In this document: in pieces, positions 1 through 64,000 of the stretch
How positions within the stretch are numbered: position 1 is the first letter of the stretch
Layout: the number at the start of each line of letters is the position of its first letter
NCBI GenBank assembly: GCA_022782265.1
Contig: JALFOM010000084.1
Location: forward strand, 1,961-65,960
Origin: Clostridiales bacterium
GTDB taxonomy: Bacteria; Bacillota; Clostridia; Oscillospirales; Oscillospiraceae
Direction: 5' to 3'
Length of the DNA: 64,000 nucleotides
The notes under the pieces: model-generated
The model's input: the letters and a program-made list of their open reading frames with translations, nothing else
The model's database searches: none
What the model was told of the DNA's origin: nothing
Program-made: the position numbers and the translations under genes

Positions 1-122
1 ATCAGCCCCGTGAGCTTAAAAAGCAGGCTCCAGCCGAAAAGGGTGAAGGAGCACAGGGCGCTGGTGGACACCACGATGTCTCCGGCCAGCACTGCGTTGA
101 GACATACGATAAAACTTTCCAT
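1..122 (-). CDS. N-terminal part of a small hydrophobic (membrane) protein, open at the left window edge
   Basis: ATG at 122-120 with GAGG 5 nt upstream. My translation is MESFIVCLNAVLAGDIVVSTSALCSFTLFGWSLLFKLTGL, which is hydrophobic. It is absent from the ORF track because it is short and open-ended. Confidence 0.35.
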   Translation of the reverse strand, partial: MESFIVCLNAVLAGDIVVSTSALCSFTLFGWSLLFKLTGL

Positions 123-234
123 GCTTGCCTCGCTCTCCCTCTCTTTGAGTTTAACCCTTGCGGGAAGGCCAAGTCAAGTCTTGCGGTGAGGAACAAATAA
201 TGTTATAGTCTATGCGGAAAAGAGGTCATATACC

Positions 235-1500
235 ATGGATTACAAAGAAGCGCTTGCTTATATTGACGGCGTGGCCTGGTTCGGCTCCAAGCCCGGCCTT
301 TCCCGGGTGACGGAGCTGCTGCACGCCCTGGGCGATCCTCAGGACCGGCTGAAGTTTGTCCACATTGCGGGCACCAACGGCAAGGGCAGCTGCGCCGCCA
401 TGCTTGCCTCGGTGCTGAAGGCCGCAGGCTATAAAACCGGGCTCTTTACCTCCCCCTACCTCTACCGCTTCAATGAGCGGATGCAGATCAACGGGGAAGA
501 GATCGGAAACGAAGATCTGGCGGACATTGTCACCCGGGTGAGTGTCCCTGCTGAAAAAATGGAGGACCATCCCACCGAATTTGAGCTGATGACCGCCGCC
601 GCCATGCTGTGGTATGCGGAGGCGGGCTGCGATATCGTGGTGCTGGAGACCGGTCTGGGCGGAAGGTTCGACGCCACAAACGTCATCTCCCGGCCGGAGG
701 TCTCGGTCATTATGAACATCGGCCTTGACCACACCAAGGTTCTGGGGGACACGGTGGAACAGATCGCCGCCGAAAAGGCGGGGATCATCAAGCCCGGCTG
801 CCCCTGTGTTCTGTACCAGCAGAGCGAGAGCGTCACCCGGGTCATCCGGGACCGCTGCGCCGAAACGGGCTCCGCGCTGACCGTTGCGGATTTTTCTGCC
901 ATCAAGACCGAGTTTGACAGCCTTGAGGGCCAGGTCTTTACCTACAAGGGAGACGCCTACGCCATCCCCCTGCTGGGCGAGCACCAGCGGAAAAACGCCG
1001 CTGTGGTCATTGAGGCGACGGAGGTCCTGCGCCGCAGAGGCTGGAAGCTGCCCCAGGAGGATGTGGAGCACGGGCTGTACGCCGTCAGCTGGCCCGCCCG
1101 CTTTGAGCCGGTGTCCGAGGAACCGTACTTTATTGTGGACGGCGGCCACAACCCCCAGTGCGCCCAGACGGTGGCGGAAAACCTGAAAAACTATTTTCCG
1201 CTCTGCCGCCGGGTGCTGCTGATGGGCGTGCTGGCCGACAAGGACTATAAGAGCCTTTCCGAAATACTGGCCCCGGAGGCGGACGAATTTGTCTGTGTCA
1301 CACCCAGCAGCGACAGGGCCCTGCCCGCAGAGGAGCTGGCGGAGCTGCTCCGGACCTTTGGAAAGCCGGTGACGGTATGTGAAAGCATCAAAGCGGGCGT
1401 GTCCGCCGCCATCGACGCTGCCGGGCCCGACGGCATGGTCTGCGCCGTCGGCTCCCTGTACATGGTGGGGGAGATCCGGGCCTGTTTTGATTTATACTAA
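235..1500 (+). CDS. folC: bifunctional folylpolyglutamate synthase / dihydrofolate synthase
   Basis: 421-aa ORF with the Mur-ligase-type P-loop IAGTNGKGS and a DGGHNP motif. Length is typical of FolC. Confidence 0.9.
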   Translation: MDYKEALAYIDGVAWFGSKPGLSRVTELLHALGDPQDRLKFVHIAGTNGKGSCAAMLASVLKAAGYKTGLFTSPYLYRFNERMQINGEEIGNEDLADIVTRVSVPAEKMEDHPTEFELMTAAAMLWYAEAGCDIVVLETGLGGRFDATNVISRPEVSVIMNIGLDHTKVLGDTVEQIAAEKAGIIKPGCPCVLYQQSESVTRVIRDRCAETGSALTVADFSAIKTEFDSLEGQVFTYKGDAYAIPLLGEHQRKNAAVVIEATEVLRRRGWKLPQEDVEHGLYAVSWPARFEPVSEEPYFIVDGGHNPQCAQTVAENLKNYFPLCRRVLLMGVLADKDYKSLSEILAPEADEFVCVTPSSDRALPAEELAELLRTFGKPVTVCESIKAGVSAAIDAAGPDGMVCAVGSLYMVGEIRACFDLY

Positions 1501-1515
1501 TGAAGGAGAGACGCT

Positions 1516-1926
1516 ATGCGCATCATGGCAATTGATTACGGCGACGCGAGGATCGGTCTGGCGGTTTCGGACCTGCTGGGCATGATCTGCGGCGAGGCCT
1601 GGACCATGGAGGAATGGAACATGGAGCGGGCGTCAAAACGCATCAGCGAAGAAGCGAAAAAGCGGGATGTGGGCACGCTGGTACTGGGCCTGCCCAAGAA
1701 CATGGACGGCAGTGAGGGGCCGAGAGCAGAAAAGAGCCGGGTCTTTCGGGAGCTGCTCATGGCCGACAGCGGTCTGCCCGTGGTTCTCTGGGACGAGCGG
1801 CGCAGCAGCATCGAGGCCCACGCCATCCTCCACGCCGGAGGCAAAAAGGAAAAGCAGCACCGCAAGACCGTGGACGCGGTGGCCGCAAGCCTGATCCTTG
1901 AGGGATATCTGGGAAGCATAAAATAA
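1516..1926 (+). CDS. ruvX: Holliday junction resolvase-like RNase H-fold protein RuvX/YqgF
   Basis: 136 aa. The N-terminus MAIDYGDARIGLAVSD is the YqgF signature. It follows folC by 15 nt. Confidence 0.9.
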   Translation: MRIMAIDYGDARIGLAVSDLLGMICGEAWTMEEWNMERASKRISEEAKKRDVGTLVLGLPKNMDGSEGPRAEKSRVFRELLMADSGLPVVLWDERRSSIEAHAILHAGGKKEKQHRKTVDAVAASLILEGYLGSIK

Positions 1927-1941
1927 GAAGGAGAGGGAAAA

Positions 1942-2766
1942 ATGAACAATACAATCAATTTAGACAACTTTTCTTTCAAAGCCTTTACCGCATCTCTGGG
2001 CCTTTCCAAAATCCTTCCCGCAGTGGTCACCATGGCCATATGCCTGCTGGCCATCTGGCTGCTGACCAAGCTGACGGACAAGCTGCTGGGCCGCTCCAAA
2101 AAGATCGACGGAACCCTGGGCGGCTTCATCCGCTCTGCCGTGCGGGGCGTCATGTGGATTTTGACGGTGATTATCGTGGCAGACGCCCTGGGCATCCCCA
2201 CCACCTCTCTGGTGGCCCTGGTCAGTGTGGTCGGCCTGGCTCTGTCCCTGTCGGTGCAGAATATCATGTCCAATCTCTTCTCCGGCATCACCCTTCTGAT
2301 CACCAAGCCCTTTGTGGCCGGGGATTTTGTGGACATCGCGGGAAAGACCGGCACCATCAAGAGCATGGGCCTGTTTTACACCATGATGGACACGGTGGAC
2401 AACATGGTCATCAACATCCCCAACGGCGATGTGACCGCCGCTTCCATCATCAATTACAGCAAGGAGGAGCTGCGCCGGGTGGACATGCTGTTCTGCGCCT
2501 CCTATGACGACGCTACCGAGGACGTAAAAGCCGCCATTCTGGAGGCCGCGGCGGAGGATGAGCGGATCAAAACCGAGCCCGCGCCCTTTATCGCCCTGAA
2601 CCGGTATAAGGACAGCTGCATTGAATATGTTGTCCGGCTCTGGTGCAAAAATTCCGACTACTGGGCTGTGTATTTCGGCATGAACGAGCGGGTGAGAGCC
2701 GCCTTTGACCGAAACGGCATCCGCATGACCTACGAGCACATGAACGTGCATATTGTTGAAAAATAA
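1942..2766 (+). CDS. mechanosensitive ion channel family protein (MscS type)
   Basis: 274 aa. N-terminal TM helices are followed by an MscS beta-domain-like segment GDFVDIAGKTGTIKSMGLFYTMMDT. Confidence 0.85.
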   Translation: MNNTINLDNFSFKAFTASLGLSKILPAVVTMAICLLAIWLLTKLTDKLLGRSKKIDGTLGGFIRSAVRGVMWILTVIIVADALGIPTTSLVALVSVVGLALSLSVQNIMSNLFSGITLLITKPFVAGDFVDIAGKTGTIKSMGLFYTMMDTVDNMVINIPNGDVTAASIINYSKEELRRVDMLFCASYDDATEDVKAAILEAAAEDERIKTEPAPFIALNRYKDSCIEYVVRLWCKNSDYWAVYFGMNERVRAAFDRNGIRMTYEHMNVHIVEK

Positions 2767-2770
2767 TGCC

Positions 2771-2808
2771 AAAAGCGGCCATTACAACGCTGTAACGGCC
2801 GCTTTTTT
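2771..2808 (+). terminator. rho-independent terminator after the MscS gene
   Basis: aaaagcggcc...ggccgctttttt: GC-rich stem GCGGCC/GGCCGC followed by a T6 run. Confidence 0.7.
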
Positions 2809-2912
2809 GCACATAAAATTGGAAAATTGAAATATTTATCCGCCTTTATTTTCTCTGCCGCCGCACATAATGATAGTGCGGTGATTTCACGCGGGAGGGA
2901 GAAAATTTTGGC

Positions 2913-3836
2913 ATGAAAAAAACGATCATTACAGCGCTGATGTGCCTGGCGCTGGTCTCTGCCATGCCCACGGCGGCCTATGCCATGGAGCTTGTGGTAG
3001 GCGGGCAGCCGATGGGAATACAGCTCAATACCGACGGGGTAATGGTGGCAGGGCTGGCCTCCATAGAGACGGCAGAGGGCAAGAAGTCCCCCGCCGCCGA
3101 CGCAGGCTTTCGCCAGGGCGACATCATTATCAAAATCGGCGAGAGAAAAGTGAGCTGCGCGGCGGATTTTATTGACGCGGTGGCGGCGCTGAACGGGCAG
3201 AGCGCCCCGGTCACGGCCCTGAGAGACGGCAAAACGGTGGAGATGAGGGTGCAGCCGGTACTGTCCGGCGAGAACCAGTGGATGCTGGGCATGTGGCTTC
3301 GCGACGGCATATCGGGTATTGGCACTTTGACCTTTTGCGATCCGGACTCCGGGATATACGGCGCGCTGGGCCACAGTGTGAATGACGAGGACAGCGGCGT
3401 GATCCTGCCTCTGGGCGACGGCAGCATCAGCAGCGCCCAGATTGTGGGCGTCGTGCCCGGATCTCAGGGCGCGCCGGGTGAGCTGACCGGTGCCACCGAC
3501 ACCGGCAAGATCCTGGGCAGCGTGGAAAAGAACACGGAAAAGGGGATTTACGGTCACAGCTATGTGTCCCTGGGCGGCAAGGTGGTGGAGACCGGCAAGA
3601 TTCAAACCGGCAGCGCCTCGATTATTTCCACCGTCAGCGGCAGCGAGCCGAAGGAATACGCGGTGGAGATCAACCGGGTGTACAGTGAAAGCGGCTGTAC
3701 CCGGGTGATGCTGACCGTCACAGACCCTGAGCTCTGCGCCGCCACCGGCGGCATCGTACAGGGCATGAGCGGCAGCCCTATCCTCCAGAACGGCTGCCTG
3801 GTGGGTGCGGTGACCCATGTGTCAGTACCCACATGA
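2913..3836 (+). CDS. spoIVB: SpoIVB peptidase (S55), 5' portion of a gene split by an insertion; reads into the element and stops after 4 foreign codons
   Basis: Signal/TM N-terminus, PDZ-like GFRQGDIIIKIGERKV, catalytic His context GALGHSV and Ser context GMSGSPILQNG. The ORF ends ...GAVTHVSVPT* directly after the 17-bp junction repeat. The conserved tail is found at 13290-13388. Confidence 0.9.
   Translation: MKKTIITALMCLALVSAMPTAAYAMELVVGGQPMGIQLNTDGVMVAGLASIETAEGKKSPAADAGFRQGDIIIKIGERKVSCAADFIDAVAALNGQSAPVTALRDGKTVEMRVQPVLSGENQWMLGMWLRDGISGIGTLTFCDPDSGIYGALGHSVNDEDSGVILPLGDGSISSAQIVGVVPGSQGAPGELTGATDTGKILGSVEKNTEKGIYGHSYVSLGGKVVETGKIQTGSASIISTVSGSEPKEYAVEINRVYSESGCTRVMLTVTDPELCAATGGIVQGMSGSPILQNGCLVGAVTHVSVPT
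3806..3822 (+). repeat. left junction core (attL) TGCGGTGACCCATGTGT
   Basis: Identical 17-mer at 13289-13305. The flanking bases differ on both sides (g/a before, c/t after). Confidence 0.9.
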
Positions 3837-4006
3837 TACCCACCAGAAAGAAAGCGTTTCCTCACACAAAATACATAGTCACGGAAAGCGAGAATACGGA
3901 AAAAGCAACAAGAGCGCGGCGTCACGGCTGCGCTCTTGCTGCTTCATTTGTCTGATTGCATGATTATGACCGCAAAAGACATACAATAATTTTTTGGATT
4001 TAATAG

Positions 4007-4035
4007 TTGACAAAAGCAACGAATTTTAGTAATAT
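4007..4035 (+). promoter_or_regulatory. sigma-A type promoter of the two-gene cassette
   Basis: TTGACA (4007-4012), 17-nt spacer, TAATAT (4030-4035), 28 nt upstream of the ATG at 4064. Confidence 0.55.
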
Positions 4036-4063
4036 AGGCGCAGAAAAATATTGGAGGTTTTGC

Positions 4064-4687
4064 ATGAACCATTTCGATCTGAAATCTGAACTGATTACGC
4101 CCGCTGTTGCTCTGAAGCTTGTCCCTGCATTTGTTTCCGCTTATGAACTTGCCGCCTCTGCGGCTAACGAAATTGAGTTTCTCGGTGGAGAACTGCGGTA
4201 TCAGATTCTTCCTCATCTCCGTAACTGGGCGGTCGAGTTTGAGCTGGACAGGCGGGCACGCTTGGGCTTGATTCCGTTTTCCAGTAGCTTTGAGAGCAAC
4301 TCAAGGAACAATCACAGGCATCTTGAACTTCGGAAAGGCAATGTACTTCTTACGATAAGCCAGACGCATCACTGCATCGATCTTCCGCGTGATTGCGTGT
4401 TTCGTAACGAGCACTGCGAAAATGGGCAGTATTGCTTGGAAGGCTTCGAGGAAAAAGTTGACACCGCCAGCAAAAACATTTATGCTATCCTTACGCATGG
4501 TCAGGGCAAATCTGCTCCGGGCTTCATCCTCTGTGGCGTCCCTGCTCCGGATATGAAAAAGTGGTCCCAGGCGGTCAACCTTTATGATGTTGTTCGCAAT
4601 CTTGAGCTCGTAGACGATGCGCCTGTTACCGAAGAAATCCACCTGGGGTACAGAGAGTCCGTGAAAAAGAATATTACCAATGCTTGA
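4064..4687 (+). CDS. hypothetical protein, 207 aa, no family recognised
   Basis: ATG at 4064 preceded by GGAGG with 7-nt spacing (the track start at 4007 is a TTG inside the promoter). This is a 624-nt open frame in comparatively AT-rich DNA. It lies 16 nt upstream of the XRE-ImmA gene, so an operon is likely. Confidence 0.7.
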   Translation: MNHFDLKSELITPAVALKLVPAFVSAYELAASAANEIEFLGGELRYQILPHLRNWAVEFELDRRARLGLIPFSSSFESNSRNNHRHLELRKGNVLLTISQTHHCIDLPRDCVFRNEHCENGQYCLEGFEEKVDTASKNIYAILTHGQGKSAPGFILCGVPAPDMKKWSQAVNLYDVVRNLELVDDAPVTEEIHLGYRESVKKNITNA

Positions 4688-4703
4688 TGGGAGGCTTTAG
4701 ACA

Positions 4704-5876
4704 ATGTCTAGGCAATCCAAAATTGCTCAAAAAGAGCCTTTGGTGCCGGAAAGGATACGAGAAGCTCGGCTTGCAAGGGGCATGTCGGCAATAGATCTAG
4801 CTAGCGCAATTGGAGTATCCAGGCAAGCAATTTCAAAATATGAGCTTGGAAGTGCCGAGCCTAGTTTTGCAGTCCTTGAGGCTCTTTCTAATACCCTTAG
4901 AATGCCCATTTCTTTCTTTTCAAAACCACCTGAGGCCGGAGCAAACCGGGGAACGACTTTTTACCGCAGCTTAAAAACCAACGCGGCACGTGCAAAAGAC
5001 ATTATGGCGACCAAGAGTGAGTGGGCTTCAGAAATAGCTAGTTTTGTAGAGCGAGGAATAGTTTTTCCTGATGTGGATATCCCGAGCCTTCCCGAAGAAT
5101 TCAATAATGCAGAAGCATTTTCTGACGAGGAAATAGAAGATATTGCGGAGTATGTTCGACGCTGCTGGAAGTTAGGGAATGGCCCTATCCCTAATATTTC
5201 GAGGACACTTGAGGCCCACGGGGTTGTAATCTCCACCATAAAAACCGGATGCGAAGAAACTGACGCTTGTTCATGCTTCATAGATTCTCGCCCATTCATT
5301 TTCCTGGATACACAAAAGGAGTGCGCCGTACGAACAAGATTTAATCTCTCACATGAACTTGGGCACCTTATTTTGCATGGCGGGATCTCGCAGAGTGACA
5401 TTGCAGACAAAAAAGAGCAAGATCGAATTGAAAAAGAAGCAAACCATTTTGCTTCGTGTTTTTTGCTCCCAAGAGAATCCTTTCTGCGAGATATCCGCTC
5501 AACATCGCTGACTTCCTTCCTGCCGTTGAAGAAAAAATGGAAGGTTTCTATTCAAGCTATGGTATATAGGTGCAAGGAACTTGGCGTTTTTTCAGATAGC
5601 CAGATGATCTATATACAAAAACAAATATCTGCAAGGCGCTGGAGAAAAAACGAACCGTTTGATGATGAGTGGCCCTGTGAAGAACCAATCGTACTAAGGA
5701 CTGCGGTCAATATGCTTGTTGACCGAGGAGACTTTTCTAAAGAGGATTTTAGTTCAATCCTTAGGTTCCCTGCGTTAGATATCGAGGAGATTTGCTCTTT
5801 GCCAGAAGGATTTCTAAGCGAAAGGGAACAGGATATGCCAATAATCATTGATTTTGCCACAAAAAGGCAGATCTAA
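4704..5876 (+). CDS. XRE-family HTH fused to ImmA/IrrE (COG2856-type) zinc metallopeptidase
   Basis: 390 aa. N-terminal HTH: IREARLARGMSAIDLASAIGVSRQAISKYELG. HEXXH motif: SHELGHLILH. Downstream EKEANHFASCFLLP supplies the third-ligand region typical of the ImmA/IrrE family. A C-terminal extension of roughly 100 aa follows. Confidence 0.85.
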   Translation: MSRQSKIAQKEPLVPERIREARLARGMSAIDLASAIGVSRQAISKYELGSAEPSFAVLEALSNTLRMPISFFSKPPEAGANRGTTFYRSLKTNAARAKDIMATKSEWASEIASFVERGIVFPDVDIPSLPEEFNNAEAFSDEEIEDIAEYVRRCWKLGNGPIPNISRTLEAHGVVISTIKTGCEETDACSCFIDSRPFIFLDTQKECAVRTRFNLSHELGHLILHGGISQSDIADKKEQDRIEKEANHFASCFLLPRESFLRDIRSTSLTSFLPLKKKWKVSIQAMVYRCKELGVFSDSQMIYIQKQISARRWRKNEPFDDEWPCEEPIVLRTAVNMLVDRGDFSKEDFSSILRFPALDIEEICSLPEGFLSEREQDMPIIIDFATKRQI

Positions 5877-5905
5877 CCGAAACAATACAATATTGTTGTC
5901 CTTTA

Positions 5906-5937
5906 GGGAAGCATGTTTAAGAAGCATGCTTCCCTTT
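5906..5937 (+). terminator. rho-independent terminator closing the two-gene cassette
   Basis: gggaagcatg ... catgcttccc stem followed by tttt. Confidence 0.65.
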
Positions 5938-5985
5938 TCGCGTAGAAGCTATTCCAATTTAATCACAAGGAGGCGGACAGAACGC

Positions 5986-6336
5986 ATGAGAGCACTGGTT
6001 GCTCAAGAAGGGAGCTTTTCTTTTTACCGGGTTCCCCGGCAGCTTATCAAGGGGCGGGAGTATCGTCCGCTGTCGCCCGCTGGGAAGCTGCTGTTTGCCC
6101 TGCTTCTCGACCGCGTGAGCCTGTCCGTAAAAAACGGCTGGCGGGACGGGGAGGGGCGGACATATGTGTATTACGCCGTCGCGGAGATCTGCGAGGACTT
6201 CGGCTGCAGCCGCGTCACCGCCGGAAAGCTGCTTTCGGAGCTGGAGCGGATCGGCCTGATCGAGCGAAAAAAGCAGGGCCAGGGCAAGCCGGATCGGATT
6301 TGCGTCCTGCAATTTTGCGCCAAACCGGACTTCTAG
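5986..6336 (+). CDS. replication initiator A (RepA_N) N-terminal domain only, probable remnant
   Basis: ATG at 5986 after AAGGAGG. The sequence FYRVPRQLIKGREYRPLSPAGKLLFALLLDRVSLSVKNGWRDGEGRTYVYY...GLIERKKQGQGKPDRI matches my memory of the Firmicute RepA_N winged-helix domain. At 116 aa it lacks the usual C-terminal half. Confidence 0.7.
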   Translation: MRALVAQEGSFSFYRVPRQLIKGREYRPLSPAGKLLFALLLDRVSLSVKNGWRDGEGRTYVYYAVAEICEDFGCSRVTAGKLLSELERIGLIERKKQGQGKPDRICVLQFCAKPDF

Positions 6337-6365
6337 ACTTCCCAAAAGGAAACTTCTAGACTTCC
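6329..6365 (+). repeat. tandem iteron-like repeats ACTTCTAGACTTCC x2 (23-bp register)
   Basis: Copies at 6329-6342 and 6352-6365. The related 11-mer CCCGAAGTCTG occurs at 6371-6381 and 6516-6526, and an AT-rich stretch lies at 6390-6500. Confidence 0.45.
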
Positions 6366-6539
6366 GCTTTCCCGAAGTCTGGAGGTAAAAATCTTTTACA
6401 TCAAGAAACCAAAAACTTATGCCCTAATAAGACTGATAGAAAGAAACTGATAAAATTATACTGAGTGATCTATTCATCCATCTATCTATCATTACTACTA
6501 ATCTGCGCGTCAAAACCCGAAGTCTGAAAGGCGCAAATG

Positions 6540-6556
6540 TGTCTCACCGTGAGACA
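6540..6556. repeat. 17-bp palindrome TGTCTCAC-C-GTGAGACA (copy 1)
   Basis: Read directly. Followed by agttttctctttt. The flanks aaatg...(a)gtttt are shared with copy 3. Confidence 0.85.
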
Positions 6557-6598
6557 AGTTTTCTCTTTTCATGCGACAAAAGGAGAAAATACGCACCG

Positions 6599-6664
6599 TG
6601 TTAAGCAAGTATGGCATTTGTTAAACACAAACGCCCTTGTTAGGGGATGACCCCTAAAACCCCG
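6599..6664 (+). repeat. left arm of a ~65-nt imperfect inverted repeat
   Basis: Contains AAGCAAGTATGGCATTTG (6603-6620), the exact reverse complement of 10652-10669. Similarity extends through caaacgcc and a ttagggg...cctaa hairpin. Confidence 0.75.
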
Positions 6665-6717
6665 CGCAGCGGAACAAACAGACGCCTTTTGGAGAAACAC
6701 CGAACCAAGATGTGCCG

Positions 6718-6746
6718 TTGACAATTAGCGTAATTATGCATATAAT
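6718..6746 (+). promoter_or_regulatory. consensus sigma-A promoter of the Phd/RelE operon
   Basis: TTGACA (6718-6723), 17-nt spacer, TATAAT (6741-6746). AAGGAGG RBS before the ATG at 6771. Confidence 0.65.
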
Positions 6747-6770
6747 AATGCTAAGCAAGGAGGTGGCGAG

Positions 6771-7058
6771 ATGCCAAATATTCGTCCTGTTTCCGATCTG
6801 AGAAATCATTTCGCTGAGATTACCAAAGACGCTCAGCTCAGCGGTGAGCCGATCTTCCTGACCAAGAACGGCGTCGGCTCCATCGTTGTCATGAGCATGG
6901 AGAGCTACGAGCAGAACCGCTATGACAGCATGGTCTACGACAAGCTGCGCGAGGCGGAGCTGCAGGCTGCCAGCACGACGGAGCGTTTGAGCCATGCCGA
7001 TGTTATGGCGAAAGCGCGTGCGTTTCTGAGCGGTGCGGAGGAGCAAAAGCGTGCATAA
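6771..7058 (+). CDS. type II antitoxin, Phd/YefM family
   Basis: 95 aa. The N-terminus MPNIRPVSDLRNHFAEITKDAQLSGEPIFLTKNGVGSIVVMSMESYE is the Phd/YefM fold signature. It overlaps the downstream toxin gene. Confidence 0.85.
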   Translation: MPNIRPVSDLRNHFAEITKDAQLSGEPIFLTKNGVGSIVVMSMESYEQNRYDSMVYDKLREAELQAASTTERLSHADVMAKARAFLSGAEEQKRA

Positions 7059-7359
7059 GATCGTTTATTTGCCGCTGGCGGAGAGCGACTTGATGGACGC
7101 GCTGGGCTATATTGCCTACACGCTGGACGCGCCAAAAGCCGCCCGCGATCTGCTGGCCGAGTTTGACGAGACGGTACAGCGCATCGCGGAGTTCCCCTAC
7201 GCCCACGAGCTTTACCGGACAGACCGCCCGATGAAAGACGAGATCCGCAAGGTGCCGGTCAAGAACTATGTGCTCTATTATGCCGTCTTTCAAGACCGCG
7301 TAGAGATTCGCCGCTTTCTCTACGGCAAGAGAGACAGAAGCAGAATCGATGAAGAATAA
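7051..7359 (+). CDS. type II toxin, RelE/ParE family
   Basis: GTG at 7051 overlaps the antitoxin stop by 8 nt. About 102 aa with a DEIRKVPVKNYVLYYAVFQDRVEIRRFLYGKRD ParE/RelE-like C-terminus. Confidence 0.8.
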   Translation: MHKIVYLPLAESDLMDALGYIAYTLDAPKAARDLLAEFDETVQRIAEFPYAHELYRTDRPMKDEIRKVPVKNYVLYYAVFQDRVEIRRFLYGKRDRSRIDEE

Positions 7360-7528
7360 TGCAACACAGAAGATGAAGCTGCCCGCCGTCCCCGTCCCGG
7401 ACATGAGCAATCTCACGAAGGAGCAGTTGAAAGCGGAAATCGAGAAGGGCTTTGCTGACACTGCCGCCGGACGAGTAACGCCCGCTGCCGAGGTGTTTGC
7501 CGAGCTGCGGGGGAAAGACACGCAGTAA
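7349..7528 (+). CDS. small antitoxin-like ORF (59 aa)
   Basis: ATG at 7349 overlaps the RelE stop. The C-terminus LKAEIEKGFADTAAGRVTPAAEVFAELR resembles the tail of RelB/ParD-type antitoxin-like proteins (from memory). Below the ORF-track size cut-off. Confidence 0.4.
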   Translation: MKNNATQKMKLPAVPVPDMSNLTKEQLKAEIEKGFADTAAGRVTPAAEVFAELRGKDTQ

Positions 7529-7538
7529 ACCCATAATC

Positions 7539-7555
7539 CGTTTCACCGTGAAACG
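7539..7555. repeat. 17-bp palindrome CGTTTCAC-C-GTGAAACG
   Basis: Read directly. The flank aatccgtttcac is shared with the copy at 10579-10603. Confidence 0.8.
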
Positions 7556-7583
7556 AATTTACAAACGAATAGCTATCAACCGG

Positions 7584-7610
7584 AAACTTGTCTCACCGTG
7601 AGACAAGTTT
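7584..7610. repeat. 27-bp palindrome AAACTTGTCTCAC-C-GTGAGACAAGTTT (copy 2), terminator-like and possible oriT inverted repeat
   Basis: 13-bp perfect arms followed by ccttttttc. It sits immediately upstream of the mobC RBS. Confidence 0.8.
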
Positions 7611-7630
7611 CCTTTTTTCATGGAGGTGTT

Positions 7631-7939
7631 ATGAGAGAACGCAATCATTTTATCGGCCTTTGGCTAAATAATGAGGAATACGCCCATCTGCGAGAGCAAT
7701 GCGAGATCACGGGTTTACCAACCAGCGTACTGATCCGCAATGCCCTCGCTGGGGTACAGCTCCGGCAAAGACCACCCGGCGAATACGCGGGCCTGCTGCG
7801 GGCTCTATCGGCCATCGGCAACAACGTCAACCAAATCGCGCACTGGGCCAACGCCAAAAAGAGCATCCAAGAGGCGGAGATCCGGCAGGCGGTTCTGCTG
7901 GCAAACAAGGCGTGGGAGTTGGTAAAGGAGACGTTGTAA
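7631..7939 (+). CDS. mobC: plasmid mobilisation relaxosome protein MobC (orphan, no relaxase follows)
   Basis: ATG at 7631 after GGAGG. The sequence LNNEEYAHLREQCEITGLPTSVLIRNALAG...LSAIGNNVNQIAHWANA matches the MobC RHH plus IGNNLNQIAR motif. Confidence 0.85.
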   Translation: MRERNHFIGLWLNNEEYAHLREQCEITGLPTSVLIRNALAGVQLRQRPPGEYAGLLRALSAIGNNVNQIAHWANAKKSIQEAEIRQAVLLANKAWELVKETL

Positions 7940-7942
7940 ATG

Positions 7943-7959
7943 TGTCTCACCGTGAGACA
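7943..7959. repeat. 17-bp palindrome TGTCTCAC-C-GTGAGACA (copy 3)
   Basis: Starts 4 nt after the mobC stop. 7938-7965 is a direct repeat of 6535-6562 with one mismatch. Confidence 0.85.
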
Positions 7960-8114
7960 GGTTTTGACCGAGCTTCTGATGTCACTCAAAGCTCAAACTC
8001 TTCTTATTTGCGCTGTCGTGATATAATAAAGAAAAAACTTTTCCTGTTTTTGTGACACTTTGCTCAAAAAATGGATTTATATAAGTGAGGGCCCTTAAAC
8101 AAAGGAGACGAGGT

Positions 8115-8687
8115 ATGAACGACAGAGATATAGTCAATTTATACTGGCAGCGTTCAGAGCAGGCCATAGCGGAAACCGAGCGGAAATACGGGAGTTACTG
8201 CCACATTATCGCATATAACATCCTCGAAAACAGCGAAGATTCCGAGGAGTGCGTCAATGATACCTGGATGAGCGCATGGAACGCAATGCCGGACAAGCGC
8301 CCGGACCGGCTCAGCCCCTTCCTTGCCCGGATCACACGCAACTTCGCTCTGACAAAGATCGTCCGTCGCACGGCGAAGAAACGGGGCGGCGGTGAAGCAG
8401 AGCTTGCGCTGGAGGAGCTGGACGAGTGTCTTTCCTCCGGCTACGATCTGGAAAAGGAAATCGAAGATCGGGAGCTGAGTCGCGCCATAGACGAATTTAT
8501 AGGGCAGCTCGGTGAAGAAGAACAGCTTGTATTTGTCAGCCGGTATTGGTTCGTGGCGACCGAGCGGGAGATCGCGGAAAAGCTGGGCCTGAGCCGCAGT
8601 GGCGTCGCCGCCATGCTGAAAAGGACAAGAGGCAAGTTGAAGACATACCTGTTGATGGAGGGCTTATGTACAATTCGGAACGAATGA
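8115..8687 (+). CDS. sigma-70 family (ECF-like) RNA polymerase sigma factor, element copy
   Basis: ATG at 8115 after AAAGGAG. The region-2-like segment is IVNLYWQRSEQAIAETERKYGSYCHIIAYNILENSEDSEECVNDTWMSAW and region 4 is REIAEKLGLSRSGVAAMLKRTRGKL. By eye it is more than half identical to the chromosomal copy at 23649-24206. Confidence 0.85.
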   Translation: MNDRDIVNLYWQRSEQAIAETERKYGSYCHIIAYNILENSEDSEECVNDTWMSAWNAMPDKRPDRLSPFLARITRNFALTKIVRRTAKKRGGGEAELALEELDECLSSGYDLEKEIEDRELSRAIDEFIGQLGEEEQLVFVSRYWFVATEREIAEKLGLSRSGVAAMLKRTRGKLKTYLLMEGLCTIRNE

Positions 8688-9736
8688 TGAAAGCCGTTGG
8701 AGACATTTCCGATGATAAGATCGAGAAAACCGGCCGCGCGCTGGGCTATCAAAAAGAGAGACACAGCATGTCTCGCGCCCCCGTTCGGATGGGGAGATGG
8801 CTGTCCATTGCTGCGGTGGTTGCGCTGATCCTCGCGCTGGGTGTGACGGCCTATGCAATCTATACGCACTGGTCGCGAGGCATGGAGCAACGACTTCCCG
8901 CCACAGAGGAAGAAAAAGAACTGGCAGAGCAGAGCGGCCTGTCCGACACTTCCCATACTGTCAGCGCCACAGCCAACGGCGTGACGATCTCTGTGGAGCA
9001 GACGATCATCGACGGAGATTCCGCCGAGATTGCCCTGCGGATCGAGGGTTGGCAGCTTGACCGGGAACAGGAACTTGACGCCACCGTTTGGGGCTGGATG
9101 CCTACCTTCAACGGAGAAGGAGCGCCTGCGATGGGCGGCAGTTTCGTGGAAGACCGCGACGCAAATGACCGTGTTTTCATTATTGCGGCTGACGGCTCGA
9201 TGGAATTCGATATCTGGGCCAGAGCAGGAGACAAGCTAGGTACACTTTCCGGAAAAGAAATCCGTATTTGCATTGAAAGTTTAGGCGTTGGAGGTCTTAA
9301 AAGCGAGTATCAGCCGTTGGTGGAAGGCCCCTGGGAACTCGTTTGGACACCCAGTAGCAACAGCGAACTGCTGACCGTACAGCCTGATGCAGACCTCGGT
9401 GATACCGGGATCAAGTTGGTTTCCGCGGAGGTTGGCCCGATTTCTGCGAAGGTGGCGCTACAGCTTCCCGAACTCTGGAAGGGCTACGAAACCTTGGAGC
9501 ACCACGATCTCCAACTCGTGGGCGTGCGGCTGACCGACGGGACGGTGCTGACCAACATCTTTGGGCCGCCCACGCAGGAGGGCTACGCGGATATCGACAA
9601 TTTGATCCTTGAGCTGGACTACTCTTCGCATCAGATCCTCCAGCCGGAGCAGGTGGAGGCACTGATTTTTGCCAGCAACTTCCCTTGGGCGAGAACATTG
9701 ACAGACATCGATCTGATCATTATTCCAATCAAATAG
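8666..9736 (+). CDS. single-pass membrane protein co-translated with the sigma factor (putative anti-sigma factor)
   Basis: ATG at 8666 within GGAGGGCTTATG, the same overlap context as 24200. N-terminal cytoplasmic segment, TM helix WLSIAAVVALILALGVTAYAI, then a ~270-aa extracytoplasmic domain. Confidence 0.6.
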   Translation: MYNSERMMKAVGDISDDKIEKTGRALGYQKERHSMSRAPVRMGRWLSIAAVVALILALGVTAYAIYTHWSRGMEQRLPATEEEKELAEQSGLSDTSHTVSATANGVTISVEQTIIDGDSAEIALRIEGWQLDREQELDATVWGWMPTFNGEGAPAMGGSFVEDRDANDRVFIIAADGSMEFDIWARAGDKLGTLSGKEIRICIESLGVGGLKSEYQPLVEGPWELVWTPSSNSELLTVQPDADLGDTGIKLVSAEVGPISAKVALQLPELWKGYETLEHHDLQLVGVRLTDGTVLTNIFGPPTQEGYADIDNLILELDYSSHQILQPEQVEALIFASNFPWARTLTDIDLIIIPIK

Positions 9737-9760
9737 TAAGTATTGGAACACATAGAGATC

Positions 9761-9949
9761 ATGATCATAGAACAAGAACGAAAGTCATTATGGCTCCCAT
9801 GTCCAAAGTGTGGAGCCAGGACAAAGATCAAAATCTATGAGGACACCGTACTTCTGAATTTCCCCTTATACTGTACCAAGTGCAAGGAAGAAACCAAACT
9901 CGGCGTGATAAAATTCAAGATCGTAGTTAGCGACGAGCCAGACGCTTAA
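9761..9949 (+). CDS. cysteine-rich KTR domain (zinc-ribbon) small protein
   Basis: CPKCG...NFPLYCTKCK...EPDA pattern, as I remember for the Cys-rich KTR family on Firmicute mobile elements. The start is uncertain (TTG 9743 or ATG 9761). Confidence 0.7.
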   Translation: MIIEQERKSLWLPCPKCGARTKIKIYEDTVLLNFPLYCTKCKEETKLGVIKFKIVVSDEPDA

Positions 9950-9954
9950 AGCGC

Positions 9955-9990
9955 AGAGCCTGCTACTCCGTGAGTGGAGAAGCAGGCTCT
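9955..9990 (+). terminator. hairpin after the KTR gene
   Basis: agagcctgct ... agcaggctct (10-bp arms) followed by ttctgtcgtt. The T tract is weak. Confidence 0.45.
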
Positions 9991-10208
9991 TTCTGTCGTT
10001 ATTGGGCATTCAGCACAGGAGTTTTCCCTTCCCCCCGCAGGGCTGTTGGAGAAGCGTGTTTGAAATACCGCTGATTTGGCCTTATCAGTGAGATTCGGCA
10101 CCGTTGCTATAGCTTCGGTTTCGTTTTGAGATCAGGCACCGTCTATGTTCAAAAGCGAAAAGATAGTATTGCTTATTGACCTACACATTCAGAAAGCGGA
10201 GGACAGAT

Positions 10209-10580
10209 ATGTACAGCTTTCATTCTGAAAACAACATGTCCGGCGTGACGCCGGAGGAGATTGCGCGGCTGCTGCGCAGCATCGGAGCATCCGGCAGATT
10301 GGTCGGCTTCTATTACACTGTCTATATCGTGTACACGATCCTGCAAAAGCCGGATGAGTATTTCTGGATCACCAAATGCGCCTACCCGGAAACGGCCCGG
10401 TATTTCAAGGTCAGTCCGTCCTCCGTGGAGCACACGATCCGCACGCTGATCGCTTCGGTGTGGAATCGCCGCAATCATTCCGACATCAACCGCGTGGCCG
10501 GGATCGAGCTAGAGAAGCCGCCCACTAACAGCGAGTTTATCGATATACTGGTCGCCTATCTCCGCTACGGTGTGGATTAA
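10209..10580 (+). CDS. stand-alone Spo0A C-terminal (DNA-binding effector) domain protein, no receiver domain
   Basis: ATG at 10209 after GCGGAGG with 6-nt spacing. The sequence ITKCAYPETARYFKVSPSSVEHTIRTLIASVWNRRN...EKPPTNSEFIDILVAYLR parallels the Spo0A segment ...[32 protein letters not shown]...KPTNSEFIA that I recall. Confidence 0.8.
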   Translation: MYSFHSENNMSGVTPEEIARLLRSIGASGRLVGFYYTVYIVYTILQKPDEYFWITKCAYPETARYFKVSPSSVEHTIRTLIASVWNRRNHSDINRVAGIELEKPPTNSEFIDILVAYLRYGVD

Positions 10581-10603
10581 TCCGTTTCACCATGAAACGG
10601 ATT
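10579..10603 (+). terminator. hairpin AATCCGTTTCA-cca-TGAAACGGATT after the Spo0A_C gene
   Basis: 11-bp arms and a 3-nt loop, followed by ttcgc. Member of the GTTTCAC/GTGAAAC palindrome family. Confidence 0.55.
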
Positions 10604-10610
10604 TTCGCAT

Positions 10611-10675
10611 CGGGTGTTAGGTGGCGCCCCTAAAAGCGGCGTTTGAACTATCAAATGCCATACTTGCTTATAACA
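10611..10675 (-). repeat. right arm of the ~65-nt imperfect inverted repeat
   Basis: CAAATGCCATACTTGCTT (10652-10669) is the exact reverse complement of 6603-6620. Extended similarity was aligned by hand. Confidence 0.75.
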
Positions 10676-10732
10676 TGCGGCTTCCGTCGAGAAACGGATA
10701 AAAGGATTAAATAATGTAGTAATCATTCCGTA

Positions 10733-10960
10733 CTATCTCGAACGAAAAGAGGCCACTTTTCCCGATACTTGCGGTAAAATGGTGTTAAACCAAATAGAGC
10801 TGGCAGATACAATGGTGCCGAATAGAATCAAATGTCCGGCTATACGCTCGGGAAGAAATCTGCCGCAAACGACTTCTTTTTGTCGGGACTTGATTTCTTT
10901 TGCGAATTTTCGTTTTTTCAGCGCCTGATTTTGTTTTAGATATATGGAGAGAAGTCCCAA
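10733..10960 (-). CDS. possible small membrane protein (75 aa)
   Basis: TTG start preceded by GAGGAAGG with about 5-nt spacing. A basic N-terminus is followed by one hydrophobic helix, IAGHLILFGTIVSASSIWFNTIL. No homology recognised. Confidence 0.3.
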   Translation of the reverse strand: MGLLSIYLKQNQALKKRKFAKEIKSRQKEVVCGRFLPERIAGHLILFGTIVSASSIWFNTILPQVSGKVASFRSR

Positions 10961-11276
10961 AGGACACCTTCCTCGAAAACCGAATAGGGCAGGCAGATAC
11001 GTTCTGCTTGTGGGGAGCCGGGCAGCGGGTGCGCCAGGATGCCGATCAACCGAGAGGTGAAGATATCAGGCTGAGCGAGCAACACCGCGCTGTATGCAGC
11101 CGATGGCAAGGCTGAGGGCCACGATCCGCGAGCAGAGATAATGATACCTACGTTGATGGCACGTCACAGAGTCAAACGTCCCGCCATGAGCATGGAGGGA
11201 GGCACGAAACGATCCTACGGAGCGGCCCGCCCCGCCGCCGTCTGACCCTCGCCTTTGAAAAACCGTGAATCTTACG

Positions 11277-11313
11277 ATCCGCACTACACAAGAGTGCGGA
11301 TTTTGTCTTTTTT
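11277..11313 (+). terminator. strong rho-independent terminator in a gene-poor stretch
   Basis: atccgcact-acacaag-agtgcggat followed by tttgtctttttt. No convincing upstream CDS. Confidence 0.7.
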
Positions 11314-11318
11314 AGTCG

Positions 11319-11345
11319 AAATGTGTTTCACGGTGAAACACATTT
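11319..11345. repeat. 27-bp perfect palindrome AAATGTGTTTCAC-G-GTGAAACACATTT
   Basis: 13-bp arms. The half sites GTTTCAC/GTGAAAC equal parS half sites, but one extra central base is present. Confidence 0.85.
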
Positions 11346-11402
11346 TTCAAGCCCAAATTTGGCATACTAAACCATATCCACACACGAAAGGAGCGGGAGC
11401 TT

Positions 11403-11582
11403 ATCATCGTTTCCACGATTAAAAACGAAAACGCCGTGGTGCAGATCCACGACGATTATATTGAGGATATCGACGAGAACGCGGCGCGGGTGAAGGAGAT
11501 ATTGACCAAAGCCCGCAAGCGCCGCAAGGCGGCCGCGAAGCCCGCCGCCGCACAACAAAAGTCTTACGCGCCGCAGCTATAA
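11403..11582 (+). CDS. small basic-tailed ORF directly upstream of the recombinase, lacking a canonical start codon (RDF candidate or decayed gene)
   Basis: AAAGGAG at 11387-11393 lies 9 nt before an in-frame ATC at 11403. The first canonical start is GTG at 11436. Translation: IIVSTIKNENAVVQIHDDYIEDIDENAARVKEILTKARKRRKAAAKPAAAQQKSYAPQL*. A short hairpin plus T-run follows at 11570-11597. Confidence 0.35.
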   Translation: MIVSTIKNENAVVQIHDDYIEDIDENAARVKEILTKARKRRKAAAKPAAAQQKSYAPQL

Positions 11583-11620
11583 TCTGCGGCCTTTTTCTAT
11601 AAATTGCCACGCCTGAAAAT

Positions 11621-11649
11621 TTGACAGGCTATGGCCGATTTGAGATAAT
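11621..11649 (+). promoter_or_regulatory. sigma-A-like promoter of the recombinase gene
   Basis: TTGACA (11621-11626), 17-nt spacer, GATAAT (11644-11649). AAAGGAGG RBS, then ATG at 11671. Confidence 0.5.
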
Positions 11650-11670
11650 ATCGACAGAAAGGAGGCCCCC

Positions 11671-13212
11671 ATGGAGCAATATCTTGAATATCTCCGTAAA
11701 TCTCGCTTTGACCGTGATTATCTGGATTTGAGTGTGGAGGAAACGCTGAAACGGCACCAGGAGATTCTGGACAGACTGGCGAGAGACAGAGGATTCTATA
11801 TTGCGAAGGTGTATCGGGAGGTCGTGTCCGGCGAGTCCATCGCCGCCCGGCCCGAGGTACAGAAGATGCTGGAAGAAGTCTCTTCCGGGATCTATACCGG
11901 GGTGCTCGTTGTCGATGTGGAGCGTCTGGCCCGCGGCAACAGCGCGGATCAGGCATACATCAGCCAGATCTTTCAGTTCTCCGACACCAAGATCATCACC
12001 CCCGCCAAGACCTACGACCCGACGGACGAATTCGACCAGGAGTATTTCGAGTTCGGCCTGTTCATGAGCCGGAGAGAGTACAAGACCATCAACCGACGCC
12101 TTGTCAGAGGCCGTCAGAGCTCCGCCAGTGAAGGAAAATACGTCGGCAGCATCGCGCCCTATGGCTACGACCGGGTGAAGCTGCAGGGTGAGAAGGGCTA
12201 TACGCTCGAACCAAATCCGGCAGAGGCGGAGGCTGTGCGGCGGATGTTCGAGCTGTACGTCCGGCGGCAGGGTACGAAAATGATCGCCAATGAGCTGAAC
12301 GACCGCAAAATCCCCACGCGCCACGGCGGGAAGTGGGATGCCTCGACGGTGGGCAACATCCTCATAAACCCCGTCTATCTGGGCAAGATCAAGCGCGGCT
12401 ACGTCAAAGAGACCAAGCGCCTGGACGAGCGGGGCAATGTGGTGTCCAGCTACAGGCATTGCAAGGACGTGGAGGACTACGACCTGTACGAGGGCCGCCA
12501 CCCCGCGCTGATCGACGACGCGCTCTTTGAAAAAGCGCAGAAGATACGCAAGGAAAACTACGTCGGCCCGAAGGTAAAAAAGCAGTACGAGCTTGTCAAT
12601 CCCTTCGCGGGCGTGATGGTCTGCGCGGAGTGCGGAAAGCCTATCGGCCGCAAGGCCTCCTCGAAGAACCACCCCAACCCGCCCCGCGTGGCCTGTACCA
12701 ATCCTCACCACTGTCACAACCGCTCCGCGAGCTTTGCGCTGGTGGAAACGGAAATCCTGAGCGCGCTGCGGAGCTGGCTGGACGGCTACAGGATCAAGCT
12801 GGACACCGTGGGCTTTGCGGAGGATATAGCGGACTGTCGGCGGCAGCTGGAACGGATCGCAGCGGAGCGGGAGAAGCTGAAAGCGCAGCTTGACCGGGCC
12901 TACACACTGGTGGAGCAGGGCGTTTACAGTTTGGAGGTCTTCGGGGAACGGTGCGACAAGCTGACGCGAGAGCTGAATGATCTGCAGGAGCAGCAGGACG
13001 CCGCAGAGCAGAGTTTGGCGCAGTATGAGGCCGACGAGAGCAGCCAGCAGGAGATCATTCCGCAGACGGAGACGCTCCTGGCAAGCTACGACGAGTTGAC
13101 CGTACAGGAGCGCAACGAGCTCTTGAAGACCATCCTTTACAAGATTGAATACTACCGGGGAGAGGATGGGATCGTGTCCATTGACCTGTATCCCAGGCTC
13201 CCTAAAGCATAA
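11671..13212 (+). CDS. large serine recombinase (resolvase/invertase N-domain, recombinase domain, zinc ribbon, coiled coil)
   Basis: 513 aa. The catalytic-Ser context YLRKSRFD resembles the YLRRSRQD I recall for SPbeta SprA. Recombinase domain: GYTLEPNPAEAEAVRRMFELYV...WDASTVGNILINPVYLGK. Zinc ribbon: CAECGKPIG...CTNPHHCHN. A C-terminal coiled coil is present. Confidence 0.95.
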   Translation: MEQYLEYLRKSRFDRDYLDLSVEETLKRHQEILDRLARDRGFYIAKVYREVVSGESIAARPEVQKMLEEVSSGIYTGVLVVDVERLARGNSADQAYISQIFQFSDTKIITPAKTYDPTDEFDQEYFEFGLFMSRREYKTINRRLVRGRQSSASEGKYVGSIAPYGYDRVKLQGEKGYTLEPNPAEAEAVRRMFELYVRRQGTKMIANELNDRKIPTRHGGKWDASTVGNILINPVYLGKIKRGYVKETKRLDERGNVVSSYRHCKDVEDYDLYEGRHPALIDDALFEKAQKIRKENYVGPKVKKQYELVNPFAGVMVCAECGKPIGRKASSKNHPNPPRVACTNPHHCHNRSASFALVETEILSALRSWLDGYRIKLDTVGFAEDIADCRRQLERIAAEREKLKAQLDRAYTLVEQGVYSLEVFGERCDKLTRELNDLQEQQDAAEQSLAQYEADESSQQEIIPQTETLLASYDELTVQERNELLKTILYKIEYYRGEDGIVSIDLYPRLPKA

Positions 13213-13288
13213 GTTTGTATCCCCCAGTCACGGGCCGCTGTGCGTCCCGCGACAGCCCCCTTTAGGCAAGGGGGCCCTGTAGCCATCA

Positions 13289-13305
13289 TGCGGTGACCCA
13301 TGTGT
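13289..13305 (+). repeat. right junction core (attR) TGCGGTGACCCATGTGT
   Basis: Identical to 3806-3822. Confidence 0.9.
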
Positions 13306-13388
13306 TTGTCAACGATCCCACCAGGGGCTACGGCATCAGCATCCAGGACATGCTGGAGACAGCGGAGATTGAGGACAAGGCGGCGTAA
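13290..13388 (+). pseudogene. spoIVB: 3' fragment of spoIVB (last 32 codons plus stop), separated from its 5' part by the element
   Basis: My translation is AVTHVFVNDPTRGYGISIQDMLETAEIEDKAA*. The first five codons duplicate 3807-3821. There is no start codon or RBS of its own. Confidence 0.85.
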
Positions 13389-13452
13389 AAAGCCTTTGCA
13401 GAAACAGAAAATTCTGTTATCATGTCAGCCACGGACGTGACCGTTTGTGATG

Positions 13453-13490
13453 AATGTGCAAGCCGATTTCGGTTTGCACATTTATCTTTT
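13453..13490 (+). terminator. terminator after the spoIVB 3' end
   Basis: aatgtgcaagccga-tt-tcggtttgcacatt (14-bp stem with one G-U pair) followed by tatctttt. A second hairpin, ggtgcaccgga...tccggtgcacc plus tttt, lies at 13513-13544. Confidence 0.6.
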
Positions 13491-13557
13491 GTGCTTTAGC
13501 GCCAATCAATATGGTGCACCGGAAAACATTCCGGTGCACCTTTTGCCGGGGGCCATT

Positions 13558-14124
13558 TTAAAGAGGAAGGAAAGGTTTCAAGGTTTCTTTGACTTTGTCG
13601 GCGTCGGGAAGGGCATACATCACAAATCTCTCGCACATGCCGGTATTGTCGTCCGTAATCGCGCCGCTGAGCATGGCAGCTCTCCGCTTCCAGGGCTTCG
13701 CCTTTATGGCGTACTCACCGCAGAGCAGAGAGGTATGTCCGTCCTCATCCCGGTCCAGCTTTGCCGCGCTGATGGCGGAATACTCAACCGACTTGGCACT
13801 GTCCGTCAGGATGAGCAGGCGCTTGTCTGTGATGGCGTAAAGCGCGCGCTTTCTGATCTTTGAAGCGTCAAGCAGTCCGCGCAGAATGATAAAGATGCCG
13901 CAGGCTGCCACAATGACCAGCACAGCGGGCTTCAGCGGTGCATTGTTTATGCCGGCAAGAATCACATAGGCCACGCAGACGGCAATGGTCACCAGGGCCG
14001 TGATGATCCCGCTTCGGATAAAGGGGCTTTTATGTGTCTTATCCAGAGGCTCAAAGGGCTCCGGGCGTCCGCTCCAAAGCAGTTTTTCCTCTTCTCTCAG
14101 CGATTCTTTCAACAGCTCTTCCAT
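13558..14124 (-). CDS. membrane-flanked bacterial PH domain (DUF304-like) protein
   Basis: 188 aa. The EKLLWSGRP motif is followed by two TM helices and then a PH-like C-terminal domain. Confidence 0.65.
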   Translation of the reverse strand: MEELLKESLREEEKLLWSGRPEPFEPLDKTHKSPFIRSGIITALVTIAVCVAYVILAGINNAPLKPAVLVIVAACGIFIILRGLLDASKIRKRALYAITDKRLLILTDSAKSVEYSAISAAKLDRDEDGHTSLLCGEYAIKAKPWKRRAAMLSGAITDDNTGMCERFVMYALPDADKVKETLKPFLPL

Positions 14125-14228
14125 AGCTACCTCCTTATGTCTCCCGGTTACCCGGGATCTGCCCTTATTGTAGCAGAGGGGCCGGTAAAGATGGGGTTAA
14201 GGAGGGATGAAGGGCTGTAAATGTTCCG

Positions 14229-14939
14229 CTAAGAGTCGCCCTCGATCATGCGGTAGCCTACGCCGACTTCCGTAAAGATGTATTGGGGCTCTGCCGGGTT
14301 TTTCTCGATCTTCCGGCGGATGTTGGCCATGTTCACCCGGAGGATCTGGTTGCTCCCCTTACTCTGAGGGCCCCACAGCTCTTTCATAATAAAATCATAG
14401 GTCAGCACCTTTCCGGCGCACTTGCCTAAAAGGGCCACAATACGAAACTCATTCTGGGTCAAATGGGCGTTTTCGCCCCGGATCAGCACCTGGTGCTTGT
14501 CATAGTCTATGGTCAGGTCCCCGGCGGTAAATTTGCCGGTGCTGGCAATGGCGCTGTTGGCAAGGCCGGTGCGGGTGTGGCGGATGGCCACCCTGATCCG
14601 GGCCAGCAGCTCCGCCGCGCCGAAGGGCTTGGTGATGTAATCGTCCGCCCCCTTCTCCAGGGCCTGCACCTTATCCCGCTCATAGCTTCTGGCCGAGACC
14701 ACCACGATGGGGATCTGTGTCCACTGGCGTACCGTTTCAATAATTTCCATGCCGTCCATATCCGGCAGGCCCAGATCCAGCACCACCAGATCCGGGCAGT
14801 GAGAGCTGATCATGGAAAAGGCCTCGCTGCCGGAATGGGCCACGATCACGTCAAAGCCGTTTGCCGTGAGGATCGCCCGGATAAAGCCGGAAATACTTTT
14901 TTCGTCCTCGACCACGAGAACCTTATCCTTTATGGTCAT
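14229..14939 (-). CDS. kdpE: OmpR-family response regulator, KdpE-like
   Basis: Start at MTIKDKVLVVEDE (14939). The track ORF is extended upstream through the kinase gene. Receiver D-box is DLVVLDLGLPDMDG. The wHTH LTQNEFRIVALLGKCAGKVLTYDFIMKELWGP...TEVGVGYRM is close to E. coli KdpE as I recall it. Confidence 0.8.
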   Translation of the reverse strand: MTIKDKVLVVEDEKSISGFIRAILTANGFDVIVAHSGSEAFSMISSHCPDLVVLDLGLPDMDGMEIIETVRQWTQIPIVVVSARSYERDKVQALEKGADDYITKPFGAAELLARIRVAIRHTRTGLANSAIASTGKFTAGDLTIDYDKHQVLIRGENAHLTQNEFRIVALLGKCAGKVLTYDFIMKELWGPQSKGSNQILRVNMANIRRKIEKNPAEPQYIFTEVGVGYRMIEGDS

Positions 14940-14943
14940 TGCT

Positions 14944-16014
14944 TTACCTCCTGAGCGTAAATGTAAAGCCTGCTCCGCCGCCGGGCAGATTGCAGGCGCT
15001 GATCTGGCCGCCGTGGGCTTCCACGATGGTGCGGCAGAGCAGCAGGCCGATGCCCATGCTGCGGCTGTTGTCCGCCGTCTCCCTGCTGCGAAGCTGAAGG
15101 CTTCCGTCAAACAGGTGCTTCATCACCGCCGGTTCTATCCCCTTACCGTTGTCAGACACGGTTATTGTGGCATATTCGCTGCCCGCAGAGGCGTTTATCC
15201 GGATTTTGCTGGTGGTCTTTCCGTGGAATACGGCGTTATCCAGCAGGTTCAATACCACCTGCTCGATAAGCATGGCGTCCATAGGGACAAAAAGCGGCAT
15301 ATCCGGCACGGTGACGGAGACCTCAATGTCCGGGTTCTTTTTGCGGAAGTTCAGAACCACCTCGCTGAGCACCTCCTCCAGCGCCTCGACCTCCTTCTGT
15401 ATCCCCCGAACATCATCGCCGCTGATGCGGGTGATGGACAGCAGATTTTCCACCATGCGGCACAGCCAGTCTGCATCCTTTTTCGCGTCCTGCAAAAGCT
15501 CTGTGCACTGGGCCCCGTCAAGACTGCCGCCGCTTTCCAGCACCGCGCTGATGGAGCCACTGATGGAGGTGAGGGGCGTGCGAAGATCGTGGGAGATGGC
15601 CCGGAGCAGGTTTGCCCGCATCTTCTCCTTTTCCGACTCCAGCCGGATGCGTTCCTGCTCCTTGACCCTTGAGGTCAGGGTGGAGACGGCAAAGCCCACA
15701 GCCAGCATGGTCATGAAGGTGAGGGGGTAGCCGTAGATGGAAAAATCCAGCTTAAAATAGGGGTAGGTAAAGGCCCAGTTCACACCCAAAACGCTGACAA
15801 GGGCGGCAAGGGTGCCGTAAAAATAGCCGTCGGTGAGCAGGGAGACGATCAGCACCGCCAGCACAAAGATCATCGGCACATGCACGTCTGAGTCGCTGAC
15901 GCCTTTCAGGGTCTGACAGACGACAGAGGTCAGCCCCATGGTAACGAAAAACACCAGCCAGTCCTTCAGGCACAGGGGGAAAAATTTTTTCAGTTGTTTT
16001 TTCAGCTTCTTCAT
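14944..16014 (-). CDS. KdpD-type sensor histidine kinase, short form (membrane domain plus HisKA/HATPase, no N-terminal KdpD/Usp sensor)
   Basis: 356 aa. Four TM helices, then the H-box LLRAISHDLRTPLTSISG and the N/G boxes NLLDNAVFHG, DNGKGI and GIGLLLC. Confidence 0.8.
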   Translation of the reverse strand: MKKLKKQLKKFFPLCLKDWLVFFVTMGLTSVVCQTLKGVSDSDVHVPMIFVLAVLIVSLLTDGYFYGTLAALVSVLGVNWAFTYPYFKLDFSIYGYPLTFMTMLAVGFAVSTLTSRVKEQERIRLESEKEKMRANLLRAISHDLRTPLTSISGSISAVLESGGSLDGAQCTELLQDAKKDADWLCRMVENLLSITRISGDDVRGIQKEVEALEEVLSEVVLNFRKKNPDIEVSVTVPDMPLFVPMDAMLIEQVVLNLLDNAVFHGKTTSKIRINASAGSEYATITVSDNGKGIEPAVMKHLFDGSLQLRSRETADNSRSMGIGLLLCRTIVEAHGGQISACNLPGGGAGFTFTLRR

Positions 16015-16098
16015 GGTTTTGATTATAGCATAGTAAGCCGTTAAGCCGCCGCTAAGAAATTAACAGCGCACGAAGCTTTCCTTCGTGCGCTGTCTGTA

Positions 16099-17595
16099 TC
16101 AGTCCTTATCTTTGGCGTGGTACTCCTTCATGATCGAATCGAAATCGTCAAGGCCGACAAACTGGCCCTCGAGCTCGGCTGCATTGATCCGCTGCGTGGG
16201 CTCCTTTACGGTGGGCTTATCGTCCCGGCGGTACATCTGCTCCCGCTCCTGGCGGCGGCGCTGCTCGGCCCGCTTCTTCTCCTTCAGGTGCTTCCGGCGC
16301 AGGCTGCGGTAGCGTATCACCAGGGCAATATAGCCGATGAGCAAAATCGCCACCACGATAATAAGGGCCTTCACCCAGCCCTTGTGGAAGATCTCACCCA
16401 GCTGCTGCTTCAGAAATTCCGTCTTGGACATCTCGATCTTGGTGTTGGTCACCAGGTCTATGGTTCCGTAGTTCACGCCGTCAATAATGATGCTGGCCTG
16501 GCCCAGAACCGTGCCCGCCTCAATGGGCGCCACCAGTCTGTCCTCGTACACCGTACATTCAAGCTGACGGCCGGTCTCGTCCACATCGTTGGGCAGAAGC
16601 AGGGACACGTTCCCCGCGGCCCGGAGGTTGGCGCTTCCGTCCCCCTCCGCAAGCTGGACGGTAACTTTCACCAAGGGGTCGGCCGCAGAGACCACCTCCC
16701 GGTAGGAGAAGTTGTCAAACACCCAGTTATACAGCTTGACGGAGTCGGCAAAGTTGTCATAGGTACTGGCACCGGTATTCAGCACTCCTCCGCCGCCCAA
16801 AACGATCGCCAGCACCCTGACGCCGTCCTTTTCCGCGGTGGACACCAGGCAATACCCGGCCGCCTGGGTAAAACCGGTTTTCACGCCGGCCGCGTATTCA
16901 TAGACATAGCCGGAGCCGTAGGTGCCGTTGGCCGTGAGCAGAGCGTTTGAGCTGTAATAGCTGCGGGCCGGGTTTACATTGGTGGCCGGGATCTCAACAT
17001 ACTCCGTGTTGCAGATATTCATAAACTGCTCATGCTTTATGGCCTCTTTTGTAATAAGATAAAGATCATAGGCGGAGGTCTTGTTGGAAGAGGACAGGCC
17101 GTTGGGGTCGGCAAAGCTGGTGCTGGTGCAGCCCAGCGCCGCGGCTCTCTCGTTCATCATCGCTACAAAAGCGTCGATACTGCCAGCCACACGGACGGCA
17201 ATGACATTGCAGGCGTCGTTTGCCGAGTGGATCAGGGCACATTTGATGTAGTCGCCGAAGCTCATCTCCTCGCCGGAGACAATGCTGGCGTTGCTGCTGG
17301 AGCTGTCCATGCCCTGCTGGCAGTCCGCCGGGGCGGTGACCATCTCATCCATGCTGCACTGGCCGCTCTCCACCGCCTCAATGGCCAGAAGGCCGGTCAT
17401 AATCTTGGTCAGACTGGCGGGAGAACGCTGCTCATCCATATTTTTGGAATAAATGATTCTGCCGCTGTCCAGATCGGCAAGCACCGCCGCCTGTACCGCC
17501 AGACCCGGCTCATCCAGCGCCAGCGCGGCAGGGGCCCAGGCGGAGAGTGCCAGGCAGAATATCAAAATCAGAGGGAAAAGTTTAAATTTTTTCAT
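16099..17595 (-). CDS. D-alanyl-D-alanine carboxypeptidase (S11, PBP5-like) with C-terminal TM and charged tail
   Basis: Start at MKKFKLFPLILIF (17595) with a signal peptide. SxxK motif in PASLTKIMT, SxN in HSAND, KTG in VKTGFT. Confidence 0.85.
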   Translation of the reverse strand: MKKFKLFPLILIFCLALSAWAPAALALDEPGLAVQAAVLADLDSGRIIYSKNMDEQRSPASLTKIMTGLLAIEAVESGQCSMDEMVTAPADCQQGMDSSSSNASIVSGEEMSFGDYIKCALIHSANDACNVIAVRVAGSIDAFVAMMNERAAALGCTSTSFADPNGLSSSNKTSAYDLYLITKEAIKHEQFMNICNTEYVEIPATNVNPARSYYSSNALLTANGTYGSGYVYEYAAGVKTGFTQAAGYCLVSTAEKDGVRVLAIVLGGGGVLNTGASTYDNFADSVKLYNWVFDNFSYREVVSAADPLVKVTVQLAEGDGSANLRAAGNVSLLLPNDVDETGRQLECTVYEDRLVAPIEAGTVLGQASIIIDGVNYGTIDLVTNTKIEMSKTEFLKQQLGEIFHKGWVKALIIVVAILLIGYIALVIRYRSLRRKHLKEKKRAEQRRRQEREQMYRRDDKPTVKEPTQRINAAELEGQFVGLDDFDSIMKEYHAKDKD

Positions 17596-17738
17596 TTTGT
17601 TCTCCCGTTTTTCCCGGAATGTGTTATAGTATATATTCAGGGTAATATCCAAATAAAAGTCTGTGGGCAATATTATACGGTTTGCGGCGCGGAAATGCAA
17701 CACCAAATCACACCAGAATTATCCGGGAGGGACAAGTC

Positions 17739-18122
17739 GTGAACAGGAAATGGGCGCTGATTCTCAGTCTGTCGGCTGTGCTTGTCTTTTCCGCCGCTGT
17801 CTTGCTGCTGCGCTTTCCCTGGCGTATTGGGAAGCCTGTGGAGATCTCCGCAAAGGCGGTCTCCGAAGAGGCCTTGCTCACCGGCGGCGACGGGGAGCAG
17901 ACCGCGCTGGAGCTGCTGCCCGACGAAAGGCTGGACATCAACACTGCCACGGCGGAGGAATTGACGAAGCTGCCGGGGATCGGTCAGGCCCTTTCCCAGG
18001 CCATTGTTGAATATCGGGAGGAAAACGGCAATTTTTCCACCATTGAGGATATAATGAAGGTATCCGGCATCGGCGAAGGCCGCTTTGCCGCCATTGAGGA
18101 ATACATTTACGTTGAGGGATAA
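17739..18122 (+). CDS. comEA: ComEA-family helix-hairpin-helix DNA-binding protein
   Basis: GTG at 17739 after GGGAGG. An N-terminal TM is followed by the tandem HhH segment INTATAEELTKLPGIGQALSQAIVEYREENGNFSTIEDIMKVSGIG. Confidence 0.8.
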   Translation: MNRKWALILSLSAVLVFSAAVLLLRFPWRIGKPVEISAKAVSEEALLTGGDGEQTALELLPDERLDINTATAEELTKLPGIGQALSQAIVEYREENGNFSTIEDIMKVSGIGEGRFAAIEEYIYVEG

Positions 18123-18125
18123 TGC

Positions 18126-18812
18126 ATGAAAATACTGGTCGTTGACGACGAGCGTCTGCTGGTCAAAGGCATAAAATTCAATCTGGAGAACGAGGGCTAT
18201 ACCGTGGACGCGGGCTACGACGGCGAGGACGCCGTGAATATGGCCCGCACCGGGGAATATGATCTGATCATCCTGGACCTGATGATGCCCAAGAAGGACG
18301 GGCTGCAGGCCTGCCAGGAGATCCGGAGCTTTTCCACCGTGCCCATCATCATGCTCACCGCCCGCAGTGAGGGGGCCGATCTGCTCATGGGCTTCGAGTC
18401 CGGGGCGGACGACTATGTGACAAAGCCCTTCAACATTCTGGAGCTGAAGGCCCGTGTCCGTGCGCTGCTGCGCCGGGCAAGCATAGCCGCGCCTCAGGAA
18501 AGCTCCTCCGTGCTGAAGCGGGGACACATCACCATTGACCCGGAGCGGCGCAGCGCGGAGAAAGACGGCGTCCCCGTGGAGCTTACGCTGAAGGAGTTCG
18601 ATCTCATCGAATTTTTGATGAGAAGCCCCGGCCGGGTGTACAGCCGGGAGAGTCTGCTGGACCTGGTCTGGGGCTATGATTACCAGGGCGACACCCGGAC
18701 AGTGGACGTACATGTGCGCCGGCTCCGGGAAAAGCTGGAGCTGGACCCGGCCCATCCGGAGTACATCATCACCAAGTGGGGTGTGGGCTACTTCTTTGCG
18801 GACAGGAGCTGA
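18126..18812 (+). CDS. OmpR-family response regulator
   Basis: 228 aa. Receiver LIILDLMMPKKDG plus the wHTH LTLKEFDLIEFLMRSPGRVYSRESLLDLVWG...TKWGVGYFF. Confidence 0.9.
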   Translation: MKILVVDDERLLVKGIKFNLENEGYTVDAGYDGEDAVNMARTGEYDLIILDLMMPKKDGLQACQEIRSFSTVPIIMLTARSEGADLLMGFESGADDYVTKPFNILELKARVRALLRRASIAAPQESSSVLKRGHITIDPERRSAEKDGVPVELTLKEFDLIEFLMRSPGRVYSRESLLDLVWGYDYQGDTRTVDVHVRRLREKLELDPAHPEYIITKWGVGYFFADRS

Positions 18813-18815
18813 ATA

Positions 18816-20213
18816 ATGCACAGTATCCGAGTTCAGTTTTTGGCCTTTATTGCCGCCATCATGCTGGTGCTGCTGATCCTGCTGAACGTTCTCCCCATCG
18901 CCTCCTCCCGGGACCTGGTATTTGAGGAGAAGAAGGACTCCCTGTCCAGCCAGGCGGCGGTCATCGCCTCCTCCCTGTCCGGCCTGGAGCGGCTGAGTCA
19001 GGAGAGCATCACCGAGGTATTGCGGATCCTGGATATCAGCGGATTTTCCCGCTTGGTGGTGACCGACGCGGAGGGCGTCGTCCTGTATGACGACGGCGGA
19101 CGCACCGGCGTGATCACAGAGCTGGAGGATATCGTTACCGCCCTGTCGGGCAAAACGGTGTTTCGCTCTCTCTTTGCCGACAGCGCCTTTTCCAGCGCCT
19201 ATGCCATGCCGGTGAGCAGCCAGGGCAGCACCAAGGGCGCCGTATATCTCACCGAGTATGACACGGAGCGGGCCAGGATCATTCTGGACATTCAGAGTGA
19301 GATACGGGTCATGTCCGTGACCATCGTGCTGATCGTGCTGGTCGTGGCCGGAATCATTTTCAATCTCCTGCTCCGCCGTATGCAGGAGCTGGTGCGCTCC
19401 ATGCGCATTGTGGCCGGCGGGGATTACAGCCACCGCCTTGCCGTGCGCGGGCAGGACGAGCTGGCGGAGCTGGGAAACGAATTCAATCTTCTGACCCAGC
19501 GGCTGGACGAGACCGAGCGGCAGCGCCGCCGTTTCGTGTCCGACGCCTCCCACGAGCTGAAAACTCCTCTGGCCTCCATCCGCCTGCTGGCGGACAGCAT
19601 TGTGCAGAGCGAAAATATCGACATGGAGACCGCCCGCGAATTTGTCACCGATATCGGCAACGAGGCGGAACGGCTTCAGCGCACCACGGAAAAGCTGCTG
19701 GACCTGTCAAGGCTTGACGACGGGGTGCAGGTCCTGCCGGAGCCGGTGGATGTAAAGCAGGTGTCGCTGGACGCGCTGGTAATGCTGCGGCCCCTGGCAG
19801 AGGAAAAGCAGGTGAAGCTCCGCAGTGAGCTGGCAGAGGGCTGTGTGGTGATGGCCAACACCGACGACATGTTCCACATCATCTTCAACCTGACGGAAAA
19901 CGCCGTCAAATACAACGTGCCGGGAGGCAGCGTCCGCCTGATTCTGAAGGGGGACGAGGAGCACATCTATCTCACCGTGGAGGACACGGGAATAGGCATC
20001 CCGGAAGAGGACAGACTGAATATATTCTCCAGGTTCTACCGCGTGGACAAGGCCCGTTCACGGGAGGCCGGCGGCAGCGGCCTTGGATTGAGTATAGTAC
20101 ACGACGCGGTGCTCGCCCATGGGGGCACCATCGCCGTGGGGCAAAATAAACCGCAGGGCTCACGATTTATCGTCAGCTTCCCGCGGCCAACATCGGAGGA
20201 AACAGGAATATGA
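18816..20213 (+). CDS. sensor histidine kinase (TM-sensor-TM-HAMP-HisKA-HATPase)
   Basis: 465 aa. H-box FVSDASHELKTPL and G-boxes EDTGIGIP and GGSGLGLSIV. Confidence 0.9.
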   Translation: MHSIRVQFLAFIAAIMLVLLILLNVLPIASSRDLVFEEKKDSLSSQAAVIASSLSGLERLSQESITEVLRILDISGFSRLVVTDAEGVVLYDDGGRTGVITELEDIVTALSGKTVFRSLFADSAFSSAYAMPVSSQGSTKGAVYLTEYDTERARIILDIQSEIRVMSVTIVLIVLVVAGIIFNLLLRRMQELVRSMRIVAGGDYSHRLAVRGQDELAELGNEFNLLTQRLDETERQRRRFVSDASHELKTPLASIRLLADSIVQSENIDMETAREFVTDIGNEAERLQRTTEKLLDLSRLDDGVQVLPEPVDVKQVSLDALVMLRPLAEEKQVKLRSELAEGCVVMANTDDMFHIIFNLTENAVKYNVPGGSVRLILKGDEEHIYLTVEDTGIGIPEEDRLNIFSRFYRVDKARSREAGGSGLGLSIVHDAVLAHGGTIAVGQNKPQGSRFIVSFPRPTSEETGI

Positions 20214-21283
20214 ACAGTATTGCAAAAATTCAGGAAAAACTGCGTGAAAAGGAGCTTGACGCCATCCTGATCACCGACGAAAAGAACCAGCGCTACGCCG
20301 CCGGCTTCCCCTTTACCGACGGCTATGTGCTTGTCAGCCGTGAAAAGGCCTGGCTGCTCACCGATTCGCGCTACATAGAGGCGGCGGAAAGCACCGTGGA
20401 CAGCTGCGTCACCGTGCAGATGTTCGACCGGCAGCACAACCGGCTCTCCCTTCTCACCGCCGCTTTGAAGGAGGCAAAGGTCTCCCGTCTGGGTGCGGAG
20501 GAGCAGAAGCTGAACCACGGCGAATATCTGGAGCTGGAAAAGGCGCTGGGCATGTCTCTTCTGCCGGCGCAGGAGATTCTCTCCGGTCTGCGCGCCGCAA
20601 AGTGCGACGAGGAGATTGAGTATATGCGCCAGGCCCAGCGCATCAGCGAGCTGGCCCTTGAGGAGACCCTGCAGGTTATCAAGCCCGGCATGACCGAGCG
20701 GGAAGTGGCCGCGGAGCTGGTCTACCGTATGCTCCGCCACGGCAGCGAGGGCAACTCCTTTGACCCCATTGTGGTCACTGGCACCAAGACCAGCCTGCCC
20801 CACGGCGTGCCCGGGGACAAGGTGATCCGGGAGGGCGACCTCCTGACCATGGACTTCGGCTGCCTGAAAAACGGCTATTGCTCCGACATGACCCGCACCG
20901 TGGCCGTGGGACAGGCCACTGACGAGATGAAGAACATCTACGCCATTGTCCTGAAGGCTCAGCTTGCCGGTATCGCCGCCGCCCGTGCGGGCATCCCCGG
21001 CAAGGAGATCGACGGCGCGGCCCGCAAGGTGATCGTTGCCGCAGGCTTCGGCCAGTATTTCGGCCACGGCTTCGGCCACAGTCTGGGTCTGGACATCCAC
21101 GAGGCCCCCAGCGCCAACCCCAGCGGCGAGGCCCTCATGCCTGTGGGCGCGGTGGTCAGCGCGGAGCCGGGGATCTACCTGCCCGGAAAGTTCGGCGTGC
21201 GCATTGAAGATGTGATGGTATTGAACGAGACCGGCTGCGAAGTCATCACCAAGGCCCCCAAGGAGCAGCTGATTATCCTGTGA
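20210..21283 (+). CDS. M24-family Xaa-Pro aminopeptidase
   Basis: 357 aa. Creatinase-like N-domain followed by the metal ligands DFGCLKNGYCSDMTRT and GHGFGHSLGLDIHE. Confidence 0.85.
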   Translation: MNSIAKIQEKLREKELDAILITDEKNQRYAAGFPFTDGYVLVSREKAWLLTDSRYIEAAESTVDSCVTVQMFDRQHNRLSLLTAALKEAKVSRLGAEEQKLNHGEYLELEKALGMSLLPAQEILSGLRAAKCDEEIEYMRQAQRISELALEETLQVIKPGMTEREVAAELVYRMLRHGSEGNSFDPIVVTGTKTSLPHGVPGDKVIREGDLLTMDFGCLKNGYCSDMTRTVAVGQATDEMKNIYAIVLKAQLAGIAAARAGIPGKEIDGAARKVIVAAGFGQYFGHGFGHSLGLDIHEAPSANPSGEALMPVGAVVSAEPGIYLPGKFGVRIEDVMVLNETGCEVITKAPKEQLIIL

Positions 21284-21387
21284 AATCCCCGTTTTTCCGA
21301 AAAGGGTCTTGCAAAAAACGCGGTTATACTGTAGAATGTCTAAGTTAATACTATTATTTAATAATTTATTTTCGGGAGGTCCCATTT

Positions 21388-21945
21388 ATGATTACAGCAG
21401 GCGATTTCAGAAACGGCGTCACTTTTGAGATGGACGGCCAGGTCATGCAGGTCATCGAGTTCCAGCATGTCAAGCCCGGCAAGGGCGCGGCTTTCGTCCG
21501 TACCAAGATGAAGAACGTCATCACCGGCGCAGTCACAGAAACTTCTTTCAACCCCACCGCAAAGTTCGAGAATGCTACCGTTGACCGCATCACCATGGAA
21601 TACAGCTACAATGACGGCAACCTGTACTACTTCATGAACCCCGAGACCTATGAGCTGGAGCCTGTTGACGAGGCCGTCCTGGGCGACAACTTCAAGTTCG
21701 TCAAGGAGAACATGGAGTGCACCATCTACTCCTACAAGGGCAAGGTATTCAACGTGGAGCCTCCCTTCTTTGTGGAACTGGAAGTAACCCAGACCGACCC
21801 CGGCTTTGCCGGCAACACCGCCACCAACGCCACCAAGCCCGCCACTCTGGAGACCGGCGCTGAGATCAAGGTCCCCCTGTTCATCGAGCCCGGCGAGAAG
21901 GTCAAGATCGACACCCGCACCGGCGAGTATCTGAGCAGAGCATAA
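21388..21945 (+). CDS. efp: elongation factor P
   Basis: 185 aa. [43 protein letters not shown] is canonical EF-P. Confidence 0.95.
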
Positions 21946-21958
21946 TCTTGGAACAATG

Positions 21959-21988
21959 GGGGAGATGTACTGCGTCTCCCCTGTTTTT
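21959..21988 (+). terminator. terminator after efp
   Basis: ggggaga ... tctcccc followed by tgttttt. Confidence 0.6.
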
Positions 21989-22047
21989 ATCAGACGCACT
22001 GTTCACTGAAACACATCAGACGTCACCGTCATAAAGGAGGTTTTTCT

Positions 22048-22521
22048 ATGACGATTGTTGAAAAGGCAGCATACCTGAAGGGACTGACCGAGGGACTGGG
22101 CATCAGCCCCGACTCCAAGGAGGGAAAGCTGTGGGGCGCGCTGAACGAGCTTCTGTCCGACATGGCCCATGAGATAGAAGACCTTCAGGCCAGCAACCTG
22201 GACTTTGCCGAGGCGCTGGACGACATCAGCGAGGACCTGACTTATCTTGAGGAGCTTACCTGCGATCTGGACATGCCCGAGGACATGATGGACGGGGAAG
22301 ACTGCAGCGGAGACTGCTCCTCCTGCCTGCTGGACTGCGGCGCAGAGGATGAGGACGAGGACGACGAAGAGCTGAGCTATGACGGCGTGATGTACGAGGT
22401 CACCTGCCCGGTATGCGGCGAGGAGATCGCCTTTGACGAGGATACGCTGGCCGAAGGCTCCACCACCTGCCCCGGCTGCGGCGAGACCCTGGAGTTCGAT
22501 CTGGACAGCGAGGACGAGTGA
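22048..22521 (+). CDS. acidic zinc-ribbon protein (CD1247 N-terminal domain family, from memory)
   Basis: 157 aa. The N-terminus EKAAYLKGLTEGLGI is followed by a very acidic middle and a C-terminal CPVCG...CPGCG. Confidence 0.55.
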   Translation: MTIVEKAAYLKGLTEGLGISPDSKEGKLWGALNELLSDMAHEIEDLQASNLDFAEALDDISEDLTYLEELTCDLDMPEDMMDGEDCSGDCSSCLLDCGAEDEDEDDEELSYDGVMYEVTCPVCGEEIAFDEDTLAEGSTTCPGCGETLEFDLDSEDE

Positions 22522-22580
22522 CATAATTGATAGAACAAAGAGCGTCTGTGCGGATTTTTCGCATGGACGCTCTTCCGCTA

Positions 22581-22609
22581 TTGACAAATGTCGAAGGATA
22601 TACTATCCT
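22581..22609 (+). promoter_or_regulatory. putative promoter of the ZIP transporter gene with an overlapping 15-bp palindrome
   Basis: TTGACA (22581-22586), 17-nt spacer, TATCCT (22604-22609). The palindrome AGGATA-TAC-TATCCT lies at 22595-22609. Confidence 0.4.
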
Positions 22610-22635
22610 GCCGTAGAAAAGGATGGTAATGAAAC

Positions 22636-23499
22636 ATGACAATGGTATGGCAAGTGGTTCTGATCACGGCGATCGCCGGTGTGGGCGGAACAGGACTGGG
22701 CGGACTGATCGGCGCGCTGTTCAAAAAGGACAGCAGCCGGATTGTGAGCCTTCTGTTGTCCTTCGCCGGGGGCGTGATGATGGCGGTGGTCTGCTTTGAC
22801 CTGATCAGCAGCGCAATCCTGCCGGAGAACGCCGAAGAGCCCATCAGCGTTTTCATCGTTATGGCCGGCATTCTCTTTGGCTATTGCGTGGTGTATCTGC
22901 TTAACTACATCATCGACAAAAACACAAACCACGAGGTGGCCCATATTGACGCCGGCCACCCCCAGACGGCCGACGATCTGGACGAGCTGATCCACGCCGA
23001 CCACTACGAGGAGCACCGGAAGATGAACAGCTCCTACCAGCTCTTCATTGGTGGGCTGGTCATGGCCGCGGCCATCGCCCTGCACAACCTGCCGGAGGGC
23101 ATGGTCATCGGCGCGACCTACGCGGCGGACGCCGTGGAACTGTCCCCCTCCTCTCTGGGCAGCGGCCTTGTGATGGCGGTGATCATCGGCCTGCACAATA
23201 TCCCCGAGGGCATGGCTGTGGCCGTGCCGCTGATCTCCGGCGGCATGAGCCGGGCCAAGGCGGTGTTGCTCACTGCCGTCACCGGCGCTCCAACGGTCAT
23301 CGGCGCGCTGCTGGGCTTCTGGGTGGGTATGCTCAGCCCCCTGGCCCTGTCCCTCTCGCTGAGCTTTGCCTCCGGCGCCATGCTGTATGTGGTGCTGGGC
23401 GAGCTTCTGCCCGAGGGCATCCTGATGTGGCGCAGCAAAATGCCCGCCTCCGCAACCCTTGTTGGCATTCTGGTGGGCCTGCTCCTTATCTATGTTTAA
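22636..23499 (+). CDS. ZIP-family divalent metal transporter (ZupT-like)
   Basis: 287 aa, multi-TM. A His/Asp-rich loop HEVAHIDAGHPQTADDLDELIHADHYEEH is present, along with the conserved HNLPEG and HNIPEG motifs. Confidence 0.85.
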   Translation: MTMVWQVVLITAIAGVGGTGLGGLIGALFKKDSSRIVSLLLSFAGGVMMAVVCFDLISSAILPENAEEPISVFIVMAGILFGYCVVYLLNYIIDKNTNHEVAHIDAGHPQTADDLDELIHADHYEEHRKMNSSYQLFIGGLVMAAAIALHNLPEGMVIGATYAADAVELSPSSLGSGLVMAVIIGLHNIPEGMAVAVPLISGGMSRAKAVLLTAVTGAPTVIGALLGFWVGMLSPLALSLSLSFASGAMLYVVLGELLPEGILMWRSKMPASATLVGILVGLLLIYV

Positions 23500-23648
23500 T
23501 TGATAGTAAAAGATCCCGCAACCAGCGGCTATATGCCCTGTCTGCGGGGTCTTTTGCTGTAAAGACGCAAAAATTTTTGTTTTCTTTGCAATATCCGCCC
23601 GAAAACGGCGTTAATATGAGTGAAGGCCTTCAGGAAGGAGGAAACGCA

Positions 23649-24206
23649 ATGGAAGATTCCCAGATCGTGGAGCTTTACTGGCAGCGGCAAAGCGCCGCCA
23701 TATCGGAGACCGCGGCAAAATACGGCGCCTACTGCCGCACCGTGGCCTACAACATTCTCTCCAACACCGAGGATTCGGAGGAGTGCGTGAACGACACCTA
23801 CATGAGCGCCTGGAACGCCATGCCGGACAAGCGGCCGGAACGACTGGCCCCTTTTTTGGGGAAGATCACCAGAAACCACGCCCTGTCCCGGATGCGGGGC
23901 CGGGCAAGGCAGAAACGGGGCGGCGGAGAGCTGGCTCTGGCCCTTGATGAGCTGGACAAGTGCATCCCCTCCCCGGCAGACGTGGAGCGGGAAGTGGAGC
24001 GCCGGGAGTTGGCGACGGCCGTGGGCGCGTTTATTGACGGTCTGCCAAATCCGGAGCGGCAGGTTTTTGTCGGCCGTTACTGGTATCTGGCCTCGGTGGA
24101 CGAGATCGCGGAAAAGTTCGGCTTTTCCCGGAGCAAGACGGCCAGTATGCTTTTTCGCTGCCGGAAGAAGCTGCAAAAATTTTTACAACAGGAGGGCTTA
24201 TGCTGA
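23649..24206 (+). CDS. sigma-70 family (ECF-like) sigma factor, chromosomal copy
   Basis: ATG at 23649 after AGGAAGGAGG. IVELYWQRQSAAISETAAKYGAYCRTVAYNILSNTEDSEECVNDTYMSAW is a paralogue of 8115-8687. Confidence 0.85.
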   Translation: MEDSQIVELYWQRQSAAISETAAKYGAYCRTVAYNILSNTEDSEECVNDTYMSAWNAMPDKRPERLAPFLGKITRNHALSRMRGRARQKRGGGELALALDELDKCIPSPADVEREVERRELATAVGAFIDGLPNPERQVFVGRYWYLASVDEIAEKFGFSRSKTASMLFRCRKKLQKFLQQEGLC

Positions 24207-25903
24207 ATTCCGAAGCGCTCATTGCCGCCATGAGCGATATTGACGAGCGGCACATTGTGGAAGCCGGGCAGATGCTGGGCTATACGGGCCAGAAAGGAAA
24301 AAACGGACGGAAAAAGGCCCTGCGGGTGCTGCTGATCGCCGCGGCCATCAGCGTACTCTTCGCCGCCACCGCCGCCGCCACCGGCTGGTTCGGCTTTTCT
24401 TCCCGTGTAACGCCTGCGGAAGACCCTTTGGGCCTCTCCGAGGGCGGGTACATCTCCATGAACGATTACGCGGACTCGCCTGCCGGGCAGGCTCATGCCG
24501 AGTGGTGCCGGTTCTGGGAAGAATATGTGCGCAGTCATGAATTTGAAAATTACGATGATCTGAGCTGGCTGGGCGGCAACGAGGAGCTGGAAAGCTATTA
24601 TCACATCTACGCGGCCTATGATCAGGCAATGATGGACAAGCTGCTGGAGATCCGGGATCAATACGGGATCTCTTTACACACAGAAGCGGTAAATGTGCCG
24701 AATCTGGAATATTTCTACAAAGTACTGGGAATAGAGCCGTTCATCGACGAAAGTCTCAAATCTTCCCTTTTCCCGAAAGCCATCTATGAAGACGGTTCCT
24801 TCTCCGCCGAGGGGTCGATTTACTTTGGCGAGTATTCCTACTTGTTCAGCCTCATCAAAGGCATGAAAGGGGTTCTGGACCCCAGCTTTAATTACCTGTA
24901 TCGCGCAGAGGATTATCAGGAATGGCAATACACCACAGATAAGGGGCTGCTTCTCAATCTGGCGGTGTACACCGGCCCCATTGACCGGGGAGCCCTTGAC
25001 TGTTTTATCTTCTGCGAGGGGAAGGACTGTCTGGTCACCATCTTCGGTTCACTCCCCTGTGCGGAGGACAGCTTCCGCGCCGTGGAGGAATACGCGGAGC
25101 TTTTTGACTACGGCATCCTCTGCAACGCAAAGCCCGATCTGTCCTCCGTTCTCAACACGGCGCCCACCGTGGTTAAGCCGAAAGGGGAGCTGCTGACGCT
25201 GGCCGACTGGGTGGAGACCGATGAATATAAGGCTGCAACGGAGTTTCAGATGATCTTCCGGGATTACACCGAAGCGACGGGGGAATTTGAATACGCAGTA
25301 AAAGGCTACCCCGCTTTCTTCTACTACGGCGGCTTTCCCACAGGCCTCAGCTCCATTGACGAGGCGTATAACCGCATTCTTGAAGAATACGCGCTTCAGC
25401 CTGCCGGAAAGGCGGAGGCCGTCTGGGGTGGTCAAAAGGTCCCGGCGGAGTATATTCGCGCCGATCAGGGGCTCAAGTGCCCGGAGGGTGTTGATTATAC
25501 CAGCTTTCCCTATCTCTCAGTAGAGGAGATTTATGAAATCTTGGGCTGCGGCGACTTCTTCACCGGCGATGAGTCAATCAATCTTGCCATTGCCTACAAT
25601 AACGGTGCTTTTCTCTGCTACAACAACAGGGTATATGTTCATTATATCCCCAAGGGCTGCTTCTATCCTCTGATGCGTTATTGTCTGCACCCGGAGATGG
25701 AGGGCTGGGCCTATGACACCGCCTGCGGCGAGCAGGTGTATATCACCCAGGCAGGGGAAATGGTGTACCCGGTGGGCGGATACAGTACAATTCTCTACGA
25801 GACGGACCGGGCCTATGTGATTGCGCTGAACGAATCCGGCCAAAACGAACCCTACTATCTGGAGCTGCTGGCGGACAGCATTGATTTTACCAAATTCAAA
25901 TAA
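24200..25903 (+). CDS. single-pass membrane protein coupled to the sigma factor (putative anti-sigma factor) with a large extracytoplasmic domain
   Basis: 567 aa. The ATG overlaps the sigma gene stop. The N-terminus MLNSEALIAAMSDIDERHIVEAGQMLGY parallels 8666-9736. TM helix: VLLIAAAISVLFAATAAA. Confidence 0.55.
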   Translation: MLNSEALIAAMSDIDERHIVEAGQMLGYTGQKGKNGRKKALRVLLIAAAISVLFAATAAATGWFGFSSRVTPAEDPLGLSEGGYISMNDYADSPAGQAHAEWCRFWEEYVRSHEFENYDDLSWLGGNEELESYYHIYAAYDQAMMDKLLEIRDQYGISLHTEAVNVPNLEYFYKVLGIEPFIDESLKSSLFPKAIYEDGSFSAEGSIYFGEYSYLFSLIKGMKGVLDPSFNYLYRAEDYQEWQYTTDKGLLLNLAVYTGPIDRGALDCFIFCEGKDCLVTIFGSLPCAEDSFRAVEEYAELFDYGILCNAKPDLSSVLNTAPTVVKPKGELLTLADWVETDEYKAATEFQMIFRDYTEATGEFEYAVKGYPAFFYYGGFPTGLSSIDEAYNRILEEYALQPAGKAEAVWGGQKVPAEYIRADQGLKCPEGVDYTSFPYLSVEEIYEILGCGDFFTGDESINLAIAYNNGAFLCYNNRVYVHYIPKGCFYPLMRYCLHPEMEGWAYDTACGEQVYITQAGEMVYPVGGYSTILYETDRAYVIALNESGQNEPYYLELLADSIDFTKFK

Positions 25904-25912
25904 GCGCATCGT

Positions 25913-25950
25913 CTATCCTCCTGGGCTGTGCATGGGAGGATAGTTTTTTT
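25913..25950 (+). terminator. rho-independent terminator
   Basis: ctatcctcc ... ggaggatag followed by T7. Confidence 0.7.
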
Positions 25951-26055
25951 GTCCGATTCTCGCTTTTCGGGAGAGATTTTCGCTTTAAGGGCTGGTTTTT
26001 TTCCTCTTTCTTTCGTAGAATACAGGTAAACAAGACCGCTTACGGAGGAAAAAAG

Positions 26056-27270
26056 ATGGAACGGAAAACCATGGGCAGCTTCATTTCCGCCCTGCGCAAA
26101 GCACAGGGCTTGACCCAGCGGGAGCTGGCGGAGCGGCTGAACGTCTCGGACAAGGCCGTCAGCCGCTGGGAACGGGACGAGAGCGCCCCGGACCTGAGCC
26201 TGATCCCCGTGATTGCAGAGATTTTCGGCGTCACCGCCGACGAGCTTCTGCGGGGCGAGCGGGCAGACCCTGCCTCCGGGAATCCCGCCCGCGGGGCGGA
26301 AAAGCGGGAACGGGAGATCCGGCGACTGGCCCGTTCCGTAAGCACCGGCTTTCGTATACAGAGCATCATCTCCGCCGGGATTGCCCTGGCGGGCCTTGTG
26401 GCCGCCATGATTTTGAACTTCGGTTTTCTGCGGGCCTACGCGGGCTTTTTCGCCGCCTGCGTGTTCTTCATCGCGGCTGCCGTCTGCGAAGGGGCCTTTC
26501 TCCTCCGCTCCCGTTTTGCCCTGGCCGACAGCCTTGACGATGAGGCTGTTTCCCGCTGCCGGAGCGCCCTTACTGTCACGGCGGAGCTGGTCTTCTCCTT
26601 TATTCTGGTCCTGTTTGCCGCCGCTCTGCCCCTGATCCTGCTGGCGCCCTACGCCGAGGTGGGGCTTACCGGCGAGACCTGGCTGAAATACGCTCTGCCT
26701 GCCGCTGCCGCCGGGGCGCTGCTGTGCTTTGTTTTCTGTCTGCTTATGCAGTTGGTCCATGCCGTGCAGAGGAAGGACAGCCGGAAAGGGCGGCTTTTGA
26801 AAACCTCGCTTATCACAGCTGCAGCGCTGCTGCTGACCCTGGTTTTACATCTGGCGCTCTGTTCCGACTTCATGCGCTACACGGAGGGGATCGAATTTCA
26901 GGATTTCTCGAAATTCATCAACTATATGGAGACAATCTTGCCGGACCCGGAGGGCCGGTACTATTACGACATGCCCGGCTATTGCCTCGACGAAGACGAA
27001 AACCGGATTTCCCGCTCAGCCTATCTGACCGAAACCGTCTGCAGCCCCTCCGGGCAGGCGCTGTTCTCTTACTTAAACAAAAATATGGACGTCGCCGGGA
27101 TAAGCTATCACTGGAAGGGCGATACCTTGCTGGAGATCAAGGTCTGCACTTGGGCCCAGGCGGAGGAGGCAAAGGCCGTCATGCAGAAGGTCAGCGCCGC
27201 CTTTTACGCTTTTTACGCCCTGGAGCTGGGGGCAAGCCTGCTGCTGTTTTTCCGCAGGAAAAAGAAGTAG
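26056..27270 (+). CDS. XRE-family HTH protein with multiple TM helices
   Basis: 404 aa. The HTH ALRKAQGLTQRELAERLNVSDKAVSRWERD is followed by about five hydrophobic helices. Confidence 0.75.
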   Translation: MERKTMGSFISALRKAQGLTQRELAERLNVSDKAVSRWERDESAPDLSLIPVIAEIFGVTADELLRGERADPASGNPARGAEKREREIRRLARSVSTGFRIQSIISAGIALAGLVAAMILNFGFLRAYAGFFAACVFFIAAAVCEGAFLLRSRFALADSLDDEAVSRCRSALTVTAELVFSFILVLFAAALPLILLAPYAEVGLTGETWLKYALPAAAAGALLCFVFCLLMQLVHAVQRKDSRKGRLLKTSLITAAALLLTLVLHLALCSDFMRYTEGIEFQDFSKFINYMETILPDPEGRYYYDMPGYCLDEDENRISRSAYLTETVCSPSGQALFSYLNKNMDVAGISYHWKGDTLLEIKVCTWAQAEEAKAVMQKVSAAFYAFYALELGASLLLFFRRKKK

Positions 27271-27281
27271 ATCCTGATGGT

Positions 27282-27310
27282 TTTACTTTTCTGTCTCTCC
27301 GTGATATAAT
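27282..27310 (+). promoter_or_regulatory. putative extended -10 promoter of rarA
   Basis: TTTACT (27282-27287), 17-nt spacer, TGaTATAAT ending at 27310. Confidence 0.4.
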
Positions 27311-27343
27311 AAAACGATTCTGAATGTGAACGGAGGGCGGCCC

Positions 27344-28594
27344 ATGTACAAGCCGTTGGCAGACGAGATAAGACCCAAATCCCTGGACGATGTGGTGGGC
27401 CAGCGCCATATTCTGGGCCGGGACGGGATGCTGCGCCGCATTGTGGAGAGCGGGCAGATCCCCAACATGATCTTCTACGGCCCCTCCGGCACCGGCAAGA
27501 CCACCGTGGCACGCATTATCGCGGAGCGCACCAACCGCACCTTGCGAAAGCTCAACGCCACCACCGCCGGCATTGCCGACATCAAGCAGATCATCGCGGA
27601 GCTTGACACCATGCTGACCCCCGGCGGCGTGCTGCTCTATCTGGACGAGATCCAGTATTTCAACAAGAAACAGCAGCAGTCTCTGCTGGAATTTATCGAG
27701 GACGGGCGGATCACCCTCATCGCCTCCACCACGGAAAACCCCTATTTCTGCGTGTTCAACGCCATTCTCAGCCGCTCCACGGTGTTTGAGTTCAAGCCCG
27801 TCACGGCGAAAGAGGCGGAGGGCGCGGTACAGCGGGCCATCGGCATCATGAACGCCCGGCGGGAGAGCCCTCTCAGCCTTGAGCCGGGGGTGCTGCGGCA
27901 CATCGCCGCCTCCTGCGGCGGAGACGTACGAAAGGCCATGAACTCCGTGGAGCTGCTGTTTTCCGCCGCGGGAGACAAGGACAGCATCAGTCTTGCCGAC
28001 GCCAAGGCCATCTCCCAGCGCAGCGCCATGCGCTATGACCGGGACGGGGACGACCATTTTGACATTCTTTCTGCTTTGATGAAATCCCTTCGGGGTTCTG
28101 ACCCGGACGCCGCCATGCACTACCTGGCAAGGCTGCTGGAGGCGGGGGATCTTGTGGGTGCCTGCCGCCGCATCCTCTGCTCCGCCAGCGAGGACATCGG
28201 CCTTGCCTATCCCCAGGCGGTTCCCATTGTGAAAGCCTGTGTGGACTCCGCCTTGCAGCTGGGTCTGCCGGAGGCCAGGCTCCCCCTGGCGGAGGCCTGC
28301 CTGCTGCTGGCCACCGCGCCCAAATCCAACTCCGCCTGCATGGCCATCGACCGGGCCCTTGCCGACGTGCGCGCCGGCCGCACCGGCAGCATCCCCAGAG
28401 AGCTGCAGAACGTCCACGCTGACGGCACCGGCTTTGAGCGGGAACAGGGCTACAAATATCCCCATAATTTCAACGGTCACTGGGTAAAGCAGCAGTATCT
28501 GCCCGACGAGATCAAAAACGCGAAATACTACGAGTACGGCGACAACAAGACCGAACAGGCCGCCAAGCGCTACTGGGACGAGGTGAAAAAGTAA
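27344..28594 (+). CDS. rarA: replication-associated recombination protein A (AAA+ ATPase)
   Basis: ATG at 27344 after GGAGGG. Contains MYKPLADEIRPKSLDDVVGQ, Walker A GPSGTGKTT, Walker B LLYLDEIQYFN and a MgsA C-domain. Confidence 0.9.
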   Translation: MYKPLADEIRPKSLDDVVGQRHILGRDGMLRRIVESGQIPNMIFYGPSGTGKTTVARIIAERTNRTLRKLNATTAGIADIKQIIAELDTMLTPGGVLLYLDEIQYFNKKQQQSLLEFIEDGRITLIASTTENPYFCVFNAILSRSTVFEFKPVTAKEAEGAVQRAIGIMNARRESPLSLEPGVLRHIAASCGGDVRKAMNSVELLFSAAGDKDSISLADAKAISQRSAMRYDRDGDDHFDILSALMKSLRGSDPDAAMHYLARLLEAGDLVGACRRILCSASEDIGLAYPQAVPIVKACVDSALQLGLPEARLPLAEACLLLATAPKSNSACMAIDRALADVRAGRTGSIPRELQNVHADGTGFEREQGYKYPHNFNGHWVKQQYLPDEIKNAKYYEYGDNKTEQAAKRYWDEVKK

Positions 28595-28771
28595 ATGGAC
28601 ATTCAGGTTGGAGACGTCCTCACCATGAAAAAAGCCCACCCCTGCGGCAGCAAGCAGTGGCAGGTGCTGCGCATCGGGGCGGACTTCAAGCTGCGCTGCT
28701 GCGGCTGCGGCCACGAGGTCATGGGCCCCCGGTCGAAATTTGAAAAGAATGTGCGGCAAGTGCAGCGATGA
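28595..28771 (+). CDS. DUF951-family small protein
   Basis: 58-aa ORF below the track cut-off. MDIQVGDVLTMKKAHPCGSKQWQVLRIGADFKLRCCGCGHEVMGPRSKFEKN matches my memory of DUF951. It starts 1 nt after the rarA stop and overlaps the next gene by ATGA. Confidence 0.7.
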   Translation: MDIQVGDVLTMKKAHPCGSKQWQVLRIGADFKLRCCGCGHEVMGPRSKFEKNVRQVQR

Positions 28772-29016
28772 ACTATGTCTATATGCTCCGCTGCCGGGAC
28801 GGCAGCCTGTACACCGGCTGGACCAACGACCTGGAAAAGCGGCTGAAAGCCCACAACAGCGGCTCCGCCTCAAAATATACCCGGACGAGACTTCCGGCAG
28901 AGCTGGTGTATTTTGAGGAATGGGAGAGCAAAGAGGCCGCCATGAGCCGGGAATGGCACATCAAACGACTTAGCAGAGAAGAAAAACTGAAATTGATCGA
29001 AAACAGGTCAACCTGA
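28768..29016 (+). CDS. GIY-YIG nuclease family protein (small, YhbQ-like)
   Basis: 82 aa. YVYMLRCRDGSLYTGWTNDLEKRLKAHN is the GIY-YIG motif. Confidence 0.8.
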   Translation: MNYVYMLRCRDGSLYTGWTNDLEKRLKAHNSGSASKYTRTRLPAELVYFEEWESKEAAMSREWHIKRLSREEKLKLIENRST

Positions 29017-29100
29017 ACGCAGTGAAGGATCCCGTAAACAGAAGGTCAAGGCTCTGAATACGGGACCCTTCGTCGCATCGCTCCTCAGGATGACTTTTTG

Positions 29101-30126
29101 TTATATCAGAGCTTCCAGCTCATCCAGCTCCTCGTCGGTGGTGGCCCAGCTGGTGCAGAAGCGGGCTACCGTGTGCTTTTCGTCCGGCTTTTCCCAGACG
29201 GTGAAGCGCACATGCTGCCTCAGCTCCTCCGCTTTTTCGTCCGGCAGGACAATAAACTGCTGATTGGTGGGCGAGTCCAGATAAAAGGCATAGCCCCGCT
29301 TGCGGAACATCTGCTTCAGCCGCTCCGCCTTTTCTATGGCATGGCTGCCAATGGCAAAATACAGCCTGTCGGTAAACAGGGCGTCAAACTGTACGCCCAG
29401 CAGCCGCCCCTTGGCCAGCATGGCCCCCCGCTGCTTAATGAGCGTGGGAAAATGCTCCGGGGCATTTTTGTGGGTGAACACCAGGGCCTCGCCGCAGAGC
29501 GCACCCACCTTGGTCCCGCCGATATAGAATACGTCGCACAGACGGGCGATATCTTCAAGGCTCAGGTCCGTGCTCCGGCTCATCAGGCCGTAGCCCAGCC
29601 GGGCCCCGTCCAGAAACAGGGGCAGGTCATAGCGGCGGCAGACCTGGAACAGGCTCTCCAGCTCCGCCTTGCTGTACAAAGTTCCGTACTCCGTGGGGTG
29701 GGAAATGTAAACCATGCCCGGAAAGACCATGTGCTCATGGCTCTCGTCGGCGTAAAAGCTTTTGATCCAGGCCTCCAGCTCCAACCGGTCAATTTTGCCC
29801 TCGTGCTGGGGCAGGGTCAGCACCTTGTGGCCGGAATACTCAATCGCTCCGGCCTCGTGGCCGTTTACATGGCCGGTGACGGCGGAGAGCACCCCCTCAT
29901 AGGAGCGGAGCAGGGAGGAGATCACCACCTGGTTGGTCTGGGTGCCGCCGGAGATGAAAAAGACCTCCGCCTCCGGGCAGGCGCAGGCCGCGCGGATCTT
30001 CTCCGCCGCGCTGCGGCAGAAATCGTCGTTGCCGTAGCCCGGCTGTCTGATCAGATTGGTGTCCATCAACGCTTTGAGAACCAGCGGATGGGCCCCGACG
30101 TTATAGTCGTTTTCAAATGAGAGCAT
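29101..30126 (-). CDS. threonine aldolase / beta-eliminating lyase family PLP enzyme
   Basis: Start at MLSFENDY (30126) with GGAGGCA upstream. The sequence GGTQTNQ...DGARL...GGTKVG fits fold-type I threonine aldolases. Confidence 0.75.
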   Translation of the reverse strand: MLSFENDYNVGAHPLVLKALMDTNLIRQPGYGNDDFCRSAAEKIRAACACPEAEVFFISGGTQTNQVVISSLLRSYEGVLSAVTGHVNGHEAGAIEYSGHKVLTLPQHEGKIDRLELEAWIKSFYADESHEHMVFPGMVYISHPTEYGTLYSKAELESLFQVCRRYDLPLFLDGARLGYGLMSRSTDLSLEDIARLCDVFYIGGTKVGALCGEALVFTHKNAPEHFPTLIKQRGAMLAKGRLLGVQFDALFTDRLYFAIGSHAIEKAERLKQMFRKRGYAFYLDSPTNQQFIVLPDEKAEELRQHVRFTVWEKPDEKHTVARFCTSWATTDEELDELEALI

Positions 30127-30319
30127 AGCTTGCCTCCTGATTTTTTCGATGTTATAATAAATTATTATATCGCTGACGCCGCCCGGTGTAAAGAGACAGG
30201 AAGATTCCGGCGCGGGAATTAACATTTTTCCATTGTTCATAAGTGTTGAAATTTCAACACTATCATCCCGGTTCAACCGTTACAATGAGCACGACAGCAA
30301 AAGAAAGGAGTCTGATGAC

Positions 30320-31012
30320 ATGTTCAGAAGGATAATTAAAATAGATGAGGAAAAATGCAGCGGCTGCGGTCTGTGCGTCCGTGCCTGCCACGAGGGGGCC
30401 ATCGGTCTGGTAAACGGCAAGGCCAGGCTCATGCGGGAGGATTACTGCGACGGTCTGGGGGATTGTCTGCCTGCCTGCCCGGAAAACGCCATCTCCTTTG
30501 AGGAGCGGGAGGCCCCTGCCTATAACGAGGCGGCGGTGCTGGCCGCGAAGAAAAACGCCGGTCAGTCCGGCTGCCCGGGTGCTGCCCTGCGGGCTATTAC
30601 CCGGGAGGCTTCTTCCGTTGAACGGGAGGCCGCCCCTGTTTCCCCGGTAAGCCGGCTGCGTCAATGGCCGGTACAGATCAAGCTCGTCCCGGTCAACGCC
30701 CCCTTCTTTAACGGGGCGGATCTGCTGATCGCGGCGGACTGCACGGCCTATGCCTACGGCCGTTTCCACGAGGATTTCATCCGCGGCCGCATCTGCCTGA
30801 TCGGCTGCCCTAAGCTGGACCAGACGGACTACGCGGAAAAGCTGGCGGAGATCTTTGCCGCCAATGACATCAAAAGCATCACCCTGGCCCGGATGCAGGT
30901 TCCCTGCTGCGGCGGTCTGGAAAAGGCCGTGATGCGGGCGCTCCTTGCCAGCGGAAAATCCATCCCCTGCCAGGTAAAAGTCATCTCTTCCGAGGGAAAA
31001 ATCATCAATTAA
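30320..31012 (+). CDS. 4Fe-4S dicluster domain protein
   Basis: ATG at 30320 after AAAGGAG. Contains CSGCGLCVRAC and CDGLGDCLPACP ferredoxin motifs. Confidence 0.75.
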   Translation: MFRRIIKIDEEKCSGCGLCVRACHEGAIGLVNGKARLMREDYCDGLGDCLPACPENAISFEEREAPAYNEAAVLAAKKNAGQSGCPGAALRAITREASSVEREAAPVSPVSRLRQWPVQIKLVPVNAPFFNGADLLIAADCTAYAYGRFHEDFIRGRICLIGCPKLDQTDYAEKLAEIFAANDIKSITLARMQVPCCGGLEKAVMRALLASGKSIPCQVKVISSEGKIIN

Positions 31013-31029
31013 GCGGTTTAAAGACCCTG

Positions 31030-31058
31030 TTGACAGATGTTTGCTTATCGTGTATAAT
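31030..31058 (+). promoter_or_regulatory. consensus sigma-A promoter upstream of cysE
   Basis: TTGACA (31030-31035), 17-nt spacer, TGtTATAAT ending at 31058. A leader of about 117 nt precedes the ATG. Confidence 0.6.
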
Positions 31059-31175
31059 CCTTTTGTCCTATTTTTTTAGTAGGAATTGATTTCGTTCGGA
31101 GCGGTTTATGGTTTACCCTATTCGCCGATGTTCCTCCTGCCGCATAAACTATTTACGACAGGAAGGGATAAGAGG

Positions 31176-31814
31176 ATGTTTAACAACTTAAAAGAAATCG
31201 TTGAGGCCTATAAGGCCAGAGACCCGGCTGCCCGCAGTGCGCTTGAGATCTTGCTGCTGTACCCCGGCGTGAGAGCCGTAAGGAGCCACAGGAAAGCCCA
31301 CTGGTGTTATGAGCATGGGCTGAAATTTCTGGCCCGGCTGATCTCCCAGCGCAGCCGCCACCGTACCGGCATTGAGATTCACCCCGGCGCCAAGATCGGT
31401 AAGCGTCTGGTCATTGACCACGGCATGGGTATCGTCATCGGCGAGACGGCAGAGATCGGCGATGACTGCCTGATTTACCACGGCGTAACCCTGGGCGGCA
31501 CCGGCAAGGACGTGGGCAAGCGCCACCCCACCATCGGAAACAACGTGCTGATCGGCACCGGCGCGAAGGTTCTGGGCCCCTTCAAGGTGGGGGACAACAG
31601 CCGCATTGCCGCAAACTCCGTGGTGCTGAGCGAGATCCCGCCCAACAGCACCGCCGTGGGCGTACCCGCCCGGGTGGTGAAGGTAGACGGGCGCAAGGTC
31701 AACTACGTGGGTGACGTGGACCAGATCAGCGTTGCCGACCCGGTCAGCTCCGAGCTTGCCGCTATCCGCAGAGCCCTGGGCGAGATCAGCGAAAAACTGG
31801 ATAATCTGAATTGA
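31176..31814 (+). CDS. cysE: serine O-acetyltransferase
   Basis: Start at MFNNLKEIVEAY (31176). Contains DPAARSALEILLLYPG and hexapeptide repeats GIEIHPGAKIGKRLVIDHGMGIVIGETAEIG. Confidence 0.9.
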   Translation: MFNNLKEIVEAYKARDPAARSALEILLLYPGVRAVRSHRKAHWCYEHGLKFLARLISQRSRHRTGIEIHPGAKIGKRLVIDHGMGIVIGETAEIGDDCLIYHGVTLGGTGKDVGKRHPTIGNNVLIGTGAKVLGPFKVGDNSRIAANSVVLSEIPPNSTAVGVPARVVKVDGRKVNYVGDVDQISVADPVSSELAAIRRALGEISEKLDNLN

Positions 31815-31834
31815 TTCTGCTATTTTTGAAAAAA

Positions 31835-31860
31835 CCTGCATCTTTCGATGCAGGTTTTTT
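31835..31860. terminator. bidirectional terminator between convergent cysE and the K+ uptake operon
   Basis: cctgcatc-tttc-gatgcagg, flanked by A6 upstream and T6 downstream. Confidence 0.75.
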
Positions 31861-31911
31861 CAACATTTCAGCGTATTTCCGATAAAAAGAAGAGACTTTT
31901 TATTGAAAAAT

Positions 31912-32565
31912 TCAGTGGAGAAATTTCTGTATATCCTTATCCGAAGCCATGACCAGCACTCTTTCTCCGTTGGAAAACACATGGCTGCCGCCGGAGAGGG
32001 GCGCCACCACGCCGTTTTGCTTGGTGGCCAGGATGTTGATATTGTGCTTTTTCCGCACTTCCAGATCAACCGCCGTCCGGCCTACCCAGTGCTGGGGCAC
32101 GCTGATCTCATAGATGGCGTAATTGTTGGCCAGGGGCATATAGTCAAAGATGCTGTCGTCGCTGTAGGTGACGGCGGCCCAGTTTGCCATCTGTTTTTCC
32201 AGATACACCACGTCGTCCGCGCCGTTTCTCAGGAGGAACTTGGCATGGCTGTCCTGGGTGGCCCGGGAGAGGACGAAGGGTGCGCCGTTGTCCTTCAAAA
32301 GCGCGGTGGTCTCCAGAGAGCTCTGGAAATCGTCGGCAATGGCCACAATACACAGGTCGAAATTCCGCACGCCCAAAGACTCGATAAAGCGCTCGTTGGT
32401 GCTGTCCCCGATCTGGGCGCTGGTCACATAGTCCAGCACTGCGTTGACCTTGTTTTCGTCCTTGTCAATGGCCAGGACCTCATGGTTAAGCTGGTGAAGC
32501 TTCATGGCCAGGTGGCGGCCAAAGCGGCCCAGGCCGATCAGCAGAATGGATTTGGTTGTTTTCAT
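31912..32565 (-). CDS. Trk/Ktr K+ uptake peripheral subunit, single RCK (KtrA-like)
   Basis: Start at MKTTKSILLIGLGRFGRH (32565). The AAGGAGG lies inside the longer track ORF. Rossmann motif GLGRFG. Confidence 0.85.
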   Translation of the reverse strand: MKTTKSILLIGLGRFGRHLAMKLHQLNHEVLAIDKDENKVNAVLDYVTSAQIGDSTNERFIESLGVRNFDLCIVAIADDFQSSLETTALLKDNGAPFVLSRATQDSHAKFLLRNGADDVVYLEKQMANWAAVTYSDDSIFDYMPLANNYAIYEISVPQHWVGRTAVDLEVRKKHNINILATKQNGVVAPLSGGSHVFSNGERVLVMASDKDIQKFLH

Positions 32566-32590
32566 TTTTCCTCCTTGCATTTATACAGGC

Positions 32591-33931
32591 TCAGCCCACA
32601 GTTACCCGTCCCATGGGCAGCCTTGCTCCCGTGGGGCCGTCGCCGGCAGATACAGCGTAAATCAGCGTCAGCCCGCCCACGCGCCCAAAGAACATGAGCA
32701 GGATCAGCAGCAGATGAGAGACGGTGGACAGCTGCGATGTGATGCCCAGGGAAAGGCCCACCGTGGCCACGGCAGACGCCGCCTCAAACAGGGCCGACAT
32801 CAGCTCCACCTTATCGATGCAGCTGATGGCAATTCCCACACCCACAAAAAGCAGGATGTACAGCATAAACACCGCCGCCGCGTTGCGGATGGATTTGTCC
32901 GGGATTCGGCGGCCAAAGGCTTCGGCGCTCTCCCGGCCGCGGTAGGCCGCCCGTACACAGAGCAGCAGTACCGCAATGGTGGTCATCTTAAAGCCGCCGG
33001 CCGTGGAGCCGGGTGCGCCGCCAATCAGCATCAGGCAGAGCACCACAAGCTTTCCCGCGCCGCTCATGGCGTTCAGGTCCACTGTATTAAAACCCGCGGT
33101 CCTGGGCGTTACGGTCTGGAACAGGGCGGCAAGGGTCCGCTGTCCCAGGCTCAGTCCCGCCCACTGGGGCAGGGCAAACTCATAGAAGAACATGAAGCAG
33201 AAGCCGCCCAGCACAAGGACCAGAGAAGTGACCAGAATGATCTTGCTCTGCTGGCTGTACCGGTTAATCCGGAAGCCGTACTCCCGCACATCGCTCCAGG
33301 TGGCAAAGCCGATGCCGCCGATGAGGATGACGAACACCAGGGTGATGTTGACAATAGCGTCCCCGGTAAAGGCGGTCAGGGAGGAGCAGGGCTCCTTGAT
33401 CCCCATCAGGTCAAAGCCCGCGTTGCAGAAGGCGGAAATGGAGTGAAACACAGCGTACCACAGCCCTTTTGCCACATTCATGGACCGGCAGAAGCTGAGG
33501 GCCAGCAGCGCCGCCCCGGCAAGCTCCACCGCCAGGGTGACTTTCAGAATCATGCCCGTCATGCGGACGATCCCGCCCACCTGGGGGGCGGAGATGGACT
33601 CCTGCATCACCCAGCGCTCTTTCAGTCCGATCCTTCGGCCGGAAAAGATACTGATGATTACCGCCATGGTGACGACGCCCATGCCGCCGATCTGGATCAG
33701 GCAAAGGATGACGATCTGCCCGAACAGGGTCCAATATTGGGCCGTATCCTGCATAACCAGGCCCGTGACGCAGGAGGCGGAGGTTGCGGTAAAGAGGGCC
33801 GTCTCCAGTCCGGCTCCCCGGCCGTCCCGGGTGGCAAAGGGCAGCATCAGCAGCAGGGTACCCAGCAATATCATGGCAAGAAAGCTCAGCGGAATGATCT
33901 GAGAGGGTGAAAGCTGTCTGTTTTTTTTCAC
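32591..33931 (-). CDS. TrkH/KtrB-family K+ transporter membrane subunit
   Basis: 446 aa, polytopic, with repeated selectivity-filter-like motifs (TGF/AGF). Confidence 0.85.
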   Translation of the reverse strand: MKKNRQLSPSQIIPLSFLAMILLGTLLLMLPFATRDGRGAGLETALFTATSASCVTGLVMQDTAQYWTLFGQIVILCLIQIGGMGVVTMAVIISIFSGRRIGLKERWVMQESISAPQVGGIVRMTGMILKVTLAVELAGAALLALSFCRSMNVAKGLWYAVFHSISAFCNAGFDLMGIKEPCSSLTAFTGDAIVNITLVFVILIGGIGFATWSDVREYGFRINRYSQQSKIILVTSLVLVLGGFCFMFFYEFALPQWAGLSLGQRTLAALFQTVTPRTAGFNTVDLNAMSGAGKLVVLCLMLIGGAPGSTAGGFKMTTIAVLLLCVRAAYRGRESAEAFGRRIPDKSIRNAAAVFMLYILLFVGVGIAISCIDKVELMSALFEAASAVATVGLSLGITSQLSTVSHLLLILLMFFGRVGGLTLIYAVSAGDGPTGARLPMGRVTVG

Positions 33932-33948
33932 GTTTTACTCCTTTGGCA

Positions 33949-35385
33949 TCAGCGCTTCCAGGTATGGCGGCTGAAGAGCAGAAGAATGGGGTAGATCTCC
34001 AGCCTGCCGATCAGCATGGCCAGAGACAAAATGATCTTGGAAAAAGAGGAGAACATGGAGTAGCTGCCGGTGGGCCCCACCAGGGACATGCCGGGGCCGA
34101 TATTGGAAAGACAGGCCAGCGCGCCGGTGAAATTGGTCTCCATATCAAAGCCGTCCACGGAGATCAGCAGCGTGCAGACCAGCAGGATCATCAGATACAT
34201 GACAAAGAAGGTGTTCACCGCGTGGACGGCGCCGGTCTCCACCCTTTTCCCCTCCAGCTGAACCCGGGTGACGCTGCGGGGGCGGATCATCTTTTTCAGC
34301 TCCGCTTCGGCGGATTTCAGCAGCATGACCACACGGGAGACTTTCAAGCCGCCGCCGGTGCTGCCGGCGCAGGCGCCGATGAACATCAGCAGGATCAGCA
34401 GCCACTTTGAATACTGGGGCCATAAATTGAAGTCCACGGTGCCGAAGCCGGTGGTGCTGATGATGGTGGAGACATTGAAAAAGGCGTGGCGCAGAGCGGT
34501 GGTAAAGCTGCCGTACATACCTGAAATATTCACGGCAATGGTCAATACGGAGAACAGCACAATGGCCAGAAACCAGCGCAGCTCCTCATTTTTCAGCACG
34601 TCCTTTACCCGGCCGATGAGCAGCAGGTAGTACAGGTTGAAGTTCACGGAGAACAGCAGCATGAAAACGGAGATAACCATCTCCACATACAGGCTGTTGA
34701 ACGCGCCCACGCTTGCCGCTTTTGTGGAAAAGCCGCCGGTTCCGGCTGTGCCGAAGGCGTGGAGCAGCGCGTCAAAAAAGCTCATCCCGCCGGCCTTCAG
34801 GAAGATGGTCTCCAAGGCGGTCAGGGCCATATACATCAGGTAGAGGATCTTGGCGGTCTCCCTTGCTCTGGGCACCAGCTTGCCCACGGTGGGGCCGGGG
34901 ACCTCCGCACGCATGATGTGCATGGAGTGTTCTCCGCTCATGGGCAGTACGGCCATAACGAAGACCAGAACGCCCATGCCGCCGATCCAGTGGGTAAAGG
35001 AACGCCAGAACAGACAGCCGTGGGACATGCCCTCAATATCGGTCAGGATGGAGGCGCCGGTGGTGGTAAAGCCGGAGACCGTTTCAAACACCGCGTCGAT
35101 ATAATTGGGGATCTGGCCGCTGATCACAAAGGGCAGAGCGCCTAAAAGAGACATGCTGATCCAGGCAAGGCCCACAATGACAAAGCCTTCCCTGGCATAA
35201 ATATCCGTACTTCTGGGCTTGAAGCTCCGCAGAAAGAAGCTCACCGCCGCCGTAATCACCACGGCCACAACAAAGCCCAGAACATTTTCCCCATAACACA
35301 GGCCCGCCGCCAGAGGGAGCAGCATCAGCACCGCAAGGCAGGCCAGAACCGAGCCCAGGGTGTGAGAAATCATCCGGTAGTTCAT
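33949..35385 (-). CDS. trkH: TrkH-family K+ transporter membrane subunit
   Basis: 478 aa, polytopic. Contains GFTTTGAS and GGFSTK motifs. Overlaps the trkA stop by 4 nt. Confidence 0.85.
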   Translation of the reverse strand: MNYRMISHTLGSVLACLAVLMLLPLAAGLCYGENVLGFVVAVVITAAVSFFLRSFKPRSTDIYAREGFVIVGLAWISMSLLGALPFVISGQIPNYIDAVFETVSGFTTTGASILTDIEGMSHGCLFWRSFTHWIGGMGVLVFVMAVLPMSGEHSMHIMRAEVPGPTVGKLVPRARETAKILYLMYMALTALETIFLKAGGMSFFDALLHAFGTAGTGGFSTKAASVGAFNSLYVEMVISVFMLLFSVNFNLYYLLLIGRVKDVLKNEELRWFLAIVLFSVLTIAVNISGMYGSFTTALRHAFFNVSTIISTTGFGTVDFNLWPQYSKWLLILLMFIGACAGSTGGGLKVSRVVMLLKSAEAELKKMIRPRSVTRVQLEGKRVETGAVHAVNTFFVMYLMILLVCTLLISVDGFDMETNFTGALACLSNIGPGMSLVGPTGSYSMFSSFSKIILSLAMLIGRLEIYPILLLFSRHTWKR

Positions 35386-36746
35386 TGCTCTTCCTCTACA
35401 ATAGCGTCCAGATCCTTGAGCCGGCCGGCGGCGGTGACGATCACGGCGTGATCGCCGGGACAGATCACGGTTTCGCCGTCGGGGATGATACTCCTGCTGC
35501 CGCGGATGACGGCGCTGATCAGGATATTGGGTTTAAGCCGCAGGGTTTTCAGCGGGATCCCCACGCAGGCGGAGCCTTCGCCCACCTTGAATTCAAGGGC
35601 TTCCACCTTGCCGTCGGCCAGGCGGTAAAGGGTCTCCATGCTGCTGCCCACGGAATTGTTCATGGCCCGGACGTATCGGGTGATCTGCTGGGCCACCAGG
35701 TCCTTGGGGGTGACGATGCTGTCCAGCCCGGAGCTTTCCAGTATGCCGGTGAAGTGCTCCCGGTTCACCTTGGTGACGATTTTCGGCACACTGTGGTGCT
35801 TGGCGTACATGGAAGTGATGATATTGTCCCCGTCGTCGCCGGTGAGGGCCACAAAGGCGTCGGTACTGCGTATGCCTTCCTCCAGAAGCACCTCGTTTCG
35901 GGTGGCGTCGCCGCAGATGATGTGGGCGCTGGGAATCAGATCGCAGAGCAGGTCGCAGCGCTCCCTGTCCCTGTCGATGACGGTGACGTCAATGCCGCTG
36001 TCCAGCAGAAGGCGGGTGAGATAGACCGATATTCTGCTTCCGCCCATAATCATCACGTTTTTCACCGGGCGGCGGTACTGGCCGATGGCCACGAAAAATC
36101 TTCTCAGCTCCCGGGACGCGCCGGAGATGCTGAGCCTGTCCCCTGCGCGGAGGATAAAATCGCCGTTGGGGATCAGGGCGTCTCCGCCCCGCTCCACCAC
36201 GCAGACAAGGACCTTGGCGCCCAGCTCCCTGGGCAGATTTTTCAGCTGCATCCCGTCCAGCTTGCTCTTCTCCGGGACCTTGTGTTCAATGATCTCCACA
36301 CTGCCCTTGGAAAAGGCGTCCACCCGGACGGCACTGGGGAAGCGCAGCATACGGGAGATCTCCTTGGCACACTCATACTCGGGATTGATAATAACGGAAA
36401 GGCCCAGAACCTCACGGAGAAATTCGGTCTGGCTCAGATACTCCGGATCGCGGATACGGGCGATGATATGCTTGGTCCCCAGCTTCCGGGCGGCGATGCC
36501 GCAGATCATGTTTACCTCGTCCTGCTCGGTGGCGGCCATCAGCAGATCGGCCTCCGCCGCGCCGGCCTCCATGAGCGTTTCCGGGTTGGTGGCGTTGCCT
36601 TCAACGCAGATCACGTCCAGGTCGTTTGACAGATGAGATATGGTCTCCGGGTCCCGGTCTATCACGGTGATGTCATGTCCCTCATCCGAGAGCATGTTTG
36701 CCACGGAATAGCCCACCTTGCCCGCGCCCACAATGATTATCTTCAT
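35382..36746 (-). CDS. trkA: Trk system K+ uptake protein TrkA (tandem RCK)
   Basis: Start at MKIIIVGAGKVGYS (36746). A second Rossmann motif MIMGGSRIS and two TrkA-C domains are present. Confidence 0.9.
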   Translation of the reverse strand: MKIIIVGAGKVGYSVANMLSDEGHDITVIDRDPETISHLSNDLDVICVEGNATNPETLMEAGAAEADLLMAATEQDEVNMICGIAARKLGTKHIIARIRDPEYLSQTEFLREVLGLSVIINPEYECAKEISRMLRFPSAVRVDAFSKGSVEIIEHKVPEKSKLDGMQLKNLPRELGAKVLVCVVERGGDALIPNGDFILRAGDRLSISGASRELRRFFVAIGQYRRPVKNVMIMGGSRISVYLTRLLLDSGIDVTVIDRDRERCDLLCDLIPSAHIICGDATRNEVLLEEGIRSTDAFVALTGDDGDNIITSMYAKHHSVPKIVTKVNREHFTGILESSGLDSIVTPKDLVAQQITRYVRAMNNSVGSSMETLYRLADGKVEALEFKVGEGSACVGIPLKTLRLKPNILISAVIRGSRSIIPDGETVICPGDHAVIVTAAGRLKDLDAIVEEEQ

Positions 36747-36916
36747 ATTTGCTTTCTCCGTTCTGTTTCTGGGCAATATTTCATGTCATTATATCACAGC
36801 GTTTTATGCTTGTACAGAGAAATACGGCAGGGAAAATACCCTGTTTGGCCGTATTTTTTGGAATATTTCGTTTTTGCCCGCATAAGTTTAAGCAGTCTGA
36901 CAACGGAGGAGAGAGC

Positions 36917-38194
36917 ATGAGATTATTACGTCTGGGCAGCATGGGCCCTTCGGTACAGCTATTGCAGCTTGCCCTGAACCGGGCGGGCTTTGGTCCGCTG
37001 GAGCAGGACGGCGTTTTCGGCACAGCCACGCAGAATGCCCTTGCCCGCTTTCAGCAGGCCCAGGGTCTGACGCCGGACGGGATCGCGGGCAGCAGCACAC
37101 ACAGGGCGCTTCTGCCCTGGTACACCGGCTTTACGGTACATCGGGTACAGCGGGGTGACAGTCTTTATTCCGTCGCTGAACGGTACGGCAGCAGCGTGGA
37201 GGCCATACAGCTTGCCAATCCGGAGCTGAACCCGGCAAATCTCCTTATCGGCACGCAGCTGGTGGTTCCTCTTCCTTTCCCGGTGGTCCCTACGGACATC
37301 GCTTACTCCTCCCAGCTGGTGGCCTATTGCGTGAGAGGGCTTGCGGCCCGCTACCCCTTTATTGTCACCGGAGAAATCGGCAAAAGCGTCATGGGAAGGC
37401 CTCTGTGGGTTATGATTCTGGGCAGCGGCGAAAACCGGGTGATGTATAACGCCTCCCATCACGCCAACGAGTGGATCACCACACCGGTGCTGCTGAAATT
37501 TGCCGAGCAGCTGGCCTCCGCTTTTGCCTCCGGCGGCAGCGTCTTCGGCCAGAGCGCGGCTGAGCTGATGGACTATGCCTCAATATACTTCGTTCCTGCT
37601 GTGAACCCGGACGGCATCGACCTGGTGACCGGGGAGCTGACGCAGGGGGAGTATTATGACCGCGCGGCGGCCATTGCCGCAAATTATCCGCAGTTTCCCT
37701 TCCCTTCCGGCTGGAAGGCCAATATCCGGGGCGTTGATCTGAATCTCCAGTACCCGGCAGGCTGGGAGCAGGCCAGGGAGAACAAATATGCCCAGGGCAT
37801 ACGCTCTCCCGCTCCGGCGGATTTTGTGGGCTCTGCGCCTCTGACGGCCCCGGAGAGCCGGGCCATGTACGACTTTACTCTGTCCGTGGAGCCGGAGCTG
37901 ATTTTGGCTTATCACACCCAGGGTGAGGTGATCTTCTGGCAGTTTCTGGACTATGAGCCGGAGGGCTCCCGGAGCATCGCAGAGCTGTTTTCCCATGTGT
38001 CGGGCTACCGCGTGGAGAGCACGCCCTATGCCTCCGGCTTTGCGGGCTATAAGGACTGGTTTATTCAGGATTTCAACCGGCCGGGCTACACCATTGAGGC
38101 GGGGCTCGGGCTAAACCCGCTGCCTGTCTCGGATTTTGCCGGCATTTATGAAAAAAATCTGGGTATCCTTACCCTGGGCGCGCTGGTGACCTGA
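36917..38194 (+). CDS. M14-family peptidoglycan peptidase (gamma-D-glutamyl-meso-DAP peptidase-like) with PG-binding and LysM domains
   Basis: ATG at 36917 after GGAGGAG. PG_binding_1-like LQLALNRAGFGPLEQDGVFG and LysM HRVQRGDSLYSVAERYG are followed by HHANEW, the M14 HxxE zinc motif. Confidence 0.8.
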   Translation: MRLLRLGSMGPSVQLLQLALNRAGFGPLEQDGVFGTATQNALARFQQAQGLTPDGIAGSSTHRALLPWYTGFTVHRVQRGDSLYSVAERYGSSVEAIQLANPELNPANLLIGTQLVVPLPFPVVPTDIAYSSQLVAYCVRGLAARYPFIVTGEIGKSVMGRPLWVMILGSGENRVMYNASHHANEWITTPVLLKFAEQLASAFASGGSVFGQSAAELMDYASIYFVPAVNPDGIDLVTGELTQGEYYDRAAAIAANYPQFPFPSGWKANIRGVDLNLQYPAGWEQARENKYAQGIRSPAPADFVGSAPLTAPESRAMYDFTLSVEPELILAYHTQGEVIFWQFLDYEPEGSRSIAELFSHVSGYRVESTPYASGFAGYKDWFIQDFNRPGYTIEAGLGLNPLPVSDFAGIYEKNLGILTLGALVT

Positions 38195-38283
38195 CAAAAG
38201 CGGGAGAAATCACTTTAAATTATTTATATACTTTTGCGCCTTCTTTTGATATACTGAGTGCAGAACAAAAGGAGGTACCGACA

Positions 38284-38907
38284 TTGAATATTATCCGCTA
38301 TGGGCTTGTCCTGCTGCTGAGCTATCTTATCGGCTGCTCCAGTATGGCTCTCTATATTTCCAAATACAAAAAAGTAGATATCCGCAAGTCCGGTTCCGGC
38401 AACCTGGGCGCTTCCAACACCATGATCCTTCTGGGCTGGAAGCCGGCCGTGATCGTTGGCCTGCATGATATAGGCAAGGCTGTGCTGGCGGTGGCGCTGG
38501 CAAAGCTGTTTTGCCCGGATCAGCAGCTGATCCAGGCCGGGGCGGGCGTGGCCTGCGTACTGGGGCATATGTTTCCCTTTTATCTGCGCTTCAAGGGCGG
38601 AAAGGGCTTTGCCTCTTATCTGGGTATGACTCTGGCACTTAACTGGAAGTTCGCCCTTGTGGTCATGGTAATCGTGGTGATTGTAACGCTGATAAGCGAT
38701 TACATTGTTGTCGGAACTGCAACAACAATTGTTATTGTTCCGGCCTACATGGGTTATTTCACCCGCAATCTGCTGTTGGCGGCTATTCTCTGTGTTGCTA
38801 CTGCCGCCATACTGTATAAGCACCGGGAAAACTATTTTCGCATTTTAAACGGCACGGAGGTGGGGCTTCGCCGTGCCAACCGGGGCGAGCTTCGGGTCAA
38901 AAAGTAA
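38284..38907 (+). CDS. plsY: glycerol-3-phosphate acyltransferase PlsY
   Basis: TTG start after AAGGAGG. The SGSGNLGASN motif (PlsY GSGNxGATN type) is present in a polytopic 207-aa protein. Confidence 0.9.
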   Translation: MNIIRYGLVLLLSYLIGCSSMALYISKYKKVDIRKSGSGNLGASNTMILLGWKPAVIVGLHDIGKAVLAVALAKLFCPDQQLIQAGAGVACVLGHMFPFYLRFKGGKGFASYLGMTLALNWKFALVVMVIVVIVTLISDYIVVGTATTIVIVPAYMGYFTRNLLLAAILCVATAAILYKHRENYFRILNGTEVGLRRANRGELRVKK

Positions 38908-38920
38908 ATCTTGTATAGAA

Positions 38921-38956
38921 ACTGCCCGGTCAGCTGACCGGGCAGTCATTTTTTAG
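38921..38956. terminator. bidirectional terminator between plsY and asnS
   Basis: actgcccggtcag/ctgaccgggcagt, a 13-bp-arm palindrome, followed by cattttttag. Confidence 0.7.
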
Positions 38957-38963
38957 CTTTATT

Positions 38964-40370
<1,407 letters not shown>

Positions 40371-40470
40371 CCTTTCCTTGTGCCCTTGGGCACGCATAGT
40401 ATATTTTCAGCGTCTTTGCGCTGATTTTGCTATTATATCTATATTGTTCTTTTTTTGCAACAGCAAAAAT

Positions 40471-41361
40471 TCAAAAAATCAGCTTGACCGGCGCTTTGTA
40501 ATTACACAGCTCCACTTCCCTGTATTCTCCCCCGGCCTCGCCGTCACGGGTCCAGGCCACCGGCTTTTCAAAGCTGAATCTGGCCCGCTTGGTGTGAAGA
40601 ACCAGAAGCTTGTCGCTGTCATATTTCTGAGAGAGGATGCTGGTCAATATCTCGCCAAAGCCCTCCACGCTGCCCGGGTCCTTTACCAGAACCAGCTCGC
40701 TCATACCGTCGCCCAGGCTGACGATCTCCTCATTCAGCCGGACGATTCCCGCAACAGAGGTGGAGTTTGACATGCTGCCGTAGACCAGGTTTGCTTCAAT
40801 AATGCCCTCATCATATTCCACCCGGGCCTTGTATGCCTCTATCTTGGGCAGCTGGGCCGCCCCCTGCAGCACATAGGCCAGATGGCCCAGTACTTTTTTC
40901 TGGGTTTGGGGGGTGGAGTAGCTTACCTCGGTAAAAGCGCCGAAGGCGGCAATATAGGCAAAAAACTTGTCCCCGTCAAAGCCGCCGATATCATAGGGAT
41001 GAGGCGTTCCGGAAAGCATACGCTTTGCCGCCCCTACGGTGTCGTTTTTCGGCAGGGCAAGGGTGGTTGCCACGTCGTTTGCCGTGCCCATGGGGAAATA
41101 GCCCACCGGAGGAGGATCCTTCAGCTCCATCAGGCCGGCAAGCACCTCGCTTAGGGTTCCGTCGCCGCCGACGCAGGCCACGGTATCATATTCAGACGCA
41201 TATCTTGCCGCAAATTCTGTTGCTTCTCCCCTTCCGGAGGTAAAAAAAAGGGTGGTCCTGTATCCACCGATATCCAGTACATTCAGGGCCTCAGGCAGGT
41301 TGACTTTATATCCGCCCCGTCCGGCCGCCGGATTGATGATGAGCATGAGCCTTTTTTTCAT
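40471..41361 (-). CDS. diacylglycerol/lipid kinase family protein (YegS/DagK-like)
   Basis: Start at MKKRLMLIINPAAGRGG (41361). The GGDGT motif is in VACVGGDGTLSEV. Confidence 0.85.
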   Translation of the reverse strand: MKKRLMLIINPAAGRGGYKVNLPEALNVLDIGGYRTTLFFTSGRGEATEFAARYASEYDTVACVGGDGTLSEVLAGLMELKDPPPVGYFPMGTANDVATTLALPKNDTVGAAKRMLSGTPHPYDIGGFDGDKFFAYIAAFGAFTEVSYSTPQTQKKVLGHLAYVLQGAAQLPKIEAYKARVEYDEGIIEANLVYGSMSNSTSVAGIVRLNEEIVSLGDGMSELVLVKDPGSVEGFGEILTSILSQKYDSDKLLVLHTKRARFSFEKPVAWTRDGEAGGEYREVELCNYKAPVKLIF

Positions 41362-41447
41362 CTGTAAGTTCCCCTTTCTTAACGCCATTATAATCTATGG
41401 GGGGCGTGAGGTCAAATGAACAAACTGCTAATAAAGCAAATAACAAA

Positions 41448-41480
41448 GCAAAAAGGACACAGGAAATAACCTGTGTCCTT
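41448..41480 (-). terminator. terminator after rpsT
   Basis: aaggacacagg-aaataa-cctgtgtcctt, with a T-run on the minus strand. Confidence 0.65.
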
Positions 41481-41494
41481 GTGTTGCTGAAAAC

Positions 41495-41758
41495 TTAAGC
41501 CATCTCGTTGAGCTTTACAGACATAGCGGACTTCTTGTGAGCTGCGTTGTTCTTGTGAAGCAGACCCTTGCAAGCCGCACGGTCAACAGTCTTAACGGCA
41601 ACTTTATAGGCACTGACGGCTGCGTCGCGGTTGCCATCGGCAACGGCTGCGTCAAACTTTTTCATCATGGTCTTGAGCTCGGTCTTTTCAGCACGATTCT
41701 TTGCTCTGAGCTGCTTGGACTTTTCGTCTCTCTTGGCAGAAGATTTAATGTTGGCCAT
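41495..41758 (-). CDS. rpsT: 30S ribosomal protein S20
   Basis: 87 aa. MANIKSSAKRDEKSKQLRAKNRAEK is canonical S20. Confidence 0.95.
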   Translation of the reverse strand: MANIKSSAKRDEKSKQLRAKNRAEKTELKTMMKKFDAAVADGNRDAAVSAYKVAVKTVDRAACKGLLHKNNAAHKKSAMSVKLNEMA

Positions 41759-41939
41759 GTTCGATCGCCACCTCCTCCTATAAAATTGAGCTATACATAA
41801 CTCGCGTTTTGAAATTATAGCAAATTAAGTTCCGAAAATCAAGAGTTTTTTTCAAAAAAAAGTTTATTTTTTTCACTTGTTATTTCTTCTGCCCTTTTCG
41901 GAAAAAATACACAATATATAGTTTTCTGTGAGGTGCAGT

Positions 41940-42785
41940 ATGGCAATAAATGGCAGGACAGATATGGCCTCTGAGGCCCATCGGGATTATAAAAAGGGAA
42001 AGGCACTCCCTGGTGTGTCAGCAAAAGAGGAAACGCTGAACGGTTTTCCCCTGTATTCCGTTGAGATCAAAAATGAAGATGGCGCACAGGCTTTGAGAAA
42101 GCCGGTAGGCAAATACTATACACTGGAGCCGGAGCGTTTTTTTGAGCGCGGCTCTGATTCCTTTGCTCCAGCCGCTCAGGCCGTGGCGCAGCTGATAAAA
42201 AACTGCTCTGATGGTTTGTCTCCCTCTTCCGTTCTTGTGGCCGCTCTGGGCAATCCGGATATCACACCGGACGCTCTTGGCCCTCTAACCGCCTCCCACC
42301 TTATCGTGACACGCCATCTGAAGCATTCCGGCGACCCGATTTTTTCTTCCTTCCATTCTCTCGCCCTTTGCCGTACCGGTGTGCTTGGGACCTCCGGTAT
42401 TGAAAGTGCGCTGCATATCAAAACCCTCTGTGCTTTGCTCAAGCCTGAGCTTGTCATCGCCGTGGACGCTCTGGCCGGGTCTGATCCGGACCGTCTCTGC
42501 CGGACCATACAGGTAAACAGTGCCGGTGTGGCTCCCGGCTCCGGGGTTGGCAACGACCGGGAGGAATTGAGTCTGGATTACCTGGGTGTTCCTGTTGTTG
42601 GTATAGGCGTGCCCACGGTAATTGATTCTGAGCTTTTCGGCAGCGGAAGCAATACGCATATGTTTGTCACGCCCCGGAATATTGACAGTCTGGTTCGCAG
42701 CGCGGCCAGGCTGATCGGATACGGCATTGATCTGGCGGTACACGACGGGCTTTCTATTGGTGACATTGATATGCTGATCGGCTGA
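41940..42785 (+). CDS. gpr: GPR endopeptidase (spore germination protease)
   Basis: Start at MAINGRTDMASEA (41940). The segments LGNPDITPDALGP and VIAVDALAG...IQVNSAGVAPGSGVGN are GPR/A25 family signatures. Confidence 0.85.
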   Translation: MAINGRTDMASEAHRDYKKGKALPGVSAKEETLNGFPLYSVEIKNEDGAQALRKPVGKYYTLEPERFFERGSDSFAPAAQAVAQLIKNCSDGLSPSSVLVAALGNPDITPDALGPLTASHLIVTRHLKHSGDPIFSSFHSLALCRTGVLGTSGIESALHIKTLCALLKPELVIAVDALAGSDPDRLCRTIQVNSAGVAPGSGVGNDREELSLDYLGVPVVGIGVPTVIDSELFGSGSNTHMFVTPRNIDSLVRSAARLIGYGIDLAVHDGLSIGDIDMLIG

Positions 42786-42801
42786 TGTTTCACGTGAAAC
42801 A
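42786..42801. promoter_or_regulatory. parS site (perfect consensus TGTTTCACGTGAAACA)
   Basis: Exact 16-bp palindrome that begins at the last base of the gpr stop codon (42785). Confidence 0.85.
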
Positions 42802-42824
42802 TTCATTTTTACAAAAATTCAAAA

Positions 42825-42840
42825 TGTTTCACGTGAAACA
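42825..42840. promoter_or_regulatory. parS site (perfect consensus TGTTTCACGTGAAACA)
   Basis: Second exact copy, 39 bp from the first and about 65 bp upstream of parA. Confidence 0.85.
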
Positions 42841-42905
42841 TTGAAAAGGCGTCAGGATGCTGTTATAATGTCTGCCGAAAAGAAAAATGCAGGATGGAGA
42901 GCGTC

Positions 42906-43673
42906 ATGGCAAGAATAATTGCAGTAGCTAATCAAAAGGGCGGCGTGGGAAAAACCACAACCTGCGTGAACCTGAGCGCCGCTCTGCATAAAATGGGCAG
43001 ACGTGTACTGCTGGTGGACGGAGACCCTCAGGGAAACGCCAGCTCAGGGATGGGCGTATCCAAGGCCAATAAGCCCAATACCTACGATATGCTCATCAAC
43101 GGCAGTCAGCCTGAGGATTGCATTGTACATACGGATTACGGCGATGTGATCCCCACGGGAAACGAACTGGCCGCCGCGTCAGTGGAGCTGATCGACGCAG
43201 AAGAGAGAGAATATGTCTTAAAAAAGGCGCTGATCAGTCTATATACCGACTACGACTATATCTTTATTGACTGCCCGCCTTCACTGGAGCTGCTGACGAT
43301 AAACGCCCTTGTGGCAGCGGACAGCGTGCTGATTCCCATGCAGTGCGAATATTATGCACTGGAAGGAATCACGGACCTGATGACCAGCATCAAAATGTGC
43401 AACCGGCGGCTGAACCGGCGGCTGGAGGTTGAGGGCATCGTTTTGACCATGTACGATTCCCGGATGAATCTGACCACCCAGGTGGAAAACGAGCTGAGAA
43501 AGTTTTTGGGCAGCAAGGTCTACGGGACCGTAGTCCCACGAAGCATCAGGCTTTCCGAAGCGCCCAGCCACGGCATACCCGGCATTGAATATGACAAGTA
43601 CAACAAGGGCACAAAGGCCTATATGGCCCTGGCCCAGGAATTTATCGACAGATGCGAGAGAAAAGGAGGATAA
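42906..43673 (+). CDS. parA: ParA/Soj chromosome partitioning ATPase
   Basis: MARIIAVANQKGGVGKTT is the deviant Walker A motif. About 255 aa. Confidence 0.9.
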   Translation: MARIIAVANQKGGVGKTTTCVNLSAALHKMGRRVLLVDGDPQGNASSGMGVSKANKPNTYDMLINGSQPEDCIVHTDYGDVIPTGNELAAASVELIDAEEREYVLKKALISLYTDYDYIFIDCPPSLELLTINALVAADSVLIPMQCEYYALEGITDLMTSIKMCNRRLNRRLEVEGIVLTMYDSRMNLTTQVENELRKFLGSKVYGTVVPRSIRLSEAPSHGIPGIEYDKYNKGTKAYMALAQEFIDRCERKGG

Positions 43674-44546
43674 ATGGCAGCAAGAGAAAAAAAGGGGCTG
43701 GGCACCGGACTGGACGTCCTCTTTGGCGCAAACGGCCTGAATGAAGAAAATGATGCAGAGCTTCTTACTCTGCCCATTTCCAAAGTGGAGCCCAGAGCAG
43801 ACCAGCCCAGGGAATATTTTGACCAGCAGGCTTTACAGGAGCTGGCCGACTCCATTGCGCAATACGGTCTGATTCAGCCCATTACCGTGCGGAAGCTGAA
43901 CACGGGCTACTATCAGATCATCGCCGGTGAACGGCGCTGGCGGGCAAGCCGTTTGGCAGGCCTGGACGAGGTGCCAGTGAGAGTGATTGAGGCGGACGAC
44001 CGAAAAACCGCAGAGCTGGCTCTGGTAGAGAACCTGCAGAGAGAAGATCTGAACCCCATTGAGGAAGCCAAAGGCTATAAAACGCTGATTGAAGAGTTCG
44101 GATTGACCCAGGAAGAAGCGGCAAAAAGTGTGGGCCGCTCCCGTCCCAGCATCACAAATGCCCTGCGGCTTCTGTCTCTCTCCCCAAAGGTTTTGGAAAT
44201 GGTGGAGAAAAACGAGCTGTCAGCGGGCCATGCCCGGGCATTGATCTCCATAGCGAATGATAAAAAGCAGCTGGACGCCGCAATGGAAGTCAGGGAAAAG
44301 GGTCTCTCCGTCCGTAAAACGGAGCAGCTGGCGGAAAAGCTGACAAAAGAACCGGCACAGGAAAAAGAAGAGGACAGAAAAATATCCGTTGACTACGCGG
44401 CGGAAATTTCCGATCAACTTTCCAAAACACTGGGAAGAAAGGTAAAGCTGACTGACGGGAAAAGAACGGGCAAAATTGAAATTGAATTTTACGGGGCCGA
44501 CGACAGGGAAAATCTCATTGATCTTCTGCGCAGCCTTGGCAAATAA
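43674..44546 (+). CDS. parB: ParB/Spo0J chromosome partitioning protein
   Basis: 290 aa. Contains the GERRWRA arginine patch, an HTH and a C-terminal dimerisation region. Confidence 0.9.
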   Translation: MAAREKKGLGTGLDVLFGANGLNEENDAELLTLPISKVEPRADQPREYFDQQALQELADSIAQYGLIQPITVRKLNTGYYQIIAGERRWRASRLAGLDEVPVRVIEADDRKTAELALVENLQREDLNPIEEAKGYKTLIEEFGLTQEEAAKSVGRSRPSITNALRLLSLSPKVLEMVEKNELSAGHARALISIANDKKQLDAAMEVREKGLSVRKTEQLAEKLTKEPAQEKEEDRKISVDYAAEISDQLSKTLGRKVKLTDGKRTGKIEIEFYGADDRENLIDLLRSLGK

Positions 44547-44565
44547 AAAGTGAGGAGAAAAGAAC

Positions 44566-45870
44566 ATGCTTGATATACGTTTTGTAAGAGAAAACCCGGA
44601 ACTGGTAAAGGAAAACATCAAAAAGAAATTTCAGGCTCAGAAGCTTCCCCTGGTGGACGAGGTCATCGAGCTTGACGCCAAAAACCGCGCTGCCATCACC
44701 GAGGCCAGCGAGATCCGCGCCAGCAGAAATACCCTCTCCAAGCAGATCGGAATTCTGATGGGTCAGGCCAAAAAGGACCCCTCCAAGCTGGAGGAGGCCG
44801 AAAAAGTCAAGGCACAGGTCAAGGCAAACGCCGACCGCCTTGCCGAGCTGGAAGCTCTGGAGGAGGAGTATGCCCAGCGTATCCACGCCATTATGCTGAA
44901 TATCCCCAATATCATTGACCCCTCCGTCCCCATCGGTCCCGATGACAGCGCCAATGTGGAAGTGGAAAGATTCGGTGACCCGGTGATTCCCGATTTTGAA
45001 ATCCCTTATCACACCAAGATTATGGAGAGCTTCAACGGCGTGGATATGGACGCGGCAGGCAGAGTTTCCGGCAACGGTTTTTACTATCTGATGGGCGACA
45101 TTGCCAGACTCCATTCCGCGGTTCTGGCCTATGCCAGAGATTTCATGATCAACAAGGGCTTTATTTACTGCATTCCTCCCTTTATGATCCACGGCAATGT
45201 GGTGGAAGGCGTCATGAGCCAGACGGATATGGACGCCATGATGTACAAAATTGAGGGAGAAGACCTGTATCTGATCGGCACCTCGGAGCACTCCATGATC
45301 GGCAAGTTTATCGACCAGATCATTCCTGAGGACAAGCTGCCCCAGACTCTCACCAGCTACTCCCCCTGCTTCCGCAAGGAAAAAGGCGCCCACGGCATTG
45401 AGGAACGGGGCGTGTACCGTATCCATCAGTTTGAAAAGCAGGAAATGATTGTGGTCTGCAAGCCTGAGGATTCCATGGCCTGGTACGAGAAAATGTGGCG
45501 CTTCTCCGTGGAGCTTTTCCGCAGCCTGGATATTCCCGTGCGCCAGCTGGAGTGCTGCTCCGGCGACCTGGCCGACCTGAAGGTGAAGTCCTGCGATATT
45601 GAAGCCTGGTCCCCCAGACAGCAGAAGTATTTTGAAGTCTGCTCCTGCTCCAACCTGGGCGACGCCCAGGCCCGCCGGCTGAAAATCCGTGTCAAGGGCG
45701 CCGACGGCAAAATGTATCTGCCCCATACCCTGAATAACACAGTCGTTGCGCCGCCCCGTATGCTCATTGCCTTTCTGGAAAACCATCTCCAGGCCGACGG
45801 CAGCGTGACCATTCCTGAAGTTCTCCGGCCTTACATGGGCGGAACGGAAATCCTTATCCCCAACAAATAA
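44566..45870 (+). CDS. serS: serine--tRNA ligase
   Basis: 434 aa. N-terminal coiled coil MLDIRFVRENPELVKENIKKK plus class II motifs. Confidence 0.95.
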   Translation: MLDIRFVRENPELVKENIKKKFQAQKLPLVDEVIELDAKNRAAITEASEIRASRNTLSKQIGILMGQAKKDPSKLEEAEKVKAQVKANADRLAELEALEEEYAQRIHAIMLNIPNIIDPSVPIGPDDSANVEVERFGDPVIPDFEIPYHTKIMESFNGVDMDAAGRVSGNGFYYLMGDIARLHSAVLAYARDFMINKGFIYCIPPFMIHGNVVEGVMSQTDMDAMMYKIEGEDLYLIGTSEHSMIGKFIDQIIPEDKLPQTLTSYSPCFRKEKGAHGIEERGVYRIHQFEKQEMIVVCKPEDSMAWYEKMWRFSVELFRSLDIPVRQLECCSGDLADLKVKSCDIEAWSPRQQKYFEVCSCSNLGDAQARRLKIRVKGADGKMYLPHTLNNTVVAPPRMLIAFLENHLQADGSVTIPEVLRPYMGGTEILIPNK

Positions 45871-45888
45871 GAGAGGACAGAGAATAAG

Positions 45889-46329
45889 ATGAAAAAACTG
45901 ATCAGCGAATTTAAAGCCTTCATTATGCGCGGCAACGTGCTGGATATGGCTATCGGCGTTGTCATTGCCGGCGCTTTCGGCAAAATCACTACCTCTCTGG
46001 TCAATGACCTGATCCTGCCCCTTGTGAGCTGGATCTGCGGAACAAGAGACATGACCGCCCTGAATATTTTGGTCCGCCCCGCCGTGTACAATGAGGCCGG
46101 TGAAGTGGTGAAAGAAGCCATCACCCTGGGCTTTGGAAGCTTTGTTGGCACTGTGATCGACTTTCTGCTGATTGCTATGGTGGTATTCGCCATCGTCAAG
46201 GTGGCAAACAAGGCACACGACCTGGCACACAAGAAAGAAGAGAAAGCGGAAGCTGCTCCCGAAGAACCGGCAAAACCCACCACCGAAGAACTGCTGGCCC
46301 AGATTCTGGAAGAACTGAAGAAAAAGTAA
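45889..46329 (+). CDS. mscL: large-conductance mechanosensitive channel
   Basis: 146 aa. EFKAFIMRGNVLDMAIGVVIAGAFGKI is the canonical MscL TM1. Confidence 0.95.
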   Translation: MKKLISEFKAFIMRGNVLDMAIGVVIAGAFGKITTSLVNDLILPLVSWICGTRDMTALNILVRPAVYNEAGEVVKEAITLGFGSFVGTVIDFLLIAMVVFAIVKVANKAHDLAHKKEEKAEAAPEEPAKPTTEELLAQILEELKKK

Positions 46330-46342
46330 GATAGCATATATT

Positions 46343-46374
46343 GAGGCCGCCCAAACTGGGCGGCCTCTTTTTTT
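46343..46374 (+). terminator. terminator after mscL
   Basis: gaggccgccc-aaact-gggcggcctc followed by T7. Confidence 0.8.
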
Positions 46375-46404
46375 CGCTTTCTCCTACTATATTATATTTA
46401 TATC

Positions 46405-46433
46405 TTGCAAAGTATACAGTTTTTTGCTATACT
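46405..46433 (+). promoter_or_regulatory. putative dnaA promoter
   Basis: TTGCAA (46405-46410), 17-nt spacer, TATACT (46428-46433). Confidence 0.5.
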
Positions 46434-46471
46434 CTTATAGTTAGGAATACTATCGCAAATGAGGTGCGTTA

Positions 46472-47779
46472 ATGAACTCCGTAAACGATATATGGGATGA
46501 AATTGTAAAAATCCTTTCAAAGCAGCTCACACCAACAGCAATCAGCACCTGGTTTTCCGACTGCACCCCTGTGGAGATTGACGACTGCAAGCTGGTGCTG
46601 CATACCACAACAGATTTTAAGCGCAGCATCATCATATCCCGCTTCGGCGATACCATAAAGGCGGCCCTTTCCGATCTGTTCTCCTGTGATTTTGACATTA
46701 TGGTTCTGGCCGGTGATGAGATCAACGACTTTTCCATCAAGAAAAAAGCGGAAAATTCCCTGCCGGAAATGGAAGGCTACACCTTTGACCGCTTCATCGT
46801 GGGAAACTCCAATAAATTTGCCCACGCGGCAGCCCTGGCCGTTGCGGAAAGACCAGGCGTCACATACAATCCCCTGTTCATTTACGGCAACTCCGGCCTG
46901 GGAAAGACCCATCTGCTCCTTGCTATCGGCCAGGAAATCCATGAGAAAGACCCCACAAAGAAAATTGCCTATCTGAAAGGCGACGAGTTTACCAATCAGC
47001 TGATCCGGGCAATCAAGGACGGTACAGGCGAAGAGTTCCGCACCAAATACAGGAATGTAGACCTTTTCCTTGTGGACGATATCCAGTTCATTGCCGGCAA
47101 GCAGCAGACCCAGAACGAGTTTTTCCACACCTTCAATAACATCTATGAGGCCGGACATCAGATCGTCATCACCTCGGACCGTCCGCCTCTGGAGATGTCC
47201 CTTCTGGACGACCGTCTGCGCACCCGCTTTGAAGGAGGCCTGATGGCGGATATTCAGCCCCCTGACCTGGAGACCAGGATGGCCATTATCCGCAATAAGG
47301 CGGCCCAGCTGGGGCTTCTGCTGTCCGACGAAGCGGTGGAATACATCGCGGAAAACATCACAGCCAATATCCGGCAGCTTGAGGGCGTAATCAAGCGTCT
47401 GACAGCTTACAAAGAGATTCTGGATGATGTGATCACCATCGATTCCGTGAAACGAGCCATTAAAGATGTGATAAAAATCGGCACCTACATCCCCACTCCG
47501 GATATCATCATCAAAGAGACGGCGAAGTATTACTCGCTGAAGGAAGAAGACCTGCGGGGTCAAAACCGCTCCAAAAACACCGCCATGGCCAGACAGGTCT
47601 CCATGTATCTCATACGCTCGCTGACAAATCTCTCTCTGAAAGATATTGGTACCGAATACGAGGACAGAAACCATGCCACAGTCCTGGCCTCCATCCGGAA
47701 GGTGGAAGACCTGCTGAAAACCGACAGCTCCATGGCCGGTATCGTCAGGGACATTACCTCCAATATCAATTCCAATTAA
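46472..47779 (+). CDS. dnaA: chromosomal replication initiator protein DnaA
   Basis: 435 aa. Contains FDRFIVGNSN, Walker A GNSGLGKTHLL, Walker B LFLVDDIQF and the domain IV HTH. Confidence 0.97.
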   Translation: MNSVNDIWDEIVKILSKQLTPTAISTWFSDCTPVEIDDCKLVLHTTTDFKRSIIISRFGDTIKAALSDLFSCDFDIMVLAGDEINDFSIKKKAENSLPEMEGYTFDRFIVGNSNKFAHAAALAVAERPGVTYNPLFIYGNSGLGKTHLLLAIGQEIHEKDPTKKIAYLKGDEFTNQLIRAIKDGTGEEFRTKYRNVDLFLVDDIQFIAGKQQTQNEFFHTFNNIYEAGHQIVITSDRPPLEMSLLDDRLRTRFEGGLMADIQPPDLETRMAIIRNKAAQLGLLLSDEAVEYIAENITANIRQLEGVIKRLTAYKEILDDVITIDSVKRAIKDVIKIGTYIPTPDIIIKETAKYYSLKEEDLRGQNRSKNTAMARQVSMYLIRSLTNLSLKDIGTEYEDRNHATVLASIRKVEDLLKTDSSMAGIVRDITSNINSN

Positions 47780-47925
47780 TTTTCCACATTTTTGTGTGGT
47801 TAAGTTAAAAAAAGCATGTTGAAAAAATTCATGTCAATGTCCGGTGTGGAAAAGCGGAAATTTATAAACTTTTTTCTGAACAGAAAAAGTTCCCTGTTTT
47901 CAATGGCTCAGAGGACTTTTCCACA
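47780..47925. other. DnaA-box cluster (candidate oriC) in the dnaA-dnaN spacer
   Basis: Four 9-mers within 1-2 mismatches of TTATCCACA: TTTTCCACA at 47780-47788, TGTGGTTAA at 47795-47803, TGTGGAAAA at 47845-47853 and TTTTCCACA at 47917-47925. AT-rich DNA lies around them. Confidence 0.6.
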
Positions 47926-48013
47926 AAAATTTTTTCTACTGCTACGACTACCAATAAATTATCCTTTATAGCTGTATAGAAAAACATTTTTCCCTTTTGA
48001 AGGAGGAACTGAA

Positions 48014-49129
48014 ATGAAATTTACCTGTGAGAAATATCTGCTCCAGTCCGCATGTGCTATCGCTTCCAGAGCGACAGCCTCAAAAAGCCCTATCCCGGCT
48101 CTTGAAGGTCTGCTGATTCAGGCAGATACGGATGTGAGAGTTACCGGCTACGACCTGAAAGAAGGCATATACACCAATATCGGCGCGGACATTGAACAGA
48201 CCGGTTCTGTTGTCGTTGGCGCACGGCTTTTCGGCGAGATGATCCGCCGCCTGCCGGACGGCATCGTCAGCATCAGCGCAGATGACAACGAAAACATCAA
48301 TGTAAAATGCGGAAAAAGCGAATTCAATTTCATGGGAATCAGCGCTGAGGATTATCCGGAAATGCCCAGTGTGGACGGTCTGAACCATGTGGAGTTGCCC
48401 CAGAAGCTGCTGAAAAACATGATCAACCAGACAATTTTTGCCGTTTCGGACAGCGATGTGCGCCCTATCTATACCGGCACTCTGTTTGAGATCGAAGACG
48501 GCGAGCTGACTTTGGTGTCCGTTGACGGCTATCGTCTGGCAAAGCGCTGCGAGAAGATCGAAGGGAAAGATGTGGAAAACTGCTCCTTTGTGGTCCCCGG
48601 CTCCGCCCTTTCCGATATCGAGCGCATCTGCGGAGACACGGAGGACAGTGTGAGCATAGCTGTAGGCGCAAAGCACATCTCCTTTTCCATTGGCGAGACC
48701 GTGGTGGTCACCCGCAGGCTGGAAGGGGAATTTCTCAATTACCGTAAATCCATTCCCGACAAGTTCCGCTTTACCGTTCAGGTGGAGAGGGCGGAATTCA
48801 TGTCCACCATCGACCGCGTAGCCCTGATCGTCAGTGAAAAGAACAGCAGCCCCGTAAGACTCAGCTTCAACGACGGCAGCATCGACTGTCTCTGTGTCAC
48901 ACCCATCGGCAAGGCGGAGGATATCTGCACCTGCGAAGGCAGCGGCGAAGGACTGGAGATCGGCTTTAACGACCGTTATCTGATGGATGCCCTGAAGGCT
49001 GCCTCCGGCACGGATAAGCTGAATATCTGCCTGAATACCGCCTCCTCTCCCTGCGTGATCGACGCGGCGGACGGCAGCGGCACCTTTACCTATATGATCC
49101 TTCCCGTGCGTCTGCGCGCGGGCGACTGA
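48014..49129 (+). CDS. dnaN: DNA polymerase III beta sliding clamp
   Basis: 371 aa with canonical position and length. N-terminus: MKFTCEKYLLQSACAIASRA. Confidence 0.95.
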   Translation: MKFTCEKYLLQSACAIASRATASKSPIPALEGLLIQADTDVRVTGYDLKEGIYTNIGADIEQTGSVVVGARLFGEMIRRLPDGIVSISADDNENINVKCGKSEFNFMGISAEDYPEMPSVDGLNHVELPQKLLKNMINQTIFAVSDSDVRPIYTGTLFEIEDGELTLVSVDGYRLAKRCEKIEGKDVENCSFVVPGSALSDIERICGDTEDSVSIAVGAKHISFSIGETVVVTRRLEGEFLNYRKSIPDKFRFTVQVERAEFMSTIDRVALIVSEKNSSPVRLSFNDGSIDCLCVTPIGKAEDICTCEGSGEGLEIGFNDRYLMDALKAASGTDKLNICLNTASSPCVIDAADGSGTFTYMILPVRLRAGD

Positions 49130-49141
49130 TAAGAGAAAAAA

Positions 49142-49354
49142 ATGGAAAAAATATTGATTAATACAGAATTTATCAAGCTTGATTCCCTGTTGAAATTTGC
49201 CGCGCTGGTGGGAACCGGCGGGGAGGCAAAGCTTGTGATCAGCGAGGGCATGGTTAAGGTGAACGGCGAAGTCTGCACCATGCGGGGGAAAAAAATCTAT
49301 CCCGGCGACAGAGTGGATTTTGACCGCTTCAGCCTTGAAGTGACAAAGGAATGA
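49142..49354 (+). CDS. yaaA: S4-domain RNA-binding protein YaaA
   Basis: 70 aa. [42 protein letters not shown]. Conserved position between dnaN and recF. Confidence 0.85.
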
Positions 49355-50451
49355 GAGTTGAGAAGATCGCACTGAACGGATTTCGCAACTACGAATGGGA
49401 AACGGCGGAATTCGGCAGCGGGACCAATGTGATTTCCGGGCATAACGCTCAGGGGAAAACCAATCTGCTGGAAGCCGTCTACATGCTCTCAGCCGGGCGG
49501 AGCTTCCGTACCCGTTTTGACAAGGAGCTGATCGGCTTTGGCTATTCCTCGGCGGAGATCCTTGCCGATGTGGTAAGCCATGACCGAAGCCAGACCATCA
49601 ATATTCTCCTGCGGCAGGGCTTTGCCAAGAAAATTCTGGTAAACGGCGTGAAAAAATCCGCCGGTGAGCTCTCACAGGTGATCAATACGGTGCTTTTCTG
49701 CCCGGATGATCTGAACCTGATCAAAGAAGGGGCGGCAGTAAGGCGCAGGCTCATGGATAACGCCATCAGCCAGATCCGGCCCAGATACGGGGAAATCCTT
49801 TCGGAATTCAACCGGCTCTATGAGCATAAAAGCCGGATCTTGAAGGACTGGCGGGAAAAACCCTCTCTTCTGGACACGCTGGACGAATTTTCTGATGGGA
49901 TGTGCAGAGCCTCCGCACAGTTGATCCGCTACAGGGCCGCCTTTGCCGCAAGGCTTGACCAGGCGGCAGCCCCCATACACAGCGAATTTTCCGGCGCGGG
50001 GGAAGAACTCTCCATCAGCTATTCCACCGTCAGCACCGTGAAGAATATTTACGGCAGTGCCAAGGAAATTTATTACGATATCTGTGAGCATCAGGAAAAG
50101 CACCGGCAGGCGGAGATCGAAAGCGGCCAGTGTCTCACCGGCGCACACAAGGATGATCTGGAAATTGCCATAAACGGCAAAGCGGCCAGGAGCTTTGCTT
50201 CCCAGGGCCAGACCAGAACGGCGGCCCTGTCCATCAAGCTTGCCGAGCGTGAAATTTTTCTGGCGGAAACCGGGGAATATCCCATTCTGTTGCTGGACGA
50301 TGTGCTGTCTGAGCTTGACACGAAGCGGCAGGAATTTGTGCTCAACCGCATCGGCGGCGGACAGACCCTGATTACCTGCTGCGAGGACGAGGAAATCTCC
50401 AGCCGCACCGGCGGCAGGGTACTGTTTGTTGAGAAGGGCAGGATACGCTGA
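49351..50451 (+). CDS. recF: DNA replication/repair protein RecF
   Basis: 366 aa. Walker [14 protein letters not shown], signature [16 protein letters not shown], Walker [12 protein letters not shown]. Confidence 0.95.
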
Positions 50452-50708
50452 TGTATCTTCACCTTGGCAAAGGGACGGTAGTCAATACCGATGAAATCAT
50501 CGGCATATTCGACCTGGATATCACCTCCCAGTCCCATCTCACCAGAAAATATCTGAATATGGCCGAAAAGGCCGGGCAGGTGATCAACGCCGCGGAGGAT
50601 ATCCCGAAATCCTTTGTGGTCTGCTGTGAGCGGGGGAAAAAAACCGTATATCTCAGTCAGATGGCTTCCGCCACACTGCTTCGCCGGGCGGAATCCGGCA
50701 TTCTATAA
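50451..50708 (+). CDS. remB: DUF370 protein (RemB/YaaB-like)
   Basis: 85 aa. [23 protein letters not shown]. Conserved position between recF and gyrB. Confidence 0.8.
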   Translation: MYLHLGKGTVVNTDEIIGIFDLDITSQSHLTRKYLNMAEKAGQVINAAEDIPKSFVVCCERGKKTVYLSQMASATLLRRAESGIL

Positions 50709-50738
50709 AGTTCCAAGAAGGAAAGTTGAGGAAAATCA

Positions 50739-52670
50739 ATGTCTGATCAAATAGAAAAGAACAATCAGGAATATGACGCATCACAGATTCAGGTGCTGGA
50801 AGGGCTTGAGGCGGTAAGAAAACGCCCGGGCATGTATATCGGTTCCACCTCCTCCTCCGGTCTGCACCATCTTGTTTATGAGATTGTGGATAACTCCATT
50901 GATGAGGCACTGGCCGGCTTCTGCGACCGGATCGAAGTGGTCATCGAAGAGGGCGACATCATCCGCGTCACCGACAACGGCCGGGGCATCCCCGTAGATA
51001 CCCAGGAGCAGACCGGAAAATCCGCTCTGGAAGTGGTATTCACTGTACTGCACGCCGGCGGCAAATTCGGCGGCGGAGGCTACAAGGTCTCCGGCGGCCT
51101 TCACGGCGTGGGCGCCTCCGTGGTCAATGCCCTGTCTGAGTGGCTGGAGGTGGAGGTCCACAAGGAGGGCAAAATCTACCAGATGCGCTTTTCCCGGGGA
51201 GACATTACCCAGCCCATCACCGTGATCGGCGATACCGCGCGCACCGGCACCACCGTCCGTTTCAAGCCGGACCCGGAGATGTTCGATGATACGGTGTATG
51301 ACTATGAGATTCTGCACACCCGTATGCAGGAGCAGGCCTTCCTCAACGGCGGACTGACCATATCCATTGAAGATAAACGCCCGGGCAAAGAGCAGGGCGA
51401 GACCATGTGCTATAAGGGCGGCATCAAGGAATATGTCAGCTACCTGAACCGCCACAAATCCCCCATTCACAATGAGGTCATCTACCTCAGCGGCACCAAG
51501 GGCGACGCTGTGGCGGAGATCGCCCTGCAGTATAACGACGGCTATAGTGAAACGCTGGTCTCCTTTGCCAACGACATCCACACCCCGGAAGGCGGTATGC
51601 ACGAAACCGGCTTCAAGACCGCGCTGACCCGCGTGATCAACGCCTACGGCGCCAAGAATAACATCATCAAGGGCGACGACAAGGTGTCCGGCGAGGATGT
51701 GCGCGAGGGCATCACCGCGGTGATCTCCGTCAAGCTGCCGGAGGCCCAGTTTGAGGGCCAGACCAAGCAGAAGTTGGGCAACGCCTATATCCGCACGCTG
51801 GTGGACGGTATTGTCTCCGACCAGCTGACCACCTATTTTGAAGAGCATCCCGCCGCGGCAAAGGCGGTTTTGGACAAGGCCATGATGGCCAACCGGGCCA
51901 GGGAGGCTGCACGAAAGGCCAAGGAGTCCGTGCGCCGCAAAACCGGGCTGGAATCCGGCCAGATGCCCGATAAGCTGCAGGACTGCAACGAGCGGGACCC
52001 CTCCCTCTGCGAAATCTACATCGTCGAGGGCGACAGCGCCGCAGGCTCTGCCATCCAGGGCCGGGACAGCCGCTTCCAGGCCATCCTTGCCATGTGGGGC
52101 AAGATGCTGAACGTGGAAAAGGCCCGTGCCGATAAGATTTACGGCAATGACAAGCTCTATCCTTTAATCGTCGCTCTGGGCGCCGGTATCGGGGATGAGT
52201 TCAACATTGAAAAGCTCCGCTATCATAAGATCATTATTATGGCCGATGCTGATGTGGACGGAAGTCACATCCGCACGCTGCTGCTGACCTTCTTCTTCCG
52301 CTATATGCGCCCGCTGATCGAGCACGGTTATGTGTATTCCGCCGTACCGCCGCTGTATAAGCTGGTCCGGGGCAAGACCCAGAAAGTGGCCTATTCCGAC
52401 GAGCAGAGGGACCAGATCAGCGCGGAGATGCGCGCTGACAATCCCAACGCCAAGGTGGATATCTCCCGCTTCAAGGGTCTGGGTGAAATGGACCCCCATG
52501 AGCTTTGGGAGACCACCATGGACCCGGAAAAGCGCTCTCTCCGCCGCATCACCCTGAACGACGCCATCCGCGCGGACCAGGTATTCACCGTTCTCATGGG
52601 CGAGGACGTGGAGCCCAGGCGCGAGTGGATCGAGCAGAACGCCAAGTATGTGGTCAATCTGGATATCTGA
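50739..52670 (+). CDS. gyrB: DNA gyrase subunit B
   Basis: 643 aa. Contains [16 protein letters not shown], the Toprim EGDSAGG and PLKGK-type motifs. Confidence 0.97.
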
Positions 52671-52684
52671 GGAAGTGAGGTCAT

Positions 52685-55165
52685 ATGGCACATAAAAGAG
52701 ATTACAAACCTGAGGATATCGCATTTCCCAATCAGGTCATAACCGAATCGGAGCTGGTAAGCGAAATGCAGACCAGCTATATCGACTACGCCATGTCTGT
52801 CATCGTGGGCAGAGCCCTGCCCGACGTGCGGGACGGTCTGAAGCCCGTCCACCGGCGTATTCTTTACACCATGTATGAGGGCGGCCTTACCAGCGACAAG
52901 CCCTTCAAAAAGTCCGCCACCTGCGTGGGCGACGTGCTGGGCCACTACCACCCCCACGGAGACGCCTCTGTCTACGACGCCATGGTGCGTCTGGCCCAGG
53001 ACTTCTCCATGCGCTATATGCTGGTGGACGGCCACGGCAACTTCGGCTCCGTGGACGGAGACCCCCCTGCCGCCTACCGTTACACCGAGGCAAGGCTTTC
53101 CAAAATCTCCAACGAAATGCTGCGGGATATCGACAAGGAAACCGTGGACTGGGACCCCAACTTTGACGAGAGCCGCAAGGAACCCAGGGTACTTCCCTCC
53201 CGCTTCCCCAATCTTCTGGTCAACGGCTCCAGCGGTATCGCCGTGGGCATGGCCACCAATATCCCGCCCCATAACCTGAGAGAGGTCATCAACGCCTGTA
53301 TCTGCGTTCTGGAAAATCCGGACGCCACGCTGAACGACCTGATGCAGCATATCAGCGGGCCGGACTTTCCCACCCGGGGCATCATTATGGGCAGAAGCGG
53401 CATACGCCAGGCCTATGCCACCGGCCGGGGCAAGGTCATTGTCCGCGCCCGGGCGGAGTTTGAGGAGTTCGGCCAGAACCGCACCCGCATTATCGTCACC
53501 GAGCTTCCCTATCAGGTGAACAAGCGCCAGCTCATCAAGAATATTGCCGACCAGGTCCATGAAAAGCGGCTGGAGGGTATCTCCGACCTGCGGGACGAGA
53601 CCGACCGCAACGGTATGCGCATTGTGATTGAGCTGAAACGGGACGCCAATCCCCAGGTGGTGCTGAACCGGCTCTTCGCCCAGACGGCGCTGCAGTCCAG
53701 CTTTTCCATCAATATGCTGGCTCTGGTGAATAACCAGACCCAGCCCAAAATTCTCTCTCTGCGGCACATTCTGGACGAATATCTCAGCTTCCAGGAGGAG
53801 GTCATCGTCCGGCGCACAAAATACGACCTGCGCAAGGCGGAGGAGCGTGCCCATCTGTTGGAGGGCCTGCTCATCGCTCAGGACAACATTGACGAGGTCA
53901 TCCACATCATCCGCAGCAGCTATGACGACGCAAAACAGAACCTGATGAAGCGCTTCGGCCTGTCCGAGGTGCAGGCCCAGGCCATCTGCGATATGCGCCT
54001 GATCTCTCTCCAGGGGCTGAACCGGGAAAAGCTGGAGCAGGAGTATAAAGAACTGGAAGAGAAAATCAGCTACTATAAGAGCCTGCTTGCCGACCCGGAG
54101 CTCATTAAAGGCGTTTTGAAGGACGAGCTTACCGCCCTGAGAGACAAGTTCGGCGACGAGCGCCGGACCGAGATTCAGGACGTGGCCGATGAGATCGACG
54201 TGGAAGATCTGATCGAGGAAGAGCAGTGCGTCTTTACCCTGACCCACGGCGGATATATCAAGCGTCTGCCCGTCAGCGAATACCGGGCCCAGGGAAGAGG
54301 CGGCAAGGGCGTCCGCGCCATGGCCACCAAGGACGAGGACTATGTGGAGACAGTGTTCACCGCCTCCACCCACGACAATATTCTCTTCTTTACCGACACG
54401 GGCCGGGTCTATATCAAGAAGGGCTACAACATCCCCGAGGCCGGAAGAAACGCCAGAGGCAGCAACATCATCAACATTATCCAGATCGACAACGGCGAAA
54501 AGGTCAGCGCCATGATCCGTGGCCGCGCTCTGGATGAGGACAGCTATCTGATGTTTGTCACCAGAAACGGCACCGTCAAGCGCATGAGCCAGGCGGCATT
54601 GAAGAACATCCGGGCAAACGGCATCCGCGCCCTGACCCTGGACGAGGGGGATGAGCTGATCTCCGTCCTTCCCACCACGGGAGACGAAAATATTCTTATT
54701 GCCACCAACAAGGGCCTTGCGGTCTGCTTCAACGAAAACGACGTGCGCCCCATGGGCCGTACCGCCGTGGGCGTTCGGGGAATCCGGCTCCGGGAGGGCG
54801 ACTTTGTGGTAGGCGCCGGCAGCAGCGCTGAAGGCCGGCAGCTGCTCAGCATCACCGAAAAGGGCTACGGCAAGCGCACGGAGCTGGAGGAGTACAGCAT
54901 CCACGGCAGAGGCGGCATCGGCATAAAGAACTACAATGTCACCGAAAAAACCGGCAATGTGGCCGCGGTGAGAATGGTTGATCCGGAGGATGATATTCTT
55001 GTCATCTCCGACGACGGCACCATCATCCGCATGGCGGCGGACCATATCTCCGTTTTGGGCCGCGCCACTCAGGGCGTGCGCGTCATGCGCCTGATGGAGG
55101 GCAGCAAGGTCATCTCCATGGAAAAGACGGAAAAAGAGATGGATGAGGAAAGCGCCAAAGAGTAA
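52685..55165 (+). CDS. gyrA: DNA gyrase subunit A
   Basis: 826 aa. Contains the QRDR-like [17 protein letters not shown], the active-site [10 protein letters not shown] and the C-terminal beta-pinwheel. Confidence 0.97.
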
Positions 55166-55177
55166 GGAGGCCATTCA

Positions 55178-55612
55178 ATGAACGACCGGGAAAGACAAAA
55201 CAGCAAAAAGAATCAGTCGGGCGGCGGAAAAGGCATACTTATCGCCCTGGGCTTTATCATTCTGATGAATGTCATCGGCGCAGGCGGAGGAAGTGTGATC
55301 CTGGTCATTCTCGCCATTGTCCTGATTGTCGCCGTAGCGGTCATTGGGCTAAAGGCGGGGAAAAAGGCAATAAAGCAAAAAACGGAGGATCAGGCGCCTG
55401 TCCAGTGGAAAAGACCGGGCAATGACCTTCCTCAGAACGCGCCACGACCGGTTTCTTCCACCCAGATCGTCTATAATGAAAATGCCTCAGCGGAGAATTT
55501 TCAGCGTGACCGGCAGCGGCGCATCGCCCAGCTGGACGACTTTCTGAAAAACGGAATCATCGACAAAGAGGAATACAAGGTCCTTTTGTCCCGATATGAA
55601 AGAAATATCTGA
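55178..55612 (+). CDS. membrane protein with C-terminal SHOCT-like domain
   Basis: 144 aa. Two TM helices, then LDDFLKNGIIDKEEYKVLLSRY. Confidence 0.55.
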   Translation: MNDRERQNSKKNQSGGGKGILIALGFIILMNVIGAGGGSVILVILAIVLIVAVAVIGLKAGKKAIKQKTEDQAPVQWKRPGNDLPQNAPRPVSSTQIVYNENASAENFQRDRQRRIAQLDDFLKNGIIDKEEYKVLLSRYERNI

Positions 55613-55618
55613 GCTTTG

Positions 55619-56086
55619 ATGAAAACAGTCACCATCTATACAGACGGCGCATGCAGCGGAAACCCCGGCCCCGGCGGCTGGGGGGCGCTGCTGTGCTATA
55701 ACGGCGTGGAGAAAGAACTGTCCGGCGGCGCAGCCCAGACCACCAACACCCGCATGGAGCTGACTGGCGTGATCTCCGCACTACGGGCCCTGAAGGAGCC
55801 CTGCATCGTGGAGCTCTATTCCGATTCCAAGTATGTGATTGACGCGCTGGAAAAGGGCTGGGCGGTCTCCTGGCGGAAAAGGGGCTGGATCAAGTCCGAC
55901 AAAAAGCCTGCGCTGAACAGCGACCTGTGGGAAATTCTGCTGAAACTGACGGAAAAGCACCAGCTGCATTACCACTGGGTCAAGGGACACGCCGACAATG
56001 AATACAATAACCGCTGCGACGCGCTGGCCGTGGCCCAGCGGGACAGATATGCAGGCGGAGAGGCAGAGAATGAAGAAAAACTATAA
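55619..56086 (+). CDS. rnhA: ribonuclease HI
   Basis: The sequence [25 protein letters not shown]...TNTRMEL...DSKYV...[16 protein letters not shown] carries the RNase H DEDD residues. Confidence 0.9.
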
Positions 56087-57827
56087 CGACAATCCGTTCA
56101 AAATTTTCATCTCCTATATCACAGGGCATAAAGACCTTTTTGCCATAGACATGGCCTGCGCCATCATCGTTTCGGTGATCGACATGGTCTTTCCCTATAT
56201 CTCCAGAATGTCCATGAACCGGCTTTTGCCGCAAGGCCTGTTCACCACCTTCTTTGCGGTGATGGGCATTATGATCCTGGCCTTTATTTTCCGGGCGGTA
56301 CTCTATTATGTGATCACCGTTGTGGGACACAGAATGGGCGTGCTGGTGGAATCCGATATGCGGCGGGATATCTTCACCCATATGCAGGACCTGTCATGCA
56401 GCTTTTACGATAAAAACCGCACCGGTGTGCTGATGAGCCGCATCACCAGCGACCTGTTTGAGATCACCGAGCTTGCCCACCACGGGCCGGAAAATGTGGT
56501 AATCTGTATGCTGACCATCGTCGGCTCCATTGTGATGATGTTCACCATTGAGTGGCGGCTGGCCCTGGTGATCGCGGTGACCCTTCCCCTCTGCCTCTGG
56601 TTTACTCTGTCTCAGCGGAAGAGAATGAAGGAAGCCAATGTGGAGGTAAAGAGGAAGACCGCGGAGATCTCTGCCGCCATAGAGAGCAGCATCTCCGGCA
56701 TTCGCACCGCAAAAGCCTTTGCCAACGAGCAGCAGGAGAGCGATAAGTTCGACAAAGCAAACGAGCTGTTTCGCGGCTCCAAGGTGGAGTATTACAAAAC
56801 CATGGGCCTGTACATGAGCGGGATGGAGTTTACCACCAGCATCATTCAGGTGATCGTCATCGCCGTGGGCGGACTTTTAATCATGGGCGGAAAGATGGAC
56901 TATGTGGATCTGGTCACCTTTACCCTCTATGTGTCCGCCTTCATCTCCCCGGTGAAGCGACTGGCCCAGTTTTCTGAGATGTACATGCAGGGCTCTGCGG
57001 GCTTCAGCCGTTTTCTTGAGATCATGCGCACGGAGCCGGGCATAAAGGATAAGCCTGACGCCAAAGAGATGGGGCCGGTCCGGGGCGAGATCGACTATAA
57101 AGACGTGTCCTTTGACTACGGCAACGGTATCCCCGTTCTCAGTCATATTAATCTGCATGTTCAGCCGGGAGAGTGTCTGGCCGTTGTAGGGCCCTCCGGC
57201 GGCGGAAAGACCACCCTCTGCCAACTCCTGCCCCGCTTTTATGACGTCTGCGGCGGCAGCGTCACGGTGGACGGCATGGATGTGCGGGACGTGAAGCAGA
57301 GCAGTCTGCGCCGGAATATCGGCATTATTCAGCAGGACGTGTTCATGTTTGCCGGGACCATAAGGGAGAATATCCGCTACGGCCGCCCTGACGCCACCGA
57401 CGAGGAGATCATCCAGGCGGCAGTCAGAGCCCAGATCCATAACGAGATCATGGAAATGCCCGACGGCTACGACAGTTATATCGGCGAGCGGGGCGTGATG
57501 CTCTCCGGCGGACAGAAGCAGAGATTGTCCATTGCCAGGGTGTTTTTGAAAAATCCCAAGATCCTGATCCTGGACGAGGCCACCTCCGCCCTGGATACGG
57601 TCACGGAGCAGCGGATCCAGGCCGCTCTTGACCAGCTGAGCCAGGGCCGCACCACCATTATCATCGCCCACCGCCTTTCAACCATCAAAAACGCCGATGT
57701 CATCGCCGTGGTAGAGGGTGAGCATATTGTGGAAATGGGCTCCCATAAGGGGCTTATGGATAAAGACGGAATATACGCTGCGCTTTGCCGTGCGCAGAGC
57801 ATGGAAAAGGAGGAAACATCATGCTGA
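56070..57827 (+). CDS. ABC transporter, fused permease/ATP-binding (exporter type)
   Basis: Start at [10 protein letters not shown] (56070). Six TM helices, then Walker [10 protein letters not shown], signature LSGGQKQR and Walker [10 protein letters not shown]. Confidence 0.85.
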
Positions 57828-58405
57828 GCATCCGAAAATGCGGGCATAAAGAGTTGGAGAGATATTATCAGCTCTTTGAGATGGACTTTGACAGCCGGGA
57901 AATGCTGCCAAAGCTTTCCGTACATAAGGCGCTGACCAACGGCTCCGTGGAGCTGCTGGCCGTGGTTGATGAGGAGACCAAAATGGACCTGGCCTTTGCG
58001 CTGGTGGCCACCAAAAGTCTTTACGGCTATGTGCTGCTGAAGTATCTGTCCGTCATGCCCTGGTGCCGTGAGCAGGGCATAGGCATCGAGTCCATGCGCC
58101 TGGTCAACAAGCGCTATGCCGGCCGGCAGGGCATCATTGCCGAGCTTACCGAGTACCCCGAGGATGAGCCCCAGCGCCGCAGAAAGCTCCAGCGCTTTCT
58201 GGCCCGCTTCGGCTATGTGGAGGCGGAGAGCGATTACCGCATTGGCGGCGGAGACGCCCTGGTGATGATCAAGCCCATCCGTGGAAGCGCGGAGCTTGAG
58301 CCTGTGCTGCACCGGGTGATTGCGGATTTCTATTCCCGCTTCCTCTCACCCTTTGCCATGAACCGGCTGGTGGATATCCGACCGGTGAAAAAGACCGCAG
58401 AATAA
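57821..58405 (+). CDS. GNAT-family N-acetyltransferase (weak call)
   Basis: ATG at 57821 after AAGGAGG, overlapping the ABC gene stop. REQGIGIESM resembles acetyl-CoA-binding motif A. Confidence 0.5.
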   Translation: MLSIRKCGHKELERYYQLFEMDFDSREMLPKLSVHKALTNGSVELLAVVDEETKMDLAFALVATKSLYGYVLLKYLSVMPWCREQGIGIESMRLVNKRYAGRQGIIAELTEYPEDEPQRRRKLQRFLARFGYVEAESDYRIGGGDALVMIKPIRGSAELEPVLHRVIADFYSRFLSPFAMNRLVDIRPVKKTAE

Positions 58406-58412
58406 ACAAAAA

Positions 58413-58451
58413 AGAAGGCATAACAGTTTAAAATTGGCTGTTATGCCTTCT
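58413..58451. terminator. bidirectional terminator between convergent genes
   Basis: agaaggcataacag ... ctgttatgccttct (14-bp arms). Confidence 0.65.
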
Positions 58452-58455
58452 TTAA

Positions 58456-59889
58456 TTATTCTATATTGTCTCCGTTAAGACCATAGTATTTAATCATTCT
58501 CCCGGCGGCGTCGGTTGCGTCGCTTGAGGGGACCCAGATATCCGGCAGTAAGCCTTGCCCATCAATATTCTCTCCTGTGTCGCGCAGAATCAAACCCGTG
58601 CCGAAACGAACGTCCAGATGGGAATTTGGCAGGTAAAAATGAAAATTGTTATAAACCAGACTACAGCCTGAAGTGTTGCTGCCTAAAAACAAGGTATTTT
58701 CCAAGGTGCGAAGATTACCGACAGCCGTCTCGCCCGAGGAAGCTGTACCCTTGTCCTGAAGCACCAGGGTGACGCCCTCATGCTCCACCCATGTGCCAAT
58801 ATTTGTGCCGCTGTCCCAGCAGGGATCAATATCCACTTCATCATTCAACTGAGACGGATAGACCAACAGGTTAGCCGCGCTGAGCTTCTGCGCAAAGGCG
58901 AGCCGCTGGTCAGGATATTGTCCGGCGTAGCCATTGAACCATTCATTGATATACAGGTCGCTTCCACCGCCGTTACCGCGCACATCCAGCACCAGAACAG
59001 GACTGTCCGCATAATCCGATCCGCACTCTGCCAGACGGTCTAACTGACTTTGCTTTCCCCACATGGCATGGGAAATGAGCATGGGTGTGCCGTCATCCAG
59101 CGCAGTCTCAATAAAAGAATCCTTGCGGTCCCAAAATGCAGCCGTATCTCTTTCCCACTGAAGGGAAAGGGGCTGGCCTTCAATTTCAAGACTCGCGGGG
59201 AGAAATACCGCTTCCGTCGGTGTAGCCAGAGTGGCCAGACCCAGACACAGACGTCCCTCCCCGTCAATGGTGGGCTTTACCAGCGCCGGGTCAATGTCAC
59301 CGGGATCATCAAAATATACGCCGTCTACATAGTACATGGTTTTGTCATGGGCGGTACCGAGCCGGGAATCCCCGATAGTGAAATGCCCATCAATCAGTAT
59401 AGGGGAAAGCTGTCTTATCAGTAAGCGCTCCAGATCAGAAGGGCTTACTTCCCCTTCTTCCGGAAGCCTTGACAGCACCTCATCCAGAATGGGGAGAAAG
59501 ACTTCGTCACTGCCGAAATAATCATAGGCCCCATAGCAGTTTTTCAGCAGCAGAAAAAAGGTATTTACATCGTCTGCCGCCTCCTCTGGGGAGACTGAAC
59601 AGGATGTCTTTTCCGTAAGGAGATTTTTTATCTCATCCTCACTGAAATCATCGGCAAGCTCCTGTGTCCAGCTTTCGTCCAGAACAGGGGCTTTCCCATC
59701 ACAATATATGGCCCGGCGGCTCTCGTTTACTTCGTTCAAAAAGGCGTAAAACTCCTCCTGACGGGAGGAAAGATCGGTCTCTTCCTCTTGAATCCTTTCT
59801 TCCGCTTCCTGTAGTTCCGTCTGGCCGCAGCCGGTGAACAGCAGACAGAGCGAGAGAAACAGAGTAAACAAGGATATCTTTTTTCTCAT
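58456..59889 (-). CDS. S41-family peptidase lipoprotein
   Basis: Start at MRKKISLFTLFLSLCLLFTGC (lipobox). VLDVRGNGGGS and KGTASSGE fit the S41 core. Confidence 0.7.
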   Translation of the reverse strand: MRKKISLFTLFLSLCLLFTGCGQTELQEAEERIQEEETDLSSRQEEFYAFLNEVNESRRAIYCDGKAPVLDESWTQELADDFSEDEIKNLLTEKTSCSVSPEEAADDVNTFFLLLKNCYGAYDYFGSDEVFLPILDEVLSRLPEEGEVSPSDLERLLIRQLSPILIDGHFTIGDSRLGTAHDKTMYYVDGVYFDDPGDIDPALVKPTIDGEGRLCLGLATLATPTEAVFLPASLEIEGQPLSLQWERDTAAFWDRKDSFIETALDDGTPMLISHAMWGKQSQLDRLAECGSDYADSPVLVLDVRGNGGGSDLYINEWFNGYAGQYPDQRLAFAQKLSAANLLVYPSQLNDEVDIDPCWDSGTNIGTWVEHEGVTLVLQDKGTASSGETAVGNLRTLENTLFLGSNTSGCSLVYNNFHFYLPNSHLDVRFGTGLILRDTGENIDGQGLLPDIWVPSSDATDAAGRMIKYYGLNGDNIE

Positions 59890-59999
59890 TTTTCTTCTCC
59901 TCAAAATGAATTGAATAATTTTATTATAATCTGCTTATTCTTCGTATGGGTTAATGAGATGTTAACGATGCAGATATCTGGCTACAGGTAGAAAAGCGA

Positions 60000-60028
60000 T
60001 TGAATATGCGCTTTTTTTGTGGTATAAT
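60000..60028 (+). promoter_or_regulatory. extended -10 promoter directly abutting the mfd start codon
   Basis: TTGAAT (60000-60005), 17-nt spacer, TGgTATAAT ending at 60028. The ATG at 60038 has no Shine-Dalgarno (ccctcccat). Confidence 0.45.
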
Positions 60029-60037
60029 CCCTCCCAT

Positions 60038-63000
60038 ATGAACATTCTGATTGACCAGATTTTTGAAAATAAGGAAGCCGCCGCCCTCCCCGGTCTGCTG
60101 GAGAGCGGAGGACTTCCTGCGCTCGTTTCCGGCCTTTCCGCCGTACACCGGGCAAATCTTGCCGCCGCTCTGCGGCAGAGGACCGGCGCGCCCATTTTTG
60201 TGATCTGCCCGGACGACACTACGGCAGAGAACTTTGCCAACGACCTGCGCGCCATGCTCAGCTGTGACGCAGCGGTGCTGGGAATGCGGGACTTCACCTT
60301 CTATGCCACGGAAGCCGCTTCCCGGCAGGGGGAGCAAAAGCGCATTGCTGCCCTGTATGCGCTGGCAAATGGCAGTGCGCCGGTGGCCGTGGCCTCCGTC
60401 TCCGGCCTGCTCCAGCGCACCATGCCCGCCCAGACGCTGATGAAGGCCGCCTTTACCATCACGGACGGGGAAAGCTGCCCGCCCGAGGACGTGGAGGACG
60501 CCCTGCTCCGCTGCGGTTACTCCCGCACAGAGCAGGTGGAAGGCCCCGGTCAGTTTGCCCGCCGGGGCGGAATATTGGACTTTTTCTCTCCCTTTGACCA
60601 CGAGCCGGTGAGAATCGAGTTCTGGGGCGACGAGATCGACTCCATGGGCCGTTTCGATGTGGAGAGCCAGCGGCGTACCGATCAGGTAAAAAGCTGCGTC
60701 ATTCTCCCGGCGGCGGAGACCCTGCCCACCATGACCACGGGCGGCGTGGAGGCTCTTGCCCGGGAGATCGGGGCTTTTGCCGATAAATATGCAAAGCGCC
60801 GGAGCAGCGAAAACGCGGCAAAGCTTGCGGAGACCCTGCGCGCTGACGCTGAGCGGCTGAAAAACCGGCTTACCATGTCCGATGCGGACCGCTATCTGCC
60901 CATCATTTACCCCATGGCCTCCGGCGCGGATTACATCCCGGCGGACGCCATTGTGATCCTGGACCAGCCCAACCGCTGCGCGGAGCGGGCCAGGGATTAC
61001 GCAAAGCAGCTGGGCGAGGATATCAAGGAGCTGAACCGCCGGGGCCTTCTGGCCATGAGCCCGGACAGCTTTTATCTGAGCTTTGAGGCGCTGGCCAAGC
61101 GTCTGGAGGACTACCCGGTGTATATGGCGGACGCCTTCACCGTGGGCAGAAATCCCCTCACGCCCAAAACCCTCACCAGCATCTCCGCAAAGCAGCTCCC
61201 CTCCTACGCCGGCAGCGCTCAGGCCGCTGCGGAGGATGTGAAGCTCTATCTGAAGCAGGACTACCGGGTGGCGGTCCTGGCGGGGGATGAGCGCCGGGCC
61301 AAGGTGCTTCAGGACTTTTTCCGTGAGCACGATATTCCGGCTTTGATTTACGAAAAGCCGGAAAAGCTGCCGGATTTCGGAAAGTGCTGCATCACCATCG
61401 GCTCTGTTTCCGCCGGTATGGAATATCCGGGGATCAAGCTGGCCGTACTCACCGACGCTCAGCTGATCCGCGCAAAGAACAAAAAAGCCCGGAACAGAAA
61501 GCTGGGCCCCGGCCGGCAGCGGATCGAATCCTGCGCCGACCTGTCCGTGGGCGACTATGTGGTGCACGAAAACCACGGCATAGGCCGCTTCGCCGGCATC
61601 GTGAAGATGCAGGTGGACGGGCTGGAAAAGGACTATATCAAAATCTGCTACGCCGGAACGGACAGCCTCTATGTTCCGGCCACCCAGCTGGACCTGGTGT
61701 CCAAATACACCGGCGGCGGGGAGGAAAAGCCGGTAAAGCTGTCGAAAATGGGCGGAACAGAGTGGGCAAAGACCCGCTCCCGGGCCAAGAGCGCCGCCAA
61801 GGACATGGCAAAAAAGCTGATCGCTCTCTACGCCGAGCGGCAGCGCATCCCCGGCTATGCCTTTTCCCCGGACAGCGAGTGGCAGACCGAGTTTGAGGAT
61901 AACTTCGGCTATACCGAGACAGACGACCAGCTCCGCTGCGTGGCGGAGATCAAAAAGGATATGGAGTCCTCCGTCCCCATGGACCGGCTCCTCTGCGGCG
62001 ACGTGGGCTTCGGAAAAACGGAGGTAGCCCTTCGGGCGGTGATGAAGTGCGTACTGGACGGAAAGCAGGCCGCCATACTGGTGCCCACCACTGTCCTTGC
62101 CCAGCAGCACTATCAGACCGCGCTGCAGCGCTTCTTCGGCTTCCCGGTGAATATTGCGGTGCTCAGCCGCTTCAAAACCGGCGGACAGACTTCGAAAACC
62201 CTCTCCGACCTGGCCACCGGCAAGTGCGATCTGGTCATCGGCACCCACAGACTGCTCTCCAAGGACGTAAAGTTCAAGGATTTGGGCCTGCTGGTGGTGG
62301 ACGAGGAGCAGCGCTTCGGCGTCAGCCATAAGGAGCATATCAAGGAGCTGTCCAAGGGCGTTGATGTGCTGACCCTCTCCGCGACCCCCATCCCTAGAAC
62401 CTTGAACATGGCCATGTCCGGCATCCGGGACATGTCCACCATCGAGGAGCCGCCGGAGGACCGTCTTCCCGTACAGACCTTTGTGATGGAGCACGACTGG
62501 GGCGTCATCGCCGATGCCATCCGCCGGGAGATCCAGCGGGGCGGGCAGGTGTACTACCTGCATAACCGTATCGACGATATCGAGCGCACCGCCCGGAAGC
62601 TGATGGACCTGCTGGAGGACGTGACCGTGTCCGTGGCCCACGGGAAGATGGACAAAAACATGCTCTCCTCCGTGATGGAGAGCGTCTCCAACGGAGAGAC
62701 CCAGGTGCTGGTGTGTACCACCATCATTGAAACAGGTATAGACATTCCCAATGTGAACACCCTGATTATCGAAGACGCGGACCATCTGGGCCTGGCCCAG
62801 CTCCACCAGATCCGGGGCCGTGTGGGCCGCTCCACCCGCCGGGCCTCCGCCTATCTCACCTTCCGCCGGGACAAGGTGCTGACGGAAGTGGCGGAAAAGC
62901 GCCTGAATGCGATCCGGGATTTTGCCCAGTTCGGCTCCGGCTTCAAGATCGCCATGCGGGACCTGGAGATCCGGGGCGCAGGCAATCTTCTGGGCGCGGA

Positions 63001-63550
63001 GCAGTCCGGGCACATGATCGACGTGGGCTATGATATGTACATGAAGCTTCTCAGCGAAGCGGTGCTGGAGGCCCGGGGCGTCGAGGTGCCTGCCCGGGCG
63101 GAGTGCTCGGCAGACCTGGCTGTGGCCGCCAATATCCCGGACAGGTATATCCCCTCCGCCGAGCAGCGCATGGATATCTACCGGCGCATCGCTCTGATCC
63201 GCACGGAGGAGGAAGCGGACGACCTGACCGACGAGCTGATCGACCGTTTCGGCGATCCGCCGCCGGGGGTGAACGCCCTGATCCATGTGGCGCTGCTCCG
63301 GGGCGAGGCCGGCCGGGCCGGTATAACGGATATCTCCCAGAAACAGGGCTATCTGCGCTTTACGGTGAAGGATTTCAACATGGAGAAGGTCTCCGCTCTC
63401 TACGCCACGCCCGAATATAAAGGGCGTCTCCGTGTGGAGGCCGGTTCCAAGCCCTGTCTGAGCCTGAAAATCAAATCCAAGGGCCGTGTAATTGATGAGG
63501 CCCGGCGCTTTGCGGCTGCCTGGGCGGAAAAAAGTATTAATAAAGCTTAA
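60038..63550 (+). CDS. mfd: transcription-repair coupling factor
   Basis: About 1170 aa. UvrB-homology N-terminus, CarD-like RID (VGDYVVHENHGIGRF), SF2 helicase motifs GDVGFGKTEV and VVDEEQRFG, and a TRG motif. Confidence 0.95.
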   Translation: MNILIDQIFENKEAAALPGLLESGGLPALVSGLSAVHRANLAAALRQRTGAPIFVICPDDTTAENFANDLRAMLSCDAAVLGMRDFTFYATEAASRQGEQKRIAALYALANGSAPVAVASVSGLLQRTMPAQTLMKAAFTITDGESCPPEDVEDALLRCGYSRTEQVEGPGQFARRGGILDFFSPFDHEPVRIEFWGDEIDSMGRFDVESQRRTDQVKSCVILPAAETLPTMTTGGVEALAREIGAFADKYAKRRSSENAAKLAETLRADAERLKNRLTMSDADRYLPIIYPMASGADYIPADAIVILDQPNRCAERARDYAKQLGEDIKELNRRGLLAMSPDSFYLSFEALAKRLEDYPVYMADAFTVGRNPLTPKTLTSISAKQLPSYAGSAQAAAEDVKLYLKQDYRVAVLAGDERRAKVLQDFFREHDIPALIYEKPEKLPDFGKCCITIGSVSAGMEYPGIKLAVLTDAQLIRAKNKKARNRKLGPGRQRIESCADLSVGDYVVHENHGIGRFAGIVKMQVDGLEKDYIKICYAGTDSLYVPATQLDLVSKYTGGGEEKPVKLSKMGGTEWAKTRSRAKSAAKDMAKKLIALYAERQRIPGYAFSPDSEWQTEFEDNFGYTETDDQLRCVAEIKKDMESSVPMDRLLCGDVGFGKTEVALRAVMKCVLDGKQAAILVPTTVLAQQHYQTALQRFFGFPVNIAVLSRFKTGGQTSKTLSDLATGKCDLVIGTHRLLSKDVKFKDLGLLVVDEEQRFGVSHKEHIKELSKGVDVLTLSATPIPRTLNMAMSGIRDMSTIEEPPEDRLPVQTFVMEHDWGVIADAIRREIQRGGQVYYLHNRIDDIERTARKLMDLLEDVTVSVAHGKMDKNMLSSVMESVSNGETQVLVCTTIIETGIDIPNVNTLIIEDADHLGLAQLHQIRGRVGRSTRRASAYLTFRRDKVLTEVAEKRLNAIRDFAQFGSGFKIAMRDLEIRGAGNLLGAEQSGHMIDVGYDMYMKLLSEAVLEARGVEVPARAECSADLAVAANIPDRYIPSAEQRMDIYRRIALIRTEEEADDLTDELIDRFGDPPPGVNALIHVALLRGEAGRAGITDISQKQGYLRFTVKDFNMEKVSALYATPEYKGRLRVEAGSKPCLSLKIKSKGRVIDEARRFAAAWAEKSINKA

Positions 63551-63628
63551 ATTATCGGTTTAAGCCTTGTGAAAAGGCGGCTCCGGTGTTATATTGCAAA
63601 AGTACCGTCAAAGGAAAGGAAAGAGGAA

Positions 63629-64000
63629 ATGAAAAAACTTGTTGTCATTCTTGCGGCAGTCTGCATTCTGTTTGCAGGTGCTGTGGGATATATAAGCTAT
63701 ACAAACCGGCCCGCGGACGAGGAGCCGGCAGCAGAGCCGGAGACCAGCCAGGCCCTTGACGCAGAGGAGAGCGGCACTGAGGTGCAGACCCTGTCCGTGG
63801 ATTACGACGCTATGCGCGCAAGCCACGAGCCGGACGAGATCGTTGCCACCTGCAACGGACAGGACGTGCGCTGGGACGAGTATTTTTACTGGCTCAGCTA
63901 CAACGCGGCCCAGGTGGAAAACTACATCAACACCATGGCAAGCTACGGCGCAACGATAAGCTGGGACGACCCCTGGAGCCAGGATTCAGCGGAGAGCTAT
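63629..64000 (+). CDS. partial: membrane-anchored SurA-N/PrsA-like peptidylprolyl isomerase (N-terminal 124 codons, open at the window end)
   Basis: ATG at 63629 after AGAGGAAA. The signal anchor MKKLVVILAAVCILFAGAVG is followed by VATCNGQDVRWDEYFYWLSY, typical of the chaperone N-domain. Usual neighbour of mfd in Clostridia (from memory). Confidence 0.5.
   Translation, partial: MKKLVVILAAVCILFAGAVGYISYTNRPADEEPAAEPETSQALDAEESGTEVQTLSVDYDAMRASHEPDEIVATCNGQDVRWDEYFYWLSYNAAQVENYINTMASYGATISWDDPWSQDSAESY

What the first reader, a model, noticed from the sequence alone, without database searches (positions are those of the whole stretch)
2913..13388. The sporulation protease gene spoIVB is split by a 9.5-kb serine-recombinase element and can be rebuilt exactly in frame
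The S55 peptidase ORF 2913-3836 stops at ...GAVTHVSVPT*, only about 20 codons after the catalytic GMSGSP serine. About 9.47 kb downstream, 13290-13388 reads AVTHVFVNDPTRGYGISIQDMLETAEIEDKAA*. That fragment repeats the AVTHV codons and continues with a THVFVNDPxxGYG-type tail, which I remember as the conserved SpoIVB C-terminus. Both junctions carry the identical 17-mer TGCGGTGACCCATGTGT (3806-3822 and 13289-13305). Joining 2913-3822 to 13306-13388 gives 993 nt, which is 330 codons plus stop with no frameshift. A full-length large serine recombinase gene (11671-13212) lies just inside the right junction, reading outward. This is the architecture of sporulation-gene intervening elements such as skin in sigK or SPbeta in spsM. 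I am not aware of spoIVB being described as a host gene for one.
Basis: partly seen in the sequence, partly recalled or inferred. Interest (0 to 1): 0.9.

Follow-up and report, generated by a model that had tools for sequence, protein, structure and literature searches.

The report
Mobile element splitting sporulation gene spoIVB
A 9.5-kb mobile DNA element sits inside the spore-formation protease gene spoIVB; it belongs to a large, apparently undescribed family of elements in gut Clostridia that all target this same spot and carry signs of cutting themselves out inside the developing spore.

Summary
spoIVB (2913-3822 / 13306-13388) is interrupted by a 9,466-bp element (3823-13288). The element is bounded by a 17-bp direct repeat and has a large serine recombinase (LSR, 11671-13212) at its right edge. 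The in-silico join gives a 330-aa protein that passes the SpoIVB equivalog cutoff. A close relative (97% aa) carries exactly this uninterrupted allele in the same synteny.

This is not a one-off. Of 72 informative relatives of the LSR in species-representative genomes of Oscillospirales, 68 abut a spoIVB fragment cut at the same T-H-V codons.

The family shares a recombination module: a sigmaA-type promoter driving the LSR, preceded by an insulated small ORF of about 60 aa with no known family. The promoter of that small ORF matches the forespore sigmaF/G consensus (26 of 42 lineages with at most 1 mismatch, against about 2 expected).

In one lineage the module is inherited vertically, and the detached 3' tail is still under protein-level purifying selection.

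My best model is that the small protein is a forespore-specific directionality factor, so excision rebuilds spoIVB in the forespore and the constitutive LSR re-integrates the element at germination. Excision itself is unproven. I found no paper describing spoIVB as a host gene. I rate it a new variant of a known kind, of high interest.

The parts
2866..2872 (+). -10-like element CATAATG upstream of spoIVB. Related species have CATACTG, CATATTA or CATAGTA at the same place. The sigma type could not be assigned.
   Evidence: Upstream regions from 18 spoIVB loci were compared. No sigma consensus was significantly enriched.
2913..3822 (+). spoIVB 5' part: codons 1-303 plus the first base of codon 304. 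It carries the signal peptide, the PDZ domain and most of the S55 protease domain, including GMSGSP.
   Evidence: It is 97% identical to the intact P0001.
3806..3822 (.). attL copy of the 17-bp direct repeat TGCGGTGACCCATGTGT. The crossover lies within its right-hand 12-13 bp.
   Evidence: Comparison with L005 (shared core TGACGCATGTGT) and L174.
3823..3836 (+). Element-encoded end of the truncated ORF (..SVPT, then stop).
   Evidence: Related elements encode SVST* or SVTT* at the same place.
3823..13288 (.). Intervening element of 9,466 bp at 51.8% G+C. It is a non-phage integrative element.
   Evidence: Its boundaries are defined by the empty site in L001. PHROGs hits were limited to integrase, transcriptional-regulator and unknown-function families, with no virion or packaging families. 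There is no near match in plasmid records.
4704..5876 (+). HTH_3 + Peptidase_M78 (ImmA/IrrE-like) regulator. This cargo is absent from the L005 relative.
5998..6336 (+). RepA_N replication-initiator-like protein.
6771..7359 (+). Phd/YefM antitoxin (6771-7058) and ParE toxin (7033-7359) pair, preceded by a perfect sigma70-type promoter at 6718-6746.
7598..7939 (+). NikA/MobC-like relaxosome accessory protein. No relaxase is present.
8085..9736 (+). ECF-type sigma factor (8085-8687) and a DUF4179 anti-sigma-like protein (to 9736).
9743..9949 (+). Cys_rich_KTR small protein.
10176..10580 (+). Spo0A_C-only protein: the DNA-binding domain of the sporulation master regulator without its receiver domain.
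   Evidence: 85.6 bits.
11276..11347 (+). Two terminator-like hairpins (11276-11302, and 11323-11341 followed by a T-run) that insulate the small ORF from upstream transcription.
   Evidence: A homologous hairpin is present in related loci.
11340..11369 (+). Forespore-type (sigmaF/G-like) promoter of the small ORF. The -10 CATACTA (11363-11369) is perfect. The -35 ACATT (11340-11344) is weak, with 2 mismatches at 18-nt spacing.
   Evidence: Family-wide enrichment of GHATR-17/18-CAHWHTA at this position.
11403..11582 (+). Small ORF of 59 aa, the candidate recombination directionality factor. It belongs to the ..V(R/Q)IHD(D/E)..IVSxSYKRR.. family. The start is ATC at the position where other clades have ATG, 9 nt after the RBS GAAAGGAG. 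An alternative GTG start lies at 11436.
   Evidence: No Pfam or PHROG family matches. The family is confined to 165 clusters among 1.84 billion proteins.
11570..11590 (+). Intrinsic terminator (GCCGCAG..CTGCGGC followed by a T-run) between the small ORF and the recombinase gene.
   Evidence: It is conserved across the family.
11621..11649 (+). SigmaA-type promoter of the recombinase: TTGACA-17-GATAAT with an extended TG.
   Evidence: Across the family, 28 of 47 lineages are within 1 mismatch of TTGACA-16..18-TATAAT, against 0.03 expected.
11671..13212 (+). Large serine recombinase of 513 aa. The catalytic-serine motif YLRKSR is at residues 7-12.
   Evidence: Omega is 0.02-0.16 in all clades.
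13289..13305 (.). attR copy of the 17-bp repeat. The element-side arm CCATCATGCGGTGAC is conserved among related elements.
13306..13388 (+). spoIVB 3' part: the last two bases of codon 304, codons 305-330 and the stop (FVNDPTRGYGISIQDMLETAEIEDKAA*). It has no in-frame start codon of its own.
   Evidence: It aligns with the tails of intact homologues and of B. subtilis SpoIVB (PDB 9lnf).

Best explanation
SHOWN. The window carries an LSR-integrated, non-phage mobile element inserted in the T-H-V codons near the 3' end of spoIVB. The insertion removes the last 27 residues of the protease. The element belongs to a large LSR family that uses this conserved coding stretch as its attB throughout Oscillospirales.

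INFERRED. The family's conserved module is a developmental switch of the same design as the C. difficile skin element. The recombinase is made constitutively from a sigmaA promoter. A small, tightly insulated partner protein (window 11403-11582) acts as the recombination directionality factor. Here, however, the partner has a forespore (sigmaF/sigmaG-type) promoter instead of a mother-cell one.

The proposed sequence is as follows:
1. During sporulation the small protein is made in the forespore.
2. LSR plus this factor recombine attL x attR, and the element leaves as a circle.
3. spoIVB is rebuilt in the compartment where it is normally expressed.
4. The forespore does not divide, so the circle stays trapped in the spore.
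5. At germination the factor is gone, and the sigmaA-driven LSR re-integrates attP into attB.

Occasional failure of step 5 would give cured lineages with an intact gene.
For: Structure and empty site:
- The repeat, the in-frame join and the profile scores are as stated.
- The uninterrupted allele sits in identical synteny.

Family:
- 68 of 72 informative LSR loci from species-representative genomes abut a spoIVB fragment broken at the same codons. 53 have the 3' tail and 15 have the 5' part on the opposite strand.
- These include cultured isolates (Lawsonibacter sp. LCP25S3_E2 and Agathobaculum ammoniilyticum Sanger_34).

Mobility and function:
- The LSR is 97% identical between hosts whose SpoIVB proteins are 63% identical. 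dS(LSR) is far below dS(spoIVB), and LSR omega is 0.02-0.13.

Module:
- The small ORF lies directly upstream of the LSR in about 55 loci, whatever the cargo.
- It is flanked by terminators.
- Its upstream region matches GHATR-17/18-CAHWHTA perfectly in 7 of 42 dereplicated lineages, and within 1 mismatch in 26 of 42. Shuffles give means of 0.11 and 2.2.
- The enrichment appears only at 17/18-nt spacing and only on the coding strand. SigmaE, sigmaK and sigmaA patterns are not enriched.
- The LSR itself has a canonical sigmaA promoter.

Precedent: in C. difficile skin, the LSR CD1231 is sigmaA-driven in all cells. A 72-aa orphan protein, CD1234, under sigmaE/SpoIIID, is the directionality factor that confines excision to one compartment (PMC5025042).

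The split gene is still in use:
- In the Limiplasma-type lineage the module is vertically inherited. dS(LSR) is about the same as dS of the adjacent dxr, rseP, cdsA and uppS genes, and LSR omega is 0.07-0.16.
- The detached 20-codon tail is identical at the protein level in 5 species. All 6 variable nucleotides fall at third codon positions.

The truncation should be inactivating:
- It removes the last beta-strand and the C-terminal helix, including invariant residues F304, P308, G311, I316, M319 and L320.

Circle junctions: attP-type junctions exist in public assemblies for two family members, L010 and L054.

Forespore expression of spoIVB in B. subtilis and C. difficile is taken from the literature.
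Against: - No experiment or read-level data show excision in sporulating cells, and none show it for this window's element. Its attP junction was not found in JGI metagenomes or IMG/VR.
- In the window's own clade the small-ORF promoter has a weak -35 (2 mismatches), and the start codon is ATC or ATT instead of ATG. This clade's switch could therefore be weak or decaying.
- The directionality-factor role of the small protein rests on position, promoter and analogy only. It has no homology to known factors.
- Some LSRs, such as TnpX and TndX, excise without any such factor (own knowledge).
- The compartment of spoIVB expression in Oscillospirales is not known. The host spoIVB promoters could not be typed.
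- Many cultured Oscillospiraceae are described as non-spore-forming (for Flavonifractor and Oscillibacter; otherwise own knowledge). That would fit simple gene inactivation.
- Excision in the germ line carries a risk of element loss that mother-cell excision avoids.
Confidence: 0.5

Rival explanations
1. Plain insertional inactivation. The element is an ordinary site-specific mobile element that uses a conserved coding stretch as attB. It knocks out spoIVB, and carriers are asporogenous or sporulate only after rare spontaneous curing. There is no developmental programme.
For: - The element has spread horizontally in recent time.
- The LSR is driven by a vegetative promoter.
- Empty and occupied alleles coexist in closely related populations.
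- The window clade has a weak -35 and a non-ATG start for the small ORF.
- Several Oscillospiraceae are described as non-spore-forming (own knowledge).
- No attP was found for this clade.
Against: - A forespore-type promoter is conserved, in a strand- and spacing-specific way, in front of the LSR-linked small gene across lineages whose sequences can no longer be aligned. Such a promoter has no reason to be maintained in hosts that never activate sigmaF/G.
- The detached tail is under protein-level purifying selection in a lineage where the split is ancestral.
- In all 53 loci where the tail follows the recombinase, the 3' fragment keeps the conserved motif and reads through to a stop. The 5' fragments found next to the recombinase align as single uninterrupted stretches up to the break.
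Confidence: 0.27
2. Classical skin-type behaviour. In these taxa spoIVB is expressed in, or also needed from, the mother cell. The element is excised only in the terminal mother cell, and the forespore keeps it.
For: - Every characterised sporulation intervening element works this way.
- SpoIVB acts in the intermembrane space, which is topologically reachable from either compartment (own knowledge).
- The host spoIVB promoter type is undetermined.
Against: - The small-ORF promoters match the forespore consensus and not sigmaE or sigmaK. There are 0 of 42 within 2 mismatches for sigmaE, sigmaK is not enriched, and the -10 shows T6-A7 rather than the T8 typical of mother-cell promoters.
- spoIVB is sigmaF/G-dependent in both model organisms.
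Confidence: 0.1
3. The insertion is phenotypically neutral. Either the truncated 307-aa SpoIVB still works, or a second S55 paralogue elsewhere in the genome covers the function.
For: - The catalytic GMSGSP serine motif, the conserved GALGH histidine motif and the PDZ domain are retained in the 5' part.
- C. difficile has two SpoIVB paralogues.
- The rest of this genome could not be inspected.
Against: - The truncation removes the most conserved motif of the family (FVNDPxxGYG), the last beta-strand and the C-terminal helix.
- The equivalog score drops below its cutoff.
- No paralogue is present in the 64-kb window.
- Selection on detached tails shows that the tail is still needed.
Confidence: 0.06

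Closest known systems
skin element of Clostridioides difficile (LSR CD1231 with directionality factor CD1234, in sigK)
   Same: - An LSR at the edge of an element that splits a sporulation gene.
- The LSR is transcribed from a sigmaA promoter in all cell types.
- A small orphan protein of about 60-70 aa under a sporulation sigma factor supplies directionality and cell-type specificity (PMC5025042).
- Excision rebuilds the gene precisely and in frame.
   Different: - The host gene there is the mother-cell gene sigK, and the factor's promoter is sigmaE/SpoIIID-dependent. Here the host gene is the forespore gene spoIVB and the small ORF has a sigmaF/G-type promoter.
- The small proteins share no detectable similarity.
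- The function of the small ORF here is untested.
skin (SpoIVCA) and SPbeta (SprA/SprB) of Bacillus subtilis; vfbin, vrin, gin and yin elements
   Same: - Sporulation genes interrupted by LSR-bearing elements, with short core repeats and inverted-repeat att arms.
- Reconstitution by excision.
- For SPbeta, gin and yin, an adjacent or nearby small directionality-factor gene with a sporulation promoter.
- Related phage LSRs, such as PhiS63, a phage reported as a functional sigK intervening element, are the nearest phage homologues at 37-41% identity.
   Different: - All of those hosts are mother-cell genes, and excision is confined to the discarded mother-cell genome.
- Most are prophages or prophage remnants. 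This element has no phage structural genes.
- Relatives of its LSR above 57% identity are almost absent from the viral collection I scanned (IMG/VR), where 1 of the 80 retrieved relatives reached that level.
Active lysogeny / reversible excision switches (Listeria phi10403S in comK, SpyCI in mutL)
   Same: If the model is right, excision restores a host gene in a cell that survives, and the element later re-integrates. The element is kept in the lineage (the concept is cited).
   Different: Those elements use tyrosine recombinases or phage regulation, and they respond to growth phase or the phagosome rather than to a developmental sigma factor in a spore compartment. Re-integration here is hypothetical.
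Heterocyst-specific excision elements of Anabaena (XisF and the fdxN element)
   Same: LSR-mediated, developmentally timed removal of an element from a gene needed only in a differentiated cell. The window LSR gives a sub-threshold hit to the XisF model (74.9 bits against a cutoff of 375).
   Different: The heterocyst is terminally differentiated, so it resembles the mother cell rather than the forespore. There is no close sequence relationship.
LSR-borne mobilisable and conjugative transposons of Clostridia (Tn4451 TnpX, Tn5397 TndX)
   Same: A small non-phage element with a terminal LSR and with mobilisation-type and plasmid-type accessory genes (MobC/NikA-like, RepA_N, toxin-antitoxin pair). 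It spreads horizontally between species.
   Different: - No relaxase or antibiotic-resistance cargo is present.
- The target is a single specific codon stretch of one sporulation gene.
- The module includes a conserved forespore-promoter small ORF that those transposons are not known to have (own knowledge).

Membership tests
SpoIVB peptidase (Peptidase_S55, TIGR02860 equivalog): host gene | A full-length match to the equivalog model above its curated cutoff. | tested here: met
   The joined protein scores 314.7 bits against a cutoff of 305.25, covering the profile to position 401 of 402. The truncated ORF alone scores 278.1, below the cutoff. Pfam S55 covers 2-210 of 210.
SpoIVB peptidase (Peptidase_S55, TIGR02860 equivalog): host gene | A PDZ domain, the serine-protease motif GMSGSP and the conserved C-terminal THVFVNDPxxGYG. 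| tested here: met
   PDZ_2 and PDZ_6 hits. The motifs are present and invariant in 31 homologues, and identical in B. subtilis SpoIVB, PDB 9lnf.
SpoIVB peptidase (Peptidase_S55, TIGR02860 equivalog): host gene | Forespore (sigmaF/sigmaG) expression and a role in sporulation. | not testable with these tools
   Known for B. subtilis and C. difficile. Host promoters here share a CATAnTG/A -10-like element but match no consensus significantly.
Large serine recombinase integrative element | A recombinase with an N-terminal resolvase catalytic domain (catalytic Ser), a Recombinase domain and a zinc ribbon. | tested here: met
   Resolvase 51.1 bits and Recombinase 87.4 bits. Zn_ribbon_recom scores 22.6 bits, just below its cutoff. 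The YLRKSR motif is invariant in 14 relatives. PHROG integrase hit at 340 bits.
Large serine recombinase integrative element | Short identical core at both junctions, an imperfect inverted repeat in the reconstructed attP, and a precise empty site in relatives. | tested here: met
   A 17-bp repeat, functionally at most 13 bp. Inverted arms ATCATG..CATGAT can be seen by joining the two element ends read. Perfect 10-bp arms occur in the L010 attP. The empty site is in L001-L004.
Sporulation-gene intervening element (skin type) | It interrupts the coding sequence of a sporulation gene, and its removal restores the frame exactly. | tested here: met
Sporulation-gene intervening element (skin type) | An element-encoded recombinase with a directionality factor under a sporulation-specific sigma factor. 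| tested here: inconclusive
   A candidate small ORF with a sigmaF/G-type promoter is conserved across the family. Its biochemical role is untested, and the promoter is weak in the window's own clade.
Sporulation-gene intervening element (skin type) | Excision actually occurs during sporulation. | not testable with these tools
   There is only indirect support: attP-type contigs L010 and L054, and purifying selection on detached tails.
Sporulation-gene intervening element (skin type) | The host gene is mother-cell-expressed, and excision is confined to the terminal mother cell. | tested here: not met
   spoIVB is a forespore gene in the model species. The small-ORF promoters match the forespore consensus and not the sigmaE or sigmaK consensus. 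This is why I file it as a variant rather than a plain new member.
Prophage or prophage remnant | Phage structural, packaging or lysis genes, or close relatives in phage collections. | tested here: not met
   PHROGs hits were limited to integrase, transcriptional-regulator and unknown-function families. The best phage LSR is 41% identical. Only 1 of 80 IMG/VR relatives reaches 57%.
Integrative mobilisable element or plasmid-like element | Relaxase/oriT or a complete replication module. | tested here: inconclusive
   A NikA/MobC-like accessory protein, a RepA_N protein and a Phd/ParE pair are present, but no relaxase. There is no near match in 72,556 plasmid records.

The most novel reading that the evidence does not exclude
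Endospore formers of the Oscillospirales carry a programmed and reversible germ-line DNA rearrangement. A sigmaF/G-driven small directionality factor makes a constitutively expressed LSR excise the element from spoIVB inside the forespore. In the Limiplasma-type genomes, where housekeeping genes (frr-uppS-cdsA-dxr-rseP) lie directly next to the module, the same reaction would excise or invert a large chromosomal segment. The circle is carried in the dormant spore and is re-integrated at germination. This would be the first developmental genome rearrangement in the forespore line, as opposed to the disposable mother cell. It would also be a new way for mobile DNA to gate the forespore-to-mother-cell checkpoint.
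Probability: 0.4. Interest if true: 0.92.

Novelty: new variant of a known kind. Interest (0 to 1): 0.85.

Why it matters
Interrupted sporulation genes are a classic example of developmental DNA rearrangement. Every known case relies on the mother cell being a dead end, so the germ line never loses the element.

A widespread element family that splits a forespore gene, and carries a forespore-type promoter on its recombinase partner gene, breaks that rule. It makes a concrete question testable: can a bacterial germ-line genome be rearranged and then restored?

It matters practically as well.
- spoIVB will be called a pseudogene or a truncated gene in many gut Oscillospiraceae genomes. That affects predictions of which commensals form spores and how they are transmitted.
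- The family offers dozens of natural LSR/att pairs (attB is about 40 bp within a conserved coding sequence), together with a candidate new class of small directionality factor, for genome engineering.
- SpoIVB triggers the sigmaK checkpoint in Bacillus. An element gating it could therefore time or diversify sporulation in gut communities.

Tried and rejected
- Typing the host spoIVB promoter. I compared 14 dereplicated upstream regions with sigmaG, F, E, K and A consensus patterns. None was significantly enriched, and only a shared -10-like CATAnTG/A was seen. The compartment of spoIVB expression in these hosts therefore stays inferred from model organisms.
- A co-divergence test in the window's own clade and in two other clades. 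dS(LSR) is far below dS(spoIVB), so these elements are horizontally mobile. Selection on the split gene cannot be read there. The test worked only in the Limiplasma-type clade.
- Search for the excised-circle junction (attP) of the window clade in JGI metagenomes and IMG/VR: no hit.
- Search for an intact Limiplasma-type attB in metagenomes: no hit.
- Search for the partner att half-site, or the spoIVB 5' part, within 10 kb either side in Limiplasma-type loci: none found.
- Family assignment of the small ORF with Pfam and PHROGs: nothing. Homologues are all unnamed. The AF2 model shows a beta-hairpin followed by a long helix, which is too small for a meaningful fold search.
- Prophage hypothesis: rejected.
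- Known-plasmid hypothesis: no near match.
- A second S55 paralogue in the window: none. The rest of the genome was not available.
- Separate expression of the tail fragment: rejected. There is no in-frame start, and the nearby ATG at 13288 is out of frame (ATG CGG TGA).
- Annotation of 20 flanking ORFs for sporulation genes gave nothing decisive.

Full report
**1. Observation**

TGCGGTGACCCATGTGT occurs exactly twice in the window, at 3806-3822 and 13289-13305. It cannot be extended on either side.

ORF 2913-3836 encodes a signal peptide, a PDZ domain and an S55 protease domain, and ends ...GAVTHVSVPT*. Region 13290-13388 reads AVTHVFVNDPTRGYGISIQDMLETAEIEDKAA*. Joining 2913-3822 to 13306-13388 gives 993 nt, or 330 codons.

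The join has two measurable effects:
- It completes the Pfam Peptidase_S55 profile, from 2-195 of 210 at 200 bits to 2-210 of 210 at 231 bits.
- It lifts the NCBIfam SpoIVB equivalog from 278.1 bits, below the 305.25 cutoff, to 314.7 bits.

The 9,466 bp in between are 51.8% G+C against 56-59% in the flanks. They end with a 513-aa large serine recombinase (LSR) at 11671-13212 that reads toward the right junction.

**2. A natural empty site**

A search with the joined protein returned full-length 330-aa proteins at 97%, 94% and 88% identity and lower. The contigs encoding the 97% protein (L001-L004) have the same gene order as the window: Mur ligase, RuvX, MscS, spoIVB, a 188-aa gene on the other strand, a response regulator and a kinase.

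With 3823-13305 removed, the window aligns with these contigs in a single block across the junction at 92.6% nt identity. The L001 sequence at the site, GGTGGGCGCGGTGACCCATGTGTTTGTCAACGAC, is the predicted attB. A second sample of the window's own species (L174, 97.6% nt) has the same attL but reads GCAGTGAC on the host side. The functional common core is therefore at most 13 bp.

**3. The same site is hit in other species, and the element moves horizontally**

The SpoIVB search also returned 306-307-aa proteins from more distant species (63-65% identity). These end ...THVSVST* or ...THVSVTT*.

One of them lies on 67-kb and 134-kb JGI contigs (L005, L006). There it has the same synteny and a related 6.6-kb element containing RepA_N, Phd/ParE, a sigma factor, Cys_rich_KTR and an LSR, followed by a 32-codon spoIVB tail. 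Its LSR is 97% identical to the window's, although the host SpoIVB proteins are only 63% identical. dS(LSR) is about 0.3 against about 0.9 for spoIVB, and LSR omega is 0.04-0.08.

The element is thus an active, recently spreading mobile element with mosaic cargo. It is not an ancient resident. It has no phage structural genes and no near relative among plasmid records.

**4. A large family dedicated to spoIVB**

The LSR has thousands of relatives at about 60% identity. The commonest of these, P0165 from Lawsonibacter, is listed in 370 blocks of the collection. It sits at the edge of a larger element and is followed by TVTHVLVNDPTRGYG..., the spoIVB tail, and then by the host spo0A.

A scan of species-representative genomes with an LSR alignment gave 80 loci, mostly Oscillospirales MAGs but also isolates. 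Of the 74 loci with a full-length LSR:
- 53 are followed within about 100 nt by a spoIVB 3' tail.
- 15 are followed by the spoIVB 5' part on the opposite strand, ending ...GAVTHV.
- 2 run off the contig.
- 4 are something else, including one attP-like palindrome (L054).

All breaks fall in the T-H-V codons (ACN CAY GTN). Two assemblies (L010, L054) contain attP-type junctions, that is right end, core, left end, with inverted arms. Excised or tandem forms therefore exist in nature for family members.

Among the 80 relatives retrieved from the viral collection (IMG/VR), only one reaches 57% identity. The remainder are phage LSRs at 44% identity or less, and they lack both the small ORF and any spoIVB fragment.

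**5. The conserved recombination module**

Whatever the cargo, the 400 nt upstream of the LSR are organised in the same way. In window coordinates the order is:
- terminator-like hairpins at 11276-11302 and 11323-11341;
- a promoter;
- a small ORF of about 47-68 aa (window 11403-11582) with the motif M(I/V)AxExK....TVRIHD(E/D)..........IVSxSYKRR;
- an intrinsic terminator at 11570-11590;
- a canonical sigmaA promoter, TTGACA-17-GATAAT, at 11621-11649;
- the LSR.

The sigmaA consensus lies within 1 mismatch in 28 of 47 dereplicated LSR upstream regions, against 0.03 expected from shuffles.

Upstream of the small ORF, the forespore-type consensus GHATR-17/18-CAHWHTA (after Helmann and Moran, quoted from memory) is perfect in 7 of 42 dereplicated lineages and within 1 mismatch in 26 of 42. 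Shuffles give 0.11 and 2.2. The matches sit at a constant position. SigmaE, sigmaK and sigmaA patterns are not enriched.

The enrichment is specific to 17/18-nt spacing and to the coding strand. Every other spacing, and the reverse complement, gives 0-1 perfect matches and 1-6 near matches. Typical examples are GCATA-17-CATACTA (L024, L049, L056), GAATA-17-CATAATA (L029) and GCATA-18-CATAATA (L052). The spacer sequences between the two boxes cannot be aligned across lineages.

The -10 boxes have T6-A7 and no conserved T8. This separates them from mother-cell promoters. C. difficile forespore and mother-cell consensus sequences are reported to be very similar to those of B. subtilis (PMC3789822).

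In the window's own clade the -10 (CATACTA, 11363-11369) is perfect. The -35 (ACATT) has two mismatches, and the start codon is ATC or ATT at the position where other clades have ATG. For this particular element the signal is therefore weaker than for the family as a whole.

The small protein has no Pfam or PHROG family. Its homologues are all unnamed. It forms only 165 clusters among 1.84 billion representative proteins. It is predicted to be a beta-hairpin followed by a long helix.

**6. Why this points to a developmental switch**

The design is that of the C. difficile skin element. [quoted passage not shown] A 72-aa orphan protein, CD1234, under sigmaE/SpoIIID, is the recombination directionality factor that confines excision to the mother cell (PMC5025042). 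In the family described here the sigma type of the small gene is forespore.

spoIVB is a forespore gene: sigmaF/sigmaG in B. subtilis, and sigmaG (CD1213) or sigmaF (CD0783) in C. difficile. Every previously described host gene is a mother-cell gene (sigK, spsM, spoVFB, spoVR, gerE, yabG, cotJC, spoIIID).

The parsimonious reading has three parts:
- The small protein is a directionality factor made in the forespore.
- Excision rebuilds spoIVB in that compartment.
- The sigmaA-driven LSR re-integrates the trapped circle after germination, when the factor is absent.

**7. Evidence that the split gene is still used**

Truncation after V303 removes the loop FVNDPT, the last beta-strand (310-315) and the C-terminal helix (316-322) of the protease in an AF2 model (mean pLDDT 77.5). 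It also removes the invariant residues F304, P308, G311, I316, M319 and L320. The same motif is present in the solved B. subtilis SpoIVB structure, 9lnf.

In the Limiplasma-type lineage (L046, L049, L059, L061, L081) the module lies in conserved synteny between rseP and the spoIVB tail. L056 shares the upstream genes and the module, but no tail follows its LSR. dS(LSR), at 0.31-1.98, tracks the dS of the adjacent dxr, rseP, cdsA and uppS genes, at 0.32-1.47. LSR omega is 0.07-0.16. The module has therefore been inherited vertically through several speciations while staying under purifying selection.

The detached 20-codon tail, FVNDPTMGYGLFIEWMLAQE, is identical in five species. All six variable nucleotides are third codon positions. 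A dead gene fragment would not behave like this.

**8. Caveats and rivals**

Nothing here shows excision during sporulation.
- The attP junction of the window clade was not found in JGI metagenomes or IMG/VR.
- The host spoIVB promoters could not be typed.
- The role of the small protein is inferred.
- Several Oscillospiraceae are described as non-spore-forming (own knowledge), which would fit simple inactivation.

I therefore rate the models as follows: forespore switch 0.5, plain knock-out 0.27, mother-cell (skin-type) excision 0.1, and neutral insertion 0.06.

**9. Comparison with what is known, and novelty**

Mechanistically this is an LSR integrative element. All the tested defining features are met.

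It shares the architecture of sporulation-gene intervening elements but fails one of their defining features: a mother-cell host gene with mother-cell excision. Full-text searches gave the following results:
- spoIVB with 'intervening element' and recombinase: 0 papers.
- spoIVB with recombinase: 14 papers, none relevant by title and abstract, of which I opened three.
- spoIVB with attB: 0 papers.
- spoIVB with intervening: 4 papers, none relevant by title and abstract.

Subscription-only literature was not searchable.

I classify the finding as a new variant of a known kind. It has a new host gene and a large unrecognised family. If the promoter inference holds, it also has a new logic: a reversible rearrangement in the germ line.

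**10. Verdict**

The interesting part goes beyond it: the family-wide targeting of spoIVB, the forespore-type promoter on the LSR's partner gene, and the vertically inherited version flanked by housekeeping genes. Interest 0.85.

Noticed in passing
L046 4857-11640; L049 1223-7030; L059 545-6320 (also L056, L061, L081): In Candidatus Limiplasma-type genomes the small ORF and LSR sit directly after the essential operon frr-uppS-cdsA-dxr-rseP and before the spoIVB tail (L056 has the module but no tail after it). No spoIVB 5' part or partner att half-site lies within 10 kb either side. The segment separating the two gene halves must therefore contain housekeeping genes, or the rearrangement is an inversion. 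The module co-diverges with the host genes.
   Followed up: partly
L010 11540-11600; L054 3555-3620: These are attP-type junctions: LSR end, core, then the other element end, with inverted arms such as GTAGGTATCA...TGATACCTAC. They were assembled from a Logan metagenome run and a MAG contig, which implies circular or tandem forms of family members in natural samples.
   Followed up: partly
L035 11540-13230; L072 1712-5255: There are two spoIVB tail fragments and two att-like half-sites in tandem. This suggests successive insertions, or remnants of several elements piled up at the same attB.
   Followed up: no
L173 1000-1855 (same species as the window, 97% nt): A low-coverage contig in which spoIVB diverges from the window at the catalytic-serine codons (..GIVQGM|GGIDNMDNT..) into unrelated sequence. 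It is either a different insertion in the same gene or an assembly chimera.
   Followed up: partly
window 10176-10580: The element encodes a Spo0A C-terminal (DNA-binding) domain without a receiver domain (85.6 bits). Next to it lies an ECF sigma / anti-sigma-like pair (8085-9736). Such a protein could interfere with, or trigger, entry into sporulation. The L005 relative lacks it.
   Followed up: no
window 6540-6556, 7582-7612, 11323-11341: Three copies of a similar hairpin (core GTCTCACCGTGAGAC / GTTTCACGGTGAAAC, each followed by a T-run) lie inside the element. The same hairpin precedes the small-ORF promoter in other clades (for example L014 and L062). They may be shared terminators or a protein-binding motif.
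   Followed up: no
window 11597-11609; equivalent position in most LSR loci: A conserved near-palindromic motif lies about 10-25 nt upstream of the -35 box of the LSR promoter. It reads TCCATAATTTGGA in most clades and CTATAAATTGCCA in the window. It may be an operator or activator site for the recombinase gene.
   Followed up: no
window 11403-11408; L014-L018, L005; L075, L076: The small ORF has lost its ATG in several lineages. It is ATC or ATT in the window clade and ATA in L075 and L076, at the exact position where sister lineages have ATG. The RBS and the reading frame stay intact. This could mean deliberately low translation or early decay.
   Followed up: partly
L087 10001-11537; L089 2513-3990; L092 10001-11394: A truncated N-terminal LSR fragment (76-81% identity) lies about 100 nt from the 3' end of an apparently full-length spoIVB on the opposite strand. 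Its origin is unexplained.
   Followed up: no
L020 5616-5750 (Faecousia sp. MAG): The spoIVB tail here is nearly identical to the window's, with the K variant of P0001, but the interrupting LSR belongs to a different clade (62% identity). The window's host is therefore probably close to Faecousia, and the same host lineage is targeted by different family members.
   Followed up: partly
window 36749-38194: A 481-aa ORF has weak matches to the SleB N-terminal peptidoglycan-binding region and to a SafA-type LysM domain. It is the only other sporulation-flavoured gene seen among the 20 flanking ORFs I scanned.
   Followed up: no

Follow-up and report, generated by a model that had tools for sequence, protein, structure and literature searches.

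The stretch of DNA analysed here, 64,000 nucleotides long (hereafter the window), carries a copy of spoIVB, which encodes a protein with PDZ and S55 peptidase domains, interrupted by an element of 9,483 bp (positions 3823-13305) that splits it at the His-Val codons. The interruption had been proposed in an earlier note on this DNA, and it is confirmed here by the profile match, a 17-bp repeat, in-frame rejoining and empty sites. The gene and its attachment sites comprise:

2863..2876, plus strand: −10-like box GCACATAATGATAG, conserved among orthologues, some 37-50 nt before the start of spoIVB
2913..3822, plus strand: spoIVB 5′ part, native codons 1-303, with PDZ_2/PDZ_6 and Peptidase_S55 matches and 97% identity to intact orthologues
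3806..3822, plus strand: attL copy of the 17-bp direct repeat TGCGGTGACCCATGTGT, with the inferred crossover dinucleotide GT inside it, in CAT-GT
3823..3844, plus strand: P′ arm of the attachment site, CAGTACCCACATGATACCCACC, kept at all left junctions
13279..13305, plus strand: P arm and attR copy of the repeat (13289-13305), from the repeat and the comparison of family attR sites
13306..13388, plus strand: spoIVB 3′ part, 27 native codons and the stop codon, in frame once rejoined and aligning with the C-terminus of B. subtilis SpoIVB (9lnf)

The open reading frame at 2913-3836 (plus strand) encodes 307 aa and matches positions 2-195 of the 210 in the Pfam Peptidase_S55 profile (E 6e-59), in addition to the PDZ domains. 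Its end, 3823-3836, is derived from the element and encodes SVPT and a stop. The 307-aa length given in the earlier note is thus correct and its count of 25 lost native residues is not: 303 native residues are kept, four are foreign and 27 are lost. Joining 2913-3822 to 13306-13388 in silico yields a 330-aa protein, 97% identical over its full length to uninterrupted 330-aa orthologues (P0001), so that recombination at the flanking core repeats would give back an intact, conserved coding sequence to this sporulation-specific gene, broken after codon 303. Empty-site contigs from sister strains (L070-L073) are colinear with window positions 84-3822 and 13556-18367, indicating that the insertion is precise. 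Empty sites far outnumber occupied ones within the window's species. The 90%-identity protein cluster holds 237 sequences; among its 15 listed members, 12 have the full 330 aa and two have 307 aa, namely the window's own protein and one other. The exact rejoined SpoIVB protein had no match in a collection of 15 billion proteins.

The P′ and P arms form an imperfect inverted repeat (ATCATGnGGnnAC ... GTACCCACATGAT) centred on the GT, giving an attP with arms around a non-palindromic central dinucleotide that is common to attB. Across 22 attR sites of the family described below, the element side is constant through CAT-GT and the host side is variable immediately beyond. A search of metagenome and viral collections with the attP-junction pattern of the excised form returned 0 matches. 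The element, with a G+C content of 0.518 compared to 0.58-0.59 in its flanks, contains the following features:

3823..13305, plus strand: intervening element with attL and attR at its ends, missing from L070-L073, of the non-phage integrative mobilizable type
4007..4687, plus strand: 226-aa open reading frame with no assigned function (no Pfam or PHROG match), accessory cargo
4704..5876, plus strand: HTH_3 and Peptidase_M78 (ImmA/IrrE-type) regulator (Pfam), accessory cargo
5848..6336, plus strand: protein with the RepA_N replication-initiator N-terminal domain (Pfam, E 3e-21), backbone gene
6540..6556, plus strand: 17-bp palindrome TGTCTCACCGTGAGACA, with three further copies at 7589, 7943 and 11324
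6771..7359, plus strand: Phd antitoxin (6771-7058) and ParE toxin (7033-7359) (Pfam)
7598..7939, plus strand: MobC/NikA-like relaxosome accessory protein (Pfam)
8085..9736, plus strand: ECF sigma factor (8085-8687) and DUF4179 anti-sigma-like protein (Pfam; listed frame 8546-9736, true start uncertain), variable cargo
10176..10580, plus strand: stand-alone Spo0A C-terminal (DNA-binding) domain protein with no receiver domain (Pfam Spo0A_C, E 3e-24)
11361..11370, plus strand: −10-like box GGCATACTAA upstream of the small open reading frame, by pattern match
11403..11582, plus strand: small open reading frame with the motif IV.IHDD, adjoining the recombinase gene, a candidate recombination directionality factor
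11621..11649, plus strand: sigma-A-type promoter of the recombinase gene, TTGACA-17-GATAAT with a TG extension, 11 of 12 consensus positions
11671..13212, plus strand: large serine recombinase, 513 aa (Pfam Resolvase, Recombinase and Zn_ribbon_recom)

The recombinase gene ends 77 bp before the P arm. Its product matches the PHROG 95 integrase family (E 6e-101), and no phage or plasmid recombinase is more than 41% identical to it. Of a mobilization module the MobC/NikA-like protein is present, Pfam searches finding neither a relaxase nor a coupling protein gene in the element. The Phd/ParE pair has a perfect TTGACA-17-TATAAT promoter at 6718-6746 in a promoter scan. The palindrome, with four matches against 0 expected, lies at module boundaries, flanks mobC and is found in related elements too; it might be a terminator, an operator or an oriT-related candidate. 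A temperate phage was considered and rejected: no capsid, tail, terminase or lysis gene was found by Pfam on all long open reading frames or by PHROGs on six proteins (recombinase, RepA_N, Spo0A_C, the 226-aa unknown, Cys_rich_KTR and the small open reading frame), among which functional PHROG matches were restricted to integrase and replication-loader families. The interval is thus a roughly 9.5-kb integrative mobilizable element and not a prophage.

The earlier note treated this locus as a single case. Instead, a large serine recombinase of 89-98% identity (95-98% in one count) adjoins a spoIVB 3′ fragment at more than 20 loci in at least 14 host lineages, the fragment lying directly downstream of the recombinase in every one, and the at least 14 distinct host 3′ peptides are all intact. 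Backbone proteins are 97-100% identical between hosts overall (recombinase 97%, Phd/ParE 98-100%), with RepA_N lower at 83-93% (83-96% across the family), while the host proteins SpoIVB, FolC and MscS are only 52-66, 72 and 60% identical, respectively, between the same hosts. With its site-specific recombinase, its defined ends and its transfer between hosts, the element belongs to a family spreading horizontally among rumen and gut Oscillospirales. The MobC/NikA-like protein is 87-95% identical across the family and the Spo0A_C protein 88-93% in L007, L008, L011, L023-L026, L029 and L031. The cargo varies more: the ECF sigma factor and DUF4179 genes range from 33 to 99% identity, the HTH_3-Peptidase_M78 regulator is present in L001 and L030 and missing from most members, and the 226-aa frame has a copy (99.6% identical) in L030 only. 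The family recombinase has a single dedicated target, the GT within the His-Val codons of spoIVB (GAVTH|V), and distant recombinases of 83% (L033), 61% (L012, L036) and 59% (L075, L080) identity use this site as well. Insertion is seen in either orientation. Another element family, unrelated to this one, breaks spoIVB elsewhere, at the catalytic-serine codons, suggesting that the gene may be merely a tolerated target.

Among the closest known systems are the clostridial mobilisable elements of the Tn4451/TnpX type, which share the small size, a large serine recombinase as sole integrase, variable cargo, a mobilization function with no conjugation apparatus and an expected circular intermediate. 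The target choice of TnpX is loose, whereas the spoIVB element is strict for a single site in one conserved gene; it also differs in having the MobC accessory protein only, with no relaxase, and in carrying a Spo0A_C-only protein, ECF sigma cargo and no resistance gene.

The recombinase promoter is kept in all family members and reads TTGACA-17-TATACT in the 61% and 59% lineages; the general form TTGACA-17-(G/T)ATA(A/C)T precedes the gene in all four lineages (the window, L033, L036 and L075). In each of the four, an open reading frame with the IV.IHDD motif and a terminator of its own lies immediately upstream of the recombinase gene. In the window it would encode about 59 aa from a non-canonical ATC codon or 48 aa from a GTG at 11436, and it is followed by a terminator at 11570-11590; Pfam and PHROG searches matched it to no known family, and by its position and conservation it is a candidate directionality factor. 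The GGCATACTAA box in front of it is the sole match to the pattern GGCATANTAA in the 64 kb, with 0.24 expected, and equivalent boxes are present in three other recombinase lineages. It has the same shape as the −10 box of spoIVB itself, which reads GC(A/G)CATA(A/C)TGA in four orthologous upstream regions and TGGCATAGTAAAT in Agathobaculum, and which fits the forespore sigma-F/G −10 consensus (CATnnTA) at 6-7 of 7 positions. The spoIVB box therefore appears to be of the forespore sigma-F/G type and the small open reading frame to have a forespore-like box in four lineages, with weak −35 regions; the sigma assignment, drawn from the −10 box alone and with unconvincing −35 regions, is a weak one.

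The lost tail comprises VNDPxxGYG, the most conserved block of the SpoIVB family, identical in the B. subtilis structure 9lnf, and the AlphaFold model of an orthologue folds the tail with confidence into a strand (310-315) and a helix (316-323). An active truncated SpoIVB, one of four outcomes raised in the earlier note, for these reasons looks unlikely, although the proposed catalytic residues (His, Ser, Thr/Asp) all lie upstream of the break and the PDZ domain is retained. Since the insertion removes a conserved, structured tail of 27 residues, we infer that the germ-line copy of spoIVB is most likely inactive.

How the gene could be rebuilt with no germ-line loss of the element is a legitimate question, and both premises from which it was first raised hold: all known intervening elements are described as lying within mother-cell genes (Abe 2014, Abe 2017), and spoIVB is, in the literature, a forespore gene of B. 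subtilis, under sigma-F and sigma-G. C. difficile has two S55 paralogues, SpoIVB and SpoIVB2, both in the sigma-F or sigma-G regulons, and these are not redundant, a spoIVB2 mutant having no mature spores. The gene in the window is a true spoIVB orthologue, which could correspond to either of these two, and it is by this orthology that it is assigned to the forespore, in accordance with its −10 box. A literature search found nothing pairing spoIVB with 'intervening element' or attB. The recombinase-bounded interval is an intervening element: like skin (sigK), SP-beta (spsM), vfbin (spoVFB), vrin (spoVR) and gin (gerE), it lies within a sporulation coding sequence, has short repeats at its ends and a large serine recombinase gene beside one of them, and leaves an intact reading frame upon rejoining; like gin, it is not a prophage. 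Unlike the strain-fixed relics of the skin class, it belongs to a recent and widely transferred family, its recombinase is only about 28% identical to SprA, and its developmental excision is putative. As spoIVB is a forespore-line gene in both model organisms, the 'disposable genome' logic of the mother cell is inapplicable.

In the sister lineage Agathobaculum, attL and attR are inverted around about 11 kb, an arrangement mapped at 99.5-100% identity against the empty locus and found in many independent assemblies, including that of a cultured isolate. Recombination between sites so placed would flip the DNA, rebuild spoIVB and keep the element; no flipped state was seen in 23 + 24 contigs. 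Inverted sites that would toggle a gene between split and intact recall the site-specific invertible switches. The invertases known from such switches are small serine or tyrosine recombinases, and their substrates are identical inverted repeats. In Agathobaculum the sites are instead the attL and attR belonging to a large serine integrase, so each direction would need different proteins (integrase and factor, or integrase alone); one state only is observed.

We tentatively favour, at somewhat less than even confidence for the account as a whole, an integrative mobilizable element with an excision and reinsertion cycle tied to sporulation. The recombinase would be made constitutively from its sigma-A-type promoter and, having no partner, would thus drive integration (attP × attB), while rejoining of spoIVB (attL × attR) would require the small upstream frame as directionality factor. 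Because its −10 box resembles the forespore-type box of spoIVB, this factor would appear during sporulation, probably in the forespore. Excision would then take place in that compartment, allowing spoIVB to be expressed, the non-replicating circle would be carried along in the spore and, after germination, the recombinase would reinsert it unaided. Through the conserved ParE/Phd pair, loss of the element would carry a cost for the cell, and in Agathobaculum the same logic would be hard-wired as an inversion, such that the element could not be lost. Such an excise-express-reintegrate cycle, restoring a germ-line host gene and keeping the element, would resemble active lysogeny, as with Listeria phi10403S in comK and Streptococcus pyogenes SpyCIM1 in mutL. 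Those examples are phages or resemble phages, and their cue is growth phase or the phagosome; the trigger here would, by analogy, be a developmental compartment.

Counted against the proposed cycle are that no excision product, rejoined protein or flipped Agathobaculum state was found, that the sigma assignment is weak, that the small frame has no known family and, in the window's family, a non-canonical start codon, that the element is rare within the window's species, as expected for a recent selfish insertion, and that a second family occupies spoIVB. Several of these points also serve the idea of a purely selfish insertion, which we regard as a serious if slightly less probable account. 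The conserved spoIVB codons would then be a safe landing site shared among hosts, in a gene useless during growth; excision would occur only for transfer or by chance, and carriers would be sporulation-defective or reliant on rare revertants, tolerated where transmission is spore-free (gut or rumen). Recent spread across genera, low prevalence within the window's species, insertion in both orientations, the unrelated family at the catalytic-serine codons, the lack of excised or flipped forms in assemblies, and a mobilization gene, RepA_N and toxin-antitoxin pair typical of selfish elements all agree with this, and the Agathobaculum inversion could be a tolerated dead-end lock. Against it, the whole recombinase clade (59-97% identity) is kept on one site, all 5′ and 3′ spoIVB fragments examined are intact, and a sporulation-like promoter box of its own precedes the small partner frame in four lineages. 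In addition, relatives free of the element keep spoIVB and spo0A well conserved, which suggests selection for sporulation, and interrupted sporulation genes studied in spore-formers are all developmentally rejoined (Abe 2014, Abe 2017).

That the interruption is harmless, the 307-aa protease still working or a second S55 paralogue elsewhere supplying the function, is improbable. The position of the catalytic residues and the two forespore paralogues of C. difficile would allow it, as would the ambiguous orthology to one paralogue, the split gene adjoining spo0A in Agathobaculum and not in the window's host. However, the lost segment carries VNDPxxGYG unchanged from B. subtilis to the window's lineage and is predicted with confidence to be a strand and helix of the protease domain, the 64-kb window holds no second S55 gene, and the C. 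difficile paralogues do not replace each other. We give very little credence to a different wiring, with spoIVB transcribed in the mother cell and excision from that chromosome only, as for skin or SP-beta. Sigma-E and sigma-K promoters share the CATA core seen in the spoIVB −10 box, and SpoIVB acts in the intermembrane space, to which either cell could conceivably give access. Yet both boxes match CATnnTA better than CATACAnT or CATAnnnTA, no −35 element of the sigma-E/K type was recognised, and Bacilli and Clostridia have forespore control of spoIVB in common.

Overall, the reading of the earlier note is partly supported: its paradox stands, its single-case framing does not, and none of its four outcomes is demonstrated. 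Loss of sporulation in carriers is possible. The outcome that gained support is a reversible rearrangement, owing to the vegetative-type recombinase promoter, the forespore-like box of the small frame, the conserved toxin-antitoxin pair and the inverted att sites of Agathobaculum. What changes the framing of the paradox is that a whole family, spreading horizontally, has its dedicated target site in spoIVB.

The ORF at 2913–3836 (+) encodes a 307-aa protein with PDZ domains and a Peptidase_S55 (SpoIVB) domain, the latter matching positions 2–195 of the 210 of the profile (E = 6e-59). The repeat TGCGGTGACCCATGTGT, at 3806–3822, recurs at 13289–13305, and the lost end of spoIVB lies in frame just after this second copy. 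Joining 2913–3822 to 13306–13388 in silico yields a 330-aa protein that is 97, 94 and 88% identical, over its full length, to uninterrupted 330-aa orthologues. On contigs L070–L073, retrieved from sister strains, spoIVB is unbroken and has the same neighbours as in the window (folC, ruvX and mscS upstream; an unknown ORF and a KdpE/KdpD-like pair downstream), and these contigs are colinear with 84–3822 and 13556–18367. The insertion is therefore real and precise, and the interruption of spoIVB proposed in the earlier note is borne out by the split ORF, the repeat pair, the rejoined 330-aa protein and these empty sites. The truncated product, thought to miss 25 native residues, actually misses 27 and carries four foreign ones (SVPT). 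The exact rejoined protein is absent from a collection of 15 billion proteins. The SpoIVB cluster of the window species (n = 237) consists mostly of full-length members: among the 15 members listed, 12 are of 330 aa and two are of the 307-aa truncated form, i.e. the window's own protein and one other. The window proteins are NCBI MCI6487728.1 and MCI6487741.1, from a "Clostridiales bacterium" MAG whose close relatives carry the name Candidatus Limivicinus; the window's allele is also carried by SRR14369281.

The element (3823–13305) measures 9,483 bp, with a G+C content of 0.52 vs. 0.58–0.59 in the flanks, and all its genes lie on the + strand.

Features of the element (coordinates of the window)
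within the element, +, unknown ORF
within the element, +, HTH and ImmA/IrrE-type regulator
within the element, +, RepA_N protein
within the element, +, Phd/ParE, with a perfect sigma-70-type promoter in front
within the element, +, MobC/NikA
8085–9736, +, ECF sigma factor with DUF4179 partner
within the element, +, Cys_rich_KTR protein
10176–10580, +, Spo0A DNA-binding domain alone, without receiver domain (Spo0A_C)
11403–11582, +, small ORF between the Spo0A_C gene and the recombinase gene
11621–11649, recombinase promoter of the window family, TTGACA-17-GATAAT with TG extension
11671–13212, +, large serine recombinase, 513 aa
6540–6556, 7589–7605, 7943–7959 and 11324–11340, copies of a 17-bp palindrome

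None of the element proteins searched against Pfam and PHROGs matched a phage structural, packaging or lysis family, no relaxase was found among the element genes, and the description that suits the whole best is that of a small integrative mobilizable element. Across the phage and plasmid collections, no recombinase exceeds 41% identity to that of the element, and SprA of SP-beta reaches about 28%. Neither the small ORF nor a 226-aa ORF matched a family in Pfam or PHROGs. The element has four copies of the palindrome, TGT(C/T)TCAC(C/G)GTGA(G/A)ACA, where none is expected; they lie at module boundaries (before phd, on either side of mobC and before the small ORF). Related elements contain it too, and its role could be that of a terminator or operator, or be linked to oriT. 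A 1.1-kb stretch devoid of long ORFs, which separates the Spo0A_C gene from the small ORF, contains a sub-threshold Rfam match to pemK RNA (11138–11220; 29.9 bits vs. a gathering score of 34.8), and no other known RNA family was detected in the element. The Spo0A_C protein is conserved at 88–93% in many family members, with a distant version in the Agathobaculum element, and might interfere with or sense the initiation of sporulation.

We scanned species-representative genomes and metagenomes with the recombinase as query. More than 20 loci encode a recombinase at 89–98% identity, all of them with a spoIVB 3' fragment directly downstream. Across 22 right junctions, the element side is constant up to CAT-GT and the host side is locus-specific immediately after it (GTG, GTC, GTA...), which puts the crossover on the GT within the His-Val codons; the host C-terminal peptides at these junctions are of at least 14 kinds, every one intact. 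The attP site reconstructed from both ends has imperfect inverted arms, ATCATGnGGnnAC and GTACCCACATGAT, centred on the crossover GT. Four SpoIVB proteins 63–65% identical to that of the window end at the identical codon, with the tails SVST, SVTT and SVPT, and their loci, where the contig is long enough, have the same backbone within spoIVB. Recombinases at 83% (L033), 61% (L012 and L036, both from Agathobaculum) and 59% identity (L075 and L080) target the same His-Val codons. Co-orientation with spoIVB is not necessary, since in three of these loci (L033, L075 and L080) the element is reversed, the recombinase gene and the spoIVB 5' part meeting tail-to-tail. A minus-strand, sigma-70-like promoter at attR (13285–13312, TTGACA-16-CATGAT), aimed into the element, probably arises by chance from the att sequence.

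Comparison loci with other arrangements at spoIVB
L033:719–3200, L075:10001–12700 and L080, element in opposite orientation
L036:1–12400, and also L074, L076–L079, L081 and L092–L101, inverted arrangement in Agathobaculum
L064:10001–20900, and L065–L068, larger unrelated element in spoIVB

The window was set against four family loci (L002, L004, L007 and L008). The recombinase is 97% identical, RepA_N 83–93% and MobC 87–95%; Phd and ParE are 98–100% identical where the module occurs (L008 has a different toxin), and Spo0A_C is 89% identical in L007 and L008, the gene being missing from L002 and L004. The host proteins of the same loci are only 52–66% (SpoIVB), 72% (FolC) and 60% (MscS) identical. 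The element proteins are thus far less diverged than those of their hosts, a sequence signature indicating that the family moves horizontally. The ImmA module is present in few loci, and the ECF sigma factor ranges from 33 to 99% identity across the family. With its anti-sigma partner it forms the variable cassette of the family (window vs. L002, L004, L008, L024 and L026), next to a backbone conserved at 97–100%, which suggests module exchange. A second ECF sigma gene lies in the host region, at 23427–24206. Overall, the structural reading of a dedicated, horizontally mobile element that targets spoIVB is secure.

The gene has a second insertion hot spot. In Agathobaculum, a larger, unrelated element encoding RepA_N/DUF6017, a 1,951-aa helicase-like protein, MobC and a relaxase interrupts spoIVB at the catalytic-serine motif GIVQGM/SGSP (the slash marking the break), and the sequence of P0007, a 306-aa SpoIVB from the window's species, diverges at the same motif. 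Two 392-aa proteins from ENA contigs (P0230 and P0231) begin with ~285 N-terminal residues of a SpoIVB of the Agathobaculum type, fused directly to the C-terminal domain of Spo0A, and seem to reflect a deletion joining the adjacent spoIVB and spo0A genes.

All four lineages compared (window family, L033, L036 and L075) have a vegetative promoter close to consensus in front of the recombinase gene, with the form TTGACA-17-TATACT in the distant ones. Directly upstream of the gene, each lineage has an ORF of 55–64 aa with the motif IV.IHDD, followed by a terminator in the window family, where this was checked (11570–11590). As it is partnered with the recombinase across 59–97% divergence, we infer that this small ORF is the natural candidate for a directionality factor. 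The box upstream of it reads GGCATACTAA in the window, GGCATAATAA in L033, GGGGAATACTG in L075 and GAATA-17-GATAATA in L036; GGCATANTAA occurs once in the 64 kb, at this box, for 0.24 expected, and has the same shape as the spoIVB box of Agathobaculum. The layout reads as that of a constitutive integrase with a factor gated by sporulation, possibly in the forespore, the evidence for the sigma type being weak. In window-type elements, the small ORF apparently starts at a non-canonical ATC/ATT, 7–9 nt past a GGAG ribosome-binding site (11403–11435), which could keep its protein at a very low level; in the Agathobaculum homologue, the corresponding codon is ATG. Regulation of either gene through Spo0A boxes was discarded, as only 6-of-7 near matches were found by eye; no exact TGTCGAA is present in the element, and the motif is unenriched in the window.

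In Agathobaculum, the arrangement differs. When L036 is mapped at 99.5–100% identity onto L069, a locus of the same species that lacks the element, its host DNA resolves into three pieces: the end of an ECF-transporter gene (forward), the spoIVB promoter and 5' part (inverted), and the spoIVB 3' end with spo0A and polA (forward). The first two are separated by 159 bp of the element left end with attL, and the last two by ~10 kb of element sequence that finishes with the small ORF, the recombinase gene and attR. The two att sites thus form inverted repeats ~11 kb apart. Besides L036, the junctions are found in six of the eight contexts retrieved and recur in many independent assemblies, one of them that of the cultured isolate A. 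ammoniilyticum Sanger_34 (GCA_025567315.1); the recombinase–spo0A junction lies on a single 3.2-Mb contig (GCA_900291975.1), and truncated Agathobaculum SpoIVB is on record for 53 contigs. An assembly artefact was rejected, since no inverted repeats flank the inversion and its junctions recur in independent assemblies, including that of the isolate. Recombination of attL with attR would here invert the segment, leaving an intact spoIVB beside spo0A and an internal attP. Note that this flipped "ON" state was not seen in the assemblies: native flanks surround the intact gene in all 23 contigs that have it, and the 24 contigs with the recombinase are without exception "OFF", as would be expected if flipping is transient during development or does not happen at all.

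The paradox raised in the earlier note, a mobile element interrupting a forespore gene, stands in its premise. In the literature searched, the intervening elements skin, SP-beta, vfbin, vrin and gin are all described as lying in mother-cell genes, as had been claimed, and their upkeep is explained by excision limited to the mother cell (Abe 2014, Abe 2017). Within this class, the spoIVB element is a variant that seemingly departs from the mother-cell feature. In the literature, sigma-F and sigma-G govern B. subtilis spoIVB, in agreement with the forespore assignment put forward, and the C. difficile paralogues both belong to forespore regulons (CD0783, sigma-F; CD1213, sigma-G). No paper in the literature searched pairs spoIVB with "intervening element" or attB. 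That the gene has been rewired to the mother cell in these hosts appears very improbable. Its conserved upstream box reads GC(A/G)CATA(A/C)TGA in window-type hosts, and the Agathobaculum version is TGGCATAGTAAAT. The box is closer to the forespore −10 consensus (CATnnTA) than to those of the mother cell; as no convincing −35 precedes this clear −10 box, the forespore assignment is a hint only. Among 20 long ORFs scanned between 16 and 37 kb for promoter references, none matched a sporulation-specific family and half had no match at all.

That the truncation is harmless, or compensated by a paralogue, is unlikely. The break directly follows Thr-His-Val and the 307-aa product keeps all proposed catalytic residues. 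With the tail, however, goes the block VNDPxxGYG, which is more conserved than any other in the SpoIVB family and is unchanged in the solved structure from B. subtilis (9lnf). In the AlphaFold model of a 97% identical orthologue (mean pLDDT 89), the tail forms, with high confidence, a strand (310–315) and a helix (316–323), and function is predicted to be lost or severely impaired. There is no second S55 gene within the 64-kb window. That the element is purely selfish, and that its hosts in gut and rumen tolerate the knock-out, is a serious contender and ranks second. The reading we tentatively favour, while giving it less than an even chance, is that spoIVB is rejoined during sporulation, probably in the forespore, under the gating of the directionality factor, and that the element then reinserts (or, in Agathobaculum, that the segment inverts). 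In the most specific form of this reading, which we consider rather doubtful, the factor would be made under sigma-F/G and the large serine integrase constitutively, and it is within the forespore that the two would restore spoIVB. In hosts of the Limivicinus type, that of the window among them, the element would be excised and, after germination, reinserted by the integrase alone, ParE/Phd enforcing its return; in Agathobaculum, ~11 kb would be flipped between the inverted attL and attR, and the element, staying in the chromosome, would never be at risk, as the integrase alone could flip the segment back. The attP-junction pattern of an excised circle, CATCATGCGGTGACSCATGTGTCAGTNNNNACATGAT, had no match in metagenome and viral contigs, an uninformative result as an exact match in assemblies was required. 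If this specific form were true, which is rather doubtful, it would be the first programmed rearrangement of the forespore (germ-line) chromosome in an endospore former.

Studies of recombinases and directionality factors can draw on the four lineages described here, whose att sites are defined and which come with a candidate partner protein. To our knowledge, the textbook gene-interrupting elements of spore formers all depend on the mother cell as a dead end, whose genome is not passed on, so that excision there is tolerable; a family as widespread as this one, dedicated to a gene of the forespore, departs from that rule. Under one outcome, a sporulation knock-out that is both common and transferable may be present in these anaerobes of gut and rumen, with a bearing on the loss of sporulation in host-adapted Firmicutes. 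Under the other, a germ-line gene would be rebuilt and the element returned, making spoIVB a new kind of reversible, recombinase-gated developmental switch.

Follow-up and report, generated by a model that had tools for sequence, protein, structure and literature searches.

A RosmerTA-type toxin-antitoxin cassette, probable anti-phage cargo close to attL in a 9.5-kb integrative element of a Clostridia-class spore former

The stretch of DNA analysed here (64,000 nucleotides, called the window) carries a cassette of about 1.9 kb, made of a promoter, two genes (A and B) and a strong hairpin. The cassette was located in a 9,483-bp element bounded by two copies of the 16-bp direct repeat GCGGTGACCCATGTGT, at positions 3807-3822 and 13290-13305. 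This carrier is a serine-recombinase element in a Clostridia-class spore former; it splits the sporulation gene spoIVB, and joining position 3822 to position 13306 restored a SpoIVB protein of 330 aa. Sister elements have HEPN and GmrSD, TIR or R-M cargo nearby. The features of the locus are as follows.

3807-3822, plus strand: direct repeat, left copy (attL core), identical to the 16-mer at 13290-13305
3903-3944, no strand assigned: hairpin separating attL from the cassette promoter, its 18-nt arms being 89% complementary
4007-4035, plus strand: sigma-A-type promoter, TTGACA-17 nt-TAATAT, 10/12 consensus positions
4053-4057, plus strand: ribosome-binding site GGAGG of gene A, read from the sequence
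4064-4687, plus strand: gene A, 207 aa, RmrT-type toxin candidate, PADLOC family PDLC03933
4427-4447, plus strand: codons of Q122-Y-C-L-E-G-F128, candidate clamp-binding-like motif in the gene A loop
4689-4694, plus strand: ribosome-binding site of gene B (GGGAGG), within the 16 nt between the two genes, read from the sequence
4704-5876, plus strand: gene B, 390 aa, RmrA-type antitoxin/regulator
5352-5366, plus strand: HELGH (H217-H221) of gene B, zinc-binding/catalytic motif of the peptidase, read from the sequence
5905-5939, plus strand: intrinsic-terminator-like hairpin, 14-bp stem and 3-nt loop, then TTTT
13290-13305, plus strand: direct repeat, right copy (attR core), located shortly before the 3' piece of spoIVB

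The original prediction had described two co-directional genes 16 nt apart, bracketed by a promoter and a terminator, of distinct base composition and placed directly at the attL end; this layout was borne out at every point. The left junction and the promoter are 185 nt apart, the promoter being on the element side. A promoter scan by itself was not above chance (4 sites seen for 2.7 expected); the cassette promoter is kept in 11 diverged lineages (alignment A3), with GTTGACA invariant and the -10 box nearly invariant, and travels with the A-B pair. A promoter-like site inside gene A (4458-4486) was not conserved in other lineages and was rejected. In distant family members the inverted pair GTTGACAA/TTGTCAAC brackets the -35 and +1 regions; this pair was not evident in the window copy, and no palindromic operator was evident in the window's own cassette promoter. 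On the 3' side of the cassette, the hairpin proper spans 5905-5935 and is followed by the letters TTTTCG. The corresponding 74-nt stretch gave a folding energy of -25.8 kcal/mol with a z-score of -5.2, and none of 200 shuffled sequences folded as well. This hairpin, with a T-tract of 4 T only, was not listed by a consensus terminator scan. The second hairpin, at 3903-3944, may insulate the cassette from spoIVB read-through. The G+C fraction of the cassette is 0.453 (0.492 for gene A and 0.441 for gene B) compared to 0.537 for the rest of the element and to 0.59 and 0.56 for the host flanks. The cassette is the lowest-GC stretch of 1,931 nt in the window, a value as low being found in only 0.16% of sliding windows.

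Gene B codes for the fusion of an XRE HTH with a COG2856-type Zn peptidase that had been proposed from its sequence. Pfam gave HTH_3 at residues 18-71 (nucleotides 4755-4916) and Peptidase_M78 at residues 170-291 (nucleotides 5211-5576), followed by a C-terminal region of about 100 aa. The protein matched the PADLOC RmrA model over its full length (residues 5-377, E=1.7e-135) and the verified RmrA of E. coli OLC-716 with 31% identity over 351 aa (E=1e-42), the HELGH motifs of the two proteins being aligned. Further matches were found with PHROG 2439, with the PADLOC models capP (E=2e-23) and capH (E=1e-10) and with the CapP structure PDB 7t5t. The NCBIfam spr1629 model was also matched (E=5e-65), with a score of 220 bits that is below the family cut-off of 335, and gene B is therefore not an spr1629 equivalog.

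Gene A had been presented as an orphan matching nothing, which did not hold: four PADLOC RmrT models, themselves resting on adjacency to RmrA, matched it (among them PDLC03933, E=3.1e-33), and its family comprises 740 cluster representatives at E<=1e-3; the family occurs in Firmicutes, Proteobacteria, phages and plasmids. No match was obtained in Pfam, NCBIfam or PHROGs, either with the single sequence or with 60 family members, or in a PDB sequence-profile search with the family. A tblastn search of phage and plasmid records with gene A itself returned nothing, and matches there needed a distant family member as query. The AlphaFold2 model (pLDDT 81, pTM 0.81) has an alpha/beta fold, and no transmembrane segment was found (maximal Kyte-Doolittle value of 1.35 over a 19-residue window); the product is predicted to be a soluble alpha/beta protein. 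The invariant or near-invariant residues of the family are R114, N79, T97, R109, Y140 and H145. Foldseek with this model found nothing at E<0.29 in the PDB and one borderline, unnamed match in BFVD (A0A516MBF7, E=2e-3). A PD-(D/E)xK nuclease, for which the Foldseek matches were scattered and weak (PDB E>=0.29), was discarded, as neither Asp nor Lys is conserved at any position of the family.

The string RNNHRH, at residues 81-86 of gene A, had raised the idea of a HEPN-type RNase toxin with an Rx4-6H motif. The string is present and R81-x4-H86 is shared by close relatives, but R81 is less than 60% conserved among 151 family members, and H86 (76%) is replaced by Y or F. Moreover, RNNHRH sits in a loop and a beta-strand of an alpha/beta model and not in a helical bundle, and gene A has no HEPN match in Pfam or the PDB. 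The HEPN reading thus fails, and we consider it to be extremely improbable.

The genomic neighbourhoods answered the question, raised at the outset, of whether gene A homologues always adjoin an XRE-ImmA fusion. An A-family gene was found directly upstream of an HTH-M78 gene coding for about 380-400 aa in 34 of 34 loci fetched, gene A was followed by gene B in 26/26 loci, and four distant relatives of gene A showed the same arrangement. Starting from gene B, relatives at 41-42% identity had an A-family gene upstream in three cases out of three: in Desulfofundulus, at a Paenibacillus prophage end, and in Novispirillum adjoining Gabija. The pair also occurs in cultured phages and, adjoining an Abi gene, on a Zymomonas plasmid. 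Family members occupy moron sites of prophages and have Gabija, R-M and Abi genes as neighbours, a pattern typical of defence genes. Public records annotate the cassette genes as "hypothetical protein" or "XRE family regulator". At one metagenomic locus (L016) gene B is frameshifted and gene A intact, which is unexpected for an essential antitoxin unless it reflects an assembly error.

Taken together, the cassette was assigned to the RosmerTA systems, since gene A matches RmrT models and gene B matches both the RmrA model and a verified RmrA. RosmerTA was defined as a Zn-peptidase antitoxin with a toxin of unknown function, for which a delta-rmrA construct was unobtainable (Millman et al. 2022), and the ImmA-domain node was described as an antitoxin paired with diverse RmrTs, mostly with the toxin first (Ernits et al. 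2023, PMC10440598). The present locus has an M78 Zn-peptidase antitoxin with HExxH and an XRE HTH, and an adjacent, co-oriented gene of an RmrT family. No homology was detected between gene A and the verified RmrT (BLASTP E=0.76; hhalign probability 0.1-0.6%), which does not exclude membership, as the RosmerTA definition allows unrelated toxins. The earlier proposal of a two-gene toxin or defence module, with the XRE-HTH/COG2856 fusion as antitoxin/regulator of a variable partner, thus appears, from these sequence matches, to correspond to a system that has a name. We estimate at about 0.78 the probability that the 9.5-kb integrative element carries, near its attL, a cargo module of RosmerTA type that serves as toxin-antitoxin pair and in anti-phage defence by abortive infection. 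The narrow protection given by the Rosmer systems tested speaks against this reading. RosmerTA itself is already described; the cassette adds a member to it, with a toxin family that is catalogued in PADLOC as RmrT.

The closest verified system is the RosmerTA of E. coli OLC-716, for which anti-phage activity was demonstrated (Millman et al. 2022). Both systems consist of two co-oriented genes, and both antitoxins combine an XRE HTH with an M78 Zn-peptidase in about 370-390 aa, with the motifs HELGH and E..A[ND].FA..FL.P aligned. The models of the two toxins present the same order of elements (helices, three strands, a disordered loop and three further strands), with a QLxL-type motif in the disordered loop of each. 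A0A516MBF7 was not found again when BFVD was searched by Foldseek with the model of the verified RmrT, and the shared fold is therefore argued only from this secondary-structure order. The two systems differ in that their toxins have no detectable sequence similarity, and in that the cassette belongs to a Clostridia-class spore former, on a serine-recombinase element. The RmrTA of Gordonia phage Kita (PMC10440598) is likewise encoded by a mobile element and pairs an ImmA-domain antitoxin with a toxin that belongs to no known family, its anti-phage activity being narrow; the Kita toxin localises to the membrane and depolarises it, whereas no hydrophobic segment is present in the product of gene A. 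RipAB (Spr1630/Spr1629) of Streptococcus pneumoniae (PMC12795458) is also a toxin-first operon with an XRE-ImmA antitoxin, but it is chromosomal, ClpX-dependent and linked to competence. The termini of RipA derived from primers (MLNQDLFDSLE..., ...PRIEKQEGQK), the only part of RipA compared, had no match among the retrieved proteins. An XRE repressor with a COG2856/M78 metallopeptidase is found as well in ImmR/ImmA of ICEBs1 (the ImmA/ImmR pair is summarised by Ernits et al., PMC10440598), in DdrO/IrrE of Deinococcus and in CapH/CapP of CBASS. Unlike the gene B fusion, these are separate proteins, controlling excision, repair and CBASS respectively, and the conserved partner of gene B is a toxin-like protein; by analogy, they likely give the logic of the protease step.

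As shown by sequence and conservation, a single transcript starts at the conserved promoter, codes for the RmrT-like toxin A and then for the RmrA-like antitoxin B, and ends at the hairpin. Antitoxin B would keep A inactive, and would probably repress its own promoter via the XRE HTH. In the pneumococcal system, RipB antagonises RipA (PLoS Genet 2025, PMC12795458). A trigger, which could be phage infection or DNA damage, would act via the M78 Zn-peptidase or through loss of B, and free A would then stop growth, as suggested by analogy with ImmA/ImmR, IrrE/DdrO and CapP/CapH. With low confidence, the target of A may be the replication sliding clamp DnaN, bound via Q-x-x-L-x-x-F in the disordered loop, for which the pneumococcal Rosmer toxin RipA would be a precedent. 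The module may also aid retention of the element by addiction.

Two other roles were weighed against a RosmerTA-type defence module. In one, gene B would be an immunity repressor/anti-repressor switch (a fused ImmR/ImmA) governing excision or transfer, and A would be either an accessory or an unrelated passenger. ICEBs1 keeps immR-immA at the attL end, where the cassette is also found, and the element showed no further obvious repressor. Element copies without the cassette were sought through the exact RepA_N protein, and all copies found carry it, which leaves some probability for a role specific to this element; a look-up by exact protein sequence is biased towards near-identical elements. 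However, the A-B pair moves together with its own promoter and is found in settings that are unrelated to each other (prophages, phages, a plasmid, defence neighbourhoods of chromosomes), a strong hairpin separates the cassette from the downstream element genes, and the cassette differs in GC from the rest of the element. Gene A was kept with gene B in every locus checked and is therefore not a dispensable passenger. The element-switch alternative left by the original prediction is weakened by these observations and is, in our view, improbable.

The other role is that of an addiction module, keeping the element in the chromosome mainly by post-segregational killing and having no anti-phage role. 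In favour of this role, the two genes are TA-like and reside on a mobile element together with Phd/ParE, fusions of COG2856 and Xre domains found with toxins were listed as TA-like modules (Makarova et al.), and RipAB has a non-defence physiological role in pneumococcus (PMC12795458). On the other hand, related RosmerTA systems protect against phages, narrowly in those tested (Millman et al. 2022; Ernits et al., PMC10440598), and the moron and defence-gene neighbourhoods of the family described above also speak against a role in addiction only, to which we give a small chance. Addiction and anti-phage roles are not mutually exclusive.

Returning to the RosmerTA toxin, the candidate motif Q122-F128 lies in the loop of residues 114-135 of gene A, predicted to be disordered (pLDDT below 50). 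Conservation among 151 family members amounts to 81% for Q122 and 74% for F128, and position 125 is occupied by L, F, M or I in 93% of them. At this place QLSLF, QISLF or QLxLxF is found in many members; the form Q[LIM]x[LFMI]F was found in the loop of 28/151, the hexapeptide form in 27/151 and the heptapeptide form in 28/151. The window copy, QYCLEGF, did not match the strict clamp-motif patterns, and shuffling with matched composition yields a strict motif somewhere in the sequence with a chance of 3-10% per protein. In the verified RmrT, the disordered loop contains QLKLDL. The QLxLF/QLxLxL-like motifs in the loops of both RmrT families resemble beta-clamp-binding motifs, which we regard as a lead and not as a result. 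A third family, in Clostridioides phage phiCD418, carries QLSFF. The docking site of clamp-binding motifs on DnaN, a hydrophobic pocket, is also where RipA binds (PMC12795458), which fits the motif in the gene A loop. The DnaN of the host is encoded at 48014-49129 of the window. Under the clamp hypothesis only, SocAB of Caulobacter is also comparable, as SocB blocks replication by binding the beta clamp at the DnaN hydrophobic pocket; the cassette has no sequence or architectural relation to SocAB, in which the antitoxin SocA is a ClpXP adaptor.

We tentatively propose, as a possibility still rather doubtful, that RmrT toxins of this fold (the A family, the verified E. coli RmrT and perhaps the phiCD418 family) are sliding-clamp poisons. 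No mention of a clamp-binding-like motif in Rosmer toxins was found in the literature searched. The value of the cassette is otherwise mainly that of annotation, as one more RosmerTA system; its toxin family is sizeable (the 740 representatives) and strictly paired with an HTH-M78 gene. The motif recurring in two sequence-unrelated RmrT families, together with the RipA-DnaN result, provides a concrete and cheap hypothesis for the action of Rosmer toxins. If true, the QLSLF, QLxLxF/L or QxxLxxF motif would dock in the hydrophobic pocket of DnaN and would either arrest replication in both host and phage or recruit the toxin to the replisome, and the single RipA-DnaN result would be extended to a general mechanism of a widespread defence family.

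Comparison with reference collections places the cassette among RosmerTA loci, an already known system, of which gene A is the candidate toxin (RmrT-like) and gene B the predicted antitoxin (RmrA-like). Its features are:

4007-4035, + strand: cassette promoter TTGACA-17-TAATAT, from a promoter scan
4053-4057, + strand: ribosome-binding site of gene A, GGAGG
4064-4687, + strand: gene A, 207 aa, with its ATG at 4064
4704-5876, + strand: gene B, 390 aa
5905-5935, 3' of gene B: hairpin with a 14-bp stem, then TTTTCG

Gene B carries the Pfam domains HTH_3 (residues 18-71) and Peptidase_M78 (170-291, with HELGH at 217-221), and aligned along its whole length with the PADLOC RmrA models (best E=1.7e-135). 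Gene A had no match in Pfam, NCBIfam or PHROGs and matched four PADLOC RmrT models, the best being PDLC03933 (E=3.1e-33). RmrT and RmrA are the two RosmerTA genes. We then compared both proteins with the verified system of E. coli OLC-716, whose sequences are given in the supplement of Millman et al. 2022. Gene B is 31% identical to its RmrA over 351 residues (E=1e-42), with the HELGH and E..A[ND].FA..FL.P motifs lined up, whereas gene A has no similarity to its RmrT (BLASTP E=0.76; profile-profile probability 0.1-0.6%). The RmrA and RmrT matches, together with the identity to a verified RmrA, thus place the cassette within RosmerTA as defined. The toxin family of gene A differs from that of E. 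coli OLC-716; it is catalogued by adjacency, as a family of predicted toxins. The ImmA-domain node is a hub antitoxin with many unrelated RmrT toxins, the toxin coming first in 58% (Ernits et al. 2023, PMC10440598). The original prediction of a toxin/defence module with an XRE-ImmA fusion was right in kind, for a system already known, and gene A, taken there for an orphan, is a member of a catalogued family. Among solved structures, PDB 9vzy chain A, a 393-aa HTH and M78 fusion, is distantly homologous to gene B (E=3e-5, residues 18-295); the literature searched yielded no paper that mentions it.

The reported layout of two co-directional genes between a promoter and a 3' hairpin was reproduced at these coordinates, with a 16-nt spacer on the same (+) strand holding GGGAGG. 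The 74-nt stretch containing the hairpin has a fold energy of -25.8 kcal/mol (z = -5.2). The distinct base composition noticed earlier also held: cassette GC is 0.453 (gene A 0.492, gene B 0.441) versus 0.537 in the remaining element and 0.59 and 0.56 in the host flanks, the lowest of any 1.9-kb stretch across the 64-kb window. The promoter scan overall was no better than chance (4 sites vs 2.7 expected), and it is the cross-lineage comparison that shows the putative promoter at 4007-4035 to be a real site. Alignment of the 80 nt 5' of A in 11 lineages with protein identities of only 30-80% revealed an invariant GTTGACA followed 17 nt downstream by a TAAAAT/TAATAT box, and the promoter travels with the A-B pair. 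The more distant lineages L026, L028, L029 and L031 have an inverted copy TTGTCAAC just past the -10 box, plausibly an operator for the gene B HTH. In the window's clade this copy is either degenerate or missing, and autorepression is therefore something we infer. Another promoter-like site, TTGACA-17-TATGCT, lies within gene A, 5' of gene B (4458-4486), and is probably a chance match, as its conservation does not extend to other lineages.

A word-index search with gene A gave only 18 close clusters. With a profile, 1.84 billion representatives yielded 740 relatives (E<=1e-3), of which almost all measure 200-230 aa. In the neighbourhood census proposed with the original prediction, A always lay next to an XRE-ImmA gene. 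A B homologue followed A on the same strand in 26/26 loci retrieved with gene A or close relatives, and the arrangement was the same in all four distant relatives checked (~25-30% identity), one of them in a phage-like contig and one adjoining a DNA methylase/Vsr gene. Conversely, an A-family gene stood immediately 5' of B homologues of 41-42% identity in 3/3 cases: in Desulfofundulus, at a Paenibacillus prophage end, and in Novispirillum by GajA/GajB-like genes, a serine recombinase and HicAB. In this Novispirillum itersonii locus (L034, 23-7232), GajA-like (AAA_15/OLD-TOPRIM) and UvrD-helicase genes come directly before the pair, and a large serine recombinase and HicAB come after it; the locus is a small defence island, again on an element with a recombinase. 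Further copies of the pair are found in Lacticaseibacillus phage R24.2, Enterococcus phages and Escherichia phage Tritos, and a Zymomonas plasmid has one adjoining an Abi gene; in prophages the pair sits between integrase and lysis genes, beside HicAB. At one of the 26 loci, a metagenomic prophage (L016, 6093-7231), a frameshift splits the RmrA homologue next to an intact toxin gene; this reflects an assembly error or else hints that, in the absence of its partner, the toxin does not kill.

The gene 5' of the cassette (2913-3836) encodes a SpoIVB cut short at position 195 of the 210 in the Peptidase_S55 profile; the lost C-terminus (…THVFVNDPTRGYGISIQDMLE…) was found at 13306-13388. A 16-bp direct repeat, GCGGTGACCCATGTGT, is present at 3807-3822 and 13290-13305, and fusing both pieces gives back a 330-aa SpoIVB. 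A 9,483-bp element therefore interrupts spoIVB, and its exact excision would restore the 330-aa protein. The cassette lies at the attL end as originally stated, its promoter starting 185 nt inside the left junction, and is followed by RepA_N, Phd/ParE, MobC/NikA, a sigma factor with a DUF4179 protein, Cys_rich_KTR, a Spo0A_C-only protein and, at the right end, a large serine recombinase. Among these are:

8085-8687: sigma-70-like factor, element-encoded regulator
8546-9736: DUF4179 protein overlapping the sigma gene, element-encoded regulator that may be an anti-sigma factor
9743-9949: Cys_rich_KTR protein, element-encoded regulator
10176-10580: Spo0A C-terminal DNA-binding domain alone, element-encoded regulator
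11671-13212: large serine recombinase

Because SpoIVB is made in the forespore, it is puzzling by what route a spore former copes with this interruption or repairs it; gpr (41928-42785) is also within the window. An inverted repeat (3903-3944; 18-nt arms, 89% complementary, 6-nt spacer) separates the truncated spoIVB from the cassette promoter; followed by TTTTT on the minus strand, it may be a terminator or insulator. The element has a second toxin-antitoxin pair at 6771-7359, a Phd/YefM antitoxin and a ParE toxin in overlapping genes. Within a few genes of the cassette, sister copies of the element have HEPN+GmrSD, TIR or methylase cargo. Their content between RepA_N and Phd/ParE varies: a 717-aa protein without assigned function, HEPN with GmrSD_N, or a TIR_2 protein (L001 10710-12863; L006 2942-4671 and 6635-8940; L008 2902-3933), with an N6_Mtase/Eco57I block further along in one copy. 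This slot, empty in the window copy (~430 nt, 6337-6770), looks like a defence-gene hotspot within a small element. That gene B is a switch of the element, or the cassette purely an addiction module, is less likely.

The AlphaFold2 model of gene A (pLDDT 81, pTM 0.81) starts with two long helices, followed by three strands and a short helix; beyond a disordered loop (residues 114-135, pLDDT below 50) come three further strands and a C-terminal helix. The protein has no hydrophobic segment. With Foldseek, no PDB entry matched convincingly (best E=0.29), and an unnamed viral protein gave a single borderline match. Across 151 family members R114 is invariant, and conservation reaches 80% or more at Y27, N79, T97, P108, R109, Q122, Y140, H145, G146, G158, P160 and W167. 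The HEPN reading (Rx4-6H) once drawn from RNNHRH fails because R81 is not conserved, H86 is often Y or F, and the modelled fold is unsuitable. A PD-(D/E)xK nuclease was also rejected, the family having no conserved Asp or Lys despite scattered weak matches. Gene A is a candidate toxin of a catalogued RmrT family.

The bacterial beta-clamp-binding pentapeptide has the consensus QL[SD]LF. Inside the otherwise variable loop of the gene A family we found a conserved short motif: among the 151 members, Q122 (81%) is followed by a hydrophobic residue at +1, L/F/M/I at +3 (93%), an aromatic after 0-2 more residues (F128, 74%) and then acidic residues. Its Q[LIM]x[LFMI]F version (28/151; QLSLF, QISLF, QLTLF) has the form of this pentapeptide; a hexapeptide such as QLRLDF occurs in 27/151 and a heptapeptide in 28/151, including the window copy QYCLEGF, which matches no strict clamp-binding pattern. 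In the model of the RmrT family verified in E. coli (pLDDT 79), the elements follow the order seen in gene A: helices, three strands and a short helix, then a disordered loop (136-157) and three strands. This loop holds QLKLDL at residues 143-148, with QLxLDL kept in 15/15 family sequences having that segment. The toxin beside an RmrA homologue in Clostridioides phage phiCD418, which matches neither profile, has QLSFF at residues 129-133. Since, for each protein, 3-10% of composition-matched shuffles contain a strict motif somewhere, this recurrence across RmrT families is suggestive of a mechanism, short of proof. RipA, a Rosmer toxin from the pneumococcus, interacts with DnaN, and mutations that suppress it fall in the DnaN hydrophobic pocket that receives such motifs; the paper mentions no such motif (PMC12795458). 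The RipA N-terminus derived from primers is MLNQDLFDSLE. Host dnaN lies within the window (48014-49129), near dnaA (46472-47779), and the origin region is probably the GC-poor stretch at 46-48 kb, which places the window next to oriC. As a lead, DnaN is a candidate target of the gene A toxin, and the single point that could justify bench work on the gene A family is its clamp-binding-like motif.
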